From contig CAVRAY010000001.1 of the NCBI GenBank assembly GCA_963719225.1, forward strand, positions 1,856,001 through 1,920,000: 64,000 bases of DNA. Direction: 5' to 3'. Position 1 is the first letter of the stretch. The number at the start of each line of letters is the position of its first letter. A program made the translations under genes and the position numbers. Shown piece by piece: positions 1 through 64,000 of this stretch. The DNA is from Thermoanaerobaculia bacterium (GTDB lineage Bacteria; Acidobacteriota; Thermoanaerobaculia; UBA5066). The notes beneath the pieces are model-generated. The model saw only the letters and a program-made list of their open reading frames with translations. It was not told where the DNA came from and searched no databases.

Positions 1-1
1 C

Positions 2-376
2 GTGAAGAACCGCACGATGACCGCGAAGGAATGGAACGGCGAGGTCGTCTTCCTGCGCAAGGTCGCGGACGGCACGGCCGACCGCTCGTACGGCGTGCAG
101 GTGGCGCGCCTGGCGGGCATCCCGGAAGGCGTGCTCGCGCGGGCTCGCGAGATCCTCGGCAATCTCGAGCGGCAGCAGATGGACGTCGGCGGACGGCCGC
201 GCCTCGCCGAGCACGCGGGCGAGCCGCCGCCGCCGAACACGCAGCTCGACCTCTTCCGCGGGCAGGGCGAGCTCGTCCTCGACGCGCTCGGCCGCGTGGA
301 CGTGAACCAGCTCACCCCGCTCGCCGCGCTCCAGCTCCTCGCCTCCTTGCAGCATCGGTTGCGGGGAGAGGAATGA
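2..376 (+). CDS. mutS: DNA mismatch repair protein MutS, C-terminal fragment (gene starts before the window)
   Basis: [35 protein letters not shown] is the MutS C-terminal signature; QLDLF clamp-binding-like motif; terminal [13 protein letters not shown] helix. Confidence 0.95.
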
Positions 377-560
377 AGAGAAGAAAGAAAGTTTTGTTTC
401 GGAAAAGAGAAGAGAAGAAAGAATTGCTTAGAAGGTGAATAGGGCTTCGGATTCGCCGTCGCGGTTCGTGGTTGGTCTGAGCGGCCCCCAGCTCTCGGAT
501 TCGGAGCGCACATTGCTCGTTGCGCTTCGGCCGCTCGGCATCTTTCTTTCTAAGCAGAAT
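373..560. repeat. Dispersed purine-tract/CTTAGAA motif, convergent group 1
   Basis: Purine tract 373-423 then TTGCTTAGAAGGTGAAT (424-440, +); reverse copy TTTCTAAGCAGAAT at ~547-560. Confidence 0.8.
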
Positions 561-1511
561 CTCCAAACTCCCTCACAGAGTGCGTCGCTGCTGGAGGCGT
601 TGAGACGGTTGTATTTCCCCGCGCCCCTCCTCTTCATCTCCCAGGAAGGCGGGAGCGAGGATCCCATCGGGCCGCTTCTCGGAACCCCGTGCGCGTCGGC
701 CGCTGCGTGCGCGGCGGCGGGGACGGACCGCGTGCACGAGAACGCGTACCTCATGGGGCGCGCCGCGCGGCTCCTGGGCTTCGACGTGAATCTGGCTCCG
801 GTGCTGGACCTTGCGCAGCCGGGCACGGGCGCCGTCGTCCTCGAAGGACGTTGCTTCGGCTTTCACGCCGAGGACGTCGTGCTCTCGGGGATGATGTTCC
901 TGCACGGGCTCGCGCGCGCGGGCCTCGCGACCGCGGTGAAGCATTTTCCCGGGCTCGGCCGTGCGGGGATGGACACCCGTGTCGCGCGGCCCGCCGTGGA
1001 TGCCCACGACGTGGACCTCATGGTGACCGACGTCGCGCCCTTCACGAAGCTCGCACGGGGCGCGGACGCCGTCGTCGTGGGGCACGCGGCATACCCCGGC
1101 TTCACGGGTGATGACACCCCCGCGTCCCTTTCACCGAAGCTCCTTGGGATCCTGCGCGGTGCCGTCCGCTTCGAGGGCGTCTCGCTCGCGGACGACCTCG
1201 TGAAGGGCGCCCTCGAGGGGACGCTTCCGGAGCGTGCAGAGCGGGCCGCCCGGGCCGGCTGCGACGCGCTCATCGTCTCGACAGGCAGCGATGCGTGGGA
1301 AGAGTGTGCCGCGCGCGTCGCCGCCCTCGGCGAGGACCCCGCGCGCGACGCCCGCTTCGCGACTCTCCGCCGCCGTGTCGCGGACGCACCGCGTCCGCGG
1401 TTCGACGAAGAGGCGTGGAAGAAGCTGGCAGAGGAGGCCGCTGCCTTCAGTGAACTGCTCAGCAAGCCGAGAAAAAAGAGAGAAGAGAAGGATCTATTCG
1501 GATTTTCTTAG
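435..1511 (+). CDS. GH3 beta-N-acetylhexosaminidase (NagZ)-like protein with degenerate active-site motif
   Basis: QEGG, NLAPVLDL, KHFPGLG, GHAAYP, PASLS and DDL motifs of the GH3 N-terminal domain. Confidence 0.85.
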   Translation: MNRASDSPSRFVVGLSGPQLSDSERTLLVALRPLGIFLSKQNLQTPSQSASLLEALRRLYFPAPLLFISQEGGSEDPIGPLLGTPCASAAACAAAGTDRVHENAYLMGRAARLLGFDVNLAPVLDLAQPGTGAVVLEGRCFGFHAEDVVLSGMMFLHGLARAGLATAVKHFPGLGRAGMDTRVARPAVDAHDVDLMVTDVAPFTKLARGADAVVVGHAAYPGFTGDDTPASLSPKLLGILRGAVRFEGVSLADDLVKGALEGTLPERAERAARAGCDALIVSTGSDAWEECAARVAALGEDPARDARFATLRRRVADAPRPRFDEEAWKKLAEEAAAFSELLSKPRKKREEKDLFGFS

Positions 1512-1572
1512 AAAGGGGTTTTCCTCTTCACCTCCTAAGAAATCTTTTCTTAATCTTCTCTTTCTCTTCGTC
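1469..1572. repeat. Inverted pair of the CTTAGAA motif between convergent genes; probable bidirectional terminator
   Basis: GATTTTCTTAGAAAGGGG (1501-1518) and TTCACCTCCTAAGAAATC (1527-1544), with a purine tract on the left and a pyrimidine tract on the right. Confidence 0.75.
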
Positions 1573-1574
1573 TT

Positions 1575-2006
1575 CTAGAACGGCACGTCGTCGTCGGCAT
1601 CGCCGCCGCCCGCTGCGGCGTCCGGCACCGCCGGCGTCGAAGCGCCGGAGGTGCCGCCGGCATCGGGGCGGCCGCCCAGCATCTTCATGTCGCGCGCCTT
1701 GATCTCGGTGGCGTAGCGCTTCTGGCCGCTCTCCTTGTCGTCCCACGTGCGCGTCTGGAGCGCGCCTTCGATGTAGACGAGGCGGCCCTTCGACAGGTAC
1801 CGCTCGCAGATGCTCGCGAGCTTGTCGAACGCGATGACCGTGTGCCACTCGGTCTTCTCCTGCTTCTGTCCGCTCGCGCGGTCGTTCCACGTTTCCGTCG
1901 TGGCGATGCGCAGCCGCGCGATGGGCACTCCGCCAGTGGTGGCGCGCATTTCCGGGTCGGCCCCGAGGTGGCCGATGAGGATCACCTTGTTCACGGATCC
2001 AGCCAT
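1575..2006 (-). CDS. ssb: Single-stranded DNA-binding protein
   Basis: SVNKVILIGHLGADPE, TEWH, VYIEGALQTRTW, acidic DDDVPF tail. Confidence 0.97.
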   Translation of the reverse strand: MAGSVNKVILIGHLGADPEMRATTGGVPIARLRIATTETWNDRASGQKQEKTEWHTVIAFDKLASICERYLSKGRLVYIEGALQTRTWDDKESGQKRYATEIKARDMKMLGGRPDAGGTSGASTPAVPDAAAGGGDADDDVPF

Positions 2007-2046
2007 GTCCGTCCTCCGATCGTTCGGATCCTACAATCGGTCCGGT

Positions 2047-3609
2047 TTGAGCGAAACGCGGAAGCTGGTCCGGTCGGCCTGGGGCATCACCGCATGGACG
2101 GCGGTATCACGGGCGGCGGGCGTCCTGCGCGACGCGACGATCGCCCGCTTCCTCGGCGCGTCGGCCTTGTCGGACGCGTTCTACACGGCCTTCCGCATCC
2201 CGAACACGTTCCGGGCGATCGTGGGGGAGGGCGGCCTTCCGGGCGCCTTCGTGCCCATCGCGAAGAAAGTCGAGCGCGAGCGGCCGGGCGAGGAGGGCGT
2301 CTACGCAGGCCGCGTCCTGGCCCTGCTCCTCTGCGTCCTCGTCGCGCTCGTGGCTCTCGGGATCCTCTTTGCCGGCTCGATCGTCGCCCTCTTCGCGAAC
2401 GGCTTCAAGACGACGCCCGGGAAGTTCGAGCTGACCGTGCGCTTGACGCGCTGGATGTTCCCGTACGTCCTCCTCGTTTCCGCCGCGGCCCTCCTCGAGG
2501 CCTACCTGAACGCGAAGGGCTTCTTCCAGCTGTCGGCTGCCACCCCCATCGCCTGGAACCTCGCGATCGTCGCCGCCGCGTGGGCTCTCGCGCCCGCCGG
2601 CGTCTCGCCGCTCACGGCGCTCACGGTCGGCGTCCTCGTGGGCGGTTTTCTCCAGGTCGCTCTGCAGGGGCCCGCCGTGCGGCGGCTCGGCCTGCGCTTC
2701 TCGGGCTCGCCGTTCCGCGACAAGGAAGTGAAGCGGACGGCTCTTCAGATCGCCCCGCGCCTCTATGGCTACGGCGTCGGCCAGCTCTCGTTCCTCGTGT
2801 CGACCCGCACGCTCGCGGCGCTCGGAGACGCTTTCGTGACGTACAACTTCTGCGCGTGGCGCGTCACGGACTTCGTCCTCGGCGGATTCGTCGTCTCGAT
2901 CACGCGGGCGATCCTGCCGTCCCTCTCGGACCAGGCGCTCGAGTCGGACCGGACGGCCTACCGCGGCACGATCGCGTTTGCGCTGCGGCTCATCGGCTTC
3001 ATCACGATCCCCTCGACGGTGGGGCTCTGGCTCCTCGCGACGCCGCTCATCGACGTCGTCTTCCGCCGGGGCCGCTTCGGGGCGGCAGACGTGGACATGA
3101 CGGCCCTCGCGGTCGGCTTCTTCGCGCTCGGCCTCTTCGCGGCTGCGGGAGTGAAGGTGCTCACGCAGGCTTTCTACGCGCTCCACGACACCCGCACGCC
3201 GGTTTTCGTTGCCACGTTCGACCTCGCCGTGTTTTGGGCGCTCTGCGTCGCGCTCGCGGGCCCGATGCGCCACGCGGGGGTCGCGCTCGCGACGGCGGCG
3301 GGCTTCTGGATCAACTTCCTCGCGCTTCTGGCCCTCCTGAGGAAGCGGCTCGGGAGGCTCGGGGGGCGCGCGATCGGGACCGGACTCTTCCGGTTGGCGC
3401 TCGCGAGCCTCGGGATGGGGGCGATCGTGTGGGCGGTCTCGGAGAAGCTTCTGCCTTACCGGGTGGTCTGGGGCCTGCCGCTCCGGATCGGCTGGGTCGG
3501 TGCCGTCGCGGCGTTCGGTGCGGTGACGTTCGTCGCCTTCGCGAAGCTCCTCGGCGCGCCGGAAGTCGACGAGGTCCTGGGTGCATTCCGGAAGAAACAG
3601 GCAGCGTGA
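2047..3609 (+). CDS. murJ: Lipid II flippase MurJ (MviN)
   Basis: SRAAGVLRD, DAFYTAFRIPNTFR, GEG..AFVP, FYALHDTRTP; TTG start at 2047 chosen to avoid overlap with ssb. Confidence 0.93.
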   Translation: MSETRKLVRSAWGITAWTAVSRAAGVLRDATIARFLGASALSDAFYTAFRIPNTFRAIVGEGGLPGAFVPIAKKVERERPGEEGVYAGRVLALLLCVLVALVALGILFAGSIVALFANGFKTTPGKFELTVRLTRWMFPYVLLVSAAALLEAYLNAKGFFQLSAATPIAWNLAIVAAAWALAPAGVSPLTALTVGVLVGGFLQVALQGPAVRRLGLRFSGSPFRDKEVKRTALQIAPRLYGYGVGQLSFLVSTRTLAALGDAFVTYNFCAWRVTDFVLGGFVVSITRAILPSLSDQALESDRTAYRGTIAFALRLIGFITIPSTVGLWLLATPLIDVVFRRGRFGAADVDMTALAVGFFALGLFAAAGVKVLTQAFYALHDTRTPVFVATFDLAVFWALCVALAGPMRHAGVALATAAGFWINFLALLALLRKRLGRLGGRAIGTGLFRLALASLGMGAIVWAVSEKLLPYRVVWGLPLRIGWVGAVAAFGAVTFVAFAKLLGAPEVDEVLGAFRKKQAA

Positions 3610-3635
3610 AGACCAGCCGCCCATTTGACGGGCTC

Positions 3636-3670
3636 TTGACCGAGGACGCCTGACCATATATGGTAGCCAT
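3636..3670 (+). promoter_or_regulatory. Sigma70-type promoter with palindromic operator of VapBC module 1
   Basis: TTGACC (3636-3641)-17 bp-TATGGT (3659-3664); palindrome ACCATATATGGT 3653-3664; ATG 6 nt after the -10. Confidence 0.7.
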
Positions 3671-3907
3671 ATGTCCTCCACCTTGAAGACGACTGTCTAT
3701 CTCGATGCGACTGAATATCGGAAGCTGAAGACGATTGCCCGGGACGCGGGGAGGGCGCCCGCCGAGCTGATCCGCGAGGCTGTCTCCGAATACGCGAAGC
3801 GTCACGGGCGCAGGCGGCTTCCCACGAGCCTCGGGGCGGGGCGCGGAAGCTCCGAAGATGCGGGCGAACGCGCCGAAGAGCTCCTGACCGGCTTCGGCCG
3901 CTCCTGA
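3671..3907 (+). CDS. Ribbon-helix-helix (CopG-like) antitoxin
   Basis: KTTVYLD..AELIREAVSEY RHH pattern; coupled to a PIN gene. Confidence 0.85.
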   Translation: MSSTLKTTVYLDATEYRKLKTIARDAGRAPAELIREAVSEYAKRHGRRRLPTSLGAGRGSSEDAGERAEELLTGFGRS

Positions 3908-4320
3908 TGATCGTCGCCGACACGGGAGCCGTATACGCCCTCGTCGACTCACGGGATCGAAACTACCGAATCCTCCGAGCCCTTTTCGAGTCCGATCCGG
4001 ACGCCTGGGTCCTTCCCTGGGCGATTCTTCCCGAGGTGGACTACCTCGTCGGAAAACGTCTTGGAAAGAAAGTCGAGGAAGCCTTCTTGGGGGATCTCGC
4101 AGATGGGCGTTTTGCGGTGGCCTGGGGAGACGAAGGAGATCTGGCCGAAGCGTTCCGCATCTGCCGACGGCATCGCGCCTTGAATCTCGGCCTCGTGGAT
4201 GCGGTGGTCATGGCGGTCGCCGAGCGGCTCGAGGCCACCGCCATCGCGACGCTCGACGTTCGCGATTTCGGCGCCGTGAAGTTGAAGGGCGAGCCGAAGC
4301 TATATCCCAGGGACCTCTAA
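3907..4320 (+). CDS. PIN-domain toxin, VapC family
   Basis: IVADTG, LPEVDY, LGLVDA, IATLD.RDF acidic PIN residues. Confidence 0.9.
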   Translation: MIVADTGAVYALVDSRDRNYRILRALFESDPDAWVLPWAILPEVDYLVGKRLGKKVEEAFLGDLADGRFAVAWGDEGDLAEAFRICRRHRALNLGLVDAVVMAVAERLEATAIATLDVRDFGAVKLKGEPKLYPRDL

Positions 4321-4345
4321 ACTCGAGCCGTCACGCGAGGCGAGA

Positions 4346-4708
4346 ATGATCGACAAAATCAATCTCCGCGAGAAGTTGGCGCGGTTCACGGCCCGCTGGG
4401 ATCCGAAGATCGTGGCCGAGCTGAATGGCCAGCACGTGAAGCTCGTGAAGTTCGAAGGGCCTTTCATCTGGCACCGACACGAAAACGAGGACGAGCTCTT
4501 CCTCGTCGTCGAGGGGGAGTTCGTGATGGAGTTCCGCGACGGCTCGATTCCGATTCGCGCGGGCGAGCTCATCGTCGTGCCGCGCGGCACCGAGCACCGG
4601 CCGGTCGCCGCAAAGGAAGTCCACGTTCTCCTCTTCGAGCCCGTCTCGACGGTCAACACCGGAGACGCCGGCGGAGAGAGGACCGTGGCCGCGCCGGAAC
4701 GGATCTGA
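4346..4708 (+). CDS. Cupin domain protein
   Basis: FIWHRHENEDELFLV and VPRGTEHRP cupin motifs. Confidence 0.9.
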   Translation: MIDKINLREKLARFTARWDPKIVAELNGQHVKLVKFEGPFIWHRHENEDELFLVVEGEFVMEFRDGSIPIRAGELIVVPRGTEHRPVAAKEVHVLLFEPVSTVNTGDAGGERTVAAPERI

Positions 4709-4715
4709 TCAACCC

Positions 4716-5429
4716 ATGAAGACGCTCGGCATCGTCGGAGGCATCGCGCCGGAGTCGACGATCGAGTACTACCGCCTCCTCATGGCTTCGTATCGCGAGA
4801 GGGTGACCGATGGCAGCGCCCCCTCCATCGTCATCGACAGCATCGACCTGAAGAAGCTCCTCGACCTCACGGCGGCGGGCGATCTGGAGGGCCTGACGTC
4901 CTACCTGGTCGGCGAAGTGCGCCTTCTCGCGCGGGCGGGAGCCGCGCTGGGCCTCGTCGCCGCCAACACGCCGCACATCGTCTTCGACGAAGTTCTCCGG
5001 CAGTCGCCGATCCCTCTCGTCAGCATCGTGGAAGCGACGTGCGCCGCCGCGAAAGCACTCGGGCTGAAGAAGGTCGCTCTCTTCGGGACGCGATTCACGA
5101 TGCACGGGCGCTTCTACCCCGACGTCTTCTCGCGGGAAGGGATCGCGCTCGTCCTTCCGGCCGATGACGACCTGGCTTTCATTCACGACAGTTACGTAGG
5201 CGAGCTCGTCAAGGGCATTTACCGCCCGGAGACACGCGAGAAGCTCCTCGCGATCGTCGGGCGGATGCGGGAAGACGAAGGCATAGACGGAGTGATCCTC
5301 GGCGGGACGGAGCTGCCCCTCATCCTGAGAAGCGAGACGGCGAGCGGCATCCCCCTCCTCGACACGACGCGCCTCCACGTGGAGGCGGCTCTGGACGAGC
5401 TTCTCGGAAGACCCGCTAGAGGACCTTGA
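4716..5429 (+). CDS. Aspartate/glutamate racemase family protein lacking the canonical cysteines
   Basis: MKTLGIVGGIAPESTIEYY, ANTPH, LFGTRFTM, GGTELP. Confidence 0.88.
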   Translation: MKTLGIVGGIAPESTIEYYRLLMASYRERVTDGSAPSIVIDSIDLKKLLDLTAAGDLEGLTSYLVGEVRLLARAGAALGLVAANTPHIVFDEVLRQSPIPLVSIVEATCAAAKALGLKKVALFGTRFTMHGRFYPDVFSREGIALVLPADDDLAFIHDSYVGELVKGIYRPETREKLLAIVGRMREDEGIDGVILGGTELPLILRSETASGIPLLDTTRLHVEAALDELLGRPARGP

Positions 5430-6336
5430 TCGGGACCGGGGCGAAGCAGAGGACGAAGATGAGAAGCACGGCCGCCGCGACGATCTTGCGGGGAAAGTCG
5501 AGCGGCTCGCTCTCGTTCGCGACCGGTGGATGGCGGAGGCCGGTCACGAGCGTGAAGACGACCCACACCCACCAGCCCGGCCACTTCAGGCCCAGCACTG
5601 CGAGTACGACGAGGAGAGGCAGCGCGAGGACGCGCTGGAAACGCCCGAAGACGGCATAGACCGTGTGGCCGCCGTCGAGCTGCCCGAGAGGGAGCAGGTT
5701 CAGCGCCGTGACGAAGAGGCCGAACCACGCGGCGAGGAAGACCGGATGCTCGATGACGTCCACGCTCGTGTAGGCCGAGCCGGCGAAGACCTTCTGGAAG
5801 AGCTGGACGAGGACCGGGTACTGGAAGATCACCGTTCCCTCCGAGAGCGCGGGCGACGGGTTGACGCGCGAGTGCGAAACGCCCCACGCGAGGAGCGGAA
5901 CGGCCACGGCGAACCCGGCGATCGGTCCGGCGACCGCCATGTCGAAGAGCTGGCGCTTGTCGCGGATCTGCTCTCGGATGCGGATGAAGGCGCCCATCGT
6001 TCCGACGAGCGAGATCTGCGGCGGAAACGGGATGAAGTAGGGAGGAGAGGCGTCGATGCCGTAACGGCGGCACACCAGGTAGTGGCCGAGCTCGTGCGCC
6101 AGAAGGATGGCGAGGAGCGGGAGCGAGAACACGAGCCCTTCCTTGAAAAGCCGGGGATCGAGGAGAGAGGGCGCCTTCTCGATTCGAAGAAGAAGAGCCG
6201 GACGGAATCCGGCCGCGAAGACGAGACCTGCGTACGTGGTCGTCAGGAAGGTGGCGGCGAAGAGCAGGCCGTGAAGCCACCACCGCTCCTTCCGCCGCGG
6301 CGCGGCGGCCGGCGCACCCGCGTCGGACTCGCTCAT
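5416..6336 (-). CDS. Site-2 protease (M50 family) intramembrane metalloprotease
   Basis: HELGH, AGP, NLLPLGQLDGGH. Confidence 0.92.
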   Translation of the reverse strand: MSESDAGAPAAAPRRKERWWLHGLLFAATFLTTTYAGLVFAAGFRPALLLRIEKAPSLLDPRLFKEGLVFSLPLLAILLAHELGHYLVCRRYGIDASPPYFIPFPPQISLVGTMGAFIRIREQIRDKRQLFDMAVAGPIAGFAVAVPLLAWGVSHSRVNPSPALSEGTVIFQYPVLVQLFQKVFAGSAYTSVDVIEHPVFLAAWFGLFVTALNLLPLGQLDGGHTVYAVFGRFQRVLALPLLVVLAVLGLKWPGWWVWVVFTLVTGLRHPPVANESEPLDFPRKIVAAAVLLIFVLCFAPVPIKVL

Positions 6337-6340
6337 CGGG

Positions 6341-6679
6341 TCAGGAGGGCGTGCCGGAGGGGGGCGGCCCGGGGGGCGCGGATTTCACGGCCGGCTCGTC
6401 GGGTGGGCCGGTCATGTCGCGCAGCTCCTTGCCCGGCTTGAACCGGATCGTGAAGCCGGGGGGAATCTGCACTTCCTCGGTGGGACGTTTCGGGTTGCGG
6501 CCGATGCCGCGTTTTCTCGGCTTGACCAGGAACACGCCGAACCCGCGCAGCTCGATGCGCTCGCCGCGTGACAGCGCCTGGCGCAGCACGTCGATGATCG
6601 TCTCGACGGCTTGCGTCGCCTTCTGGCGCCCGACGCCGGCCGCTTCCGCGACCGCATTGATGATGTCGTTCTTGATCAC
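6341..6679 (-). CDS. HU/IHF family nucleoid-associated protein with Pro-rich tail
   Basis: IELRGFGVF, GRNPK, FKPGKELR. Confidence 0.92.
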   Translation of the reverse strand: MIKNDIINAVAEAAGVGRQKATQAVETIIDVLRQALSRGERIELRGFGVFLVKPRKRGIGRNPKRPTEEVQIPPGFTIRFKPGKELRDMTGPPDEPAVKSAPPGPPPSGTPS

Positions 6680-6748
6680 GTGGGGGAGAGTCTACCCGTC
6701 CTCGGGCATCTCGTTCAAATCGCGTCGGTTGAGCGGTTCCCCCACCCT

Positions 6749-8014
6749 TCAGAGGCGGCCGAGGCGCCTTTTCAGGAGAACGATCTCGAGGGCCGTCGCC
6801 GCCATCGCGGCGAGACGCTTCAGCGCCGCCACGGACGGAGGTCGCCCGTCGGTTTCCGCCTCGCCATAGAGATAGAGGACGGTCTTGCCCTTGAGGTTGA
6901 CCGGGACGACGGCCATGAGCCCGAGGCCGTCCGACGCGAGGGCTTCGAGCGTCGAGGCCGTTCCGGGAAGGTCCGGCTGCGGACCGACGTAGAACCCTTC
7001 CGTGTTGCGCAGCGTCGCGAAGACGGAGGGCTCCGCGTCCGGCAGATGCAGCGAGGAGAACGCGGAAGCGGCCGGCCGCGCCGCCCAACCCCTCACGTGG
7101 TCGGGATACGCGATGAAGAGCGCCGCGCGGCGGACGTGGCGCATCGACTCTTCGAGCACGGCGTCGGCGATGTCGTCACGGTTTCGCGCCGCGCCGAGGC
7201 GCGCCACGAGGCGCTCCTCGCCCTCCGGCTCGCCTCCGGTCTCGGCGCCCGGTTCCTCGAGCCGCCGCGGGAATTCCATCGAATCCGGCGCCGGATCGAT
7301 GGACGCGAGCGGGTCCTCGAAGATTTCCGATTCCATGCGCCGCGCCGTGACCGCGAGCGATGCCGTGGGCGCGAGCTCCGTCGTGGACTGCCACGGGTCG
7401 CCCTGATCGAGTCGCCGTGACCGTCGTGGATAGGGCGTGCTGAGATCGGGCGGGGGCGGAACGACGCGCAGGTCCGGCCGGCTCTTCGAGCGCGGCAATC
7501 GGGCCGGTAGCGTCGGCTCGTCCGGGTCGGCCTCGGTGGCGGGTTGCGTCTCGCGGAGGTAGGCGGCTGCGGAGAGGTAACGCGGCTCGACGTCGGCCGC
7601 GTAGTAACGATAGAGGAGCGCGTAGATGCGCACTTCGAGCGCAGCATGGGGAACGATGCGGAATCCCGTGAGGGCCGTGAGCTCGTCGAGAGCGGCGAGG
7701 TCGCCCGGATCGCGCATCGCGACCGCGAGCGTGCGCCCGTCGCGGCGAAACGGCACCGCGTGCAGCCGCTGGGCGACGCGGCCGGGGACGAGGCGCAGGA
7801 CGTCCGCGCGGATCAGCTCGAGCGCCTCCGGGGAAGCGGGGGGCACCCGATGCTGCACGGAGAGGCCGTGAAGAATGACCTCCTCGGAAGCCTCCTCTTC
7901 GAGCAACGCCGTTCCGAACCGGCCGTGCTGACGCACCTGTCGCATCACGGCGCGGTTTCGCTGCTCGTCGGTGATGAGAGTCTTTTCGATGAGGAGGTCG
8001 CCCAGCCGCGGCAT
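6749..8014 (-). CDS. MshEN/GspE-N-terminal domain protein with C-terminal GAF-like region, no ATPase
   Basis: RLGDLLIEKTLIT...GRFGTALL, AVPF..LAVAMRDP; no Walker A motif. Confidence 0.75.
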   Translation of the reverse strand: MPRLGDLLIEKTLITDEQRNRAVMRQVRQHGRFGTALLEEEASEEVILHGLSVQHRVPPASPEALELIRADVLRLVPGRVAQRLHAVPFRRDGRTLAVAMRDPGDLAALDELTALTGFRIVPHAALEVRIYALLYRYYAADVEPRYLSAAAYLRETQPATEADPDEPTLPARLPRSKSRPDLRVVPPPPDLSTPYPRRSRRLDQGDPWQSTTELAPTASLAVTARRMESEIFEDPLASIDPAPDSMEFPRRLEEPGAETGGEPEGEERLVARLGAARNRDDIADAVLEESMRHVRRAALFIAYPDHVRGWAARPAASAFSSLHLPDAEPSVFATLRNTEGFYVGPQPDLPGTASTLEALASDGLGLMAVVPVNLKGKTVLYLYGEAETDGRPPSVAALKRLAAMAATALEIVLLKRRLGRL

Positions 8015-8064
8015 GATTCCTCGAAACTCCATTTTACACGGCCCCTGCCTGTAGAATCGCGCGC

Positions 8065-8469
8065 ATGAGCGAGCGGCCCATTCGCGTTCTCGTGGCGAAG
8101 CCCGGTCTCGACGGGCACGATCGCGGCGCGAAGGTCATCGCGCGCGCGCTTCGCGACGCCGGAATGGAGGTCATCTACTCCGGCCTCAGGCAGACGCCCC
8201 GCCAGATCGCCGCTGCGGCCGTCCAGGAGGACGTCGACGTCGTGGGCCTCTCGATCCTTTCCGGCGCCCACAATGTCCTCGTTCCCGAGGTGATCGACGC
8301 CTTGAAGGAAAGCGGCGGCGAAGGCATCGCCGTCGTCGTGGGCGGAATCATTCCCGAGAAGGACATCGCTCCGCTCAAGGCCCGCGGCGTCCGCGACATC
8401 TTCCTTCCGGGAACGACCACCGGCGCAACGGTCGACGCCATCCGCCGCCTCGCGGGCGAGAGGGCGTGA
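8065..8469 (+). CDS. Cobalamin-binding subunit of a methylmalonyl/acyl-CoA mutase
   Basis: [28 protein letters not shown]. Confidence 0.93.
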
Positions 8470-10079
8470 GCGAAGTCCTCGTTTCGCAACTCTCCTCGTC
8501 CTCACCGGAGTTCCGGGAGAATGCCGCCCACCACCGGGCCCTCGCCTCCCACCTCCACGACGAGCTCGCCAGGGCTCGGGAAGGCGGCGGAGAGAAGGAG
8601 CGCGCCCGTCACGTCGCGCGCGGAAAGCTTCCCGTCCGGGATCGGCTCGAGCGCCTTCTCGACCCCGGAACCGCCTTCCTCGAGGTCGCGCCTCTGGCGG
8701 GCTGGGGCCTCTACGACGACGCGGCGCCCGGCGCGGGACTCGTGACGGGAGTGGGCCGCGTCTCGGGGCGCGAGGTCGTCGTCGTCGCGAACGACGCGAC
8801 CGTGAAGGGCGGCACCTACTATCCGGTCACCCTGAAGAAGCACCTGAGGGCGCAGGAGATCGCGTTGGAGAACGCTCTTCCCGCGGTCTACCTCGTGGAC
8901 TCCGGCGGCGCCTTCCTGCCCCTGCAGGCCGAGGTATTTCCCGACCGCGATCACTTCGGACGCATCTTCTACAACCAGGCGCGCATGAGCGCGGCCGGCC
9001 TTCCGCAGATCGCGGCGGTGCTCGGCTCGTGCACGGCGGGCGGCGCGTACGTGCCCGCGATGTCGGACGAGACCGTCATCGTGAGGAACCAGGGCACGAT
9101 CTTTCTGGCCGGCCCGCCGCTCGTGAAGGCGGCGACGGGGGAGGACGTGACGGCCGAGGAGCTCGGCGGCGGTGACGTGCACACGCGCCTGTCGGGTGTT
9201 GCGGACCATCTCGCCGAGGACGACGCCGACGCGCTCGAGAAGGTACGCGACATCGTCGCCCACCTCGGGCCCGCGCCGGGCACGTCGCCCGGCCGCATCG
9301 CGCCCGAAGAGCCGCGGTATCCGGCGGACGAGCTCTACGGCGTCGTTCCGAGAGACCTCCGAACGCCGTACGACGTGCGCGAGCTGCTCGCGCGGATCCT
9401 CGACGGATCGCGGTTCCACGAATTCAAGCCGCGTTACGGCGCGACGCTCGTCACGGGTTTCGGCCATGTCTCGGGCTTTCCGGTCGCCGTGCTCGCGAAC
9501 AACGGCGTTCTCTTTTCCGAATCGGCGCTGAAGGCGACGCACTTCATCGAGATGGCGTGCCAGCGCGAGGTGCCCCTGGTCTTTTTCCAGAACATCACCG
9601 GCTTCATGGTCGGAAAGGCGTACGAGCAGGGCGGCATCGCGAAGGACGGCGCGAAGATGGTGCATGCGGTCGCGAATGCCGCGGTCCCGAAGTTCACGCT
9701 TCTCGTGGGAGGATCGTTCGGTGCCGGCAACTACGGGATGTGCGGACGCGCCTACCAGCCGCGCTTTCTCTGGACGTGGCCGAACGCCCGGATCAGCGTC
9801 ATGGGAGGCGAGCAGGCCGCGGACGTCCTGGCCACGGTCAAGGACGATCAGCGCGTGCGGGAGGGACAGCCGAAGATGACCGACGAGGAGCGCAGCGCGT
9901 TCAGGAAGCCCACGCTGGAGAAGTACGAGGTCGAGGGGAATCCCTATTTCGCCACCGGGCGGTTGTGGGACGACGGGATCCTCGATCCGGTCGAGACGCG
10001 CCGCGTCCTGGCTTTGGGCCTTGCGGCCGCCGCGAATGGACCGCGTCGGGAAACGCGCTTCGGCGTGTTCCGGATGTAG
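8466..10079 (+). CDS. liuB: 3-methylcrotonyl-CoA carboxylase beta (carboxyltransferase) subunit
   Basis: [42 protein letters not shown], terminal FGVFRM. Confidence 0.93.
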
Positions 10080-10081
10080 AC

Positions 10082-10915
10082 ATGAAGCGTGCTTTCCTCC
10101 CGCTGGTTTTCGCGGCCCTGCTGCCGCTCACCTCGCACGCGGAACAGCGCTGCGGCACGGTGGATTCCCTCGAAGTCACCTCGCTGACCCGGACGAACCT
10201 CACGGCGTTTCTGCGCACTTCGTTTCCCAACACGGCCGGGGGCGGCAGGCAGAAATTCGCGGGTGAGATTTCCGTGGCGAATACGCCGGTGCCGATGGCC
10301 CCGACGCTCACGGCGATGGTCCAGCAGGGGCACACGGGGAACGCCGTCGTGCTCCTCGTGGATCTCGAGCTCGCGAAGATTCCCCAGGCTCTTCTGACGC
10401 GCCTCCACCCGCTCGCGCTCGACGTGACGATCGACGGCTCCCTCGCGGGCGAGACCGGAGCGCCGGTGCCGGTCTGCGCGGCCGGCGTCCTCAAGGTCGG
10501 AACGCCGGAGGTTCGCGCGTCGTCTCCCGTGGGCGCATCCCTTGCGGGGTTCTCCGGCGCGCGTTTCACGGGGATGTCTCTCACGGAAGTCGAGGGGCAG
10601 GCCACGGCGACGCTCTTCAACCCGCTCTCGTTTCCTCTTGACGTGAAGGACCTCGTCTACTCGGTATGGGCGGGGGACCGGAAGCTCGCCGAAGGCGAAC
10701 GTCACGGCCTCAGGCTCCACGCGGGCCGCGAGAATGCCGTCGAGCTTCCGATCAGCGCTCCGAACGCCGACATCCTGGCGGCTCTCGGCGGCGCCATGGC
10801 GAGCGGCGGCCGTGTCGCCGGGAGGCTCGTCGCACGCGTGTCCCTGCGGGTCGGCAAAGATCAGATACTCACGGTTCCCCTCGACCTTCCCGGGTCGATA
10901 CAGGTGATGCGATGA
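10082..10915 (+). CDS. Secreted LEA type-2/WHy-like domain protein
   Basis: Signal peptide MKRAFLPLVFAALLPL; NPLSFPLDVKDLVYSV..G..LAEG pattern typical of LEA_2. Confidence 0.6.
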   Translation: MKRAFLPLVFAALLPLTSHAEQRCGTVDSLEVTSLTRTNLTAFLRTSFPNTAGGGRQKFAGEISVANTPVPMAPTLTAMVQQGHTGNAVVLLVDLELAKIPQALLTRLHPLALDVTIDGSLAGETGAPVPVCAAGVLKVGTPEVRASSPVGASLAGFSGARFTGMSLTEVEGQATATLFNPLSFPLDVKDLVYSVWAGDRKLAEGERHGLRLHAGRENAVELPISAPNADILAALGGAMASGGRVAGRLVARVSLRVGKDQILTVPLDLPGSIQVMR

Positions 10916-11721
10916 GCGAGTCCGGCGTCCTTCTCGAGCGCGCGTCCGATCCGCGGATCGCGCGCCTGATCCTCAATCGACCGGCCCGCCGGAACGCGTT
11001 CGACGGCGAGCTCGTGGCCCTCCTGCAGCGCGCGGTGCGCGAGCTGGCGTCCGACGCGACGACCCGCGTCATCGAGCTTTCGGGCGCGGGCAAGACGTTT
11101 TGCGCCGGCGCCGACATCGAATGGATGAAGAAAGTCGCGGGATTCACGATGCAGGAGAATCTCCGCGATTCCGCCGAGCTCGCATCGCTCTTTCGCGCGT
11201 TCGACGAGCTGGCGAAGCCGGTCGTGGCGCGCGTCCAGGGCGCGGCGCTGGGAGGAGGGACCGGGCTCGTGGCCGTGTGCGACGTCGTCGTGGCCGCCGA
11301 AAACGCGATCTTCGGCACGACCGAAGTGAGACTCGGGGTCATTCCCGCCGTCATCTCGCCCTACCTCGTGCACAAGGTGGGGGAGTCGCGCGCGCGGGCG
11401 TGGTTCGTCACGGGAGAGCGCGTCTCGGCGGAAGAGGCCCGCGAGGCCGGTCTCGTGCACCGCGTCGTCCCGGAGAAGGATCTCGGCGCGGCGGCGCGAA
11501 TGGTGCTCGACGCCATTCTGCTGGGAGGTCCGGAAGCCGTTGCCGAGGCCAAGCACCTTGCCCACGCCGTCGCGGCGATGCCGCTGCGCGACGCCACGAA
11601 CATGGCGATCCAGCGCCTGGGCGAGCGGCGCGCCTCGGCCGAGGGGCGCGAGGGGCTCGCGGCTTTCGTGGAGAAGCGCAAGCCGTCCTGGGCTGCAGAG
11701 CCGGCCGCGAAGAAGCCGTGA
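10912..11721 (+). CDS. liuC: Enoyl-CoA hydratase (probable methylglutaconyl-CoA hydratase)
   Basis: LNRPARRNAF, FCAGAD, ALGGGTGL, EVRLGVIPAVISPY; operon context. Confidence 0.88.
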   Translation: MSESGVLLERASDPRIARLILNRPARRNAFDGELVALLQRAVRELASDATTRVIELSGAGKTFCAGADIEWMKKVAGFTMQENLRDSAELASLFRAFDELAKPVVARVQGAALGGGTGLVAVCDVVVAAENAIFGTTEVRLGVIPAVISPYLVHKVGESRARAWFVTGERVSAEEAREAGLVHRVVPEKDLGAAARMVLDAILLGGPEAVAEAKHLAHAVAAMPLRDATNMAIQRLGERRASAEGREGLAAFVEKRKPSWAAEPAAKKP

Positions 11722-11728
11722 CACCTCC

Positions 11729-13336
11729 TTGACGAAGCCCCGGCAGCTCGGCCGCGTGCTCGTCGCGAACCGCGGCGAGATCGCCGTGCGCGTGATCCGC
11801 GCCTGCCGGGCTGCGGGCCTGCCCGCGGTCGCGGTTTTCTCCGACGCGGATCGCGGCGCGCGCCACGTCGCGCTCGCGGATGCGGCGGTGCACGTCGGTC
11901 CCGCGCCCGCGCGGGAATCGTACCTTTCGATTCCGCGCCTCCTCGCCGCCGCCCGCGAGGCGGGCTGCGGCGCCGTGCATCCCGGCTACGGATTCCTCTC
12001 GGAGAACGCGGATTTCGGGCGTGCGGTCGAGGAGGCCGGGCTGATCTGGATCGGCCCGCCGCCCGCGGCGATGGAGGCGATGGGATCGAAGATTTCTGCG
12101 AGAGAAAGAATGAGGGCGGCTGGAGTTCCGGTGGTTCCGGGCGCGCTCATCGAGATGTTCGAAGAGAACGAAGAGAACGAAGAGAAAGAGAAGAAGAAGA
12201 TTTCTTTGAATGGTGAAGAGGCTGGGGACAGGGCCGGCGCGCGTCGAGCGGCGCCGCCGCGCCCCGCAACCTCTGGCACCCTCGAAGAAATCCCCTCTTC
12301 CGTTCTCTCCCTCGGTTTCCCGGTCGTCGTCAAAGCGTCCGCGGGAGGCGGCGGGAAGGGCATGCGTATCGTTCGCGACGCCTCTTCTCTTTCCGAAGCA
12401 ATATCTTCCTGCCGGCGCGAAGCGCTCGCCGCGTTCGGCGATGCGACGGTCTACGTGGAAAAGTACCTGCCTGCTCCCCGCCACATCGAAGTGCAGATCT
12501 TCGGCGACACGTTCGGGAACGTCGTCGCGCTCGGCGAGCGTGAGTGCTCGCTCCAGAGGCGGCACCAGAAGGTGATCGAGGAATGTCCGTCGCCGGCCGT
12601 GACGCCGGAGCTGCGCGCCCGCCTTCAGAAGGTCGCCTGCGACGCCGCGCGCGCGGTGGGCTATGTGAACGCGGGGACGGTCGAGTTCCTGCTCGAGCCC
12701 TCCGGCACGTTCTATTTCCTCGAGATGAACTCGCGCCTTCAGGTGGAGCATCCGGTCACGGAAGAGGCTTTCGGCGTGGACCTCGTGGCGTTGCAGCTAC
12801 GGATCGCGGCGGGCGAGAAGCTGCCCGAGCTTCCCTCCGCTCCCGCGGCGCATGCGATCGAGGCGCGCGTCTACGCGGAGGATCCCGACGCGGGATTCCT
12901 TCCGCAGGCGGGTCGTCTCCTGACCTGGATCGAGCCCTCGGGCCCGGGCGTGCGCGTGGACTCCGGCGTGGCGGCCGGCCAGCTGGTGGACATTCACTAC
13001 GACCCGCTCCTCGCCAAGATCGTCGCGAAGGGGAAGGACCGCGAAGAAGCGCGTACCCGGCTCGTCGCCGCGCTCCGCGAAACGGTCGCCCTCGGCGTGA
13101 CGACCAACCTCTCGTGGCTCGTGCGCCTGCTCGAGGCCGCTCCGGTCGTCCGCGGCGAGCTCCACACGGCCCTCGTCGAGTCGCTCGCGCTTCCCGCCCC
13201 CGGGCCTCCCCCGGACGAGGTCTTCGAGGTCGCTTCGGCGCTTCTCACGCGCGCCGCGCCCGAGGCGGGAGGACTCTCCGCGCGCCACGCGTTTCCGAGC
13301 CCGTTCGAAGAGCGGTTTCGGATGGGCGGCGCGTGA
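11729..13336 (+). CDS. Biotin carboxylase subunit of methylcrotonyl-CoA carboxylase, with low-complexity insertion
   Basis: VLVANRGEIA, HPGYGFLSEN, GGGGKGMR, ERECSLQRRHQK, EMNSRLQVEHPVTE; TTG start inferred. Confidence 0.92.
   Translation: MTKPRQLGRVLVANRGEIAVRVIRACRAAGLPAVAVFSDADRGARHVALADAAVHVGPAPARESYLSIPRLLAAAREAGCGAVHPGYGFLSENADFGRAVEEAGLIWIGPPPAAMEAMGSKISARERMRAAGVPVVPGALIEMFEENEENEEKEKKKISLNGEEAGDRAGARRAAPPRPATSGTLEEIPSSVLSLGFPVVVKASAGGGGKGMRIVRDASSLSEAISSCRREALAAFGDATVYVEKYLPAPRHIEVQIFGDTFGNVVALGERECSLQRRHQKVIEECPSPAVTPELRARLQKVACDAARAVGYVNAGTVEFLLEPSGTFYFLEMNSRLQVEHPVTEEAFGVDLVALQLRIAAGEKLPELPSAPAAHAIEARVYAEDPDAGFLPQAGRLLTWIEPSGPGVRVDSGVAAGQLVDIHYDPLLAKIVAKGKDREEARTRLVAALRETVALGVTTNLSWLVRLLEAAPVVRGELHTALVESLALPAPGPPPDEVFEVASALLTRAAPEAGGLSARHAFPSPFEERFRMGGA
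12150..12410. repeat. Motif group inside the biotin carboxylase gene
   Basis: (GAAGAGAAC)n tract then GATTTCTTTGAATGGTGAAGAG (12199-12220, +); reverse variants at ~12277-12310 and ~12383-12410. Confidence 0.7.
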
Positions 13337-13713
13337 GGCTTCGCGACCTGCGCACGGGAGAGGAGCGCGAGGCGGCGCCGGGCGTTTCTCCGGGAGCGGT
13401 GGCGATGCGGGACGGCGACGTTGCCTGGGTCTGGCTTCGGGGCGAGACGTATCGCCTCTCGGCGGCGCGTTCGAGACGCCCGGCGCGCGGCGGGGAGGAG
13501 ACGCCCTCGCTCGAGGCGCCGATGCCGGGCCGGATCGCGACGGTGCGGGCCGCCTCGGGCGCCTCCGTCTCCAAAGGAGACGTCCTCGTCGTCGTCGAAG
13601 CGATGAAGATGGAGCACGCGGTGCGCGCTCCGAGAGACGGCGTCGTGGACAGAGTCCTCGTTTCCGAGGGGCAGATGGTCGGCCTCGGCGACGTCCTCGT
13701 GGAGATGACGTGA
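13333..13713 (+). CDS. Biotin carboxyl carrier protein
   Basis: APMPG and EAMKME biotinylation motif; GTGA overlap with the upstream gene. Confidence 0.9.
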   Translation: MRLRDLRTGEEREAAPGVSPGAVAMRDGDVAWVWLRGETYRLSAARSRRPARGGEETPSLEAPMPGRIATVRAASGASVSKGDVLVVVEAMKMEHAVRAPRDGVVDRVLVSEGQMVGLGDVLVEMT

Positions 13714-14627
13714 ACGCGACCCGTGTCACGGTCGTCGAGGTCGGCCCGCGCGACGGCCTCCAGAACGAGTCGATGGACGTCCCGACCGACGTGAAGGTCG
13801 CGTTCGTGGATGCGCTCTCGGCCGCGGGGCTTCCGGTCGTCGAGGCGACGGCCTTCGTCTCTCCGAGGGCGATCCCCCAGCTCGCCGATGGCGAGGAGGT
13901 CTTCCGGCGGATCGTGAAGCGCCCGGGAGTGCGCTACCCGGTTCTCGTTCCGAACGAGAAGGGACTGGACCGCGCCGAGGCGGCGGGCGCTCGCGAGATC
14001 GCCGTCTTCACGGCGGCGTCGGAGACGTTCAACCGAAAGAACATCAACGCTTCGATCGACGAGTCCTTCGCGCGCTTTTCGCCGGTAATCCGGCGTGCGC
14101 GCGATGCAGGGATGCGCGTGCGCGGATACGTGTCGTGCGCCTTCGGCTGTCCGTACGAGGGCGCGATTCCGCCCGCCGCTCCCGCCCGGGTCGCGCGCAG
14201 GCTGCTCGACGCGGGGTGCGACGAGGTTTCGATCGGCGACACGATCGGCGTCGGTGTTCCGACCCAGGTGCCGGAGGTCGTCGGACACTGCGTGGACGCG
14301 GGCCTGCCGCTCGCGCGTCTGGCGCTCCACTTCCACGACACGCGCGGAACCGCGCTCGCGAACGTCGCCGAAGGCCTGAGACAGGGCGTGCGGATCTTCG
14401 ATTCCTCCGCGGGCGGGCTGGGCGGGTGCCCCTATGCGCCCGGGGCGGCGGGAAACGTCGCCACGGAGGACGTCCTTTATCTTCTCCATGGCATGGGATA
14501 CGAGACGGGCGCGGACCTCACCCTCGTGGCGGCCGCCACGCGCGGCCTGTCCGCCGCGATCGCGCGCCGCCCGGCGTCGCGCGTCTATCAGGCTCTCGAG
14601 TCGGCCCACGGGCCTCGGCCGGTGTAA
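13710..14627 (+). CDS. liuE: Hydroxymethylglutaryl-CoA lyase
   Basis: EVGPRDGLQNE, HFHDTRG, GLGGCPYAPGAAGNVATED. Confidence 0.95.
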   Translation: MNATRVTVVEVGPRDGLQNESMDVPTDVKVAFVDALSAAGLPVVEATAFVSPRAIPQLADGEEVFRRIVKRPGVRYPVLVPNEKGLDRAEAAGAREIAVFTAASETFNRKNINASIDESFARFSPVIRRARDAGMRVRGYVSCAFGCPYEGAIPPAAPARVARRLLDAGCDEVSIGDTIGVGVPTQVPEVVGHCVDAGLPLARLALHFHDTRGTALANVAEGLRQGVRIFDSSAGGLGGCPYAPGAAGNVATEDVLYLLHGMGYETGADLTLVAAATRGLSAAIARRPASRVYQALESAHGPRPV

Positions 14628-14661
14628 ACTCGGTCGACACCGACCCCTGCGAGGAGATCGA

Positions 14662-15852
14662 ATGCCGCATCGGATTCTCTTGGCGGACGACAGTCTGACC
14701 ATACAGAAGGTCATCGAATTGACTTTCTCGGGTACGGACTTCGAGCTCAAGGCGGTCGGCAACGGGGACCTCGCGGTACCGCTCCTCGATTCCTTCTCGC
14801 CGGACATCGTCCTCGCGGATTGCGTCATGCCGGGAAGGAGCGGGTACGAGCTCTGTGAAGAGGTCAAGCGGCGTGCCGGCGGCCGTTTCGTGCCCGTGGT
14901 CCTGCTCACGGGAACCTTTGAGCCCTTCGACAAGCCGCGCGCCGAGCAGTCCGGCGCCGATTCGGTCGTGACGAAGCCGTTCGACTCGCAGAGCCTCGCT
15001 TCCCTCGTGCGCGAACTCGTGAACAAGGCCGCCGAAGCGAGGGCCGCCGCGCCTCCCGAGCCGCCCCCGGAGCCCGAGCCGCCTCCTCTCCCGGAGCCGC
15101 CGCCGGTCCCGGAATTCGAGCCTCCCCCTTCCCTCGAGGAGGAACGCGCGGAATCCACGGATCCCACTCTCGGGCGGCAGCCCTTCCACACCGTTCCGCT
15201 GTCGGCAATGCCGCCACCGCCGCCACCGCCTCCCGAACAGGACTTCTACGCCACGTCGGCGATTCCGGTCTTTCGGGAGCCCGAGGTCGAGGCCTCCCAG
15301 CCCGATTCCGAAGCCGAGGCTGGGCCGGCCGATGAGCGCACCGAAGTGCTCCCCCCCGTGCCGGAAGCCAGATCGGCCGCGTACGAAGCCAATGAAAGCA
15401 CGGAACGGCTCCCTCCCGTGCCGGAACCCGGAACGGCAGCCTACGAGATGGATCTCGGCGCTCTCGAAGACGAGCCGCCCCACCGCGACCTCGAGGCGGA
15501 CATCGCCGCGTTCGAGGCGTCCGGACGCAGCGCCACTCGGCCGGAGCTCTGGGACCTGCCCGCGGCGAAAGCCGCGGGCGTCTCGTCACTCGCCGAACCT
15601 GCACCCGGCGAGCTCGAGGCCCTTGCCGCGGAAGCGAGTCTGAGCGACCTCGAGAGCCTCATCCCGAAGGCTACGGCTGCCGCCGCGCCCGCGGTCGGGC
15701 CGCTCACCGACGACGACATCGACCGCATCGCGCGGCGGGTCATCGAGCTCTCCGGCGAACGGATCGTGCGCAAGATCGCGTGGGACGTGGTCCCGGAGCT
15801 CGCCGAGCGCCTCGTGAAAGAACGCCTCGACGAGCTGGACAAAACCGAATAG
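14662..15852 (+). CDS. RomR-like response regulator (receiver, Pro/Glu-rich linker, conserved C-terminal helix)
   Basis: ILLADDSLTIQKVIELTF, D..MP, KPF; C-terminal IVRKIAWDVVPELAERLVKE. Confidence 0.82.
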   Translation: MPHRILLADDSLTIQKVIELTFSGTDFELKAVGNGDLAVPLLDSFSPDIVLADCVMPGRSGYELCEEVKRRAGGRFVPVVLLTGTFEPFDKPRAEQSGADSVVTKPFDSQSLASLVRELVNKAAEARAAAPPEPPPEPEPPPLPEPPPVPEFEPPPSLEEERAESTDPTLGRQPFHTVPLSAMPPPPPPPPEQDFYATSAIPVFREPEVEASQPDSEAEAGPADERTEVLPPVPEARSAAYEANESTERLPPVPEPGTAAYEMDLGALEDEPPHRDLEADIAAFEASGRSATRPELWDLPAAKAAGVSSLAEPAPGELEALAAEASLSDLESLIPKATAAAAPAVGPLTDDDIDRIARRVIELSGERIVRKIAWDVVPELAERLVKERLDELDKTE

Positions 15853-15908
15853 GGATTTCGGGTCTCTTCCCCTGACCCGCGCCCTCGTGCGATCCTGCGC
15901 CCTCGTCG

Positions 15909-18577
<2,669 letters not shown>

Positions 18578-18581
<4 letters not shown>

Positions 18582-19363
18582 GCGGCGTCACCGACCCTCT
18601 CGAAGGCCGGTCGTTTTCGCACATCGAGAACGTCATCTATCTCCCGTCGACGTCGTCCACGAACGACGTGGCCAAGGCGATCGTGGAAAAGATGCTCGCC
18701 GAAAGCGAGGAAATCCGGCCCACGATCATCGTGACCGGAGAGCAGACGGCGGGGCACGGGCGGCTGGGACGAAGCTGGACCCCTTTGCCGGGTGCCCTCG
18801 CGGTCTCCGTCATCGTGCCGTGGCCGGAAGGCGCCGAGCGCGTCCGCCTGCCGGTGCGCGCCGGGATCGCCCTCGCGCGGGGGCTCTCCAAGGCCTTCTC
18901 CCTCGACGTGCGACTGAAGTGGCCGAACGATCTCCTCGTGGGCCGGAAGAAGCTCGGGGGCATCCTCGTCGAGGCGCGCGCGAACGACGAAGGGGAGGGA
19001 TGGGCGATCGTCGGCGTCGGGATCAACGTTCTCGGCACGCGAAAGGGCCTCGATTCGAGGGGATTGAAAGACGCGACGTCCCTCGAGGACGCCGGAGTGC
19101 CGGGGGCAAAGCTCGCCGGTGTGGCCCCCCTCTCGGCGCTCCTCGACATCCTCGACGCTCCCCTCGGCGAGGCGGGAAAGGACCCGTTGCCGGAAGCGTT
19201 CGCAGCCGTGTCGGCTCACGCGCCGGGCGACGCGATCAACGTGATGGACGCGGGGCGCTCCGTGTCCGGCGTGTTTCGCGGCGTGAACGCCGACGGAGCC
19301 TTGCGACTCTCGACCGGCCGCGGCGAGGAGACGATCGTTTCGGGCGACGTCGTCCTCTTCTAG
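18578..19363 (+). CDS. birA: Biotin--protein ligase
   Basis: STND, QTAGHGRLGRSW, KWPND, KLGGIL. Confidence 0.93.
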
Positions 19364-19376
19364 GGCCGTCTGGCCG

Positions 19377-20159
19377 GTGAGCGAAATCGAAGCGGCGGGC
19401 ACCCCGTCCCCGGCCGACTCCGGCCTCGACGAGGCGGGATACGCGACGAGGATCGAGGACGCGTTCATCGCCGAGCGCGGCACGCCGTTCCTCGTTTCGG
19501 CGAAAGACTGGAGTCTGATTCGCGGCTGGCGGGAAGCGGGGGTCCCCGTCGACACCGTCGTCCGGGCCGTGCGCGAGACCTTCGAAAAGCGCCGCGCGCG
19601 CGGCCAGGTCGGGAAGATCTCCTCGCTCGCCTACTGTGCGGACGCGGTCGCCGAACGGTGGGAGATGGAACGCCGCGGCCTCGTCGGCAAGGACGATCGG
19701 GCCCCCGCGGCCGCGGACGCGGCCGCGATCGGCGAAGAGCTCGCGAAGCTCGCCGCCGCGCTTCGCGCGACGGGAGAAGAGGGGAAGAAAGATTTGCTTC
19801 GGAAAGGGAGAGAGGGGGAACCGGGCGCTACGAGCGGTGGCGAAGCACCGGGATTCGATCTGGAAGTTCTTAGAAGGGGGTTGGATCGAGCGGCGGCCCA
19901 GATCGAGGAGGTCTCGGCTGATCTTCCCTTCGAAGAAATCGAGCACAAGCTTTCGTCTATCGAGTCCTCTCTCGTGCGAGCGGGTCTGAAAGCAATGAAT
20001 TCGTTTTCTAAGTCTCTGGTCGAGGCGCGCGTGAACGAGGCTTTGGGCAATGTCGCTGGCCTCGCGCCCCACGTCGTCGAGCGCATGCGCAAGGCGCTCA
20101 CGCGCCGCGAGGTGCGGTCCCTTGCCGGCTTCCCCCCGCTGACGCTCCTCCATGGCTGA
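19377..20159 (+). CDS. Hypothetical protein with weak DnaD-like helical motif
   Basis: In-operon ORF overlapping rlmD; SAKDWSLIRGW..GVP, ISSLAYC..AV. Confidence 0.7.
   Translation: MSEIEAAGTPSPADSGLDEAGYATRIEDAFIAERGTPFLVSAKDWSLIRGWREAGVPVDTVVRAVRETFEKRRARGQVGKISSLAYCADAVAERWEMERRGLVGKDDRAPAAADAAAIGEELAKLAAALRATGEEGKKDLLRKGREGEPGATSGGEAPGFDLEVLRRGLDRAAAQIEEVSADLPFEEIEHKLSSIESSLVRAGLKAMNSFSKSLVEARVNEALGNVAGLAPHVVERMRKALTRREVRSLAGFPPLTLLHG
19783..20016. repeat. Motif group (two + copies then two - copies) inside the hypothetical gene
   Basis: GATTTGCTTCGGAAAGGG 19791 (+), GTTCTTAGAAGGGG 19866 (+), CCCTTCGAAGAAATC 19926 (-), TTTTCTAAG 20004 (-). Confidence 0.7.
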
Positions 20160-21486
20160 GATCCGCCCCGGCGATCGCGTCGAGGTCGTGATCGAGCGCG
20201 TCGTGCCGGGCGGCGACGGGCTGGCGCGCCTCTCCGGCGTCGTGACCCTCGTGCCCGGAGCGTTGCCGGGCGACCGCGTGCGCCTTCGGGTGGGCGCTGC
20301 CTCGGATCGTCTCGTGCGCGGCGACCTGGAAGAGGTGCTCGTGTCCGGTGAGGCGCGCCGGCCGGGAGTCGAGATGTGCCCGAGGGCCCTCGACGGCTCC
20401 TGCGGCGGGTGCGACTGGCCGGCCGCGCGCCTCGAGTCTCACCGGGAGCTCAAGACGGCGCTCGTCCTCGATGCGCTCCGGCGGCTTGCGGGACTCCTGC
20501 CGGAAGATCTCCCCGAGCCGCGCTGGCTCGGGTCCCCGCGAAACTACCGCCTCAGAAACCGGCTTCATCTCGATCGCCGGGGAAACCTGGGATTCTTCGC
20601 GTCGCGCTCGAACGCCGTCTCGAACCTCGAGACGTGCGAGATCGTCTCGAACGCGCTGCTCGCGCGACTGCCCGCGATCCGCGATCACGTGCGCGGATTC
20701 GGACCGATGGAAGGGGAGCTCTGGACGCTGGAAGACCGCTCGGGGGGCACGCTGCTCGCCGAGTTGCGCCTCGGCGCGGGTGAGGGTCTGCAAATTTCTT
20801 CGAAGGTGAAGGAGAGGGGGAGGGGGCCGTTCGACGGGTTTCGACTCCTCGATGCGAGCGGCCGGGTGCTTCTTTCCGACGGACCCTCGTCTCTGGCGAT
20901 CGCGGCGGGCGGAGCCTCGTTCGACGTCTCCGTCTCCTCTTTCTTTCAAGGAAATCTGTATCTTCTCGACGCTTTTCTCGAAGAGATTCGGACCGCGCTC
21001 CGCGCGGTGCGGCCTTTTCGCGCGGTCGACCTCTATGCGGGCGCGGGATTCCTCACGCGGCCCCTTCTGGAGCTCGCGCGCGAGGTAGGTGGGGGCGATG
21101 TGACGGCCGTCGAGATCGACCCTTCCGCGTCACATTCCCTTTCTAAGAATCTTCAAACATGGCATTCGCACGGCTATCCCCTCGCGCGCTTCGTGCTCGC
21201 CTCGGCCGAATCTTTCTTTCATTCGCAGAAAAATCCGAATTCTCCGATCGATTTGATCGTCGCCGACCCGCCGCGCGCAGGCATGTCACCGAGCGTGCGG
21301 AGCGGGATCCTGCGCCTCGCACCGCGGCATCTCCTGATGGTCTCGTGCGATCCGCCGACGCTCGCCCGAGATCTGTCGGTCCTGAAGGAGCGTTACGCCG
21401 TCGAGCGCTTGACGCTGCTCGATCTCTTCCCGCAGACGCACCACGTCGAAACGGTCGCCTTGCTCGAACGGCGCGAAGTCGGATAG
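20152..21486 (+). CDS. rlmD: 23S rRNA m5U methyltransferase, RlmD/TrmA family with TRAM domain
   Basis: C..CGGC Fe-S motif, SFFQGN, DLYAGAG, DPPRAG, VSCDP, DLFPQTHHVE. Confidence 0.88.
   Translation: MAEIRPGDRVEVVIERVVPGGDGLARLSGVVTLVPGALPGDRVRLRVGAASDRLVRGDLEEVLVSGEARRPGVEMCPRALDGSCGGCDWPAARLESHRELKTALVLDALRRLAGLLPEDLPEPRWLGSPRNYRLRNRLHLDRRGNLGFFASRSNAVSNLETCEIVSNALLARLPAIRDHVRGFGPMEGELWTLEDRSGGTLLAELRLGAGEGLQISSKVKERGRGPFDGFRLLDASGRVLLSDGPSSLAIAAGGASFDVSVSSFFQGNLYLLDAFLEEIRTALRAVRPFRAVDLYAGAGFLTRPLLELAREVGGGDVTAVEIDPSASHSLSKNLQTWHSHGYPLARFVLASAESFFHSQKNPNSPIDLIVADPPRAGMSPSVRSGILRLAPRHLLMVSCDPPTLARDLSVLKERYAVERLTLLDLFPQTHHVETVALLERREVG
20792..21245. repeat. Motif group inside rlmD
   Basis: AATTTCTTCGAAGGTGAAG 20793 (+); CCCTTTCTAAGAATCTTC 21137 (-); weaker reverse variants at ~20941 and ~21215. 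Confidence 0.68.
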
Positions 21487-21495
21487 AAGCGGCGC

Positions 21496-23919
21496 ATGCG
21501 CGCGTCGTGGTCGAGAGAAGCCGGAGCCCCGTCGCTCCCCTTGGCGGGTGCTCTGGCTGCGGGGATCGTCGCGGCCGTCATCCTCCCGATCCCGCCCTCG
21601 AGAGCGCTCGGAGTCGTCCTCGCGATCGCGTCGGCGGCCGGCGTAGCGTTCGCGGGACGGCAGAGCCGGGTCCGCGTTTTCGCCGGTCTTGTTCTCGCCG
21701 TCGCCGCCGGATACTGGAACGCCCGCGAGCGCTTCCTCCTTCCCGCCCAACGCAGCGCCTCCGAGGCCCGCGAAGCGCTCGTCCGCGCGCGGGCAGCCGA
21801 TCCGGCCGCCGACGGCGCCCTCGTCGAGGTCACCGGCCGCCTCGCCGCGCCCTGGACCGCGAGCGGCTCGCTTTTCCGGACGCGGCTCGCGGTCGAAGCG
21901 GCGGCAGCGGACGGCACCCTCCTGCGGCTCGAGTCCGCTCTGCCGCTCACCGTGGCGGGGCAGCAGGATCCCTCCGGCATCGCGGAGCTGGGCGACCGCG
22001 TGCGCCTGCGCGGAACGCTCCGTCTGCCTGAGGTAGGCGGTCCGTCCCGTTCGCCCTTCGACCTTCCGCCCGAGCCGCGCCTCGCGCTCAAGAGCGCCGC
22101 CCAGGTCGAGCGGCTCGGTCCGCCGGCAGGTCTCCTCTCACCCGTGGCACGCGCCCACGCGGCCGTGAAGCGGCGCCTGCGCGCGAACCTCGCCGGCGCG
22201 GCGCCGGAAGAGCGCGGGGCGCTCGCGCTCCTCCTCGCGCTCGTGATGGGGGAGACGCAGGATCTTCCCGCGGCCACCGTCAGCGCGTTCCGCGACGGAG
22301 GCGTCGCGCACATCGTCGCGATCTCCGGATTGCAGGTCGGACTCGTCGCCGCCCTTCTCGGCTGGTTCGCGCGGCGGCTCGGGGCCTCTCTTGCCGCGCG
22401 CGACGGATTCGTCCTCGTGGCGACGGCTTCGTTCGCCGTCTTCGCGGGCGGCCGGCCGCCCGTGGTGCGCGCCGCGTTGATGATCGGTCTCTATCTCCTC
22501 GCGCGTTTGCTCGGCCGTCCCACCTCGGCGACCCACGTCCTCGGCTTCGCGGCCGTCGTCCTCCTCGTCGCCGACCCTTCCGACCTCTTCGACGTCGGAT
22601 TCCTCCTCACGTTCGCGGCCGTCTTCGGCCTGACGGCGTTCGGCGTTCCCGCGGCAAGAGCGCTCCGTGCAGCCGGGCTGCCTGCCCTCGTCGCCGATGC
22701 TCTCGGCGCGACCGCCGGAGCCGAGATCGCGGTGCTCCCGATCCAGCTCTTCGTGTTCAACGTGGTGCCCGTCGTGGCGCTGCTGTCGAACCCGTTCATC
22801 GTGCCGCTCTCGAGCGTCTTCCTGTTCGCGGGCCTCTTGCTCCTCCCGCTCCTGCTCCTGTCGCCTGCGTCTGCGGCGCTCGGCATCGTGCCGCTGCGGC
22901 TCCTCTCGGACGTCCTCCTCGCGCTGCTGTCGGCGCTCGACCGGCTGCACGCGGTGAGGATCGTGCCAACCCCCGCGTTCGCGCTCGTCGCGGCCACGGC
23001 GGCGCTCCTCATCGTCGCGGGTCTCGCGCGGCGCACCGGGCTGCGGCGCTCGGCATTCGCCGGCGCCGCGAGTCTCGCGCTCGCGGTCGTCCTCTCCCGT
23101 CCGGTGGTTGCCGAGCGAGGCAGGGTCGTGCTCCAGGCGTTCGACGTGGGTCAGGGGGACGCGTGGCTCCTCGTCACACCCGAGGGACGCGTCCTCGTGG
23201 ACGGCGGCGGGAGTCCCGACCGGGCATACGACTTCGGTCGCCTCCGGCTCGTGCCGCGCCTGACGGACGTCGGAGCAGTGGCGTTCGATGCGGTCGTGCT
23301 GACGCATCCGCACCCGGACCACGCGCGGGGGCTTCTCGCCGTTCTCACGTCGCTCCCGGTCGCGCACGTCGTCCTGCCCCGGGCGGCGCCCCGCAACCTC
23401 TTCCTGGACGAGTTCGAGGACGCGGCCGCGCGCCGGCACCTGGTGCTGGAGCGCTTCGGCGCCGGCCAGCGCTTCACGGCGGCGGGCCTGTCCTTCGACG
23501 TGCTGCACCCGGGGGACGCGCCCTACCCGCGCGCGCGGGAGAACAACGGATCGCTCGTGCTGCGTGTGACGCTCGCGGGGCGCAGCGTGCTCCTTTCCGG
23601 CGACATCGAGGCCCTTGCCGAGAGCGACCTGGTCTCGTCGGACCGGAACCTTTCGGCCGACGTCCTGAAAGTCCCGCATCACGGGAGCAGGACGTCCACC
23701 TCGGCGGCGTTCCTCGCGCGCGTCGCTCCCCGGCTCGGCCTGATCGGCGTGGGTCGCCGGAACCACTTCGGCCATCCGGCGGCCGACGTCGTCGCCCGCC
23801 TCGCGGCCGCGGGAGTCCGGACGTTCCGGACCGATCGCGACGGTGAGGTCGCCCTTCTGTTCGAAGGGGGCCGCATCCTTCCGGTCTTTCCCGAGAGCGT
23901 CGCGCGGGAGGTGCCGTGA
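21496..23919 (+). CDS. comEC: DNA internalization competence protein ComEC/Rec2
   Basis: HIVAISG competence domain; DVGQGD, THPHPDH, KVPHHGS metallo-beta-lactamase domain. Confidence 0.93.
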   Translation: MRASWSREAGAPSLPLAGALAAGIVAAVILPIPPSRALGVVLAIASAAGVAFAGRQSRVRVFAGLVLAVAAGYWNARERFLLPAQRSASEAREALVRARAADPAADGALVEVTGRLAAPWTASGSLFRTRLAVEAAAADGTLLRLESALPLTVAGQQDPSGIAELGDRVRLRGTLRLPEVGGPSRSPFDLPPEPRLALKSAAQVERLGPPAGLLSPVARAHAAVKRRLRANLAGAAPEERGALALLLALVMGETQDLPAATVSAFRDGGVAHIVAISGLQVGLVAALLGWFARRLGASLAARDGFVLVATASFAVFAGGRPPVVRAALMIGLYLLARLLGRPTSATHVLGFAAVVLLVADPSDLFDVGFLLTFAAVFGLTAFGVPAARALRAAGLPALVADALGATAGAEIAVLPIQLFVFNVVPVVALLSNPFIVPLSSVFLFAGLLLLPLLLLSPASAALGIVPLRLLSDVLLALLSALDRLHAVRIVPTPAFALVAATAALLIVAGLARRTGLRRSAFAGAASLALAVVLSRPVVAERGRVVLQAFDVGQGDAWLLVTPEGRVLVDGGGSPDRAYDFGRLRLVPRLTDVGAVAFDAVVLTHPHPDHARGLLAVLTSLPVAHVVLPRAAPRNLFLDEFEDAAARRHLVLERFGAGQRFTAAGLSFDVLHPGDAPYPRARENNGSLVLRVTLAGRSVLLSGDIEALAESDLVSSDRNLSADVLKVPHHGSRTSTSAAFLARVAPRLGLIGVGRRNHFGHPAADVVARLAAAGVRTFRTDRDGEVALLFEGGRILPVFPESVAREVP

Positions 23920-24869
23920 GCGCGCCGCGTCCGGGCGGCGTCCTCGCGATCGTGGGCGCGACGGCGACGGGCAAGTCCGAGCTCGCGGTCTCCGTCGCCG
24001 AGAGGCTCTCCGGGGAGGTCGTCTCGGCGGACGCATTCGCGGTCTACCGCGGCTTCGACGTCGGCACGGCGAAGCCCGCCGGCTCCCTGCGCGCGCGCGT
24101 CCCCCACCATCTCGTCGACGCGCGTGATCCGCGGGAGCCCTGGAGCGCCGGGGAGTTCGCCGCGGAAGCGCGGAGGCTTTGCGAGGAGATCCTCGCGCGC
24201 GGGAAGCTTCCGATTCTGGCGGGAGGCACGGGCTTCTACGTGAGGGCCTTCTTCGGCGGCCTCTTCGAGGGTCCTCGCCGGGACGACGAGGTCCGGAGCG
24301 CCCTCGAGGCGGTGAGAGCGCGCCGCGGAACGAACTTCCTCGTCCGGATGATCGGGTTCCTCGACCCCGAGAGCGCGGCGCGCGTCGGGGAGTCGGACGC
24401 GGCGCGTGCCATCAGGCTGCTCGAGATCCTTCTTCTCTCCGGTGAGCGCCCCTCGCGCCTTTTCCGGGAGCGCCCCGGAGCCTTCTGGGAAAAGCCGTCG
24501 GTCAAAGTTCTTCTCACGTTGCCGCGCGAGATGCTCTATGGAAGAATCGCGAGGAGGTTTCAGTCCGAGTTCGTGAACGAGCTGCCCGCGGAAGTGCGTC
24601 GCCTGCTCGCGGCGGGAGTCCCGCTCGCGGCGCCTGCATTCGCGGCGATCGGCTACCGGGACACGGCCGCGTTCGTCTCGGGCGCGCTCTCCGAGTCGGA
24701 GTGGAAGGAGCGGCTCCTGCGCGATACGCGTCGATACGCAAAACGACAGGAAGCGTGGTTCCGGCGCGAGAGGGATCTCGTCCCCGTACGCGCCGACCGT
24801 CTCGACCTCGTCGATTTCGTCGTGCGTGAGGCACGACTTCTTTTTTCCGTTACCGGCGAAGGGGGATGA
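23916..24869 (+). CDS. miaA: tRNA dimethylallyltransferase
   Basis: GATATGKS, DVGTAKP, GGTGFY, TRRYAKRQ.WF. Confidence 0.95.
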   Translation: MSAPRPGGVLAIVGATATGKSELAVSVAERLSGEVVSADAFAVYRGFDVGTAKPAGSLRARVPHHLVDARDPREPWSAGEFAAEARRLCEEILARGKLPILAGGTGFYVRAFFGGLFEGPRRDDEVRSALEAVRARRGTNFLVRMIGFLDPESAARVGESDAARAIRLLEILLLSGERPSRLFRERPGAFWEKPSVKVLLTLPREMLYGRIARRFQSEFVNELPAEVRRLLAAGVPLAAPAFAAIGYRDTAAFVSGALSESEWKERLLRDTRRYAKRQEAWFRRERDLVPVRADRLDLVDFVVREARLLFSVTGEGG

Positions 24870-25135
24870 CCATGATCGGACCGAGCAAACCGCCCATAAA
24901 CGTCCAGGACGGTTTTTTCTACCAGCTCCGCAAGGACAACACGCTCGTCGAAGTCATGCTCCTGTCCGAAAGAAAGCGGGTAGGCCGGATCCGGCGCTTC
25001 GACAAGTACGCGCTCGTCCTCGAGGTCGACGGGCGCGAGGAGATGATCTACAAGCACGCCATCTCCTCGGTGACCTCTCTGGGCGGGAGCCCCGCGGCAC
25101 CCGCCACCGCTCCGGCGCGGACGCCGGCGGTTTGA
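24866..25135 (+). CDS. hfq: RNA chaperone Hfq
   Basis: NVQDGFF, FDKY, MIYKHAIS; canonical miaA-hfq order. Confidence 0.93.
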   Translation: MTMIGPSKPPINVQDGFFYQLRKDNTLVEVMLLSERKRVGRIRRFDKYALVLEVDGREEMIYKHAISSVTSLGGSPAAPATAPARTPAV

Positions 25136-26145
25136 CACGACGGTTTCCCCTCGTTTTCCTGACAGCCGCGGCGCTCACGGCTTGTTCGCCGGCGCCTCGG
25201 CCCGTGGATCCATCGTCGCCCGCCGTCCGGGCCGCGGCTCTCGCGACGCGAGCGGAGGACGAGGCCGCCAGAGGGCGGCTCCGTGACGCGCTCGACGGAT
25301 ACCGCGAAGCGGTCCGCCTCGTGCCGGAGGACGAACGCTACCGGAATCGTATCGCCCAGCTGCGCGAGGCGTTCGTGGCCTCGCTCCGCGACGAAGCGGA
25401 GCCGGCTCTCGAGCGTGGAGACCTGCCCTCCGCCCGGCGTTCCGCCCTGGCGCTCGTCGAGGTCGATCCCGACTCACCGGCCGGCTACAGCATTCTGGCT
25501 TCGGCCGCGCTGGCGGAAGGAAGGCTCGAGGACGCCTGGGCGGCCGCACGGGCGGCGCACGAGCGTGCTCCCGACGATGCCGATGTCACGGGAACGCTCG
25601 CGGCGCTCGCGATGAAAACCGCGCGCTTCGCGGAGGCCGAGTCGCTTTACGGGGAACTCGCGAAAAGCGACCCCTCCATGGTCCAGAAGCAGGCGGCGGC
25701 GCGCCTGGAGTTCCAGGTCCAGAACTTGCCGCCCCTTTCCCGGAAAGCGGTTGAAGCTCAACGCGTGACGCGCGCCCAGCTTGCGACGATCCTCGTCACA
25801 CTCGTGCCGGAGGTCGCCTCCGCCCGCGTACCGCCGGGAGCGGACGTCGCGACGGACATCCTCGACCGGCCGGAGCGAAACGCCCTCGTGAGGGCCATCG
25901 CGCTCGGCTTCTTCTCCGTGTCGCGCGAGACGCATCGGGTAGGCGTCGACGTGGCGGTGTCGCGCGCCGAGATGCCCGCGCACCTGCGCCGCGTCGCCGC
26001 GCTGCACGGAAATCCGGACGACGACTGCCTGGCGACGGCGGCGTCGCTCGCCACCTGCGGCATACTTCCGGAAACGGCGTCCCGGCAGCTCAGCGGCCGG
26101 GAGGCGTTCGCCGCCATCGACGCGACGCTTCGGCTCGCCCGCTAG
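25132..26145 (+). CDS. TPR-containing lipoprotein
   Basis: Lipobox LTAC after a hydrophobic stretch; TPR-like helices; TTGA overlap with the hfq stop. Confidence 0.72.
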   Translation: MTRRFPLVFLTAAALTACSPAPRPVDPSSPAVRAAALATRAEDEAARGRLRDALDGYREAVRLVPEDERYRNRIAQLREAFVASLRDEAEPALERGDLPSARRSALALVEVDPDSPAGYSILASAALAEGRLEDAWAAARAAHERAPDDADVTGTLAALAMKTARFAEAESLYGELAKSDPSMVQKQAAARLEFQVQNLPPLSRKAVEAQRVTRAQLATILVTLVPEVASARVPPGADVATDILDRPERNALVRAIALGFFSVSRETHRVGVDVAVSRAEMPAHLRRVAALHGNPDDDCLATAASLATCGILPETASRQLSGREAFAAIDATLRLAR

Positions 26146-26158
26146 TGGAGGGTCTTTG

Positions 26159-26869
26159 ATGATCGTCACGGAGCTCTTCTCGAAGGTTCCTCTGTTCGAG
26201 GGGGTCTCGCCCGAGGACCGCGCGGCTCTCGCCCGCGCCGCCACGCTTCGCACCTACCGCCGGGGCGAGACCATCGTCCAGCAGGGCCAGCCCGGGGACG
26301 CGTTCTACGTTCTCGTGCGGGGCCGCGTCGCCGTCGCGATCGTCGCGCCGGACGGGCGCGAGGTGGTCCTGAACACGTTGGGAGAGGGCGATCATTTCGG
26401 AGAGATGGCGCTCCTCGACGACGCGCCCCGATCGGCGAGCGTCATCGCGCAGGAGAGGTCGGATCTCGCGATCCTCTCGCGGGCGGTGTTCCTCGACCTT
26501 CTGAAATCGAACTTCGTCCTGACACGGGCCCTTCTCGCGGCCTTCACGACCAGGCTGCGCCGTGCCAACGCCACGATCGAAGGGCTCGCCTCGCTCGACG
26601 TCAAGAGCCGGCTGGCGCGCTATTTCCGCGAGCTTGCCGTGGCGCGCGGACGGAAAGCGGGCGGCGGATGGTCCGTCGTGGTTCGACCCTCGCAGCGCGA
26701 GATCGCCGATACGATCGGCTCCTCGCGCGAGACGGTGTCGCGCACGATGTCGCAAATGGCTGCCGAACAGCTGATCGTCCCCAAGGGGAAGGCGGTCTAC
26801 GTCAAGCTCGACTCCCCGGAGGCCAACCCCACGGGCGGGTCGCCGGGCTCCTCACGCGCGACCGGCTGA
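26159..26869 (+). CDS. Crp/Fnr family transcriptional regulator
   Basis: FGEMALLD..PRSA cNMP pocket; IGSSRETVSR HTH. Confidence 0.93.
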   Translation: MIVTELFSKVPLFEGVSPEDRAALARAATLRTYRRGETIVQQGQPGDAFYVLVRGRVAVAIVAPDGREVVLNTLGEGDHFGEMALLDDAPRSASVIAQERSDLAILSRAVFLDLLKSNFVLTRALLAAFTTRLRRANATIEGLASLDVKSRLARYFRELAVARGRKAGGGWSVVVRPSQREIADTIGSSRETVSRTMSQMAAEQLIVPKGKAVYVKLDSPEANPTGGSPGSSRATG

Positions 26870-26882
26870 GGACACCCGGTCG

Positions 26883-27473
26883 ATGGAGCTGCGCCCCTGG
26901 ACGCTGCCGAACTTCCTGACGTTCGCGCGGCTTGCCTCCCTCCCGTTTCTCATCATGGCGATCCTCGGCGGCCGGCACGGTGTCGCCCTTGCCATCTTCC
27001 TCGCGGCCGCGATTACCGACGTCGTGGACGGATACGTGGCCCGCCGGTTCGGCATGGGCTCGCCGCTGGGGGCCTGGCTCGACCCCATCGTCGACAAGTT
27101 CTTCCTCGTCTCGACGTTCGTCGTCTTCGCGCTGCCTTCCACCCCGACGTCCCTTCACATTCCGGTCTGGCTCCTCGTGCTCACGGTCTTTCGTGACGCG
27201 TTCGCCCTTGCGATCTGCCTCGTCATGTTCCTGGCTCTCGGCATCAAGGATTTCCCGCCCTCGGCCCTCGGAAAGCTCACGACCTTCCTCGAGATCGCGA
27301 CGGTGGTCGCGATCCTGCTCGTGAACGTCCATCGGCTGCCCGTCGTCGTTGCGACGACCTGCATGCAGCTCGTGGCGATCTTCGCGACGGTGTCGGGCCT
27401 TCATTACTCGTGGCGCATCGTGACGCGCCTCCCGCGTCCGGCTGCGGCAGCCCCGCCTTCGCCGCCCGCGTGA
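26883..27473 (+). CDS. CDP-alcohol phosphatidyltransferase (PgsA-like)
   Basis: TLPNFLT..R; DVVDGYVAR...GAWLDPIVDK. Confidence 0.92.
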   Translation: MELRPWTLPNFLTFARLASLPFLIMAILGGRHGVALAIFLAAAITDVVDGYVARRFGMGSPLGAWLDPIVDKFFLVSTFVVFALPSTPTSLHIPVWLLVLTVFRDAFALAICLVMFLALGIKDFPPSALGKLTTFLEIATVVAILLVNVHRLPVVVATTCMQLVAIFATVSGLHYSWRIVTRLPRPAAAAPPSPPA

Positions 27474-27742
27474 GACTGTTCCGCCGGTCGACAGCGGCCG
27501 AGCCTCCCGCGCTCCGGCTTCTCTCGCGCAGCGGCTGCCATCTGTGCGACGAGATGAGGGCGGTCGTCGGGCCGCTCGTTCGCGCGCGCGGCGGCACGCT
27601 CGAGGTCGTGGACGTGGATGCCGATCCGGCTCTTGCCCGGAGGTGGGGGAATGAGATCCCGGTCGTCCTCGACGCCGAGGGCCGCGTCGTGGCGAAGGCT
27701 CGCGATTCGGCGGCGAAGGTCAGCCGCCGCCTCGGAGGCTGA
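27470..27742 (+). CDS. Glutaredoxin-like protein (DUF836 type)
   Basis: SRSGCHLCD, VDVD, EIPVV. Confidence 0.82.
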   Translation: MRLFRRSTAAEPPALRLLSRSGCHLCDEMRAVVGPLVRARGGTLEVVDVDADPALARRWGNEIPVVLDAEGRVVAKARDSAAKVSRRLGG

Positions 27743-27750
27743 TCGCAACC

Positions 27751-27798
27751 AAGAAAAAAGAAAGAGGAGCCCGAGGGGCGCCGGTTCCCCCGGACTCC
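27751..27798 (-). terminator. Intrinsic terminator for a minus-strand transcript
   Basis: Minus-strand hairpin GGAGTCCGGGGG/CCCCTCGGGCTCC followed by TCTTTCTTTTTTCTT. Confidence 0.65.
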
Positions 27799-27962
27799 GG
27801 TGCACCCCGCGAGGGGCCTGCCGGCGGCGGAATGGCTTTGCGCGTGCTGTGCGCTGGTCCTGGGCGGCTCTCCCGGAAACCCGGGGCCTCGGAGCTGCGT
27901 TGCGGACCTTGCCTGGTGCCTTTCCGGCCGACCCCGCCGTGTTTTCCGGCGCGCGGGGCTGA
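27751..27962 (-). ncRNA. Candidate structured small RNA, family not recognised
   Basis: No credible ORF; several short hairpins; TTGACT at 27995-27990 upstream; terminator at the 3' end. Confidence 0.4.
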
Positions 27963-27994
27963 CTAATCAGTAGGGCCTGAATTGCCCGGAGTCA

Positions 27995-28038
27995 AGAGGA
28001 GAAGAGAGAAGAAAAAAAGATTTCTTAGAAGGTGAATA
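27995..28038 (+). repeat. Consensus-like copy of the dispersed motif
   Basis: AGAGGAGAAGAGAGAAGAAAAAAA-GATTTCTTAGAAGGTGAATA. Confidence 0.8.
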
Positions 28039-28075
28039 TTCAGCGTCGCAAGGGCACTTCCCTCTGGGGCGATCA

Positions 28076-29836
28076 TCATCCCGTCAACTTCCGGACGAGC
28101 GCGCGGCCGACGAAGCGGAACTTGTCGCCGAGCGGAAACCTCTTGAGCACTGTCTTCACGACGCCCTGCGTGAACCGCGTGCGCTTTCCGTAGTCGATGC
28201 GGACGTCCACGACGACGGGGCGGCCGGTGCGGGCCACGCGCAGCGCTTCGCGGATGCCCTCTTCGATGCCGGCGTCGTCGTTCATCGGAATGAAGGCGGC
28301 TCCGGTCGCCTGGGCGATGCCCTCGAGCCGGATCTCCCCGAGCACGGTGCAGGTCTTGCGGTTGTAGGGGATCTCCTGCCCCTGCGAGATCTGCGAGAGC
28401 TCTCCGTCGTGGAACACGAAAAACGCGACGCCCGCCTGATGCGTCGTGGCCGTCACGATCTCGAGCCCTGTCATGAGAAACGCGCCGTCGCCCGCGATCG
28501 CGACGACCTCGAGATCCGGGCTCGCGAGCTTCGCCCCGATGGCGGCGGGAACCGCGTAGCCCATGCAGTTGAAGTCGGTCGGGCTCACGAAGCGGCGCGG
28601 GTTCGTGACGGGGAAGAGCTCGGCGGCGAGAAACGTGTGATTCCCGTCGTCGACGACCATGAGCGCGTCGTCCGCGAGCTGGCGGCGCAGCGACGCGAAA
28701 AAGCGGGCGGGATTGACCCGGTCGCTCTGGCGGCCGAGCCACTCCTCGCGATAGGCCTTCTTGTCGGAGGAAATCCGGGTTTCCTGCTCGAGGCGCCGCT
28801 CGGTCCGGTCGATGCCGCGTGCGGCGAGGCCGGCGAGAAGGCGGGGCACGACGGTGCGTGCGTCGCCCGCGATCGCCACTTTCGCGGGAAAGTTCGCACC
28901 GAGGACCCGGGGGTCGATGTCCACGTGGATGAGGTCCTCGGGAACCCGGCAGCCGAAGCTGCCCGTGGGGATCTCGGCGAAGCGGGTGCCGATCGCGAGC
29001 AGGCAGTCGCAGCCCGCGAAGGCGTTCTCGGCCGCTGGCACGGCCGCGCGGGAGAAACCCATGCCCGTGTGGAGGGGATGGGCCGCCGAAAACGCGGAAA
29101 GGCCCTGAAGCGTCGTCGCGACCGGCGCCCCGAGGAGCTCGGCGATGCGGGCCACGTCATCGGCGACGTCGACGGCGCCCCAGCCAACGAAGAGGCCGGG
29201 GAAGCGCGCCTTCTCGAGGAGGTCGATCGCAGCTTCGAGGAGACTCCTCTCGGGCTCTTCGGGCGGCGGCGGCGGCTCGAAGACGGGCAGCTCCTCGATC
29301 GTCTCCTGGAAGAGCTGCAGGTTCACGGGGATCTCGACGAAGACGGGGCCGGGGACGCCGGTCACGGCCGTGCGATATGCGTCGAAGATCGCGGGCACGA
29401 TTCCGGCGTGCGTCGTGGGGCGCCAAGTTCCCTTCGTCAGGCCCTTCAGAATCGCGTGCTGGTCGAGCTCGTGAAGCTGGTAGCGGAAGGGGACGTCGGT
29501 GCGGATGCCGCCGGAGATCACGAGCATGGGAATTCCGTCGAGGAAGGCCTCGCCGATGCCGCTCATGGCATGCGTGACCCCCGCGGCCGGCACGATCACG
29601 AGCGTTCCGATCGTGCCGCCGCTCGTTCGGCTGATTCCGTCGGCCGCGAAGGCAGCACCCGCCTCGTGCGTGACGAGGACGGGCTGGATCCTCTCCGACT
29701 TGTCGAGTTCGTCGTAGATCTCCGTGTTGTGCACGCCGGGAATCCCGAACGTGTGCGTGACGGGAAGCTGCTCCAGGGCGTGCCGCACGAGCCAGGCGCC
29801 GGATCTCTTCGCGCCGACCCGGATCGACTTCGTCAC
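28076..29836 (-). CDS. Thiamine diphosphate-dependent enzyme (acetolactate synthase-like)
   Basis: FGIPGVHN, THEAGAAFAADG, MGYAVPAAIGAK, GDGAFLM. Confidence 0.9.
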   Translation of the reverse strand: MTKSIRVGAKRSGAWLVRHALEQLPVTHTFGIPGVHNTEIYDELDKSERIQPVLVTHEAGAAFAADGISRTSGGTIGTLVIVPAAGVTHAMSGIGEAFLDGIPMLVISGGIRTDVPFRYQLHELDQHAILKGLTKGTWRPTTHAGIVPAIFDAYRTAVTGVPGPVFVEIPVNLQLFQETIEELPVFEPPPPPEEPERSLLEAAIDLLEKARFPGLFVGWGAVDVADDVARIAELLGAPVATTLQGLSAFSAAHPLHTGMGFSRAAVPAAENAFAGCDCLLAIGTRFAEIPTGSFGCRVPEDLIHVDIDPRVLGANFPAKVAIAGDARTVVPRLLAGLAARGIDRTERRLEQETRISSDKKAYREEWLGRQSDRVNPARFFASLRRQLADDALMVVDDGNHTFLAAELFPVTNPRRFVSPTDFNCMGYAVPAAIGAKLASPDLEVVAIAGDGAFLMTGLEIVTATTHQAGVAFFVFHDGELSQISQGQEIPYNRKTCTVLGEIRLEGIAQATGAAFIPMNDDAGIEEGIREALRVARTGRPVVVDVRIDYGKRTRFTQGVVKTVLKRFPLGDKFRFVGRALVRKLTG

Positions 29837-31461
29837 AAGGACGCTCCCGCGATCGTGCGGGCCGCGACGCGCCCCGTGAGGACGCAGCTCCCGAGGAACG
29901 TTCCCTCGAGAGAGCCCATGCCGTGGATCCCGCCGCCGCCGAAGCCCGCCGCCTCGCCCACGGCGTAGAGGCCGTCGATCGGCGGCCCGGCTCCGGAGAG
30001 AACGCGGCAGCCGAGGTCTGTCTGGATGCCGCCGAGGCTCTTGCGCGAGAGGATGAACTCGCGGATCGCGATGAGCGGCATCGCGCCGGGGTCGAGGATC
30101 TTCTGGAACTTGCAGAGGCGGATCCGGTCTCCACGATACTGGCGGAAGTTCCAGAGGCGCCGGAGCTGGTCGTCGTTGAAGTAAGCCGGCCCGCGGTCGA
30201 TCTGGGCATCGTAGTCACGCACGACCTGCTCGACCGTCGCGAGGTCCGTGCGCAGGCCGTCGAGGTTCTTCGTGTTCATCTTGTCCACGAGCTCGGGAAG
30301 CGAGCGCGCCGTGACGATATCGTCCGGGCATTCGCGAACGAGGCGGTCGACGAGCTCCTGGTTGCCGAACAGCAGCTGCCGCGCCATGAGGAGCTTTCTC
30401 TTGCGGCGGAAGGCGGTCATGTAATCGCAGCCCGAGACCGCGAGCTCCTTCTTCGCGATCGTGTTGTTCAGGAGCTGCCACGAGTACTGGCCGGGCTGCC
30501 GAAGGACGCTCTCCACGAGGAAGCGCGTATCCGTCGAGCCGACGAGGGGCAGCGGGCCGATGCGCTCTCCGAGCGCATTCAGCCAGAGCGCCGAGCGGGG
30601 CGGGACGAGCGAAAGACCGTCGTCCGGCTTGCGCTTTCGGGGATGGTGCACGCCGGCGGCATAGTGCCAGTGCTTGTCGAGATGCGTGAGGTTGCCGCCC
30701 GCGCGCGCGACCGCGTCGTGCATCACGCCGTCGCCGTACACGTGGGCGCCGTTGAGGAGGACTTTCGGAGGCGGGCCCCAGGGCGCATACCAGTTCGCGC
30801 GCACCTTCGAGAGGTTCCCCCCGCAGATCCCGCCGGTCGCGATTACGACGTGGTCTCCGCGCGCAACGAAGCGGCCGCCGGTGGAGAGGTCCGTCCCGAC
30901 GAGGCCGGTGACGCGGCCGCCCGCGGTTTCGACGTCCTCGACGGCATGCCGGAATCGGATCGCGTGGGAGGAGGAGCGGGGGTGGGTCACGAGCGCGCGG
31001 ACGATCTGCTCGACGATCGCGTGCCCCGTTCCCCACGCGATGTGCCAGCGGGGGACGGTGTTGCCGGGGACGTAGAGTCCCCGCTCGGGCCAGTTCACGA
31101 CGGGGAGGAACCTCACGCCGACGCCGTCGAGATAAGCATGGATGAGGTCGAGCGAGCGCTGGCAGTAGAGCTCCGCCCAGCGGCGCGGCCACGCGTCTCC
31201 ATCGCCGAACTGCGCGAACGAGAGCCAGTCGCGGAGCGCCAGCTCGGGCGAGTCGCGGATGCCCGATTTCCTCTGATGGGGCGTCCCGATGAGGTGGACG
31301 CCGCCGAACGACTCTTTCGCCAGGCCGCCGAGGTTTTCGGGGACGTCCTTGTCGAGCAGGAGAACGGACTTCCCGCGGCCGAGAAGCTCGTGCGCGGCGA
31401 CGAGCCCAGCGAGACCGGCGCCGGCAATGACGACGTCCGCCTGCAGCGTATTCGGGGTCAT
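29833..31461 (-). CDS. FAD-binding dehydrogenase (KsdD-like/COG3573 type)
   Basis: GAGLAGL, GGLAKESFGG, RWHIAWGTG, RKSLGGIQTD, LEGTFLGSC. Confidence 0.88.
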   Translation of the reverse strand: MTPNTLQADVVIAGAGLAGLVAAHELLGRGKSVLLLDKDVPENLGGLAKESFGGVHLIGTPHQRKSGIRDSPELALRDWLSFAQFGDGDAWPRRWAELYCQRSLDLIHAYLDGVGVRFLPVVNWPERGLYVPGNTVPRWHIAWGTGHAIVEQIVRALVTHPRSSSHAIRFRHAVEDVETAGGRVTGLVGTDLSTGGRFVARGDHVVIATGGICGGNLSKVRANWYAPWGPPPKVLLNGAHVYGDGVMHDAVARAGGNLTHLDKHWHYAAGVHHPRKRKPDDGLSLVPPRSALWLNALGERIGPLPLVGSTDTRFLVESVLRQPGQYSWQLLNNTIAKKELAVSGCDYMTAFRRKRKLLMARQLLFGNQELVDRLVRECPDDIVTARSLPELVDKMNTKNLDGLRTDLATVEQVVRDYDAQIDRGPAYFNDDQLRRLWNFRQYRGDRIRLCKFQKILDPGAMPLIAIREFILSRKSLGGIQTDLGCRVLSGAGPPIDGLYAVGEAAGFGGGGIHGMGSLEGTFLGSCVLTGRVAARTIAGASL

Positions 31462-31516
31462 CGGTCCGGCTCGGATCTTCGCATCTCCCGGCCGGTCGAC
31501 CTCCTAGAATCCTCGC

Positions 31517-32305
31517 GTGTCCTCGAAGACGCGACCGGCGGAGAAGGGGATCCCGGAGGCTCTCGCGCGCTTCGGCTTCTTCGCGCGCGGATGCCTGTAC
31601 GTCGTCGTCGGCGGCCTCGCCGCACGCGTGGCGATCCTTCAGCGAGGACGCGCGCTCGGGCCCTCGGGTGCGCTCGGGAAGATCCTCGAGGGATGGAACG
31701 GGAGGCTCGCTCTCGGGATCGTGGCGGCGGGCCTCCTCGCCTTCGTGCTCTTCCGCGCCGCCCAGTTCCGCCGGACACGCGGCGGCCTTGCGCGGATCGG
31801 CTACGCCGTCGGCGCTCTGGGCGGCCTTCTTCTCACGGTCACCGCGGTGCGCGTTCTGCTGCATTTTTCCGCCGGGGGCGATGCCGAGGCCCTTCGCGAG
31901 GCGGCCCGCCGGATCGTCGCCCATGCCTGGGGACGCGGCGCCCTCGAGCTCGGAGGGGCGATCGCCTTCGTCGTGGGCGTCGTGGAGGCCTTTCGGGCTG
32001 CGGTCGGCAAGCTCCCGGCCGATTTCACCGCGGCGATCATGGCTCGCGGCCGGAAGAGGTGGATCTCCTGGCTCGCGCGCATCGGCGTGCTCGCACACGG
32101 CGCGATCGTGGCCGTGACGGGATACTCGGTGTTCGTCGCGGGGCTCGAGGGAAATCCGCGCGGTCTGAGCGGAACGGCCTCCGCCCTACTAACGATCAAG
32201 CGCGCGGAGAACGGGCCGGTCCTCTTCGCGCTCGCCGCGGCCGGGCTCATCGCGTACGGCCTCTCACTCCTTCTGCTGGCGGCGCACCGCCGGAGGAGTG
32301 CCTAG
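31517..32305 (+). CDS. DUF1206-like membrane protein
   Basis: Repeated LAR.G..ARG..Y units; multiple TM segments. Confidence 0.75.
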   Translation: MSSKTRPAEKGIPEALARFGFFARGCLYVVVGGLAARVAILQRGRALGPSGALGKILEGWNGRLALGIVAAGLLAFVLFRAAQFRRTRGGLARIGYAVGALGGLLLTVTAVRVLLHFSAGGDAEALREAARRIVAHAWGRGALELGGAIAFVVGVVEAFRAAVGKLPADFTAAIMARGRKRWISWLARIGVLAHGAIVAVTGYSVFVAGLEGNPRGLSGTASALLTIKRAENGPVLFALAAAGLIAYGLSLLLLAAHRRRSA

Positions 32306-32389
32306 AGTCGGGCGGAGAGGACATCGTGCGGGAAGGGCCGGCGACGGTAAAATGGGCGCCGCTTAGCTGACGCCACACGGGAGGATCAA

Positions 32390-32815
32390 ATGCACACTTA
32401 TCCGCACCCGCCCTTCAAGATCGGCGGAGGCCACGTCTCACGCGGCTACAGCGCGAGCCACCGTGCCAAGGACATCACGCACCGCAACGATGCGCCGGAC
32501 ACCGTATACGCGGTCGAGAGCGGGGACGTTTCGGACGTCCAGCGGGGGCAGCAGCACGGAGACGACAATCCGAACATGGTGATCATCCGCGACTCTCAGG
32601 GGTTTCTCACGGTTTACGGACACGTCGATCCTTCCGTCAGAGCCGGGCAGAGCGTCAGTCAAGGGGACGAGATCGGGACCGCCGATCTTTCCGGTACGAG
32701 CGACGGGATCCACGTCCATCTGGTCCGCCTCAAGGCGGGGGACGGGACCGTGGACGACGTCCTGGACCATCAGGACAATGCGGTCAACTTTCAGATCACT
32801 CTGGGAGCCTGGTAG
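32390..32815 (+). CDS. Stand-alone M23 family metallopeptidase
   Basis: HRAKD (HxxxD), VYAVESG, YGH, V..GQ.V.QG..IG, HVH. Confidence 0.8.
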   Translation: MHTYPHPPFKIGGGHVSRGYSASHRAKDITHRNDAPDTVYAVESGDVSDVQRGQQHGDDNPNMVIIRDSQGFLTVYGHVDPSVRAGQSVSQGDEIGTADLSGTSDGIHVHLVRLKAGDGTVDDVLDHQDNAVNFQITLGAW

Positions 32816-32831
32816 GTGACGTGCGACTCGT

Positions 32832-32906
32832 TGGAGCGGGTGATGGGGATCGAACCCACGACATTCAGCTTGGGAAGCTGACGTTCTACCGCTGAACTAC
32901 ACCCGC
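32832..32906 (-). tRNA. tRNA-Gly (CCC)
   Basis: GCGGGTG acceptor stem, TCAGC-TTCCCAA-GCTGA anticodon arm, GTTCGATCC T-loop, encoded CCA. Confidence 0.97.
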
Positions 32907-32955
32907 TCGACGGCGAGAGAGGTTGTAGCGCGGCGCGGGCGGAGGCGTCAAGGAG

Positions 32956-33405
32956 TCAGACGCGACGGTCCTCGAGCCGGATGGCGAAAGCGAGAACGAT
33001 CCACGTGATGGCCGCCGTGAGCGCAGCGAGCCACAGGGGCGCGAGGGCCGACGCGACGCCGACACCCGCCGTCACCCAGATCGTCGCCGCCGTCGTCAGC
33101 CCATGCACCTGTTCCTTGTCCACGAGCTTCAGGATCGTGCCAGCTCCGAGAAAGCCGATGCCGGTGATGATTCCCTGGACCACGCGGCTCACGTCCGCCG
33201 GCGCGAAGCCGGCCTCGACCCCCGCGAGGACGCACAAAGCCGCTCCGACGGCGACGAGGATGTGCGTCCTGAAACCCGCGGCGCTGTGGACCTTCTCGCG
33301 CTGCGCGCCGATGATCCCGCCGAGGAGGGCGGCAGCGAGCAGCCGGCCCGAGGTTGCCGCGAGGTGCGCGGCATCGGGAAAGGCGAGCGGCCCCGCGTCC
33401 GTCAC
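32956..33405 (-). CDS. MgtC/SapB family membrane protein
   Basis: AGFRTHILV, GIGFLGAGTI, GLTTAATIW. Confidence 0.92.
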   Translation of the reverse strand: MTDAGPLAFPDAAHLAATSGRLLAAALLGGIIGAQREKVHSAAGFRTHILVAVGAALCVLAGVEAGFAPADVSRVVQGIITGIGFLGAGTILKLVDKEQVHGLTTAATIWVTAGVGVASALAPLWLAALTAAITWIVLAFAIRLEDRRV

Positions 33406-33452
33406 GCGCCGATCATAGGCGTGGAGCGGTAAGATCGGTCCAGACTCTCAGC

Positions 33453-33869
33453 ATGCTCGCGGTTTTCGTCCTCGCCCAGCTCGCCTCGACGACTCCGGCC
33501 CCGACGCCGGCGGCGTCGCTGGGCGCCGCTTCCACGGCCGTCTCGGCAAAGCCGAGAACTCTCGCGGACGTCGCGCGCGAGCGAAAGCTCGGGAGGAAGG
33601 GCGTACCGGGCGGGACGCTGTCCGTCGCGGGAGCGTCCGGGATGCCGGTCGTCACCGAAACCAGAGATGGCGGCTCCCGTGTCCGTCACGACAACTCGCG
33701 CGTGAGGAACGCTCAGGCGGACGTGCAGGCCGCGCGCCGCGCTTTGGACGATGTCGCCGTGAAGAAGGGGATGACTTCCGAGGATGCGGCGGCCGCTCGC
33801 AAGAAACTGATCGATGCGCGCCAGGAGCTGAACCAGGCGCGGGAAGCCGCCACGCGCTCCAAGCGCTGA
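33453..33869 (+). CDS. Hypothetical secreted protein with C-terminal coiled coil
   Basis: Hydrophobic N-terminus, TLADVAR motif, helical tail. Confidence 0.6.
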   Translation: MLAVFVLAQLASTTPAPTPAASLGAASTAVSAKPRTLADVARERKLGRKGVPGGTLSVAGASGMPVVTETRDGGSRVRHDNSRVRNAQADVQAARRALDDVAVKKGMTSEDAAAARKKLIDARQELNQAREAATRSKR

Positions 33870-33872
33870 GCC

Positions 33873-34106
33873 TCATCGCTTCAGCGCGAACGCCCCCTTC
33901 AGGATCACGAGGAGCCAGGGTGCGGCATGGAGGACGAGGTCGAACCAGTCGACTGGTTTGACGAGAGTCCCCTTGAAGAGCATCGCGAGCTTCTCGACGA
34001 CGTGCGGCGGACGAAACGGCGCGAGGCCGAGCGTGAGGGCGAGGATGATGGCGATGGGCCAGGGGATCTGATCGAGGAGCTGGCGCATGGAGGGAAGGGT
34101 CGTCAT
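33873..34106 (-). CDS. Small membrane protein
   Basis: LGLAPF.PPHVVEKL..L..G.L..P.DWFDL..H; ATGA overlap with the DinB gene. Confidence 0.7.
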   Translation of the reverse strand: MTTLPSMRQLLDQIPWPIAIILALTLGLAPFRPPHVVEKLAMLFKGTLVKPVDWFDLVLHAAPWLLVILKGAFALKR

Positions 34107-34600
34107 CCGTTGTGCTTCGGCTCGGCGGGAAGCCGGCCTGCGAGAAAGGCGATCTCGTCGAGGTGCCCGCGGTCGTGTTCCCGCCACATCTCGAGGACTT
34201 TTCCGAGCGTGACGGGGCCGACGTTCTCCCAGCTTCCCACCCGGTCCAGGTCGTCCGGTGCGAGGCGCTGGAGGCGTTCGACGTTCGCGGCGCGAAGAAG
34301 GGCGAAGTCCTCGAGCGCGGGACCCGAAGGACGACCGTTGTAGTTGCGCTCGCGCGCGAGGACCGTGCCGTCGATGTCCTTGAGCACGGGATCCGGCTCC
34401 CCGAGCCTGCGGAGGAGCCTTACGCCGTAGCCATCCGCCTCGATGTCGCGAAGATGATGGACGTTCTCGCGTGCCGAGAAGGCATCGGGTGAGGGTCGAT
34501 GGATCTCCTTCTCGGGCGGAAGCCCGGCCATCAGCTCCCTGAGGCGAGCCGGCGTGCGGCGCAGCTCTTCGACGAGTGAGCGGAACTCCTCGCGTTCCAT
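34103..34600 (-). CDS. DinB/YfiT-like metal-binding four-helix protein
   Basis: FSARENVHHLRDIE and EHDRGHLDEI histidines. Confidence 0.82.
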   Translation of the reverse strand: MEREEFRSLVEELRRTPARLRELMAGLPPEKEIHRPSPDAFSARENVHHLRDIEADGYGVRLLRRLGEPDPVLKDIDGTVLARERNYNGRPSGPALEDFALLRAANVERLQRLAPDDLDRVGSWENVGPVTLGKVLEMWREHDRGHLDEIAFLAGRLPAEPKHNG

Positions 34601-34655
34601 GCGCTTCCTCCTCCGATTCGATTCTCGCGCCTCTCCGCGCCTCGGCCAAGCCGTC

Positions 34656-35483
34656 TCAGCGCTCGTCGGCCAGCTTCCGGCACGCCTTGAGGTGGCGGAT
34701 CGCCGCGGCCTTGTTTCCCGCCCGCTCGTAGAGGAGGGCCGCGTTGTAATGAGCGTCCGCCATGCCCGGATCCGAGGAGACGGCGCGCTCGTACGCCTGC
34801 GCGGCCTCTCGCAGGTGGCCCCGGTCCTCGAGGGCCACGCCGAGGTTGAACGCGGCAGCCGCGTGCTTCGGGTTCGAGGTGAGGGCGATGCGGTAGTGCA
34901 CCTCGGCGGCACCGGTCTTTCCCTGCTCGTGGAGGAGCCGGCCGAGGTTCACGTGCGCGTCGGCATGATGCGGCTCGAGCTCGACAGCGCGCCTGTAAGC
35001 GTCGCGGGCGTCGGCGGGGGAGGACGCTTCAACGTCGCAACCCAGGCGGTACCAGTCGTCGGCGCTCAGCCTCCCGCCTTCCTGTCGGGCCGTCTCTGCG
35101 GCGCGCTTCGCGTGCGGGGCCGCCGCGGTGGCGAGGTCGGCGACGGCGAAGTCGAACAGCGTCTGGCCGGATTCGGGGTTCCACGCGGCGGCGCCGTCCT
35201 GCACGACGACGCGCTTGCCGTCGGCCGCGATGCGCACGCCCGTGAGTGGCCGGCCCTCGGGGAGCTGTCCGCGCAGCTTCTTGAGGGCGCGCTTTACCGT
35301 CGCGGCCGGGACCTTCGCGTCCGCGAGACCCTTGGCCGTCCGCAGGAGGACGAGATCGCGAAAGCGGAAGCGGTATGCGCCGTCGAGCTCGCGCTCGATC
35401 TCCAGCACTTCCGCCCAGGCCCGCACCTGTGCGACGGAAACGCCCAGCAGCGACGCGACGTTGGAGGCCGAGTAGCCCTTCAG
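34656..35483 (-). CDS. MerR-like HTH plus TPR protein (probable CTG start)
   Basis: YSASNVASLLGVS..QVRAW, YRFRFRDLVLLRTAK.L, then TPRs (ADAHVNLG, AAFNLG, ADAHYNAA). Confidence 0.8.
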   Translation of the reverse strand: MKGYSASNVASLLGVSVAQVRAWAEVLEIERELDGAYRFRFRDLVLLRTAKGLADAKVPAATVKRALKKLRGQLPEGRPLTGVRIAADGKRVVVQDGAAAWNPESGQTLFDFAVADLATAAAPHAKRAAETARQEGGRLSADDWYRLGCDVEASSPADARDAYRRAVELEPHHADAHVNLGRLLHEQGKTGAAEVHYRIALTSNPKHAAAAFNLGVALEDRGHLREAAQAYERAVSSDPGMADAHYNAALLYERAGNKAAAIRHLKACRKLADER

Positions 35484-36400
35484 CGGCCCTTTTTCCCGTT
35501 TCCGACCGCACGCAGCCTGGGCTTCTCCGCCTGCTCCTCGCGGGCCGCACGCACGGCGGGCTTGCGCTCGGGCTTCGCCGGCGCAGAGGCGGCTTCCTTC
35601 TGGCGTCCCCCGCGTCCGCCGCGCGCCGCGAGGCTCGCCTTGAGCGCTTCCATGAGGTCGATGACCTGGGTCTTCGGCGCCTCGGGCTTCGCCTCGGAGA
35701 TCTCCTGGCCGTCGATCTTCCGCTTGATCAGGTTCTCCACGCGCTCCTTGACCTCGTCCTTGTAGTTCTCGGGGTGGAACTCGTCCGACGCGATCTGGTC
35801 CGTGAGCATGATCGCGAGCTTCAGCTCGGCGTCCTTCACCTCGGCGTCGGGGACCTCCACGTCGGCGAAGGAGCGAATCTCGTCGGCGTAGTTGAGCTGC
35901 TGCATCATGAGCCCGCCCTCGTGGCCCGTGACGGGACGCACCACGACGAGATATTGCTTCCCGCGCGCCGCGTACTTCGCGAGGCCGCAGCGGCCGGTTT
36001 CCGTCATCGCCTTGGCGAGCAGGCGATAGGCCTTGTCGCCGCCCTTGCCGGGAGACAGGTAATAGCCCTTGTCGAAGTACACGGGATCGATCTTCGCGAG
36101 CGGGACGAACTCCGTGATCTCCATGATCTGGTTCGACTGCTCCTCGAGGGCTTTCAGCTCCTCGGGCGTGAAGACGACGTACTGGCCCTTCTCGAACTCG
36201 TAGCCTTTGACGATGTGATCGCGCTCCACCGTAGCGCCGTCCTTGCTGCAGACGAGCTGCTGCTTCACGCGCGCGTGGTCCTCGTCGTGCAGCATGTTGA
36301 ACGAGATGGCGGCCTTCGACTCGCTCGCCGAGAAGAGGTTCACAGGGATCGAAACGAGCCCGAAGGAGATCGTGGCGGTTCCGGTCGGTCGTTGTGCCAT
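35480..36400 (-). CDS. ku: Non-homologous end joining protein Ku
   Basis: ISFGLVSIPV, IVKGYE, IDPVYFDK.YYL, VIDLMEALKASL, basic tail. Confidence 0.96.
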   Translation of the reverse strand: MAQRPTGTATISFGLVSIPVNLFSASESKAAISFNMLHDEDHARVKQQLVCSKDGATVERDHIVKGYEFEKGQYVVFTPEELKALEEQSNQIMEITEFVPLAKIDPVYFDKGYYLSPGKGGDKAYRLLAKAMTETGRCGLAKYAARGKQYLVVVRPVTGHEGGLMMQQLNYADEIRSFADVEVPDAEVKDAELKLAIMLTDQIASDEFHPENYKDEVKERVENLIKRKIDGQEISEAKPEAPKTQVIDLMEALKASLAARGGRGGRQKEAASAPAKPERKPAVRAAREEQAEKPRLRAVGNGKKGR

Positions 36401-36456
36401 GGACCCATTTTACGCTTCTCGGCGCGACAGGTTCTCAACCAGGGCTCATTCGAGGC

Positions 36457-36893
36457 TCAGGGCGGGACGACGACCATCGGCACCGTGCATGTAGCCAGGA
36501 CCTTATGGGTCGTGCCACCGAGGAAGCCGGACAGCCCGCCGCGGCCCGTACGGCCCATGACGACGAGGTCGAAACTCTTCGCGGCCCGGACGATCTCGCG
36601 GCTCGCCCGGCCCGCGGCGAGGCGCGTCTCGGCGGCGCCGAAGCGCGCTGCGATCGCGGCGAGACGCTGGCGTAATGGCTCTTCATCTTGGCGGCTATCG
36701 GGCGCGGCGGCCCTTTGAGAAGGTCCTCCCGTCCTTCTGTGATGGCGGCGCGCACGTCCGAAATCGGCCGGACGTGGAGCAGCGTGAGAGACGCATCCAT
36801 CCGGGCTGCAAGCTTGCGCGCCTCGCGCAGCGAGTTGTGGGAGGCGGAGGAGAAGTCGACGGGGACGAGAATTGAGAACACGGCTCGAGCCAT
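36457..36893 (-). pseudogene. Universal stress protein, frameshifted near 36670
   Basis: N-half ILVPVDFS..LLHV in one frame; C-half DLVVMGRTGRGGL..FLGGTT.KVL..VPMVVV in another. Confidence 0.75.
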
Positions 36894-36949
36894 CCCGAAA
36901 ATGCTATCGCGTCGCGGACGGCGCGCGCGTGCGGGCGCGGAATTGACCG

Positions 36950-39637
36950 TCAGGCCGGCGACGCCTCCAGCCGCTTGAAGGCCTCGGTGGCGAGGAGCGC
37001 CACGGCCGCCATCCCTGCCGCGCGAAGCCAGTCCGCTGCGGCGAGGGGCACAGTCTCGAGGACGGTTGAGAGAGGCGGCCACGCGACCGCGATGGCCTGC
37101 AGAAGAAGCCCGCCCGTGAGCGCGAGCCAGAACGGGAGCGCGAGGCTCGATCGCATCCGCCAGAACGGCTTCGTGTCCGAGAGGGTCGCGAACGACTGCG
37201 CGAGGAGCGTGAGGGCGAGCGTCGCCATCACGAGCGTCTGGCCGCGCGGCCCGTCGTGGCGTCCGCCTCCGGCGGTGTAGCTCCACAGGACGACAGCGGC
37301 CACGACGGCGCTCTTCAGGGCAGTCCGGCCGGTCGCCCCCCAGGTCAGGAGTGGCTCTTTAGGGTCGCGTGGAGGGCGCTTCATCACGTCCTGCTCGCCC
37401 GGAACGAGGACGAGCGCGACTGCGGGGAAGATGTGGACGACGAGGTTCAGCCACAGGAGCTGAAGCGGGCTCATGGGCAGCGGCAGGTTCGTAACGACGG
37501 AAACCAGCATGACCAGGATCGTCGCGAGACTGCACAGCAGCAGGAAGTGCACGGCGCGGCGGATGTTCGCGTAGATCTGCCGTCCCTCCGCGACGGCCGC
37601 GGGAAGCGTCGCGTAGTCGCCGCTCGTCACCACGAGGTCGGAGGCTGCGCGCGCGACGTCCGCCGACCCGAGCCCGATCGCGATTCCGATATTCGCTGCC
37701 TTCAGCGCGGGCGCGTCGTTGATGCCGTCTCCCGTCATCGCGACGATGCGGCCGGCCTCGCGGAGCGCGTGGACGATCGAGAGCTTGTCCTCAGGCGTGA
37801 CGCGCGCGAAGACGGCCGTGTTCCTGAGGTCCTCCCACCGGTGCTCCTCGACGTACCGCGCGAGCTCCGCCGAGTCGAGACAGAGGTCCCCGGGGCCGGC
37901 GATCGCTAGCGCGTTCGCCACGGCCATCGCGGTGCCTTTCTGATCCCCCGTGACCATGACGGTGCGGATTCCGGCGTCACGCAGCGCTTCGATGGCGCCA
38001 CGGACGTTCGCGCGCGGCGGGTCGATGAGGCCGACGAGGCCCGACCACGTCAGGGCTTCTTCGGCCGCTTCGGGCGCGCCTTTCGGGTCGAGCCGCCGGT
38101 ACGCGAGCGCGAGAACGCGGTATCCCGATTCCCCGAGCGTGTGCGCGCTCGCGAGGAGGCGTTCGCGCCCGTCGGCGTCGAGCGGCTCTTCGGCCCCACG
38201 CACGAGCGCACTGGTAGCGCGGGCCGCCACGACCTCCGGTGAGCCCTTCACGAATGACCACAGCCGGCCTTCGCCGTCACGCGCGACGACCGCCATGCGC
38301 TTGCGGGCGGACGAGAACCCGAGGGCGCTCACGCGGTGGAAGCCTCCGGCGTCCACCTTTCCCTTGCCCGCGAGCGCGAGGAGAGCGCCCTCGGTCGACG
38401 AGCCGTGAACGTGCCAGCCTTCGTCGTGGGATTCGAGCCGCGCGTCGTTGCAGACGGCGGCGATCTCGAGCAGCCGCCGGAGATCAGGGTCGTCCCCCGG
38501 CGCCACGGGTCGGGCGCCCTCGAGAAATTCCCCGGTCGGCTCGTAGCGCGCGCCCGTGACCTCGAGCTCGCGGCCGGGGAGGACGACCCGCGTCACGCGC
38601 ATGACGTTCTCCGTGAGCGTGCCCGTCTTGTCGGTGCAGATGACCGAGGTGCAGCCGAGCGTCTCGACCGAGGAGAGCCGGCGAACGAGGCTGTCGGCCT
38701 TCGCCATCCGCCTGACGCCGGCCGCGAGCGCGATCGTTGTGACGGCGGGAAGGCCTTCGGGGATCGCCGCGATCGCGAGGATGACGCCCGTTTCGAGCAT
38801 GAGCCAGAAGGGACGGTCGCGCAGGAGGCCGAGAATGGTCACGACGGCCGAGAGCCCGATGGCCAGGAGGGCGAGCCGGCGGCCGAGCTGCTCAGCCTGC
38901 TTCTCGAGAGGCGTCTCCTCGCGGTCCTGGTCGGCAACGAGCTTTCCGATGCGGCCGAGCTCCGTGCGCCCCCGGATGCCGGTCACGACCATACGCCCCC
39001 ATCCGCTCACGACGGTCGTGCCGGCGTAGCCCATCGAGATCCGGTCGGGCAGGGGCGCGGCCGCGTTGACGGGGTCCGGCGACTTCGTAACGGGGACGCT
39101 CTCGCCGGTGAGCGCGGACTCGTCGGCCTGCAAATCGTGCACGGCGGCGATCCTTCCGTCCGCTGCCACGATCTGGCCGCCCGTCAGGACGAGGAGATCT
39201 CCGGGCCGGAGGTCGTCCGCGGGGACCTCCCGTTCGAGGCCTCCGCGCACGACGCGCGCCGTCGGGGCAGAAAGAGTCCGGAGCGCATCGAGGGCTCGCT
39301 CGGCGCGGAAATCGGTAATGAACCCGAAGACGACCGAGAAGACCACGGATGCCGCGATCGCGAGCGAGTCTCCGATATGGCCGAGCGCCAGCATGACGGC
39401 GGCAGCGGTGATCAGGACGAGGATCACTCCGCCCTTGAGCTGGTTCCAGATAATGCGCGCGGGGCCGCGCGAGTCGGTGTCGAGAGAGTCGTCGGACGGC
39501 GTCTTGGGCAGTGCGTCCGGAGAAAGGCCTGTCTCGAGATTCGTCCGAAGTTCTCGGGCGACATCTTCGACGCTTCGGGAATGCCACGCGGGGTCGGGCG
39601 GAGCGCTCACGGACAGAATCGTCTCGGCCTCGGACAT
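36950..39637 (-). CDS. Cation-transporting P-type ATPase (type IIA, Ca2+-like)
   Basis: TGES, PEGL, DKTGTLT, TGD, GDGINDAPALK. Confidence 0.95.
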   Translation of the reverse strand: MSEAETILSVSAPPDPAWHSRSVEDVARELRTNLETGLSPDALPKTPSDDSLDTDSRGPARIIWNQLKGGVILVLITAAAVMLALGHIGDSLAIAASVVFSVVFGFITDFRAERALDALRTLSAPTARVVRGGLEREVPADDLRPGDLLVLTGGQIVAADGRIAAVHDLQADESALTGESVPVTKSPDPVNAAAPLPDRISMGYAGTTVVSGWGRMVVTGIRGRTELGRIGKLVADQDREETPLEKQAEQLGRRLALLAIGLSAVVTILGLLRDRPFWLMLETGVILAIAAIPEGLPAVTTIALAAGVRRMAKADSLVRRLSSVETLGCTSVICTDKTGTLTENVMRVTRVVLPGRELEVTGARYEPTGEFLEGARPVAPGDDPDLRRLLEIAAVCNDARLESHDEGWHVHGSSTEGALLALAGKGKVDAGGFHRVSALGFSSARKRMAVVARDGEGRLWSFVKGSPEVVAARATSALVRGAEEPLDADGRERLLASAHTLGESGYRVLALAYRRLDPKGAPEAAEEALTWSGLVGLIDPPRANVRGAIEALRDAGIRTVMVTGDQKGTAMAVANALAIAGPGDLCLDSAELARYVEEHRWEDLRNTAVFARVTPEDKLSIVHALREAGRIVAMTGDGINDAPALKAANIGIAIGLGSADVARAASDLVVTSGDYATLPAAVAEGRQIYANIRRAVHFLLLCSLATILVMLVSVVTNLPLPMSPLQLLWLNLVVHIFPAVALVLVPGEQDVMKRPPRDPKEPLLTWGATGRTALKSAVVAAVVLWSYTAGGGRHDGPRGQTLVMATLALTLLAQSFATLSDTKPFWRMRSSLALPFWLALTGGLLLQAIAVAWPPLSTVLETVPLAAADWLRAAGMAAVALLATEAFKRLEASPA

Positions 39638-39739
39638 CGCGCAGGTCTCATGCGAACAGCGTAGCGGCCCGCTCAGCGAGCCGAATGACGCATGCGCATC
39701 ATCGACACGCCCCGGCCCGGTTGGGGCATAATGTCGAAG

Positions 39740-40024
39740 ATGCGACTCAGTCTCAAGACAGGGCCGAAGGGGCACCGGCGACCGGCGAGCCTCGACGACC
39801 TCGTTCCCGGGGCATCCGGCATCCTCACCCGGATCGACCTGCCGGAGGCTGACGCGACACGCCTCATGGAGATCGGGTTCCTGCCCGGAGCGCGCATCGT
39901 TGCGGCCCGGAGCGCGCCCGGCGGCGACCCGCGGGTCTTCCGCGTGGATGGCACCGAGTTCGCCCTGAGGCGCGACACGGCGCGGCGCCTTCTCGTCGAG
40001 GTCTCCCGGGAGGGAGCGGCGTGA
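39740..40024 (+). CDS. feoA: Ferrous iron transport protein A
   Basis: RLMEIGFLPG, APGGDP, FALRR; upstream of feoB; start uncertain. Confidence 0.9.
   Translation: MRLSLKTGPKGHRRPASLDDLVPGASGILTRIDLPEADATRLMEIGFLPGARIVAARSAPGGDPRVFRVDGTEFALRRDTARRLLVEVSREGAA
39741..39755. promoter_or_regulatory. Fur-like 7-1-7 inverted repeat at the feoA start
   Basis: TGCGACT-C-AGTCTCA (1 mismatch), just downstream of CATAAT (39727-39732). Confidence 0.5.
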
Positions 40025-41931
40025 GCGCGCACGGCTCCGCGGGCCTCCCGACTCTGCCGACGCGCCCGCCCCTTCCTCCGTACACGCCGCCGTCGCGCGT
40101 CCCGCGCCTCGTCGCGCTCGTCGGTCCGCCGAACTCCGGCAAGTCGACGCTCTTCAACCGGCTCACCGGCCTGAGGCAGCACGTCGCGAACTTCCCGGGC
40201 GTCACCGTGGAGGAGCGTCGCGGGGTCGCCCGTCTCGAGGGCGACCGCGTGGTCGTGCTCGTCGACCTGCCGGGCGTCTACAGCCTGTCGCCGCGGTCCG
40301 AGGACGAACGCGTCACGCACGACGTCCTCAAGGGCGAGATGGAAGGGATGGCGAAGCCCGACGCCGTGCTCCTCATCCTCGACTCGACGAACCTGAACCG
40401 GCATCTCGTTCTGGCCGCGCCGATTCTCGCGCTCGGGCTTCCGACCTTCGTCGTCCTCAACATGGCGGACGAGCTGTCGAGCCGCGGGGGCACGGTGGAT
40501 GCCGAAGCGCTCGCGACACGCCTCGGAGTCCCCGTCGCGCTCGTGAGCGCGTCCAAGGGCCAGGGCCTCGAGATGGTGCGCGAATTCCTGAACGGAGCCG
40601 TCGGCGTGCCGCCCTCTCTCGATCTGCCCGTCCTCGCCGACATTCCGAAGTGCCGGCAGTGGGCCGTGGCGATGGGGGACGAGGCCCGTTACGCCGCGCC
40701 CGCGCCGCCGGTGTGGACTCGGCGCCTGGACGCGGTGTTCCTGCATCCCGTCGCGGGGCCCCTCGTCTTTCTCGCGGTCGTCGTCGCGGTGTTCCAGACG
40801 ATCTTCTCGGCGGCCCGGCCGCTCATGGACGCGGTGGACTACGCCGTGCGGGCGTCCGGAGCGTGGCTGTCGGGGATCCTCCCGGCGTCCCTGCTCAAGT
40901 CTCTCCTCCTCGAGGGCGTCTGGGGCGGCGTGGGCTCGGTCGTGATCTTTCTGCCGCAGATTCTGCTGCTCTTCCTCTTCATCGGCCTCCTCGAGGATTC
41001 GGGCTACCTCGCACGTGCCGCGCTCATCGCCGATCGCACGATGCGAAAAGCGGGCCTGCAGGGGAAGTCGTTCCTGCCGCTCCTCTCGGCGTACGCGTGC
41101 GCCGTGCCGGCGGTCATGGCGTCCCGGACGATCGAGAACAAGCGCGATCGCATCGCGACGATCCTCATCGCGCCGTTCATGACGTGCTCGGCGCGGCTGC
41201 CCGTCTACACGCTGATCATCGCGGCTTTCCTGCCGGAGCGCCCCCTGCTCGGCCCGTTCCTCGGCACCCGCGCGGCCGCGATGCTCGGCCTCTACCTTCT
41301 GGGCTTTCTCGCGGCGTTCGGCACGGCGCGACTTCTGAAATCGTCCGTCCTGAAGAGCGACGGTGCGCCGTTCCTCCTCGAGATGCCGCCCTACCGGCGC
41401 CCGACGCTTCGTCAGATCGGCCTCAGGATGTACGACCGGGCGAAGATCTTCCTCCGCCGCGCGGGCACCGTGATCCTGGGCGTCGCGATCGTCCTCTGGG
41501 TCCTCGCCCACCTGCCGCTCAGCGGCGGAAAGCTGCCCGAAATCGCCAACAGCGTGGCGGGCACGATCGGCCGCGCGATCGAGCCTTTCGTGCGGCCGCT
41601 CGGCTTCGACTGGCGCATCGGTATCGGAATCGTGATGTCGCTCGCCGCCCGCGAGGTCATCGTCGGGACGCTCGGCACGCTCTACGGCATGGATCCCAAG
41701 GCGGGGAGTGAAGGCCTGCAGGCGGCGCTCCGGCACGACCTCACGGCCGGCGGAGCGGTCGCTCTTCTCGTGTTCTTCGCGTTCGCGATGCAGTGCCTTT
41801 CCACGGTCGCGGTCGTGAGGCGCGAGACCGGCGGCTGGAAGTGGCCGGCGATCCAGTTCGCGTACATGGGCCTTCTCGCCTACTCCGGCGCCTATCTCGC
41901 GAATCGGATCGTGACGCTTTTCCTGGGCTGA
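40021..41931 (+). CDS. feoB: Ferrous iron transport protein B
   Basis: GPPNSGKS, NFPGVT, DLPG, NMAD, EDSGYLAR, CSARLPVY. Confidence 0.96.
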   Translation: MSAHGSAGLPTLPTRPPLPPYTPPSRVPRLVALVGPPNSGKSTLFNRLTGLRQHVANFPGVTVEERRGVARLEGDRVVVLVDLPGVYSLSPRSEDERVTHDVLKGEMEGMAKPDAVLLILDSTNLNRHLVLAAPILALGLPTFVVLNMADELSSRGGTVDAEALATRLGVPVALVSASKGQGLEMVREFLNGAVGVPPSLDLPVLADIPKCRQWAVAMGDEARYAAPAPPVWTRRLDAVFLHPVAGPLVFLAVVVAVFQTIFSAARPLMDAVDYAVRASGAWLSGILPASLLKSLLLEGVWGGVGSVVIFLPQILLLFLFIGLLEDSGYLARAALIADRTMRKAGLQGKSFLPLLSAYACAVPAVMASRTIENKRDRIATILIAPFMTCSARLPVYTLIIAAFLPERPLLGPFLGTRAAAMLGLYLLGFLAAFGTARLLKSSVLKSDGAPFLLEMPPYRRPTLRQIGLRMYDRAKIFLRRAGTVILGVAIVLWVLAHLPLSGGKLPEIANSVAGTIGRAIEPFVRPLGFDWRIGIGIVMSLAAREVIVGTLGTLYGMDPKAGSEGLQAALRHDLTAGGAVALLVFFAFAMQCLSTVAVVRRETGGWKWPAIQFAYMGLLAYSGAYLANRIVTLFLG

Positions 41932-41936
41932 AGACG

Positions 41937-42155
41937 TCAGGCGACTGCCGATTTCCGCTTGTAGTGCACCCCTGCGGCCCGCGTCGCTTCGCCGGCGGCG
42001 ATCGCCGTTTCGCAATACATCCCGAGGTCTTGCAATGTCTTACAGGTCTCAGAGCCACAGACGGGGCAGGAAATGCAGCTATGTGCGGGTATTGGGGTAG
42101 AGGACTTCCGCCGGGTTCTTCGGGGGCTCTGTGCCGGCATTCGTTTCGCGCTCAT
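41937..42155 (-). CDS. Possible small Cys-rich protein
   Basis: GAGGTG RBS-like sequence; CISCPVC..C..C; atypical codon usage. Confidence 0.3.
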   Translation of the reverse strand: MSAKRMPAQSPRRTRRKSSTPIPAHSCISCPVCGSETCKTLQDLGMYCETAIAAGEATRAAGVHYKRKSAVA

Positions 42156-42237
42156 CTTTCACCTCCGTGAGCAGGGCTCCCGGAGACAATATAGGGGGTA
42201 TTACGCGCTGCGTCAATAGTCGGCTCGAGTAAGCATC

Positions 42238-42272
42238 TTGACAGCAGATGAAGACGGCATCATGATGCCTCC
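42238..42272 (+). promoter_or_regulatory. Promoter with palindromic operator of VapBC module 2
   Basis: TTGACA (42238-42243)-17 bp-CATGAT (42261-42266); perfect palindrome GGCATCATGATGCC 42256-42269. Confidence 0.75.
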
Positions 42273-42542
42273 GTGAGAACCACGGTCACTCTCGAGCAGG
42301 ACCTGGCAGACAAGCTCAAGGAGTACGCGCGCCGAAGGCGCGCTTCCTTCAAGGTCGCGCTGAACACGGTTCTTCGCCGCGGGCTCGCCGCCCAGGAGCC
42401 GGCGCCCTCGCCGCGACGCCGCTTCGCCATCGAGCCCCATTCGAGCCGTCTCCGTCCGGGTGTCGACCCCGGCAAGCTGAACCAGATCGTGGACCGGCTC
42501 GATGCGGAGGACTTCGTTCACGAGACGCGGTCGGATCGATGA
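42273..42542 (+). CDS. VapB-type antitoxin
   Basis: MRTTVTLEQDL..SFKVALN..LRRGL. Confidence 0.85.
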   Translation: MRTTVTLEQDLADKLKEYARRRRASFKVALNTVLRRGLAAQEPAPSPRRRFAIEPHSSRLRPGVDPGKLNQIVDRLDAEDFVHETRSDR

Positions 42543-42964
42543 TCCTGCCGGACATCAATCTCCTCGTCTTCGCGTACAACCGGCACGCGCCTCACCATGT
42601 CGAAGCGAGAGCGTGGTGGGAAGGACTGCTCAACGGTTCCGACCCCGTGGGGCTTCCCTGGGCCGTCGTGTGCGGGTTCGTCCGCCTGATGACGCACCCC
42701 GCTGTCCTCGTCAGCCCTCTCGACCCGGGACGAACCCTTCACCACGTTCGGTCGTGGTTCGACCGGCCCGTCGTCGAGGTCCTCGAGCCCGGCCCACGGC
42801 ACCTGGAAATCCTCGAACGACTTCTGACGACCGTCGGCGTCGCGGCAAACCTGACGACGGATGCGCACCTCGCGGCCATCGCGATCGAGCACCAGTGCGA
42901 GCTGCATTCGAACGACGCGGACTTCGCCCGATTCCCCGGCTTGCGATGGCGGAATCCGTGTTGA
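42539..42964 (+). CDS. VapC PIN-domain toxin
   Basis: ILPDINLLVFA, TDAHLAAIAIE, SNDADFARFPGL.W.NP. Confidence 0.92.
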   Translation: MILPDINLLVFAYNRHAPHHVEARAWWEGLLNGSDPVGLPWAVVCGFVRLMTHPAVLVSPLDPGRTLHHVRSWFDRPVVEVLEPGPRHLEILERLLTTVGVAANLTTDAHLAAIAIEHQCELHSNDADFARFPGLRWRNPC

Positions 42965-42970
42965 CGGGAC

Positions 42971-45900
42971 TCAGCGCCACTCGTCCTCGACGAGAGCGGC
43001 CGCGGCCGGAGTCTCCTTGGGAACGGGATGCGTCATGCCCGCGTCCGCCATCTTTCCGCGCCGGCGCTTGAGCCGCTCGGCGAGCTGGTCCATGTAGACG
43101 TAGAAGACCGGCGTGACGTAGAGCGTGATCATCTGGGAGAAGAGGAGGCCGCCGACGACAGCGAGGCCGAGAGGCCGCCGCGCTTCGGCGCCCGCGCCGA
43201 AGCCGAACGCGATCGGAAGCGTGCCCATGAGCGCGGACATCGTCGTCATCATGATCGGGCGGAAGCGCACGACGCAGGCTTCGACGATCGCCTCCTCGGC
43301 GCTCTTGCCCGCGCGGCGACCTTCGACGGCGAAGTCGACCATCATGATTCCGTTCTTCTTCACGAGGCCGACGAGCAGGATGATTCCCACGAAGGCGTAG
43401 ATCGAGAGCTCCACCTTGAAGACGAGGAGCGTGAGCAGCGCTCCGAAGCCCGCGAAGGGCAGAGCCGACAGGATCGTGAGAGGGTGCAGGAAGTCCTCGT
43501 AGAGGATGCCGAGCACCGTGTAGATCACGAGGATCGCGATGAGGAGCAGGAGCCCGAGCCCTTTCTGCGACGCCTCGAAGGCCTGCGCGGTCCCCTGGAA
43601 CGTCGTCTGAATGGTGGCGGGCAGCGTCGCGCGCGCGACCTTGTTGATCTCCACCACGGCGTTACCGAGCGAAACTTCGGGCGGCAGGTTGAAGGAGATC
43701 GTCACGGCCGGGAGCTGCCCCGCGTGATTGACGGCGAGGGGGCCCACGGTCTTCTCGAGCTTCGTGAGCGCCGAGAGCGGAACGAGATCGCCTTTCCTCG
43801 ACCGCACGTACAGGAGCTGGAACGCCGACGGATCCCTCTGGAACTGCGGCATCAGCTCCATGATCACCTGGTACTCGTTGTTGGGAGAGTAGATCGTCGA
43901 GATCTGGCGTGACCCGTACGCCGTGTAGAGCGCGTTCTCGATGGACTCCGGCGTGACCCCGAGCGCGGCCGTCCGGTCGCGGTCGATCGTGAGATAGGCC
44001 GTCGGGTTGCGGAGCTGGAGGTCGCTGTTCACGTCCTGGAGTCCCTTGATCCCGCGCATCTTCTCCTCGAGGAGAGGGGCCACCTGGTAGAGGTCCTTCG
44101 TGTCGGAGGCCTGCAGCGTGAACTGGTACTGCGCCCTCGTCAGCGCTCCCCCGAGCCGGATCGGAGGCAGGTTCTGGGGATAGACCCGGATTCCGGGGAT
44201 CTGCGCGAGCCTCGGGCGGAGCTGCTGGATGATCTGGTCGGCCGAGAGCTTCCGCTCGTCGCGGGGCTTCAGCCGCATGAATATCGTGCCCGTGTTCCCG
44301 CCCTGAACGTTGTTGCCGCGGTTGCCGCAGCTCGACATGAAGCCTTCGACGTTCGGATCGTTCCGCACGACCTCGGCGGCCGCCTTCTGGTGCTGGACCA
44401 TCGCTTCGAACGAGATGCCCTGCGCCGCCTCCGTGGGGGCGAAGATCTGTCCCGTGTCGGAGCTCGGGATGAAGCCCTTCGGGACGATCATGAAGAGCCC
44501 GATCGTGGCGAGAAGGATGAGAGCGGAGAAGGCCAGCATCAGCCGTTTCCACCTCAGCGCCAGCTTCAGCCCGCGCTCGTAGAACGAGAGGGACGCGTCG
44601 AACGCGCGCTCGGAGGCCACGTAGAGGCGCCCGCGCTCCTCCTTTTCGCGGTGAGCCTTCAGGTAGCGGGCGCAGAGCATGGGCGTGAGCGTCAGCGACA
44701 CGAAGCCGGAAACCAGGACCGCCACGGTGATCGTGACCGCGAACTCCCGGAAGAGGCGGCCGATGATCCCGCCCATGAAGAGGAGAGGAATGAAAACGGC
44801 CGTCAGGGAAAGCGTCATCGAGACGATCGTGAAGCCGATCTCCTTCGTGCCGTTCAGGGCCGCCTCGAAGGGCTGCTCGCCCATCTCGATGTGCCGGACG
44901 ATGTTCTCGAGGACGACGATCGCGTCGTCCACGACGAATCCCACCGAGAGCGTGAGCGCCATCAGCGACAGGTTGTCCATGCTGTAGCCGAGCGCGTACA
45001 TCGCGGCGAACGTCCCGGCGATCGAGAGCGGCAGGGCCAGCGACGGGATGACGGTCGCCGAAAGGTTCCTCAGGAACAGGAAGATCACCATGACGACGAG
45101 CGCGAGCGTCAGCCACAGCGTGAACTTGACGTCCGAGACGGATTCCCGGATGGACTGCGAGCGGTCGAAGAGGATATTGAGCTTCGCCGAGCCCGGGAGC
45201 ATGCCCTCGAACACGGGGATCAGCTTCCTGACGTTCGAGACGACCTCGACCGTGTTCTCGCCGGGCTGCTTCTGGATCGCGAGGACGATGGCACGCGTCG
45301 GGCCGGTCTTGTCGACGTACCACGACGCCGTCTTGTCGTTCTCGACGCTGTCGATGGCGCGGCCGATGTCCTTGACCCTCACCGGCGACCCGTTCCGGTA
45401 GGCGACGATGAGCGGCCCGTATTCGGCGGCCTCCGTGAGCTGGCCCGTGGCCTGCACCGTGTACGCCGTGTTCGGGCCCCAGAGCGTTCCCGTCGGGATG
45501 TTCACGTTCGCGGCGGCGACGGCGGCCGAGGCTTCGTCGATCCCGATGCCCCTGTAGGCGAGCGCCTGCGGGTCGACCTGCACGCGCACGGCGTATTTCT
45601 GCGCGCCGAACACCTGCACCTGCGCGACGCCCGAGACCGTCGAGATACGCTGCGCCATGATCGTCTCGGCGTATTCGTCGAGCGTCGACAGGGCGAGCGT
45701 CGGCGAGGTCAGGGCCATGTAGATGATGGGCTGGTCGGCCGGATTGACCTTCTGATACGTCGGCGGGCTCGGCATCCCGGGCGGGAGCTGGCGCGAAGCG
45801 GCACCGATCGCGGCCTGGACGTCCTGTGCGGCCGCGTCGAGGTTGCGGCTCAGGCTGAACTGCAGCGTCACCTGCGTGACGCCGAGGATGCTCGTGGAGT

Positions 45901-46141
45901 TCATGTTGTCGAGGCCGGCGATCGTCGTGAACTGCCTTTCGAGCGGCGTCGCGACCGCGGAGGCCATCGTCTCGGGGCTGGCTCCCGGGAGCGCCGCCGT
46001 CACCTGGATCGTCGGAAAATCCACGTTCGGCAGGTCCGAGACCGGAAGCAGCCGGTAGCCCACGATACCGAAGAAGAGGATCGCCAGCATGACGAGCGTC
46101 GTGGCGACCGGGCGCCGGATGAAGAGCTCGGAAATATTCAT
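42971..46141 (-). CDS. RND efflux permease (MdtB/MdtC-like)
   Basis: FIRRPVATTL, GFVVDDAIVVLEN, KKNGIMMVDFA, RFRPIMMTT. Confidence 0.96.
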   Translation of the reverse strand: MNISELFIRRPVATTLVMLAILFFGIVGYRLLPVSDLPNVDFPTIQVTAALPGASPETMASAVATPLERQFTTIAGLDNMNSTSILGVTQVTLQFSLSRNLDAAAQDVQAAIGAASRQLPPGMPSPPTYQKVNPADQPIIYMALTSPTLALSTLDEYAETIMAQRISTVSGVAQVQVFGAQKYAVRVQVDPQALAYRGIGIDEASAAVAAANVNIPTGTLWGPNTAYTVQATGQLTEAAEYGPLIVAYRNGSPVRVKDIGRAIDSVENDKTASWYVDKTGPTRAIVLAIQKQPGENTVEVVSNVRKLIPVFEGMLPGSAKLNILFDRSQSIRESVSDVKFTLWLTLALVVMVIFLFLRNLSATVIPSLALPLSIAGTFAAMYALGYSMDNLSLMALTLSVGFVVDDAIVVLENIVRHIEMGEQPFEAALNGTKEIGFTIVSMTLSLTAVFIPLLFMGGIIGRLFREFAVTITVAVLVSGFVSLTLTPMLCARYLKAHREKEERGRLYVASERAFDASLSFYERGLKLALRWKRLMLAFSALILLATIGLFMIVPKGFIPSSDTGQIFAPTEAAQGISFEAMVQHQKAAAEVVRNDPNVEGFMSSCGNRGNNVQGGNTGTIFMRLKPRDERKLSADQIIQQLRPRLAQIPGIRVYPQNLPPIRLGGALTRAQYQFTLQASDTKDLYQVAPLLEEKMRGIKGLQDVNSDLQLRNPTAYLTIDRDRTAALGVTPESIENALYTAYGSRQISTIYSPNNEYQVIMELMPQFQRDPSAFQLLYVRSRKGDLVPLSALTKLEKTVGPLAVNHAGQLPAVTISFNLPPEVSLGNAVVEINKVARATLPATIQTTFQGTAQAFEASQKGLGLLLLIAILVIYTVLGILYEDFLHPLTILSALPFAGFGALLTLLVFKVELSIYAFVGIILLVGLVKKNGIMMVDFAVEGRRAGKSAEEAIVEACVVRFRPIMMTTMSALMGTLPIAFGFGAGAEARRPLGLAVVGGLLFSQMITLYVTPVFYVYMDQLAERLKRRRGKMADAGMTHPVPKETPAAAALVEDEWR

Positions 46142-46157
46142 CCACGCCCTCTCCGGT

Positions 46158-47246
46158 TCACGTCTTGACCGTGACCTTCGCGCCGGGCGCGAGGCGGAGC
46201 TGTCCGTCGGTCACGACGCGCTCGCCGGAAGCGAGGCCCTTGTCGATGACGGACCATTGCTGCCAGGTGCGGCGGACCACGACGGACCTCGCTTCCACCG
46301 TGTCGTCCGCCTTGATGACGTACACGTACGAGCCCTGCTGCCCCGCCTGGACTGCGGGCGTCGGCGCGACGACGGAATTCGCCTCGGTCGCGAGGGTGAG
46401 CGAGACGTTCGTGAACTGCCCCGGCCAGAGAGCGCGGTCGCGGTTGGGAAACGTGGCCCTCAGGTTGATCGTGCCGGTGGCCGTGTCCACCGTGTTGTCG
46501 ATGAACGTGAGCGTGCCCTCGGAAGGCGTGAGGCCCGGTCCGTTCGGGAGAGCGCTCACTTTGAGGGCGCCGGCGGCCGCGCGCTTCTTGACGTCCGCGA
46601 GGACGGCCTCGGGCAGCGAGAACGTCACGTAGATCGGCTCGACCTGGTTGATCACGACGAGCGCGCGATCGTCGTTCGCCTTGATCATGTTGCCGGAGTG
46701 GACGAGAAGGCCGCCCGTCCGACCCGAGATCGGCGCCGCGATCTGGCAATACGCCACGTTCAGGCGCGCCGTCTCGACGGCAGCGTCGTCCGCCTTCACG
46801 GTGGCCTTCAGGGCATCGGCGTTCGCCTTCGCCTGCGAGAACTGCTCCTGCGTGACGTAGTCCTTCTTGACGAGCTCGGCGTAGCGCTTCAGGTTCTCTT
46901 CCGCCTCTCGGGCGCGGGCGCGGTCCCGCTCGAGGTTCGCTTCGGCCTCGGCGAGCGCGGACTGGTAGGGCCGGCGGTCGATCTCGAAGAGGAGATCTCC
47001 CTGCTTGACGTCCTGGCCTTCGCGGAAGCCGACCTTCGTGACCTCGCCGCCCACGCGCGTCCGCACCGCGACCGTCGAGAAGGCGTCCACGTGTCCGACC
47101 GCGACGGCCTCGAGCGGCACGTCCTTCTTCTCGACGACCGCGGCCGTGACGGGAAGAGCCGGCGGCGCCGCGGTTTTCCTGTCCTTTCCGCCGCAGGCGG
47201 CGAGAAAAGCGATCGAGACGAGAGCGGCCATAGGCCGGAGGTTCAT
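46158..47246 (-). CDS. RND periplasmic adaptor lipoprotein (MdtA-like)
   Basis: Lipobox LAAC, EGQDVKQGDLLFEID, IAAPISG, DTATGT, LWPGQF. Confidence 0.94.
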   Translation of the reverse strand: MNLRPMAALVSIAFLAACGGKDRKTAAPPALPVTAAVVEKKDVPLEAVAVGHVDAFSTVAVRTRVGGEVTKVGFREGQDVKQGDLLFEIDRRPYQSALAEAEANLERDRARAREAEENLKRYAELVKKDYVTQEQFSQAKANADALKATVKADDAAVETARLNVAYCQIAAPISGRTGGLLVHSGNMIKANDDRALVVINQVEPIYVTFSLPEAVLADVKKRAAAGALKVSALPNGPGLTPSEGTLTFIDNTVDTATGTINLRATFPNRDRALWPGQFTNVSLTLATEANSVVAPTPAVQAGQQGSYVYVIKADDTVEARSVVVRRTWQQWSVIDKGLASGERVVTDGQLRLAPGAKVTVKT

Positions 47247-48685
47247 GGAGTTCCCTTCTTTTCGGCTGCGGGCCCGAGGTCGACGGTTCCGGTGTCGTGT
47301 GCGAGCTGCGCGACGGCGAGGAGGAAGCCGGCGCGGCTCCTGACGTCCTGCGCGAGCGCGGTCGCGAGGGCGCTTTCGGCGGTCAAGAGATCCAGGATGC
47401 TTCCGACGCCCTCCTTGTAACGGCCCCGTGCCACCTCGGCGGACTCCTTCGAGCTCTCGAGGAGGTCGCGCGAGGCCCGAACCTGCTGCACGGCCGTCTG
47501 GAGATTGTAGTAGCTGCTCCAGACCTGGTAGATGACCTGCTGGGCGGCAGTCTCGGCCTGGGCGCCCGCGGCGTCGGCAAGCGCTTCGGCCTGACGCGTG
47601 TCGTACGCGGTCTTGAAGCCTGTGAAGACCGGCCAGCGGAAGAAGAGGCCGAGCGAGTAATTGTCGCCATACGTCAGCAGGGCGTCCGTGCCTTCGAACC
47701 ACGTGCGGTTGACCGAGGCTCCCAGGGAAAGCGTCGGCAGTCCGCCCGATTTCACGGAGCGCACGTGGCTCTGCGCGGCGAGTGCGCGGGAGCGCGCGGC
47801 CGCGAGGTCGGGTCGAAGCCGGCCGGCGTCCGCGATGAGGACATCGACGGAACGCACGACCTCGTCGACGTTCTGGTCCTCGGGCAGCGGGGCGGCGTCG
47901 ACGGGCAGGTCGATCGGGACGCCGAGCGCCGTCGTGAGCTGGCCGCGAAGCGTCTCGATCTGTCCCCGCACGGTCTCGTACGCGAGGCGCTGCTGCGAGA
48001 GGGACGTCCGGGCCTGGAGGACGTCGGCGATCGTCGCCACGCCGGCCCGGTGCCGCTCGTTCGCCGCGGCGTAGTTTTCCTCGGCCTGTTTGAGGCTCGC
48101 TTCCTGCGCCACGAGGAGCGCGCGGGCGCCCTGGTAGCTGTAATAGCTCTGCGCGACGAGGAGGATCAAGTCGTTCATCGCGGCGTTGTGCGTGAAATCG
48201 GCCGCGTAGAGCGATTGCTCCGCCTCGGCGATGTCGGCCGATCGGCCGCCGAGGTCGAGGACGAGAAAGCTCAGCGAGACCGTGGGCCCGTAGCTCGTGA
48301 GGAGCGTCGAGAGGCGCCCGCCGGAGGCGGTCTGCTTCTGCCGCACGGCCTGCGCATCGAGCTCGACGGCGGGGAAGAGGGCGGACCGCTTGCTTCCGAG
48401 CTCGGCCGCGGCGGAGCGCGCGAGGAGCCAGCTCTGCCTCGTGAGCGGGCTGTTCCGCAGCGCGACGTCGACCGCCTCGGAGAGGGAGACCGTCCGGCCC
48501 CTCAGCTTCTCGGGCGCGAGCTCCGGCGGCGGAGGCGCGGGCGTGGGAGTGGGCGCGAGCGCCGCGGAAGGAGGAATCCACCGCGTCGCGGGTGTGTCGG
48601 GCGCGTCGGCACCCTGATGAGCGCACCCGGCGAGGAAAACGGCCAAGCCAAGGGCAGCGAAAGCGCGAACGGCGGGTCCCCTCAC
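47243..48685 (-). CDS. TolC family outer-membrane efflux lipoprotein
   Basis: Lipobox LAGC, AVDVALRNSP, RPDL, RYKEGVGSILDLL. Confidence 0.93.
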   Translation of the reverse strand: MRGPAVRAFAALGLAVFLAGCAHQGADAPDTPATRWIPPSAALAPTPTPAPPPPELAPEKLRGRTVSLSEAVDVALRNSPLTRQSWLLARSAAAELGSKRSALFPAVELDAQAVRQKQTASGGRLSTLLTSYGPTVSLSFLVLDLGGRSADIAEAEQSLYAADFTHNAAMNDLILLVAQSYYSYQGARALLVAQEASLKQAEENYAAANERHRAGVATIADVLQARTSLSQQRLAYETVRGQIETLRGQLTTALGVPIDLPVDAAPLPEDQNVDEVVRSVDVLIADAGRLRPDLAAARSRALAAQSHVRSVKSGGLPTLSLGASVNRTWFEGTDALLTYGDNYSLGLFFRWPVFTGFKTAYDTRQAEALADAAGAQAETAAQQVIYQVWSSYYNLQTAVQQVRASRDLLESSKESAEVARGRYKEGVGSILDLLTAESALATALAQDVRSRAGFLLAVAQLAHDTGTVDLGPAAEKKGTP

Positions 48686-48722
48686 GATCCCGTTTTACCA
48701 TTGCCGCGTGGTGCGGCGTCCC

Positions 48723-50969
48723 ATGGCCCTGTTCGGGCTGGTCGCGGCGGCGAGTCTCGCGGCGGCCTGCGGGGGCACGCGCCCCATGCCCGCGCTGGAG
48801 GACTACTCGCACGGAACTTCCGCCTTCGTGACCGAGTTGGGAAGGGAGTTTCAGGTCGGAAGAAGACCAGGAGAAGATTTCTTAGAAGGGGAAAGAGAAA
48901 GAGAGGATTTCTTAGAAGGTAATAGGGGAAAAGGCGCTGGTGCGATGGAGTCGCCGGCGGCAGCGCCCCTCAGGGAGTTTCAGTCGCGCTGGCGTTCCAC
49001 GTGCCATTTCCGCTGTGCTTCGGCGGTCCGCATCGTCGACCTTCAGAAGAAATCCTCTTCGGACCTGACTCTGCGCATTGAAGTCCGCCTCCAGGGCTTC
49101 GCCCGCGCGGAGGATCCGGAGCGCGTCGCGGCCTTGGGTGTCTTCGATCTCTCCCTCTTTCGCAGGGAAACCTCCGAATCCTCCTCGAAGACCCGCTGGC
49201 AGTTGCGTTCCGCTTCCGCCGTCGGCGCGTCCGAGATCCAGCGCGGCCATCCCCATCTCTTCGAGGAAGCCGCCGCGCGCGGTCTCGTCGCTCCGCACGA
49301 GCCCCTCGATCCCGTGGAGTCGACGAACCTTTGCCTCCCCGCGACGCACCACCACCCGGGAGTTCTGCTCGTGGACGTCGACGCGGACGGCGCCGTGGAC
49401 GTCGTCGTTCCGAACCGCCACCCGCGGCTTTTCCTGAACGACGGCTCCGGGCATTTCCTCGACGCGACCGCCGGCTCCGGCCTCGACCTCCTGCCCGAGA
49501 TGGAAGCGTCCGGGGGCGTCGCCGCCGACGTGGACGGGGACGGGCTGCCGGACCTCTTCCTCTCGAATCACATATCGCCGTGCCGGCTCCTGAAGAATCT
49601 CGGGCACGGGAGGTTCCGCGACGTCACCCAGGAGTGGGGCCTGGCGGGCCTCTCCGGGCCGTTCACGTCGGCCGTGTTCTTCGACGCCGACCGCGACGCC
49701 CGCGTCGATCTCTTCGTCGCGAGCTACGGAGACGCGCGCGCCACCGGCCCGGCCTATGACGGCCTGAACGGCACGGGCGACCGCTTCTTCCGGAACGTGG
49801 AGCGGAACGGGCACCCGTTCTTCGTGGACGAGACGGCGGCCTCCGGACTGCGGGACGTGGGCTGGGGCTTCGCCGCCGAGGCCTGCGACGCGGACGACGA
49901 CGGCGACGACGACCTCTACGTCGCGAACGATTTCGGGATGAACGGGTTCTTCGAGAACCGCTCCACGCCCGGCCACCCGCACTTCGTCAACATCGCCCGG
50001 ACGAATGGCACGAAGGACGAGGGATATGGAATGGGCGTCGCCTGGGGGGATTACGACGGAGACGGCCGCTGGGACCTGCACGTCTCGGATTACTGGACGC
50101 CCTATCGCTGGATCCTGAACGACTCCCGTTGGCCCATGCCGCCGCTCCCGGGCGCGGGCCTCGTGCGGGGACACATGGCGAAGATCATGAAGCGGCGTTC
50201 GGGGGGCGACGCGCTCTTTCGCAATCTCGGTGGCCTGAAGTTCGCGCGCACGTCGGAGGCAGCCGGCGTCGCGGACGGAGGCTGGGCCTGGGGCACGGAG
50301 TTCGTGGACCTCGACGGGAAAGGCCGCGAGGATCTCCTCGTCGTGAACGGCATGTTCCGGGCGACGACGGGCGTCGACGACGAGATCTCGTTCTGGAACG
50401 CGATGGGGCGGGAAGGCGTGAACTTCCACGACGGGATCTGGGGAGCCATCGACTTCGGCGTCAACGGCATGGCGTCACGGACGCCGAAGAAGCTCTTCTG
50501 GAATCGCGGCGACGGCACCTTCGAGGAGCGGGCGTTCGTGGAAGGGTTCGACACGCTCGAGGACACGCGCGGCCTCGCATATGCCGACCTCGACGGCGAC
50601 GGCGCGCCGGAGATCGTCGTCTCGTGCTTCCGCGGCCCCCTGCACGTCTATCGCAACGAATGGGGCAGCGGCGCCGGACGTGTCGTCGTCCGGCTCTCGG
50701 CCGACAAGGGCACGAACCGCGACGCTCTCGGCGCCGTCGTGCGCCTCACGGCCAACGGCAAGCTCCAGCTTCGCGAGGTGCGCGCGGGCTCGTCTTATCT
50801 CTCGCAGTCGTCGCACGATCTCCTCTTCGGCCTCGGCGGCGCGAAAGCGGCGGACCTCGAGGTCCGCTGGCCGGATGGGAGGAAGGACACGCTGCGCGAT
50901 GTTCCGGCCGGCACACTCGTGACGCTGGTCGAGGGAAGAAAAGAGAAGAGAGACTTGCTTAGAAAGTGA
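48723..50969 (+). CDS. CRTAC1-family FG-GAP/ASPIC-UnbV lipoprotein
   Basis: Repeated DxDGDGxxDL, LAAAC lipobox, GSSYLSQS..FGLG C-terminal domain; start 48708 or 48723. Confidence 0.88.
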   Translation: MALFGLVAAASLAAACGGTRPMPALEDYSHGTSAFVTELGREFQVGRRPGEDFLEGEREREDFLEGNRGKGAGAMESPAAAPLREFQSRWRSTCHFRCASAVRIVDLQKKSSSDLTLRIEVRLQGFARAEDPERVAALGVFDLSLFRRETSESSSKTRWQLRSASAVGASEIQRGHPHLFEEAAARGLVAPHEPLDPVESTNLCLPATHHHPGVLLVDVDADGAVDVVVPNRHPRLFLNDGSGHFLDATAGSGLDLLPEMEASGGVAADVDGDGLPDLFLSNHISPCRLLKNLGHGRFRDVTQEWGLAGLSGPFTSAVFFDADRDARVDLFVASYGDARATGPAYDGLNGTGDRFFRNVERNGHPFFVDETAASGLRDVGWGFAAEACDADDDGDDDLYVANDFGMNGFFENRSTPGHPHFVNIARTNGTKDEGYGMGVAWGDYDGDGRWDLHVSDYWTPYRWILNDSRWPMPPLPGAGLVRGHMAKIMKRRSGGDALFRNLGGLKFARTSEAAGVADGGWAWGTEFVDLDGKGREDLLVVNGMFRATTGVDDEISFWNAMGREGVNFHDGIWGAIDFGVNGMASRTPKKLFWNRGDGTFEERAFVEGFDTLEDTRGLAYADLDGDGAPEIVVSCFRGPLHVYRNEWGSGAGRVVVRLSADKGTNRDALGAVVRLTANGKLQLREVRAGSSYLSQSSHDLLFGLGGAKAADLEVRWPDGRKDTLRDVPAGTLVTLVEGRKEKRDLLRK
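48871..49060. repeat. Two tandem motif copies at 30-bp spacing plus a reverse variant
   Basis: GAGAAGATTTCTTAGAAGGGGAA (48871) and GAGAGGATTTCTTAGAAGGTAAT (48901); CCTTCAGAAGAAATCCTCTTC at ~49040 (-). Confidence 0.8.
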
Positions 50970-51155
50970 ATGCGGAAAGACAAGAGCATATGCGGCAATA
51001 TCCATTCGATGAGCCGGCTTTTCTTTGTCCTCTTCTTCAATTCCCTTTCTAAGAAACCGTCTCTCTTCGAGCGTAGCGGTTGGGCCGCCCTTGCAATTCT
51101 GGTGGCAGCCGTCGCCTTGCCCTATTCCTCTTCAGCAGAAAATCCCTCTTCTCCC
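50931..51155. repeat. Convergent motif group at the gene junction
   Basis: GACTTGCTTAGAAAGTGAAT 50952 (+); TTCCCTTTCTAAGAAACC 51041 (-); weaker reverse variant at ~51130. Confidence 0.75.
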
Positions 51156-54100
51156 CGGTTCTCTCCCGAGCAGGCTTCGCGGATCCTGACGCTGCGAAAC
51201 GTGGGCCTCGCGCAACTCGAAGAAGACCGCCCGAAGGAGGCTCGCACGACGTTCGCGAAGCTCGCGGAGCTGCTGCCGGGCGAGCCGCTGCCGCTCGCGA
51301 ACGCCGCGATCGCAGCGTTGCGCGAGAAGGATCTGCCGGGAGCGGAGGCGATCCTCGGCAAGGCGCTCGCGCTGGGAGATCGGGCGGACCTTCAGGCCAT
51401 TCGCGCGCTTCTCGAAAACGAGCGAAACCGGCCCCCGGCCGCCCGGGCCGCTTTCGAGAGGGCCGCGTCTCTCGACCCGCACGACCTGGAGTCGCGCTGG
51501 CGCTTCGCGCGAAGCGTCGAGACGGACCCGTCCGCGTCGGCGGCCGACAAGGCCGCGCGCCGCGCGCGCCTCGCGGAGATCGTCGCGCGCTCGCCCTCGA
51601 ATCTGCCCGCGCGCCTGAAGCTCCTCCTCCTCGAGGGCGAGTCGAACGATGCGGCCGCGCTCTCGAAGGGCCTCGCGGAGCTGGATCCGCTCATCTCGGA
51701 CGGCGATGCCCGCCTGCGCCATTTTCTCGCGGAAGCCCGAACGCTCCTTGCCGGGGGCGACGTCAAGGGTGCCACGGTCAAAGTCCGCGTCCTCGAGAAC
51801 CTCCTCAGAGTCACGCCGCGCTACCAGCAGTCGCTCGGCGAGGTGTTCACGCAGGTCGTGGGGCTGCCCGTCGAGAAATTCTCCTCGAAGGTGGAGGAGG
51901 GATTGCGCACCGGCGCGGGTGCGGCGATTCCCGTGACGTTCCGCGCTCCGGCGGCGTCCGAGGAGAACGTGGAGAAGATTCTTCGAAAAGTGGATCTGAA
52001 GAACACGGGCGCGGCCGAGGCGTATTCCGTACCCGCCCCGTTCACCGCCGCTGTCTTCATCGATTTCGACCTCGACGGCGACCTCGACGTCTACCACTTC
52101 GGCGCGGGCAGGGCCGATCAGCTCCTCCGCAACAACCTCGATGGCACGTTCGCGGACGTGACGGCGAAAACCGGCGACGCGAAGCTCACCTCGAGAAAAG
52201 TCGTCCTCTCCGATGTGGATCGCGACGGCGATCCGGACCTCGTGGCGATCGACGCAAAAGGCGAGGTGGTCATTCGGCTGAATCTCCGCCAGGGCGTCTT
52301 CCGGAACGTCCCGCTCGGGGTGAATGGGGCGACGGATGTCGCGGTCGAGGACCTGAACGGAGATGGAATTCCCGACATCGTGGTGGCCACCTCCCACGGG
52401 CTGCGGCTGCTGTTGGGAAAGGGAGACGGGAGTTTCTTAGAAGGCGCGGGGAGCGGGCTCGATGCGGCGGGCGGCTCGGCCGCGATGCGGGCGGTGGTGC
52501 TTGGGGATTTCGACAACGACGGTTTTCCGGACGTCGTGGTGGCCTCTTCGGACGGCCTGCGCGCGTATCGCAACGTCGGGGGCGGCAAGTTCACGGACTG
52601 GCCGATCTTCTCTTCCCCTTCTAAGAAGTCTTCTTCCTCGTTCTCTTCGAACCTCTCGAACATCGAGGCGCTTCTCGCGTACGACGCGGACAAGGACGGG
52701 GATCTCGACCTCCTCGTCTCGGCCGGCGGGAAGACCACGGTCCTCGTCAACGACGGCGGAAATGCGAACGGCTGGCTCGACGTCGTGCTCGAAGGGCTGC
52801 AGACGGGATCGGGCAAGGTGAACAAGCACGGCGTCGGAAGCCTCGTCGAGGTGAAGGCGGGGAGCCTGTACGTCGCACGCACGGCGGGACTGGGGCCGAC
52901 GCATTTCGGTCTCGGGCGGCGCACGAAGGCGGACGTCGTGAGGGCGACGTGGACGAACGGCGTGCCGCAGAACCTCTTCGACCAGAAATCGAAGACCGTC
53001 GTGAAGGAGGTCCAGCAGCTCAAAGGTTCGTGTCCGTTCGTGTATGCGTTGAACGGCGAGGCCCGGGTCTGGAGCTTCGTCTCCGACGCGCTCGGCCGCT
53101 CGCCCATCGGGCTCCTCTACGACGGCGTCCACCTCGCGGGCGCCGACACGCGTGAATGGCTCTTCATCGACGGGGACACGCTGCGGCCCGACGCGCACCG
53201 CCGCCTCCTCCTCGACTACACCGAGGAGCTCTGGGAAGTCGCGTACCTCGACGAGGCGACGCTCGTGGCCGTCGATCATCCCGGGGGGACGGGCGTCGTC
53301 CCGAACGAGCGAACGATCCCGGGCGTGATGGAGAAGAAGGTCTTCACCGTGGCACGCCCGCGGCCACTGCGCTCCGCTTTCTCGGACGCCTCCGGCCGCT
53401 CCGAAGACGTGACCGGCCGGCTCGCGCGGCGCGACCGGGTCTACGTGAGCCCGGGGCCCGAGATGTTCTATCAGGGCGTGAGACAGGAGCACTCTCTCGT
53501 CCTCGATCTCGGCGACGTGAAGGGCGGCGATCGCGTCGTCCTCTACCTCTCCGGCTGGATCTTCTACACGGACACGTCCATCAACGTCTCGATCTCGCAG
53601 CGCGGGGACCTTCGACACTTTCCGCCGCTTCTCGAGGTTCCGGACGGAAACGGCGGATGGAAGATCGCGATGGAGTCGTTCGGCTTCCCGGCGGGCAAGA
53701 CGAAGACGATGCCCGTCGATCTCACGGGGCTCGTCGATCCGAAGGACCCGCGCGTGCGAATTCGCACCACCATGGCGATCTTCTGGGACGAGGCCTTCGT
53801 CACGGTGAACGACCCGGCGGTCGATGTGGTGACGACTTCGCTCGCGCCGTCCTCGGCTTCTCTCTCGGAGCGCGGCTTTCCGCGCGGGTATCGCGAGACT
53901 CCGGACGGACCCGAGGTGTTCGACCACGGCGACGTCTCGACCGCGCCGCGCTGGGAGGACATGCCCGGCCGCGTCACGCGCCTCGGCGACGTCACGGAGC
54001 TGCTCGCGAAGACGGACGACCGCTGGGTCGCGTTCAAGGGAGGCGACGCGATTCGCATCGCGTACGACGCCTCGAAGCTGCCGCCTCTCGCGCCGGGCTG

Positions 54101-54314
54101 GCGACGCGACTGGATCCTCGTCTCCGACGGCTGGGACAAGGACTTCGACAAGAACACGGTCACGGGCCAGTCCTACGAGCCATGGCCCTTCCATGCGATG
54201 TCGGCATACCCCTACCCGCCCTCCGAGCACCATCCCGATCCGAAGTTCCTCGAGGAGACGCTCACGCGAAAGGTCGGGCCCGAGCGATTCCGAAACGCGC
54301 TGGGGGAAAGATAA
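50970..54314 (+). CDS. TPR + FG-GAP + ASPIC/UnbV protein with additional C-terminal domain
   Basis: TPR helices, DFDLDGDLD repeats, HFGLG, GSCPFVY, GWDKDFDKNT; true start may be downstream (51009). Confidence 0.88.
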   Translation: MRKDKSICGNIHSMSRLFFVLFFNSLSKKPSLFERSGWAALAILVAAVALPYSSSAENPSSPRFSPEQASRILTLRNVGLAQLEEDRPKEARTTFAKLAELLPGEPLPLANAAIAALREKDLPGAEAILGKALALGDRADLQAIRALLENERNRPPAARAAFERAASLDPHDLESRWRFARSVETDPSASAADKAARRARLAEIVARSPSNLPARLKLLLLEGESNDAAALSKGLAELDPLISDGDARLRHFLAEARTLLAGGDVKGATVKVRVLENLLRVTPRYQQSLGEVFTQVVGLPVEKFSSKVEEGLRTGAGAAIPVTFRAPAASEENVEKILRKVDLKNTGAAEAYSVPAPFTAAVFIDFDLDGDLDVYHFGAGRADQLLRNNLDGTFADVTAKTGDAKLTSRKVVLSDVDRDGDPDLVAIDAKGEVVIRLNLRQGVFRNVPLGVNGATDVAVEDLNGDGIPDIVVATSHGLRLLLGKGDGSFLEGAGSGLDAAGGSAAMRAVVLGDFDNDGFPDVVVASSDGLRAYRNVGGGKFTDWPIFSSPSKKSSSSFSSNLSNIEALLAYDADKDGDLDLLVSAGGKTTVLVNDGGNANGWLDVVLEGLQTGSGKVNKHGVGSLVEVKAGSLYVARTAGLGPTHFGLGRRTKADVVRATWTNGVPQNLFDQKSKTVVKEVQQLKGSCPFVYALNGEARVWSFVSDALGRSPIGLLYDGVHLAGADTREWLFIDGDTLRPDAHRRLLLDYTEELWEVAYLDEATLVAVDHPGGTGVVPNERTIPGVMEKKVFTVARPRPLRSAFSDASGRSEDVTGRLARRDRVYVSPGPEMFYQGVRQEHSLVLDLGDVKGGDRVVLYLSGWIFYTDTSINVSISQRGDLRHFPPLLEVPDGNGGWKIAMESFGFPAGKTKTMPVDLTGLVDPKDPRVRIRTTMAIFWDEAFVTVNDPAVDVVTTSLAPSSASLSERGFPRGYRETPDGPEVFDHGDVSTAPRWEDMPGRVTRLGDVTELLAKTDDRWVAFKGGDAIRIAYDASKLPPLAPGWRRDWILVSDGWDKDFDKNTVTGQSYEPWPFHAMSAYPYPPSEHHPDPKFLEETLTRKVGPERFRNALGER
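52416..52665. repeat. Convergent motif pair inside the TPR/FG-GAP gene
   Basis: GAGTTTCTTAGAAGG 52430 (+); TCTTCCCCTTCTAAGAAGTCTTCTTCCTCGTTCTCTTCGAAC 52611-52652 (-). Confidence 0.78.
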
Positions 54315-54375
54315 TTTTGCTCGCTCGTGAACCGGGCCGACTGCGACGACCTACAGTGGGGCTGGTGTAAGGGTG

Positions 54376-54485
54376 TTTTTTCTTAGAAGGGTGAATTCTC
54401 TGACAGCAGCCGCACTCGCAGCGCTTCTCCTGTCGCCGCGCCCCTCTTACCCATTCGAAGGATCTTCTTCTTCTTCTTCCTCTTT
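54376..54485. repeat. Convergent motif pair at the start of the third CRTAC1 gene
   Basis: TTTTCTTAGAAGGGTGAAT 54378 (+); CCATTCGAAGGATC(TTC)n 54451 (-). Confidence 0.7.
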
Positions 54486-56133
54486 GACTCCTCCCATCCG
54501 CTTCACCGACGTGACCAAGCGAGCGGGACTGAACTTCAGGTTCGAGACCGACCTCCGCCGCGGGCGGAACCTGGCGACCATGGGCGGGGGCGTGGCGATG
54601 GGGGACTTCGACGGCGACGGTTTCGCCGACCTCTTCTTCACGGGCTCCGTCGCGAACGGCAAGAAGCCCGACGCGGGTCCGTGCGGCGTCCTCTACCGCA
54701 ACCGCGGCGACGGCACGTTCGAGGACGTCACGGCTCGTTCGGGAATCCGGTCGTGCGGCTGGACGATGGGCGCCTCGTGGGTCGACCTCGACGGCTCGGG
54801 GCTCCCGGACCTGATCGTCACGGGAGTCGGAAAGACGTCACTTTTCAAGAACCTCGGGAACGGGACGTTTCGCGAGGAAGGCGCGGTCCGCGGACTCGTC
54901 GCGCCGGGCTACTCCGTGGGCCTCGCGGCTGGCGACGTCGACGGGGACGGCCGCGTCGACCTCTACGTCGTCGGGTACCTCGACACGGATTACAGGAAGG
55001 AACAGTCCTTTCCGGCGCTCCAGGTGCGGATGCCGGAAGACTACGAAGGGCAGCCGGCGACTTTGCTCGTGCAGGATGCCGGGGGTCGTTTCCACGGGCG
55101 CTCGAAACCGGCGGGCGTGACGAACGCGGGGGGGCGCGGGCTGGGAGCGGTGTTCTTCGACTACGACGGCGACGGCCGGCCGGACCTCTACGTCGCGAAC
55201 GACCGGTCGACGAACGTCCTCTACCGCAACCGTGGCGACGGCACGTTCGAGGACGTGACGGTCGAGACCGGCGGGGGCGCACGCGACCAGAAGATTCCCC
55301 GCGCGGGCATGGGAATCGCGGTCGGCGACGTGGACGGAGACGGGCTGCCGGACGTTCTCGTCACGAATTTCTCCGGGGAGCCGAACACGCTCTATCGAAA
55401 CGTGGACGGGATTCTCTTCGACGACGCGACCGAGACTTTTGGCGTGGATCGCGCCTCTTTTCCATACGTGGAATGGGGGACCGACTTCGCGGACCTCGAC
55501 GACGACGGCCGGATGGATCTCGTGGCGGCGTCGGGCCACCTCGTGCCGCGCATTCTCCTCACGTTCGCGAAGTTCTTCCGGAAGAACGGCCTCGGAGTGT
55601 ACGGGCTCGGTGACCACTCCTACGCGCAGCCGCCGCTCGTCTGGCGCAACGACGGGCACGGCCGCCTCGCCGACGTCACGCTCCAATCGGGCGACTGGGC
55701 AGCCCTGCGCCTCTCGGCGCGCGGGCTCGCGGTAGGCGACGTGGACGGCGACGGGCGGCTCGACGTCGCGATCGCCGCGATCGCCGGCGGGATCCGCCTC
55801 ATGAAGAACTCCACGGGGTCACCCGGGCACGCGCTCGAGATCCTGCCGGTCGCGGGAGCGGACCGCCGGACCGTTCTCGGGACGAGGGTCGTCGTGACCG
55901 CGGGCGCTCTCCGCCAGGTGCAGGAGTTCATCCTGCGGCCCTCGTACGCATCCGGGGCGTGGATGCCGCTGCACTTCGGGCTCGGCGCGGCGACCGCGGC
56001 TACGGTGGAAGTCGTCCCGCCCGGAAAGACGGCTCCCGCCTCGCGCTTCGAGGCCGTGGCCGCCGACCGTCTCTACACCCTGCGCGACGGGAAGCTCGAG
56101 GAGAAGAGGGGATTCAGGCTCCAGCGGCCGTGA
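54391..56133 (+). CDS. CRTAC1-family FG-GAP/ASPIC-UnbV protein
   Basis: FTDVT..AGL, DFDGDG repeats, LYRNRGDGTFEDVT twice, LHFGLG; start 54373 or 54391. Confidence 0.9.
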   Translation: MNSLTAAALAALLLSPRPSYPFEGSSSSSSSLTPPIRFTDVTKRAGLNFRFETDLRRGRNLATMGGGVAMGDFDGDGFADLFFTGSVANGKKPDAGPCGVLYRNRGDGTFEDVTARSGIRSCGWTMGASWVDLDGSGLPDLIVTGVGKTSLFKNLGNGTFREEGAVRGLVAPGYSVGLAAGDVDGDGRVDLYVVGYLDTDYRKEQSFPALQVRMPEDYEGQPATLLVQDAGGRFHGRSKPAGVTNAGGRGLGAVFFDYDGDGRPDLYVANDRSTNVLYRNRGDGTFEDVTVETGGGARDQKIPRAGMGIAVGDVDGDGLPDVLVTNFSGEPNTLYRNVDGILFDDATETFGVDRASFPYVEWGTDFADLDDDGRMDLVAASGHLVPRILLTFAKFFRKNGLGVYGLGDHSYAQPPLVWRNDGHGRLADVTLQSGDWAALRLSARGLAVGDVDGDGRLDVAIAAIAGGIRLMKNSTGSPGHALEILPVAGADRRTVLGTRVVVTAGALRQVQEFILRPSYASGAWMPLHFGLGAATAATVEVVPPGKTAPASRFEAVAADRLYTLRDGKLEEKRGFRLQRP

Positions 56134-56152
56134 GCATTCCGTCCTCCTCGCT

Positions 56153-56521
56153 TCAAAGCATGAACTGCCGGATGGAGCCGCAGACGGAGAGCAACTGAGG
56201 CCGATCCATGCGCCCGACGACGTTGCGGATGACGGATCCCATCATCTGCTGCACACCGGCGAGGCCGATCTTCGCCGACTGCTGCACGATGAAGCCCGCC
56301 TTGGCGACCTCGAGCGGCTTCATGAAGTAAGCGTCCATGCCGCTGTTCGTCAACTTAACGACGACGTCCGCCAGGGCGGCGCGGTGAGCGGTCGCATCCG
56401 GAGCCTGCTCGAGAGTGATGAGCACCGAGAGCGCTTCCTTCTGAAGGGGGACCGGGTAGTGAAAACGAAGGGACGGCTTCGACGACGGGCCGGGTGATTT
56501 CGAGGACGCGAGGATCTTCAT
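56153..56521 (-). CDS. Hypothetical protein
   Basis: Only plausible ORF in the interval; normal composition. Confidence 0.55.
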   Translation of the reverse strand: MKILASSKSPGPSSKPSLRFHYPVPLQKEALSVLITLEQAPDATAHRAALADVVVKLTNSGMDAYFMKPLEVAKAGFIVQQSAKIGLAGVQQMMGSVIRNVVGRMDRPQLLSVCGSIRQFML

Positions 56522-56545
56522 GAGCCTGCGAGTTTGGCAGGGATA

Positions 56546-56655
56546 CGGAAGAGGCGAAGAGATTTCTTAGAGGGGAAGAGGGGCACGCCGCTCCTGTGTT
56601 TGCGGTGTCGAAACCCTGCGGAACACCTTCCGTATTCACCATCTAAGAAAACACC
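56546..56655. repeat. Intergenic convergent motif pair enclosing a hairpin
   Basis: GATTTCTTAGAGGGGAAG 56561 (+); ATTCACCATCTAAGAAAA 56634 (-); internal GTGTTTGCGG..CTGCGGAACAC. Confidence 0.78.
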
Positions 56656-56677
56656 ACGACCCGAAGGGAGGCATTCC

Positions 56678-57727
56678 ATGAAACGCGTCCGAACCGCATT
56701 TATCGCTTTCGTCCCTGTTTTTCTCGCTTTCGCCTCATCCGCCCCCGCCCAGCCGGCGCCGATCGTGCTGCCGGATGCGAGCCCGAAAGCGTCCCTCACG
56801 CAGAACGTGGGCCTGGCCGAGTTCAAGGTCCTGTATCACCGCCCGGCCGTGAACAAGCGAAAGATCTGGGGCGAGCTCGTGCCCTACGGCGAGGTGTGGC
56901 GGGCCGGCGCCAACGAAAACACGACGCTGAGCGCCTCGACGCCGTTCACGTTTGGCGGGAAAGCGGTACCCGCCGGCACGTACGGTCTCCACGTGCTGCC
57001 TTCCGAGAGTGGCGACTGGACCGTCATTCTCAGCTCCCAGTCGAAGGCCTGGGGCAGCTTCAGCTACGACCAGAAAGAGGACGTCGCCCGCGTGAACGCC
57101 AAGCCCCAGTCGGCGGATTTCGTCGAACGGCTCGTCTTCACGTTCGACGAGCCCTCGAACGAGGCGACGGCGCTCTCGCTGCGCTGGGAAAAGATCCGCG
57201 TCGCCGTCCCGATCGCCATCGATACGAAACAGATCACGCTCGAGAGCATCCGCGACCAGCTCCGCGGGCTGCCTCGCTTCGGATGGCAGGGATGGAACCA
57301 GGCGGCCAACTGGTGCGCCCGCAACAACCTCACGACGGACGAAGCGATGGCGTGGGCGGACCGATCCATCACGATGCAGAAGAACTTCGCGAACCTTCGG
57401 ACGAAGGCCCTCCTTCTCGAGAAGAAGGGCGACGCGAAGACGGCCGCCGCCCTGCGCGCCGAGGCGTTGCCTCTTGCGACCGAGGCGGACATCAACAACC
57501 TGGGGTACCAGCTCCTCGGCGAGGGCAAGAACGCGGAGGCCCTCGACTTCTTCCGCAGGAACACGAAGGACCATCCCCAGTCGTGGAACGTCTGGGACAG
57601 CCTCGCCGAGGGCCTCGAGAAGTCGGGCGACAAGAAAGGCGCGCGCGAGAACTACGAAAAAGCGCTGACGATGGCCCCCGAGGACCAGAAAAAGCGCCTC
57701 AACGCCACGATCGCGAGGCTGAAGTAG
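56678..57727 (+). CDS. DUF2911 domain protein with C-terminal TPR
   Basis: SPKAS, YHRPAV..R.IWG.LVPYG.VWRAGANENT, WGSFSY; INNLGY..NVWDSLAE. Confidence 0.88.
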   Translation: MKRVRTAFIAFVPVFLAFASSAPAQPAPIVLPDASPKASLTQNVGLAEFKVLYHRPAVNKRKIWGELVPYGEVWRAGANENTTLSASTPFTFGGKAVPAGTYGLHVLPSESGDWTVILSSQSKAWGSFSYDQKEDVARVNAKPQSADFVERLVFTFDEPSNEATALSLRWEKIRVAVPIAIDTKQITLESIRDQLRGLPRFGWQGWNQAANWCARNNLTTDEAMAWADRSITMQKNFANLRTKALLLEKKGDAKTAAALRAEALPLATEADINNLGYQLLGEGKNAEALDFFRRNTKDHPQSWNVWDSLAEGLEKSGDKKGARENYEKALTMAPEDQKKRLNATIARLK

Positions 57728-57863
57728 ACCCGGCTCTGACGTCTACTGCTTGACGTATACGGCGGTCATGCTCCGGCCCCTCGGGGCGCGCGCTGAGCCG
57801 GTTCCTCCCAAGAATGCGCTTCTCTCCACAGAAGGCCCCGAAAACGGGGAGAAGGAGGGAACG

Positions 57864-60380
57864 ATGAGCGCCCTTCGGACGACGGGAGCCCTCTTCGCCT
57901 TCCTGGTTCTCTCTGCCGCTCGTCCGTCCGCCGCTGATTCGGACCTCTCCGTTCGGATGTGCGGTACGGCGTATCCCGATGCAAGCGCCAGTCTGATTCA
58001 GGGGAATTACACGGCGACGGTAACGAATATCGGACCCCAGCCTGCTACGGGCGTCACCGTTCGCTTTTCTCCTTCGGGATCCGTGGCTCCCAGCCAGGGC
58101 CAGTGCGCGGGCAGCCCACCGTTTCAGGGTGATTGCAACCTGGGGACCCTGGCGCCCGGCGCCCACGCCACGGTCACACTCTCGACGTTTGTTTCCGATG
58201 GACAAACGCAGAGCGTCAGCGTCATAGGAGACCAGCCAGACCCCGTCCCCTCCAACAACAGCACCGGCATCACCGTGTCGACCGTGGACTGCGACGATCT
58301 CTCGCAAAGCTGTCCGCTCCTGGTCTTCCTCGGGAAGGCGATCTGCGAGCGACGCGAGAGAGACGCGTGTAACGGCGGGTCTTCCGGACCGACCACGCCG
58401 ACGGGAGCCCGTGGCTCTCTTGCCGCTCGACTTGCCGCTCGTGTCGGATTCGCGGCGACCTCGTCGCTTTCGGCGCAGACTTTCTTCGACCTCCGCGACA
58501 AGGTCTTCGGCTCGACACCTTCCGGACGCCGGTACACGCAGCTCTATTACGGATACGGCCCGGAAGTGACCCGGCTCATATTGGCCAGCTCCGCGCTCGC
58601 CGATCAGGGCCTTTCGACGGCGACGCTGTGGCAAGGCAACGTGCAGGCCCTCGTCGACGGACGAGGCAACGCCGCCACGATCTCGTCGGCCCAGGTCGAC
58701 GCATTGAGCTCTTTCATCGAGTCCTTGAAGTCCGCCGGCAGCCCCGAGCTTCGAGCCGTTCTTTCGCGCGAGCAGGCGGCCCTGAATCTGCCCTCGCTCG
58801 CCGGGAAGACCATGCCGCAGGCCTGGGCGCACCAGCAACAGACGACGCCCGCCACCGTCACGCTCCCCGCGGCCGCGTCGATCCACGGCCTGAACGGCAG
58901 CTTCTTCCACTCCGACCTCAGCCTCCTCAACGCGTCGGCCACGTCCGCGGCTCCCGTGTCTCTCCGTTATCGCTGCTTCACGGGCACCTGCCCGAACAAC
59001 CTCCAGACGCTGACGCTCGCGCCGGCCGAGATGAAGAGCCTGGGGGACGTCGTCGGCACCCTCTTCAACGCGCCCGAGTCGGCGGGCCCGATCGAGATCG
59101 TGGGCGACGTGATCGCCGACAGCCGCGTCTACACCCCTGAAAAGCCGTCTCCGACGACGGGAGCCCTCGTGCCTGGCTTGACGGTCGACGAGGCCGTGGC
59201 TGAGGCGGTCCTCCTGTCCCTGTCGCACTCCGTGGACCGGGGAAAGGGCTTCCGCACGAACGCCGGCATCTACAACCCGGGCGCCGAATCGCTCCGCGTG
59301 ACCTTCGCGGTCTATGAACCTTCGGGGAATCGCATCGGCGAGACGTCCCGGGACGTCGGACCCGGAGTGGCGCTGCAGGTCAACGACCTCTTTGGATCGT
59401 CGGGAATCACGAGGGACGTACAGGACGCGTACACCCTCGTGACCGGAGACGGCATCCGGGAGTTTTTCGCCTACGCCACCGTCATCGACAATCAGTCGCA
59501 GGACCAGGTCTTCGTCAGGGGCCGCAACGCGCGCGGCGTTCCTACGGGCACGGCCACGCTCCCGACCGCGGCCTCCATCCATGGCTTGAACGGCGCTTTT
59601 TTCCACTCGGATGTCCGCGTCTTCAACCCTTCCCTGATCGCACCCGCGAACGTCACGGCCCGGTACAGGTGCTTCACAGGCTCGTGCCCGGGCACGTCGC
59701 AGACCTTCACCGTGGCTCCGCGTGAAATGAAGGCCTTCGACGACGTCGTGGCCACGCTTTTTTCGGCGCCCGAGTCTGCGGGTCCGATCGAGCTCGCGGG
59801 AGCGGTCCTGGTCGACAGCCGCGTCTATACGCCGGGGAAGCCCGCCGCGACGACCGGTGACGACGTGCCCGCTCTGCGGGATGACCAGGCGTCCTCCACT
59901 CTCGTGCTGACCTCGCTGAGCCGCTCCTCGAATCCGGGGGCGGGCTTCCGCACGAACGTCGGCGTCTACAACCCGGGGATCTTCTCTCTGACCGTCAGCT
60001 TTTCACTGTACGGTCCGTCGGGTCAGTCCCTGGGTACCGCGACACGCTCGCTGGACGCGGGATCCGCCCTGCAGATCAACGACATCTTCGGCGCCGCGGG
60101 CGTCGTGGGCGACGTCCCGAATGCCTACTGCATCGTGAGCGGCAGCGGGTTCGGCACTCCCTTCGGCCTCGGCAAGTTCTTCACGTACGCGACCGTCGTC
60201 GACAACCAGTCCCAGGACACGACCTTCGTGGTCGGACGAGCTCTTCCAACGGGAGCGATCGGGGCTGCAGTCGCCGGATTCGATGGTCCTTCGTCCCGAA
60301 GCCTCATCGCACTCGTTCCCCTCATCGCGCTCGTGACGACTCGATCGCTTCGCCGGAAGAACCTGTCTAACGGCGTTTGA
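57864..60380 (+). CDS. Secreted DUF11-domain protein with two tandem ~230-aa repeats and a C-terminal membrane anchor
   Basis: Signal peptide; VTNIGPQPATGV..C.LGTLAPG..DPVPSNN; duplicated TLP.AASIHGLNG.FFHSD..DNQSQD units. Confidence 0.85.
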   Translation: MSALRTTGALFAFLVLSAARPSAADSDLSVRMCGTAYPDASASLIQGNYTATVTNIGPQPATGVTVRFSPSGSVAPSQGQCAGSPPFQGDCNLGTLAPGAHATVTLSTFVSDGQTQSVSVIGDQPDPVPSNNSTGITVSTVDCDDLSQSCPLLVFLGKAICERRERDACNGGSSGPTTPTGARGSLAARLAARVGFAATSSLSAQTFFDLRDKVFGSTPSGRRYTQLYYGYGPEVTRLILASSALADQGLSTATLWQGNVQALVDGRGNAATISSAQVDALSSFIESLKSAGSPELRAVLSREQAALNLPSLAGKTMPQAWAHQQQTTPATVTLPAAASIHGLNGSFFHSDLSLLNASATSAAPVSLRYRCFTGTCPNNLQTLTLAPAEMKSLGDVVGTLFNAPESAGPIEIVGDVIADSRVYTPEKPSPTTGALVPGLTVDEAVAEAVLLSLSHSVDRGKGFRTNAGIYNPGAESLRVTFAVYEPSGNRIGETSRDVGPGVALQVNDLFGSSGITRDVQDAYTLVTGDGIREFFAYATVIDNQSQDQVFVRGRNARGVPTGTATLPTAASIHGLNGAFFHSDVRVFNPSLIAPANVTARYRCFTGSCPGTSQTFTVAPREMKAFDDVVATLFSAPESAGPIELAGAVLVDSRVYTPGKPAATTGDDVPALRDDQASSTLVLTSLSRSSNPGAGFRTNVGVYNPGIFSLTVSFSLYGPSGQSLGTATRSLDAGSALQINDIFGAAGVVGDVPNAYCIVSGSGFGTPFGLGKFFTYATVVDNQSQDTTFVVGRALPTGAIGAAVAGFDGPSSRSLIALVPLIALVTTRSLRRKNLSNGV

Positions 60381-60412
60381 CCGCTGCCGCCCGCCGAGCC
60401 TAAGGTGCGCGC

Positions 60413-60748
60413 GTGCAGGAATCCCAACGACGCGTCCTGGCCGCGCGGATCATCGCCCTCGTCGCCGATGCCGTTCAGGTCGGGCTGCTGCCGCTCTTCG
60501 CCGGGGGTGCCCCGGAGGGCTTCGACGCGGTGCTCGACGTCGCGGTCGGCGCCGCGATGATCGCTCTGCTCGGTTGGCACTGGGCGTTCCTTCCCGCCTT
60601 CCTCGCGGAGCTCGTTCCCGTCGTCGATCTCGCACCGACGTGGACGATCGCGGTGCTCATCGCCACGCGGCGCGCGGGCTGGTCCGGGGCGCCAGAGCCG
60701 GGGGTTCCGACAGAACCCCCCCTCCTGCCTCCCGCCGCCCGCCGTTGA
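60413..60748 (+). CDS. Small membrane protein
   Basis: Hydrophobic; LGWHWAFLPAFLAELVP..DLAPTWTIAV. Confidence 0.7.
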   Translation: MQESQRRVLAARIIALVADAVQVGLLPLFAGGAPEGFDAVLDVAVGAAMIALLGWHWAFLPAFLAELVPVVDLAPTWTIAVLIATRRAGWSGAPEPGVPTEPPLLPPAARR

Positions 60749-60980
60749 AGCCGAGGCCCGACACACGAACGAGAATTGCTCGAATCTCGTGAGAGTTGGG
60801 GCCCAACGGGGACGATCCAGGTGCCCGGCCTTCGGAGATTTGGTGCGTGGTATCCCGTTGCGGCCAATCGAGATGTTGAAAAATACAACGATGGATAGGG
60901 GGCTTTTTAAGGCATCTTGATCATGTTTATCCTCAACCTTGCTTGTAACGTATGGGTACTTGCGGATCGAGGAGGCGACC

Positions 60981-61613
60981 ATGACCACCACCCTCGAAAC
61001 GAGCACCGCCCTCATGCAGCCCGAGGCGGCGCCGTTGGGGCTCTCCGGGCTGTTGACGGGCTCCGAGCCATTCAAATGCTCGGAGAGCCCGCTCGACCTG
61101 ACGCTTCTCGACTTCTGGAAGTGGAGCGAATCCGACCTCTTGAACAGCCTGACGCGCACGCGGCTCGCCGAATTCATCGTGGCGACGGCCCTCGGCGCGC
61201 GTGCGGACGGGCCGCGCGACGAGCGCTCATCCCTCGAGCTGGTGACGCCGGACGGTGTCGGAGTCCGCGTCAAGTCGGGCTCGTTTCTCAAGAGCTTTCA
61301 CCAGCGGGATCTATCGAAGGTGGTCTTCATCCCGCAAGTCCGGCCCACATATGCCCACGCCGGCAGCGGTCATCACGCGACGTCCCGGCCTCTGGTCTAC
61401 GTCTTCGCGCTCCTGGATCACGTGGAAAGAGCGACGGTCGATCCGCTCGATCTCGACCAGTGGCGTTTCTTCATTCCGCCGACGTCGAAGCTCGAGACGC
61501 TCGTGACCGAACAGCAGCACGCGCTCTCCGTGCCGACGCTCGACGAGCTTTCGTCGGGAAGCGTGGCCTTCGAGAACCTCCGGGCCGCCGTCCAGAAGGC
61601 CGTGGGCTCCTGA
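60981..61613 (+). CDS. Hypothetical protein resembling a degenerate PD-(D/E)xK nuclease-fold family
   Basis: GAGGAGG RBS; LLDFWKWS.SDLL, LAEFIVA.ALG, TPDG..V.VKS, YVFAL, PLDLDQW.F. Confidence 0.7.
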   Translation: MTTTLETSTALMQPEAAPLGLSGLLTGSEPFKCSESPLDLTLLDFWKWSESDLLNSLTRTRLAEFIVATALGARADGPRDERSSLELVTPDGVGVRVKSGSFLKSFHQRDLSKVVFIPQVRPTYAHAGSGHHATSRPLVYVFALLDHVERATVDPLDLDQWRFFIPPTSKLETLVTEQQHALSVPTLDELSSGSVAFENLRAAVQKAVGS

Positions 61614-61716
61614 GCGGGGGAGACCGAAGCAGGATTTGATTCGCCGCCACCGGCTGAATCCGGTGCCCGGCTCAACATGGATTCCGCGGACAGCGGATCC
61701 CAAGGAGATTCGAAAC

Positions 61717-62046
61717 ATGAAGAAGTCCCGTATCTCGGTCCTCGTCGCGGTTGCGGCTCTAGGCGTCGGCACGGCCGCGCTCGCCACGATGGACGCGCAG
61801 AAGCAGTTCGGCGCCGCGTACCCGGACGCGAAGGCGATCACGAAGTGCTCCACCTGCCATACGAAGGCGATGCCGAAAAAGGGCGAAGCCGACGTGAACG
61901 CCTACGGCAAGGCGCTCGGCAAGGCCGACAAGAGCGGCAAGTTCGACTTCGCGAAGATCGGAAAGGCGGACAGCGACGGCGACGGCGTGTCCAACCTCGA
62001 CGAGATCAAAAAGGGCACGAATCCCGGCGATCCGGCGTCGAAGTAA
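61717..62046 (+). CDS. Small secreted monoheme c-type cytochrome with a Ca-binding (TSP3-like) repeat
   Basis: AAGGAG RBS, signal peptide, CSTCH, DSDGDGVSNLDEI..GTNP.D. Confidence 0.82.
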   Translation: MKKSRISVLVAVAALGVGTAALATMDAQKQFGAAYPDAKAITKCSTCHTKAMPKKGEADVNAYGKALGKADKSGKFDFAKIGKADSDGDGVSNLDEIKKGTNPGDPASK

Positions 62047-62060
62047 GCCTCTTGGGATCG

Positions 62061-62097
62061 GGCCCGGGGAGACGCATTCCCGGGCCTTCTTTTGCTT
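62061..62097 (+). terminator. Intrinsic terminator
   Basis: GGCCCGGG..CCCGGGCC hairpin followed by TTCTTTTGCTT. Confidence 0.75.
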
Positions 62098-63348
62098 TCA
62101 GCGCGGCCTGGGCGGTTCGGGAAGCGTGCGCCGGAGTTGCGCGATCAGGTCCAAGGGCTTTCCGTCGCGGCGCAGGCCGAGCGTCACGCGGTCTCCCCAA
62201 CGTTTCGCGGCGAGCAGGGTCGCGAGCGATTCCTTGTCGCGCACCGATGAGCCATCAAACGCGAGCAGCAGGTCTCCGGTCCTCACGCCGGCCACCGCCG
62301 CCACCGAATCCTTCTCGACGTCGATGACTGCGAGCGGCGCTCCCTCCTTCCCTTCGCGCGTCGAAAGGCCCAGAGTGGGATAGAGCGGCGCGGCCTCGCG
62401 TGGGACGCCCCAGAGGTAATCCGCGTACGAGGCGCGAGCGGAGACGGCCTCGCCCTTCTCTCCGGGAACCTCGATCGGGACGAGCGAAGCCACGGGCGCG
62501 TCGGAGAAGACCCTAGCCTGTCGCTCGATGCCGAGGCCGTACGCGACGTGGCCCGAACCAGCCAGGAGGACGAGGATGGCGCCTGGCGGAGCGGACTTGA
62601 GAGCGTTGGCTGCGTTGAATGCCATCGTGGCGTCCCACGTGCATTGCGCGCGGAACATCCCGTCGAGCGCGTCTTCCGTGAGACCGCTGTGCAGACCGGC
62701 GTCGGCGCCCAGAAATGCCTTGAAGAGCTTTCGATGCTCGGCGCTGTCCATGTCGACGCGGGCGGGAACGTGTGCCGCCTCTTCCGATGTCAGATTCGCG
62801 AATCCCTTCTTGCGGACCGCGGAGACGACCTCCCGCGGCGTATTCACGCCCGCGAGAGCGAGGCCCCGCTCCCTCGCGAAGAGGAAGATGTCGCGGTAGT
62901 AACCCCAGTTGTAGCTCCAGTGCCGATACCAGCGCGACAAGGCGAGGAATCCGTCTTCGGTGAGCTGCCCCTTCGACCAGCGATCGAGCCAGGCCTGTTC
63001 CGTGTACGGGTACATTTCGAGGCCGACGAGCACCGGGCGCCCGGACGTCACGAGAGCCTCCAGGACGCGGCGCTCCACGCGGTGGGATTCGATGCTCGTG
63101 TGTCCCTCTCCCACGAGAAGGATGCGGGCCTTCCCGAGGCGCGAGGCGAGCTCGTCCGGCGTGAGCGCGTCTCCGTTTCGCGTGTCGACGATCGCGTCGA
63201 GGGTCACCGCGACGTGACGGTCGCGCCGGGCCGGGTCACCGACGGCGAGGTCCAGCGGCCCCTCGGCTGCCCGCGCGGCGAATCCGGCACCGAGACCGAG
63301 AGCAAGAATCAGCGGGAGACGGGTGGAAAGGGGAACGTTTCGGCTCAT
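62098..63348 (-). CDS. ChaN (haem-uptake/TIKI-like) family protein with C-terminal PDZ domain
   Basis: LVGEGH, GLEM, AQCTWDATMA, AGSGHV; VEKDSVAAVAGVRTGD PDZ. Confidence 0.85.
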   Translation of the reverse strand: MSRNVPLSTRLPLILALGLGAGFAARAAEGPLDLAVGDPARRDRHVAVTLDAIVDTRNGDALTPDELASRLGKARILLVGEGHTSIESHRVERRVLEALVTSGRPVLVGLEMYPYTEQAWLDRWSKGQLTEDGFLALSRWYRHWSYNWGYYRDIFLFARERGLALAGVNTPREVVSAVRKKGFANLTSEEAAHVPARVDMDSAEHRKLFKAFLGADAGLHSGLTEDALDGMFRAQCTWDATMAFNAANALKSAPPGAILVLLAGSGHVAYGLGIERQARVFSDAPVASLVPIEVPGEKGEAVSARASYADYLWGVPREAAPLYPTLGLSTREGKEGAPLAVIDVEKDSVAAVAGVRTGDLLLAFDGSSVRDKESLATLLAAKRWGDRVTLGLRRDGKPLDLIAQLRRTLPEPPRPR

Positions 63349-63367
63349 CGACCTTCTCGCAGCGGCC

Positions 63368-64000
63368 TCAGGGCAGCGTGGCGAGATCCTCCATCTCCGT
63401 GCCGGTATAGACGTGGACTCCCGTCGGGCGTTCCCGCGCGACGGCGACCATCGCGCGCGCGACCGTGTCGGCCCTGATGGGCCGGTATTTCCGCGCGGGT
63501 CCGATCAGGACGAACGAAAAGAATCGCGCGGCTGCGATCCCGGCCGACTCCCCCCGCCGCTTCTCGCCCCTCGAGCCGACGAGAAACGACGGTCGGAAAA
63601 CGTGAAGGCCCGCGAAACCGAGCTTCGCGACGGCATCCTCGGCCTCGCCCTTCACCCGGCTGTAGAAGACACGCGACTTCGGGTCGGCGCCGATCGCGCT
63701 CACGAGATAGAAGTGGTCCGCGCCCGTTCGGATGGAGGTCTCCGCGAGGCGGACGACGTATTCGTAGTCGACCTTTCGGAACGCCGCCTCGGAACCGGCC
63801 TTCTTCATCGTCGTCCCGAGACAGCAGAAGACGTCGTGCACGCGCGGAAACGCCGACATCCTTCCGAGCCGTTCGAAGTCGACCGTACGCTGCTCGAGGC
63901 GCTTGTGCGTTACGTTTATCGGGCCGCGGACGAAGGCGACGACGTGCTCGTGCAGCCCGCTCGCGAGGAGACGGCGGAGGCAGTGCCCGCCCACGAGACC
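63368..64000 (-). CDS. NAD(P)-binding oxidoreductase (YraR/TIP30-like), 5' end outside the window
   Basis: GLVG, FCCLGTT.KKAGS, FRKVDY, YSRVKGEAE, RPS.L.G. Confidence 0.88.
   Translation of the reverse strand, partial: GLVGGHCLRRLLASGLHEHVVAFVRGPINVTHKRLEQRTVDFERLGRMSAFPRVHDVFCCLGTTMKKAGSEAAFRKVDYEYVVRLAETSIRTGADHFYLVSAIGADPKSRVFYSRVKGEAEDAVAKLGFAGLHVFRPSFLVGSRGEKRRGESAGIAAARFFSFVLIGPARKYRPIRADTVARAMVAVARERPTGVHVYTGTEMEDLATLP

Follow-up and report, generated by a model that had tools for sequence, protein, structure and literature searches.

A dispersed AT-rich motif forms one arm of a two-armed DNA signal confined to two related genera of GC-rich bacteria

A 64,000-nt stretch of Thermoanaerobaculia DNA (the window) carries AT-rich islands that share one asymmetric motif and lie in genes and spacers alike. 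What is this motif, and what keeps it in place? The first-pass annotation described a CTTAGA core preceded by an A/G tract and named three candidates, a DNA uptake sequence, a nucleoid or segregation site, and a domesticated coding repeat.

Identity and enrichment of the motif

The dispersed motif is real, as confirmed both in the window and genome-wide. The earlier description captured a genuine signal but treated it as single arms, overlooking convergent pairs, confinement to two genera and density variation along the chromosome. Each arm consists of an outer A/G tract, then ATTTCTTAGAAGG, then TGAAGAGG, the part after ATTTCTTAGAAGG reading (T/G)GAAGAGG. The arms are AT-rich in GC-rich hosts, and the core is near-palindromic (TTCT-N-AGAA).

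With up to two mismatches, the 14-mer GATTTCTTAGAAGG has 16 matches in the window against 0.06 expected, a count reached in none of 100 shuffles. Genome-wide, 207 of 442 CTTAGA hexamers lie inside CTTAGAAGG. The excess over a codon-preserving null is strong: TTCTTHGAAGG occurs 200 times in called genes, compared with 12.6±4.1 (maximum 20) in 20 synonymous-codon shuffles. The A/G tract reported to precede the core corresponds to a real enrichment at −25 to −5. All ten plus-strand CTTAGA cores first reported (427, 1507, 19869, 28024, 48881, 48911, 50958, 52436, 54382 and 56566) are exact. Among seven reverse cores, six read TCTAAG (549, 20007, 21142, 51048, 52620 and 56642), while that at 1534 reads CCTAAG, yet lies within a 31-bit arm. 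Nine of ten variants score at least 12 bits with a 26-nt matrix (12204, 12287, 12398, 18295, 19797, 19935, 20798, 51981 and 54460); the tenth, placed at 49045, is scoreless, and the closest scored site is 49165 (12.3 bits). The remark that this is not a recognised described element holds so far, since an Rfam search gave no match and a literature search by motif strings and topics found no description.

Convergent arms and their arrangement

Two arms make up this clade-specific DNA signal, and the motif is one of them. Scoring with the matrix gave a genome-wide set of 802 arms (at least 18 bits), whose neighbours within 400 nt form 260 convergent and 13 divergent pairs. A partner of at least 10 bits stands in the convergent place for 109 of 282 unpaired arms and in the divergent place for 7; at least about 80% of arms are in convergent pairs. 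The core-to-core distance has a sharp lower bound near 72 nt and a mode of 75–90 nt.

The fillers between arms are GC-rich, share neither sequence nor size, and in some units are native gene sequence. When pairs with fillers of at least 25 nt, drawn from the 260, were compared, the only related fillers beyond kinase and other gene paralogs belonged to one pair of unlinked units, the other matches being 15–21 nt long. Arms sharing a unit resemble each other no more than shuffled partners do (core 0.740 vs 0.735), and they show no covariation. Fillers fold as controls do (z about 0), and the arms pair in two of five folded units (z −5.05 and, for 50925..51075, −2.06) but not in the other three (1470..1578, 0.01; 54374..54490, −0.61; 56545..56655, −0.13). 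On the arm comparison and the folds, we read the arms as two independent sites rather than a stem.

The units in the window are the following; gene calls are crude and missed, for example, ssb.

373..575, convergent pair: cores 427 (35.7 bits) and 554 (20.8 bits), 127 nt apart; the left arm, with its A/G tract from about 373, contains the start GTG (435) of the GH3 ORF 435-1511, and the right arm overlies ..GIFLSKQN.. of the GH3 enzyme
1470..1578, convergent pair with nearly no filler: cores 1507 (23.0 bits) and 1539 (31.2 bits); fills the gap between the convergent GH3 and ssb genes, the GH3 stop being the TAG of the core itself (1509-1511) and the ssb stop (minus strand, ..DDDVPF) lying at 1575 in the pyrimidine tract
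12088..12113, plus strand: weaker outer arm (22.5 bits) within the gene for biotin carboxylase
12150..12320, convergent pair: cores 12204 (32.7 bits) and 12287 (19.5 bits), 83 nt apart; read in frame in biotin carboxylase as ..EENEENEEKEKKKISLNGEE..TLEEIPSS..; compared with same-genus orthologues, left arm and filler are inserted, and the right arm lies over native sequence
12381..12406, minus strand: weak outer arm (18.2 bits) in the biotin carboxylase gene
18287..18312, plus strand: arm (26.9 bits) without a scored partner
19789..19943, three arms: 19797 plus (19.3 bits), 19869 plus (21.0 bits) and 19935 minus (19.9 bits); the host ORF 19377-20159 has no Pfam match
20790..20959, convergent pair: 20798 plus (33.3 bits) and 20951 minus (24.6 bits), 153 nt apart, within the TRAM/methyltransferase gene 20152-21486
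21130..21236, minus strand: two arms, 21147 (29.1 bits) and 21228 (26.6 bits)
27996..28041, plus strand: arm with a perfect 14-mer and A/G tract (34.1 bits), without a scored partner, in the spacer ahead of the end of a convergent TPP-enzyme gene
48850..48936, plus strand: two tandem arms 30 nt apart, 48881 (38.1 bits) and 48911 (35.0 bits), both with a perfect 14-mer, upstream of an FG-GAP gene; the site at 49165 is a possible weak partner
50925..51075, convergent pair: cores 50958 (26.5 bits) and 51053 (28.1 bits), 95 nt apart; the left-arm TGA is the stop of gene 48945-50969, and the right arm falls within the 5' part of the gene that follows
51875..52006, plus strand: two arms inside an FG-GAP gene, 51883 (24.4 bits) and 51981 (17.0 bits)
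52428..52633, convergent pair inside an FG-GAP gene: 52436 (21.6 bits) and 52625 (33.0 bits), 189 nt apart; the left arm coincides with native ..GSFLEG.., reading TTA at a place where three relatives carry CTG or CGA, and the right arm (..PSKKSSSS..) is kept in four of four aligned species
54374..54490, convergent pair: 54382 (22.2 bits) and 54460 (23.3 bits), 78 nt apart; its arms stand on either side of the start codon and signal peptide of an FG-GAP/ASPIC gene, and five species have it
56545..56655, convergent pair in a divergent spacer: 56566 (29.8 bits) and 56647 (24.9 bits), 81 nt apart; the right arm alone is kept in genome G003

Constraint on the DNA

Arms were found in all six reading frames and in spacers, in line with the earlier claim that several frames and strands are used inside genes. 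Copies whose TAG or TAA would fall in frame do swap the stop-forming base, as had been suggested, and the base changed is position 3 (A3). In the two stop-forming frames, TTAGA is kept in 0 of 86 and 0 of 132 arms, with A3 replaced in at least 78 and 124 of them, respectively.

Between genomes G000 and G003, identity stands at 0.839 for the core, against 0.74 for the tract, 0.695 for the filler and 0.696 at four-fold sites; C0, G4, A5 and G8 of the core reach 0.93–0.98. Flanks are at 0.79 vs 0.86 overall. The filler changes as fast as four-fold sites do. Between two genera, arms persist at orthologous places, with some units present in one species and absent in another. At a stop-to-ATG junction, both arms are absent in G076 and show AT-to-GC decay in G075. 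The proposal that DNA rather than protein is under constraint is supported by the codon-aware null, the use of six frames with one permissive base, the conservation of core over flanks, and GC decay in a motif-poor relative.

Called genes hold 569 of the 802 arms (71%), compared with about 90% coding, and intergenic DNA is enriched about threefold. Within called genes lie 177 of the 260 pairs, evenly distributed over gene length, and among spacers neither the 3' nor the 5' kind is preferred.

Distribution among relatives and along the chromosome

The motif family is confined to two related genera, being abundant in the window's genus and weaker in its sister. Relaxed cores number 288 in G000 and 126–348 per genome in all 11 other genomes of the window's genus, 12–80 in all eight of the sister genus, and 0–11, a background level, in 21 genomes of eight other genera. 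Exact cores vary from 51 to 240 per genome, so copy number differs between species.

Replicon C1 carries about 85, 250 and 113 arms per Mb at 0–0.8, 0.8–3.1 and 3.1–3.88 Mb, and the second replicon, C2, carries 80 per Mb. Near dnaA and on the second replicon, arm density is down by a factor of about three, with equal codon scores across these regions. In G003 the stretch 23.8–441.2 kb, in which dnaA lies (346 kb), lacks any exact core. Orientation, compared with replichore, is balanced between strands (183/185 and 190/174).

Gain, loss and copying

At several loci the arms overlie native codons without length change. They flank kinase helix C in 16 paralogs, around native sequence and at unaltered length, and in the alanine racemase of five sister-genus genomes they again surround native sequence of the same length, the right arm being found also in G000. 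The stop-to-ATG junction compared with G075 and G076 is a further case of arms around native sequence with length unaltered.

Blocks are gained and lost as well. G000 and G011 share a whole 128-nt unit that G003 lacks, and a single-arm indel measures 39 nt. Insertions of 100–130 nt occur in biotin carboxylase, where the region ranges from 108 to 244 nt across eight species by in-frame insertion, and in RNase R. One unit has a copy at an unlinked locus (about 88% identity), and tandem duplication of arms occurs. No target-site duplication was seen at the two indels inspected.

A putative DNA-binding protein

The signal is likely neither protein code, an RNA hairpin nor an ordinary jumping element. 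Our leading, still tentative, proposal from the sequence comparisons is that the arms are recognition sites of a putative clade-specific DNA-binding protein acting on two inward-facing sites. Such a protein, dimeric or tetrameric and limited to the two genera, would read the near-palindromic core, take direction from the flanks, and bridge or wrap the 70–250 bp lying between two sites. Selection, or a drive linked to recognition, would retain arms in place. New units would arise in two ways: near-matches, for instance native FLEG or FEE codons, would be completed, and entire units would now and then be copied under the guidance of the arms. Among chromosome architecture, recombination and uptake, we lean towards a chromosome-level role.

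We counted for this reading the pairing, the DNA-level constraint, the native fillers, the lineage limits, the regional bias and the search for a mobilising enzyme, which found none. Counted against it were the only moderate core conservation (0.84), the 31 arms, out of 87 in the region compared, that did not align with G003, the block gain and loss, unlinked copy and tandem arms, the intergenic enrichment and the crude gene calls. The regional bias is also asymmetric in G000, where 3.70–3.88 Mb is dense, and tolerated selfish DNA shows terminus-side enrichment too. The nucleoid or segregation site first put forward is a candidate that fits the pairing and the regional bias, with a putative protein. 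A comparable system is matS, a protein-bound site confined to one chromosome domain, two copies of which are bridged by a MatP-type protein; it differs in having about two dozen copies, no known convergent close pairs and no A/G tract. The short palindrome HIP1 of cyanobacteria owes its excess in genes and spacers to substitution, but it is an 8-mer with no known pairing rule and no A/G tract.

Alternative explanations

A credible but unlikely alternative is that the units are old non-autonomous selfish repeats (MITE-, RPE- or REPIN-like), in which arm-filler-arm units insert, are tolerated and slowly decay, the arms being terminal inverted repeats. The presence and absence of units between species, including the in-frame insertions in biotin carboxylase and RNase R, the 128-nt unit that is an indel, the unlinked duplicate, the tandem arms, the variable copy number and the intergenic and terminus-side enrichment all fit. 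RPEs and intragenic REPs provide precedents for palindromic repeats translated in frame (PMC10969869, PMC3733652). Against this stand the fillers, which have no sequence or size in common and are in some cases native, conserved gene sequence, together with the writing of arms over native codons without length change, their retention at orthologous sites across two genera while the filler evolves at the four-fold-site rate, stop avoidance always by the same base, and the two indels at which no target-site duplication was seen. Searches found no mobilising enzyme for the units: no RAYT gene was found, Y1_Tnp has no match in G000 and occurs in one of 11 other genomes of the genus, though in nearly all other genera of the family, and RAYT loci in G046 lack the motif. 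IS ends in G000 are unlike the arms and none matches. The sole IS with CTTAGAAGTG in its ends is sporadic (3 of 11 genomes in the window's genus, 2 of 8 in the sister genus).

Like REP, BIME and REPIN elements with RAYT, the motif is a dispersed short repeat, often in inverted doublets, and some REP families also lie inside genes (PMC3733652); here, however, the arm itself forms no hairpin, pairs lack compensatory change, spacers are arbitrary, copies are mostly genic, and G000 lacks Y1_Tnp. RPEs share palindrome-like DNA translated in frame in unrelated housekeeping genes, but are described as about 150 bp with conserved sequence encoding a conserved peptide (PMC10969869), whereas the present units have sequence in common in their arms alone, occur in all six frames and may flank native enzyme sequence. 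The coding-repeat candidate agrees with the in-frame insertions but not with arbitrary or native filler and in-place conservation. MITEs such as the Correia element resemble the units in inverted ends, small size, presence or absence, and occasional gene disruption or extension (PMC10969869), but here there is no conserved body or length and no parent IS with matching ends.

Less plausible again is an uptake sequence. As with Neisseria DUS and Pasteurellaceae USS, competent cells would prefer arm-bearing DNA, and molecular drive through recombination would then establish the arm in the genome. Many features fit. The motif is short, oriented and clade-specific, with hundreds of copies on balanced strands; native codons are overwritten with no change of length, and a transposase need not be invoked. 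Competence genes are present, namely ComEC, DprA, a ComEA-like gene and two secretins, but control searches for competence genes were positive in 6–11 of 14 genomes, and such genes are common among non-competent bacteria. Arms number about 1 per 6 kb, below the 1 per 1–2 kb of USS and DUS. A low-GC 97-kb stretch in G003 holds no arms and the following 303 kb holds 52, resembling the absence of DUS from acquired genes. The genic share of arms also resembles that of USS (47–70% in genes vs 84–89% coding; PMC2346458) and of uptake sequences with 65%, 49% and 34.5% inside ORFs (PMC2817400), which lie in genes at permissive places in several frames, and a core conserved within permissive flanks is described for DUS (PMC2397512). 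What this candidate does not explain is the obligatory convergent pairing, with its minimum distance of about 72 nt and its outer A/G tract, known uptake sequences acting singly, nor the regional bias, the lower density around dnaA having no reason under uptake drive. Blocks of 40–130 nt are also inserted or lost here, and uptake itself is putative. We know of no uptake model that demands convergent pairing with a minimum spacing.

It is very improbable that the arms pair in the transcript, whether as terminator or RNase III site or in a long-range stem that hides a ribosome-binding site, given the missing covariation, the three folded units whose arms do not pair, the even spread of pairs along genes, the absence of spacer preference and of an Rfam match, and terminator-like matches in 44000–58000 (9 vs 8.5 expected), none of them in a unit. 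This reading does draw on the consensus complementarity of the arms, the pairing in two folded units, the filling of some 3'-3' gaps, and a left arm that resembles a Shine-Dalgarno sequence plus GTG and in some cases holds a start (window 435 and 54391).

Enrichment of the motif beyond coding constraint

The source genome, G000, consists of two contigs, C1 and C2 (3.88 and 0.87 Mb), with a GC content of 67.7%; the window occupies C1:1856001-1920000, and its GC ranges from 64 to 74%. The sequence GATTTCTTAGAAGG, searched with up to two mismatches, has 16 matches in the window where 0.06 would be expected, and CTTAGAAGG is the context of 207 of the 442 CTTAGA hexamers genome-wide. When the G000 copies are aligned, an A/G-rich stretch from -25 to -5 is followed by (A/T)TTTCTTAGAAGG and then by (T/G)GAA..GGG. 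This bears out the purine tract that the first-pass annotation, made from the window sequence alone, had described ahead of the core. An order-3 de novo k-mer search recovered the motif in both G000 and the relative G003.

The ten forward CTTAGA positions claimed in that annotation are all exact. Six of its seven reverse cores are as well; position 1534 reads CCTAAG, though it lies within a good arm. Nine of the ten proposed variants reach 12 bits or more on a 26-nt matrix derived from the genome, while the one at 49045 gives no score.

Within called genes, TTCTTHGAAGG occurs 200 times, against 12.6±4.1 (maximum 20) in 20 shuffled replicates that kept each protein and the per-gene codon usage. 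The enrichment is therefore no by-product of protein sequence or codon usage, and the excess over a codon-aware null on which the earlier claim depended holds.

Arms form inward-facing pairs

Here, an arm denotes an outer A/G tract, a CTTAGA-type core (bases numbered C0, T2, A3, G4, A5 and G8) and a (T/G)GAAGAGG flank, together scoring at least 18 bits with an iterated matrix. With this matrix, G000 yields 802 arms and its reversed sequence 91. Between neighbours no more than 400 nt apart, the arrangement is convergent (plus then minus strand) in 260 cases, tandem in 82 and divergent in 13. Of the 282 unpaired, or solo, arms, a partner scoring at least 10 bits lies in the convergent place for 109 and in the mirror place for 7. 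Together, the convergent excess and the weak partners of solo arms indicate that nearly every true arm belongs to a pair, or unit, in which the cores face each other across a filler and the A/G tracts lie on the outer sides.

The distance between cores spans 32 to about 370 nt, with a sharp onset near 72 nt, a peak at 75-90 nt and a tail to about 250 nt, and shows no periodicity at 10.5 nt (helical) or 3 nt (codon). The fillers have a mean GC of 0.69-0.71 and fold no better than control segments. They are mutually unrelated, save in the kinase and other gene paralogs, one unlinked unit pair and a few 15-21-nt matches. Arms of one unit are about as alike as arms of different units (core, 0.740 versus 0.735; tract, 0.325 versus 0.315), and a REP-type hairpin kept by compensatory change was rejected because shuffling the partners leaves arm identity the same. 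When five window units were folded as RNA, arm-to-arm pairing formed in two (z -5.05 and -2.06) but not in the other three (z 0.01, -0.61 and -0.13). The data show that the functional unit is two independent inward-facing sites acting as a DNA-level signal, with no stem, peptide or fixed-length mobile body.

Gene context and reading frames

Called genes, from a crude caller of our own that overlooked, for example, ssb at 1575-2006, contain 569 of the 802 arms and 177 of the 260 pairs, against about 90% coding sequence, so that spacers are enriched roughly threefold. Genic arms are evenly distributed over gene length, with no preference for gene starts or ends in the called genes of G000; spacer units are not biased towards 5'-5', 3'-3' or tandem spacers.

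All six frames are used (sense 60, 86 and 116; antisense 132, 40 and 98). The first-pass annotation had also claimed that copies whose stop would be in frame are altered, and TTAGA is indeed kept in 0 of 86 and 0 of 132 arms of the two TAG/TAA frames. The replacement is CTTCGA in 44 and 90 of these arms and CTTTGA in 18 and 19, respectively. A3 is altered in at least 78 of the 86 and at least 124 of the 132, though other single changes would also abolish the stop. Spacer arms retain CTTAGA in 134 of 233 cases.

Window features in which arms meet gene borders or coding sequence are as follows.

427 and 54382: arms carrying the GTG start of the following ORF; at 54382 the filler encodes the signal peptide
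1470-1578: unit filling the gap between the convergent GH3 and ssb genes; the TAG of its core is the GH3 stop
1575-2006, minus strand: ssb, C-terminus ..DDDVPF, ending within that unit's pyrimidine tract
12150-12320: unit translated within biotin carboxylase
50958: arm whose TGA terminates the gene at 48945-50969

An over-long MurJ ORF (1810-3609) was called in place of ssb; its Pfam match begins at residue 111. A 270-nt GC-rich non-coding gap at 27743-28015, with no Rfam match, extends from a glutaredoxin-like small ORF to the solo arm at 28024. At gene borders the arms supply stops, SD-like sites and GTG starts; within proteins they produce low-complexity stretches of E/K/R or S/P/L. Gene callers and protein-domain annotation will be misled by this in these genomes.

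Arms over native codons and as inserted blocks

Comparing orthologues for presence or absence, as the first-pass annotation had proposed, gave a mixed picture: arms lie over native codons without length change, but block indels occur too. In an FG-GAP protein (..GSFLEG..), the TTA of G000 is CTG or CGA in relatives and the length is unchanged. The GH3 arm likewise covers native codons (..IFLSKQN..) at constant length, and in 16 kinase paralogs arms flank helix C on either side with no length change. At C1:2.295-2.32 Mb, outside the window, at least eight tandem Ser/Thr kinase paralogs lie about 2.6 kb apart; in all of the tandem and dispersed Ser/Thr kinase paralogs the two arms bracket helix C at a spacing of exactly 97 nt.

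Five genomes of the sister genus, g8, have 180 nt of alanine racemase sequence between the arms, and the right arm occupies the identical place in G000. At a stop-to-ATG junction in g8, 22 native bases separate the arms; both arms are absent in G076, and the copy in G075 has decayed from AT to GC.

Block changes are seen in biotin carboxylase, where the segment measures 108, 117, 117, 135, 219, 234, 240 and 244 nt in eight species and holds 0, 1 or 2 arms (8 of 11 orthologue loci; G003, G009 and G005 left out there, G003 entering a later alignment). One variant has two abutting arms, another has tandem arms, and the 244-nt form has a broken frame. The G008 gene (L007) breaks into two frames precisely where the repeat unit lies (244 nt, +1); either the assembly is wrong in a low-complexity tract or the gene is a pseudogene. 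In RNase R, a native DFLEG constitutes the left arm, and two g8 species have an insertion of filler plus right arm. G000 and G011 share a 128-nt unit at a 3'-3' junction that G003 lacks, a 39-nt arm forms an indel, and one unit is duplicated at an unlinked locus with about 88% identity including the filler. No target-site duplication is evident at two indels, where low-complexity end tracts leave the boundaries uncertain.

Distribution and conservation among relatives

The exact 11-mer core occurs in 51-240 copies in all 16 other genomes of the window's genus. In sister genera there are 31 copies in G046 and 1 in G026, and the remaining 42 genomes sampled from the order have 0-2; reversed-pattern controls give 0-7 over all genomes. 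This tally of the exact core takes in the unpublished genomes G013 and G018, which underlie none of the other claims. With a relaxed middle base, counts are 126-348 per genome in 11 of 11 genomes of the window's genus (g1) apart from G000, which itself has 288, 12-80 in 8 of 8 g8 genomes and 0-11 in 21 genomes from eight other genera. An order-3 search of 400 kb each from two outgroup genomes, G044 (genus g10) and G016 (family f3), returned nothing comparable as a different version of the signal.

Over an alignment of about 221 kb between G000 and G003 (86% overall identity, 0.696 at four-fold sites), 56 of the 87 arms in the compared region align. The core is 0.839 identical, the tract 0.74 and the filler 0.695, with the surroundings of the core at 0.70-0.79 overall. 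Within the core, C0, G4, A5 and G8 are at 0.93-0.98 and A3 at 0.71.

Chromosome-scale distribution

Judged by GC skew, the origin of C1 is close to position 0 and the terminus at around 2.10 Mb. Arm density differs between regions.

Arm density in the source genome (arms per Mb)
C1 0-0.8 Mb: about 85
C1 0.8-3.1 Mb: about 250
C1 3.1-3.88 Mb: about 113
C2: 80, less than half of C1

The three C1 regions hold 16, 126 and 20 exact cores, respectively. Codon quality is ruled out as the cause of this bias, since the per-gene codon score is equal across regions. The arms show an uneven distribution tied to origin and terminus, as in matS; symmetry in G000 is incomplete, as density rises again at 3.70-3.88 Mb. 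In G003, where dnaA lies at C4:346 kb, there are zero exact cores from 23.8 to 441.2 kb, against about 9.6 expected from the genome mean. All 17 C1 copies in G046 fall within 0.1-1.2 of 2.18 Mb. Orientation relative to replichore, which the first-pass annotation had suggested mapping, revealed no skew in G000, with strands balanced on both replichores.

A 97-kb stretch of G003 (C6:500001-597000, L104-L108; GC 0.648, genome about 0.684) holds 0 arms, against 52 in the adjoining 303 kb. It is probably acquired DNA, and arm density may offer a way to flag foreign DNA. The matches of this stretch to G000 are only 65-74% identical.

De novo k-mers from the arm-poor region at C1:0.05-0.45 Mb included a T/G-rich low-complexity tandem stretch with words such as TGTTTATGT and TTGTGATGT in 8-13 copies. 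DprA (C2:306055-306669) and a ComEA-like gene (C2:230533-230718) lie on the 0.87-Mb contig, which therefore looks chromid-like and not like a dispensable plasmid.

Proposed paired recognition and alternative explanations

Two independent inward-facing sites with no stem, peptide or fixed-length body lead us to favour, tentatively, paired recognition by a putative clade-specific DNA-binding protein. Such a protein would bridge or wrap the 70-250 bp between two arms, which would be held in place through selection or recognition-linked drive. New units might arise when near-matches, namely native FLEG or FEE codons, are completed and, rarely, through arm-guided copying. No candidate for the cognate protein was found. 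A fuller version, which we hold with less confidence, is that such a protein reads about 400 two-site inward-facing marks per genome, written and kept even in essential enzymes while the origin region is spared. This would amount to a chromosome-marking or organising system that is none of the uptake sequences, REPs, MITEs or sites of known nucleoid proteins.

A selfish repeat resembling a MITE or a Rickettsia palindromic element is a rather doubtful account. It explains the block indels, the one copied unit and the in-frame insertions, in line with PMC10969869 and PMC3733652, but leaves unexplained the native fillers, the codon overwriting, the single permissive base and the conservation in place. 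Translated in-frame insertion in housekeeping genes (biotin carboxylase; RNase R in g8) recalls the Rickettsia elements, whereas here there is no conserved full-length consensus or peptide, the arms alone are shared and six frames are used. For a MITE with a conserved fixed-length body, the arms are suitably inverted, but the fillers are unrelated and the distances vary (32 to about 370 nt).

The first-pass annotation had raised a match to an IS end, and this fails: the ends of five repeat or IS types in G000 are unlike the arms, with no match at the ends of the 1337-bp IS, IS1482, the 1038-bp IS or the IS110-like repeats. IS1482 does have CTTAGAAGTG in its ends, yet its transposase occurs sporadically and is missing from G003, G048 and G046. 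A RAYT/REP link was also rejected, as PF01797 (Y1_Tnp) has 0 matches in G000 and, of 11 further genomes of the genus, is present in one; almost every other genus of the family has Y1_Tnp/RAYT genes, and the motif is missing from the RAYT loci of G046. Matches of 16-mers in viral contigs are all single-copy and chance-like, giving no phage link.

An analogue of the DUS/USS uptake sequences is unlikely. The motif is short and clade-limited, with hundreds of copies in both orientations, and the contrast between core (0.839) and flanks (0.70-0.79) and the 0 arms in the 97-kb low-GC stretch of G003 fit such a role. A conserved motif in permissive, faster-evolving surroundings and absent from atypical DNA is the DUS trait compared here, as presented in PMC2397512. 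Many population-genetic features match those that PMC2397512, PMC2817400 and PMC2346458 give for DUS and USS. As to the preferential uptake of motif-bearing DNA by competent cells that this reading would predict, ComEC, DprA, a ComEA-like gene and secretins are present in G000, but these are common genes. However, a single DUS or USS copy is a functional unit, whereas here convergent pairs outnumber divergent ones by 260 to 13 and a weak convergent partner accompanies 109 of the 282 solo arms; uptake also leaves the pairing rule and the origin-side depletion unaccounted for.

A role at the RNA level is very improbable: as a general reading, an intrinsic terminator with a GC-rich stem and a U run, or an RNA hairpin, is contradicted by the lack of gene-3'-end preference, the mixed folds and the arms without covariation; terminator-like matches at 44000-58000 number 9 against 8.5 expected, with 0 inside a unit, and the Rfam search proposed in the first-pass annotation found one tRNA only in the window.

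We liken the signal to uptake-sequence-like or REP-like dispersed signals, with a real chance that it is of a new kind. Searches by motif strings and by topic, with supplements outside their scope, found no published description of the motif. To our knowledge, the strict two-site geometry occurs in no described bacterial repeat. If a protein does read the arms, coding sequence throughout the genome would bear a long DNA signal of high information content, which is rare. An arm oligonucleotide compared with a T2/G4 mutant would then give a direct handle on the reader protein, and it would become testable whether bacteria beyond Neisseriaceae and Pasteurellaceae mark 'self' DNA or structure the chromosome in this way.

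Other repeats in these genomes

The 1337-bp IS has about 10 near-identical copies in G000 (C1:766247-767583 and nine other places). A 1.48-kb IS is present in three copies (C1:522200-523680 and two others); the Pfam matches of its transposase are to HTH domains only, and TAGAAGTGTCCCC is repeated at the ends of the element. A second repeat is a GC-rich REP-like hairpin with a stem of about 15 nt (GCGGCGGCTGC / GCAGCCGCCGC) and AT-rich tips. This hairpin is inserted beside arms in three relatives, at L097/L098 (G005, orthologous to window position ~50975) and at L160 and L162 (G026 and G077).
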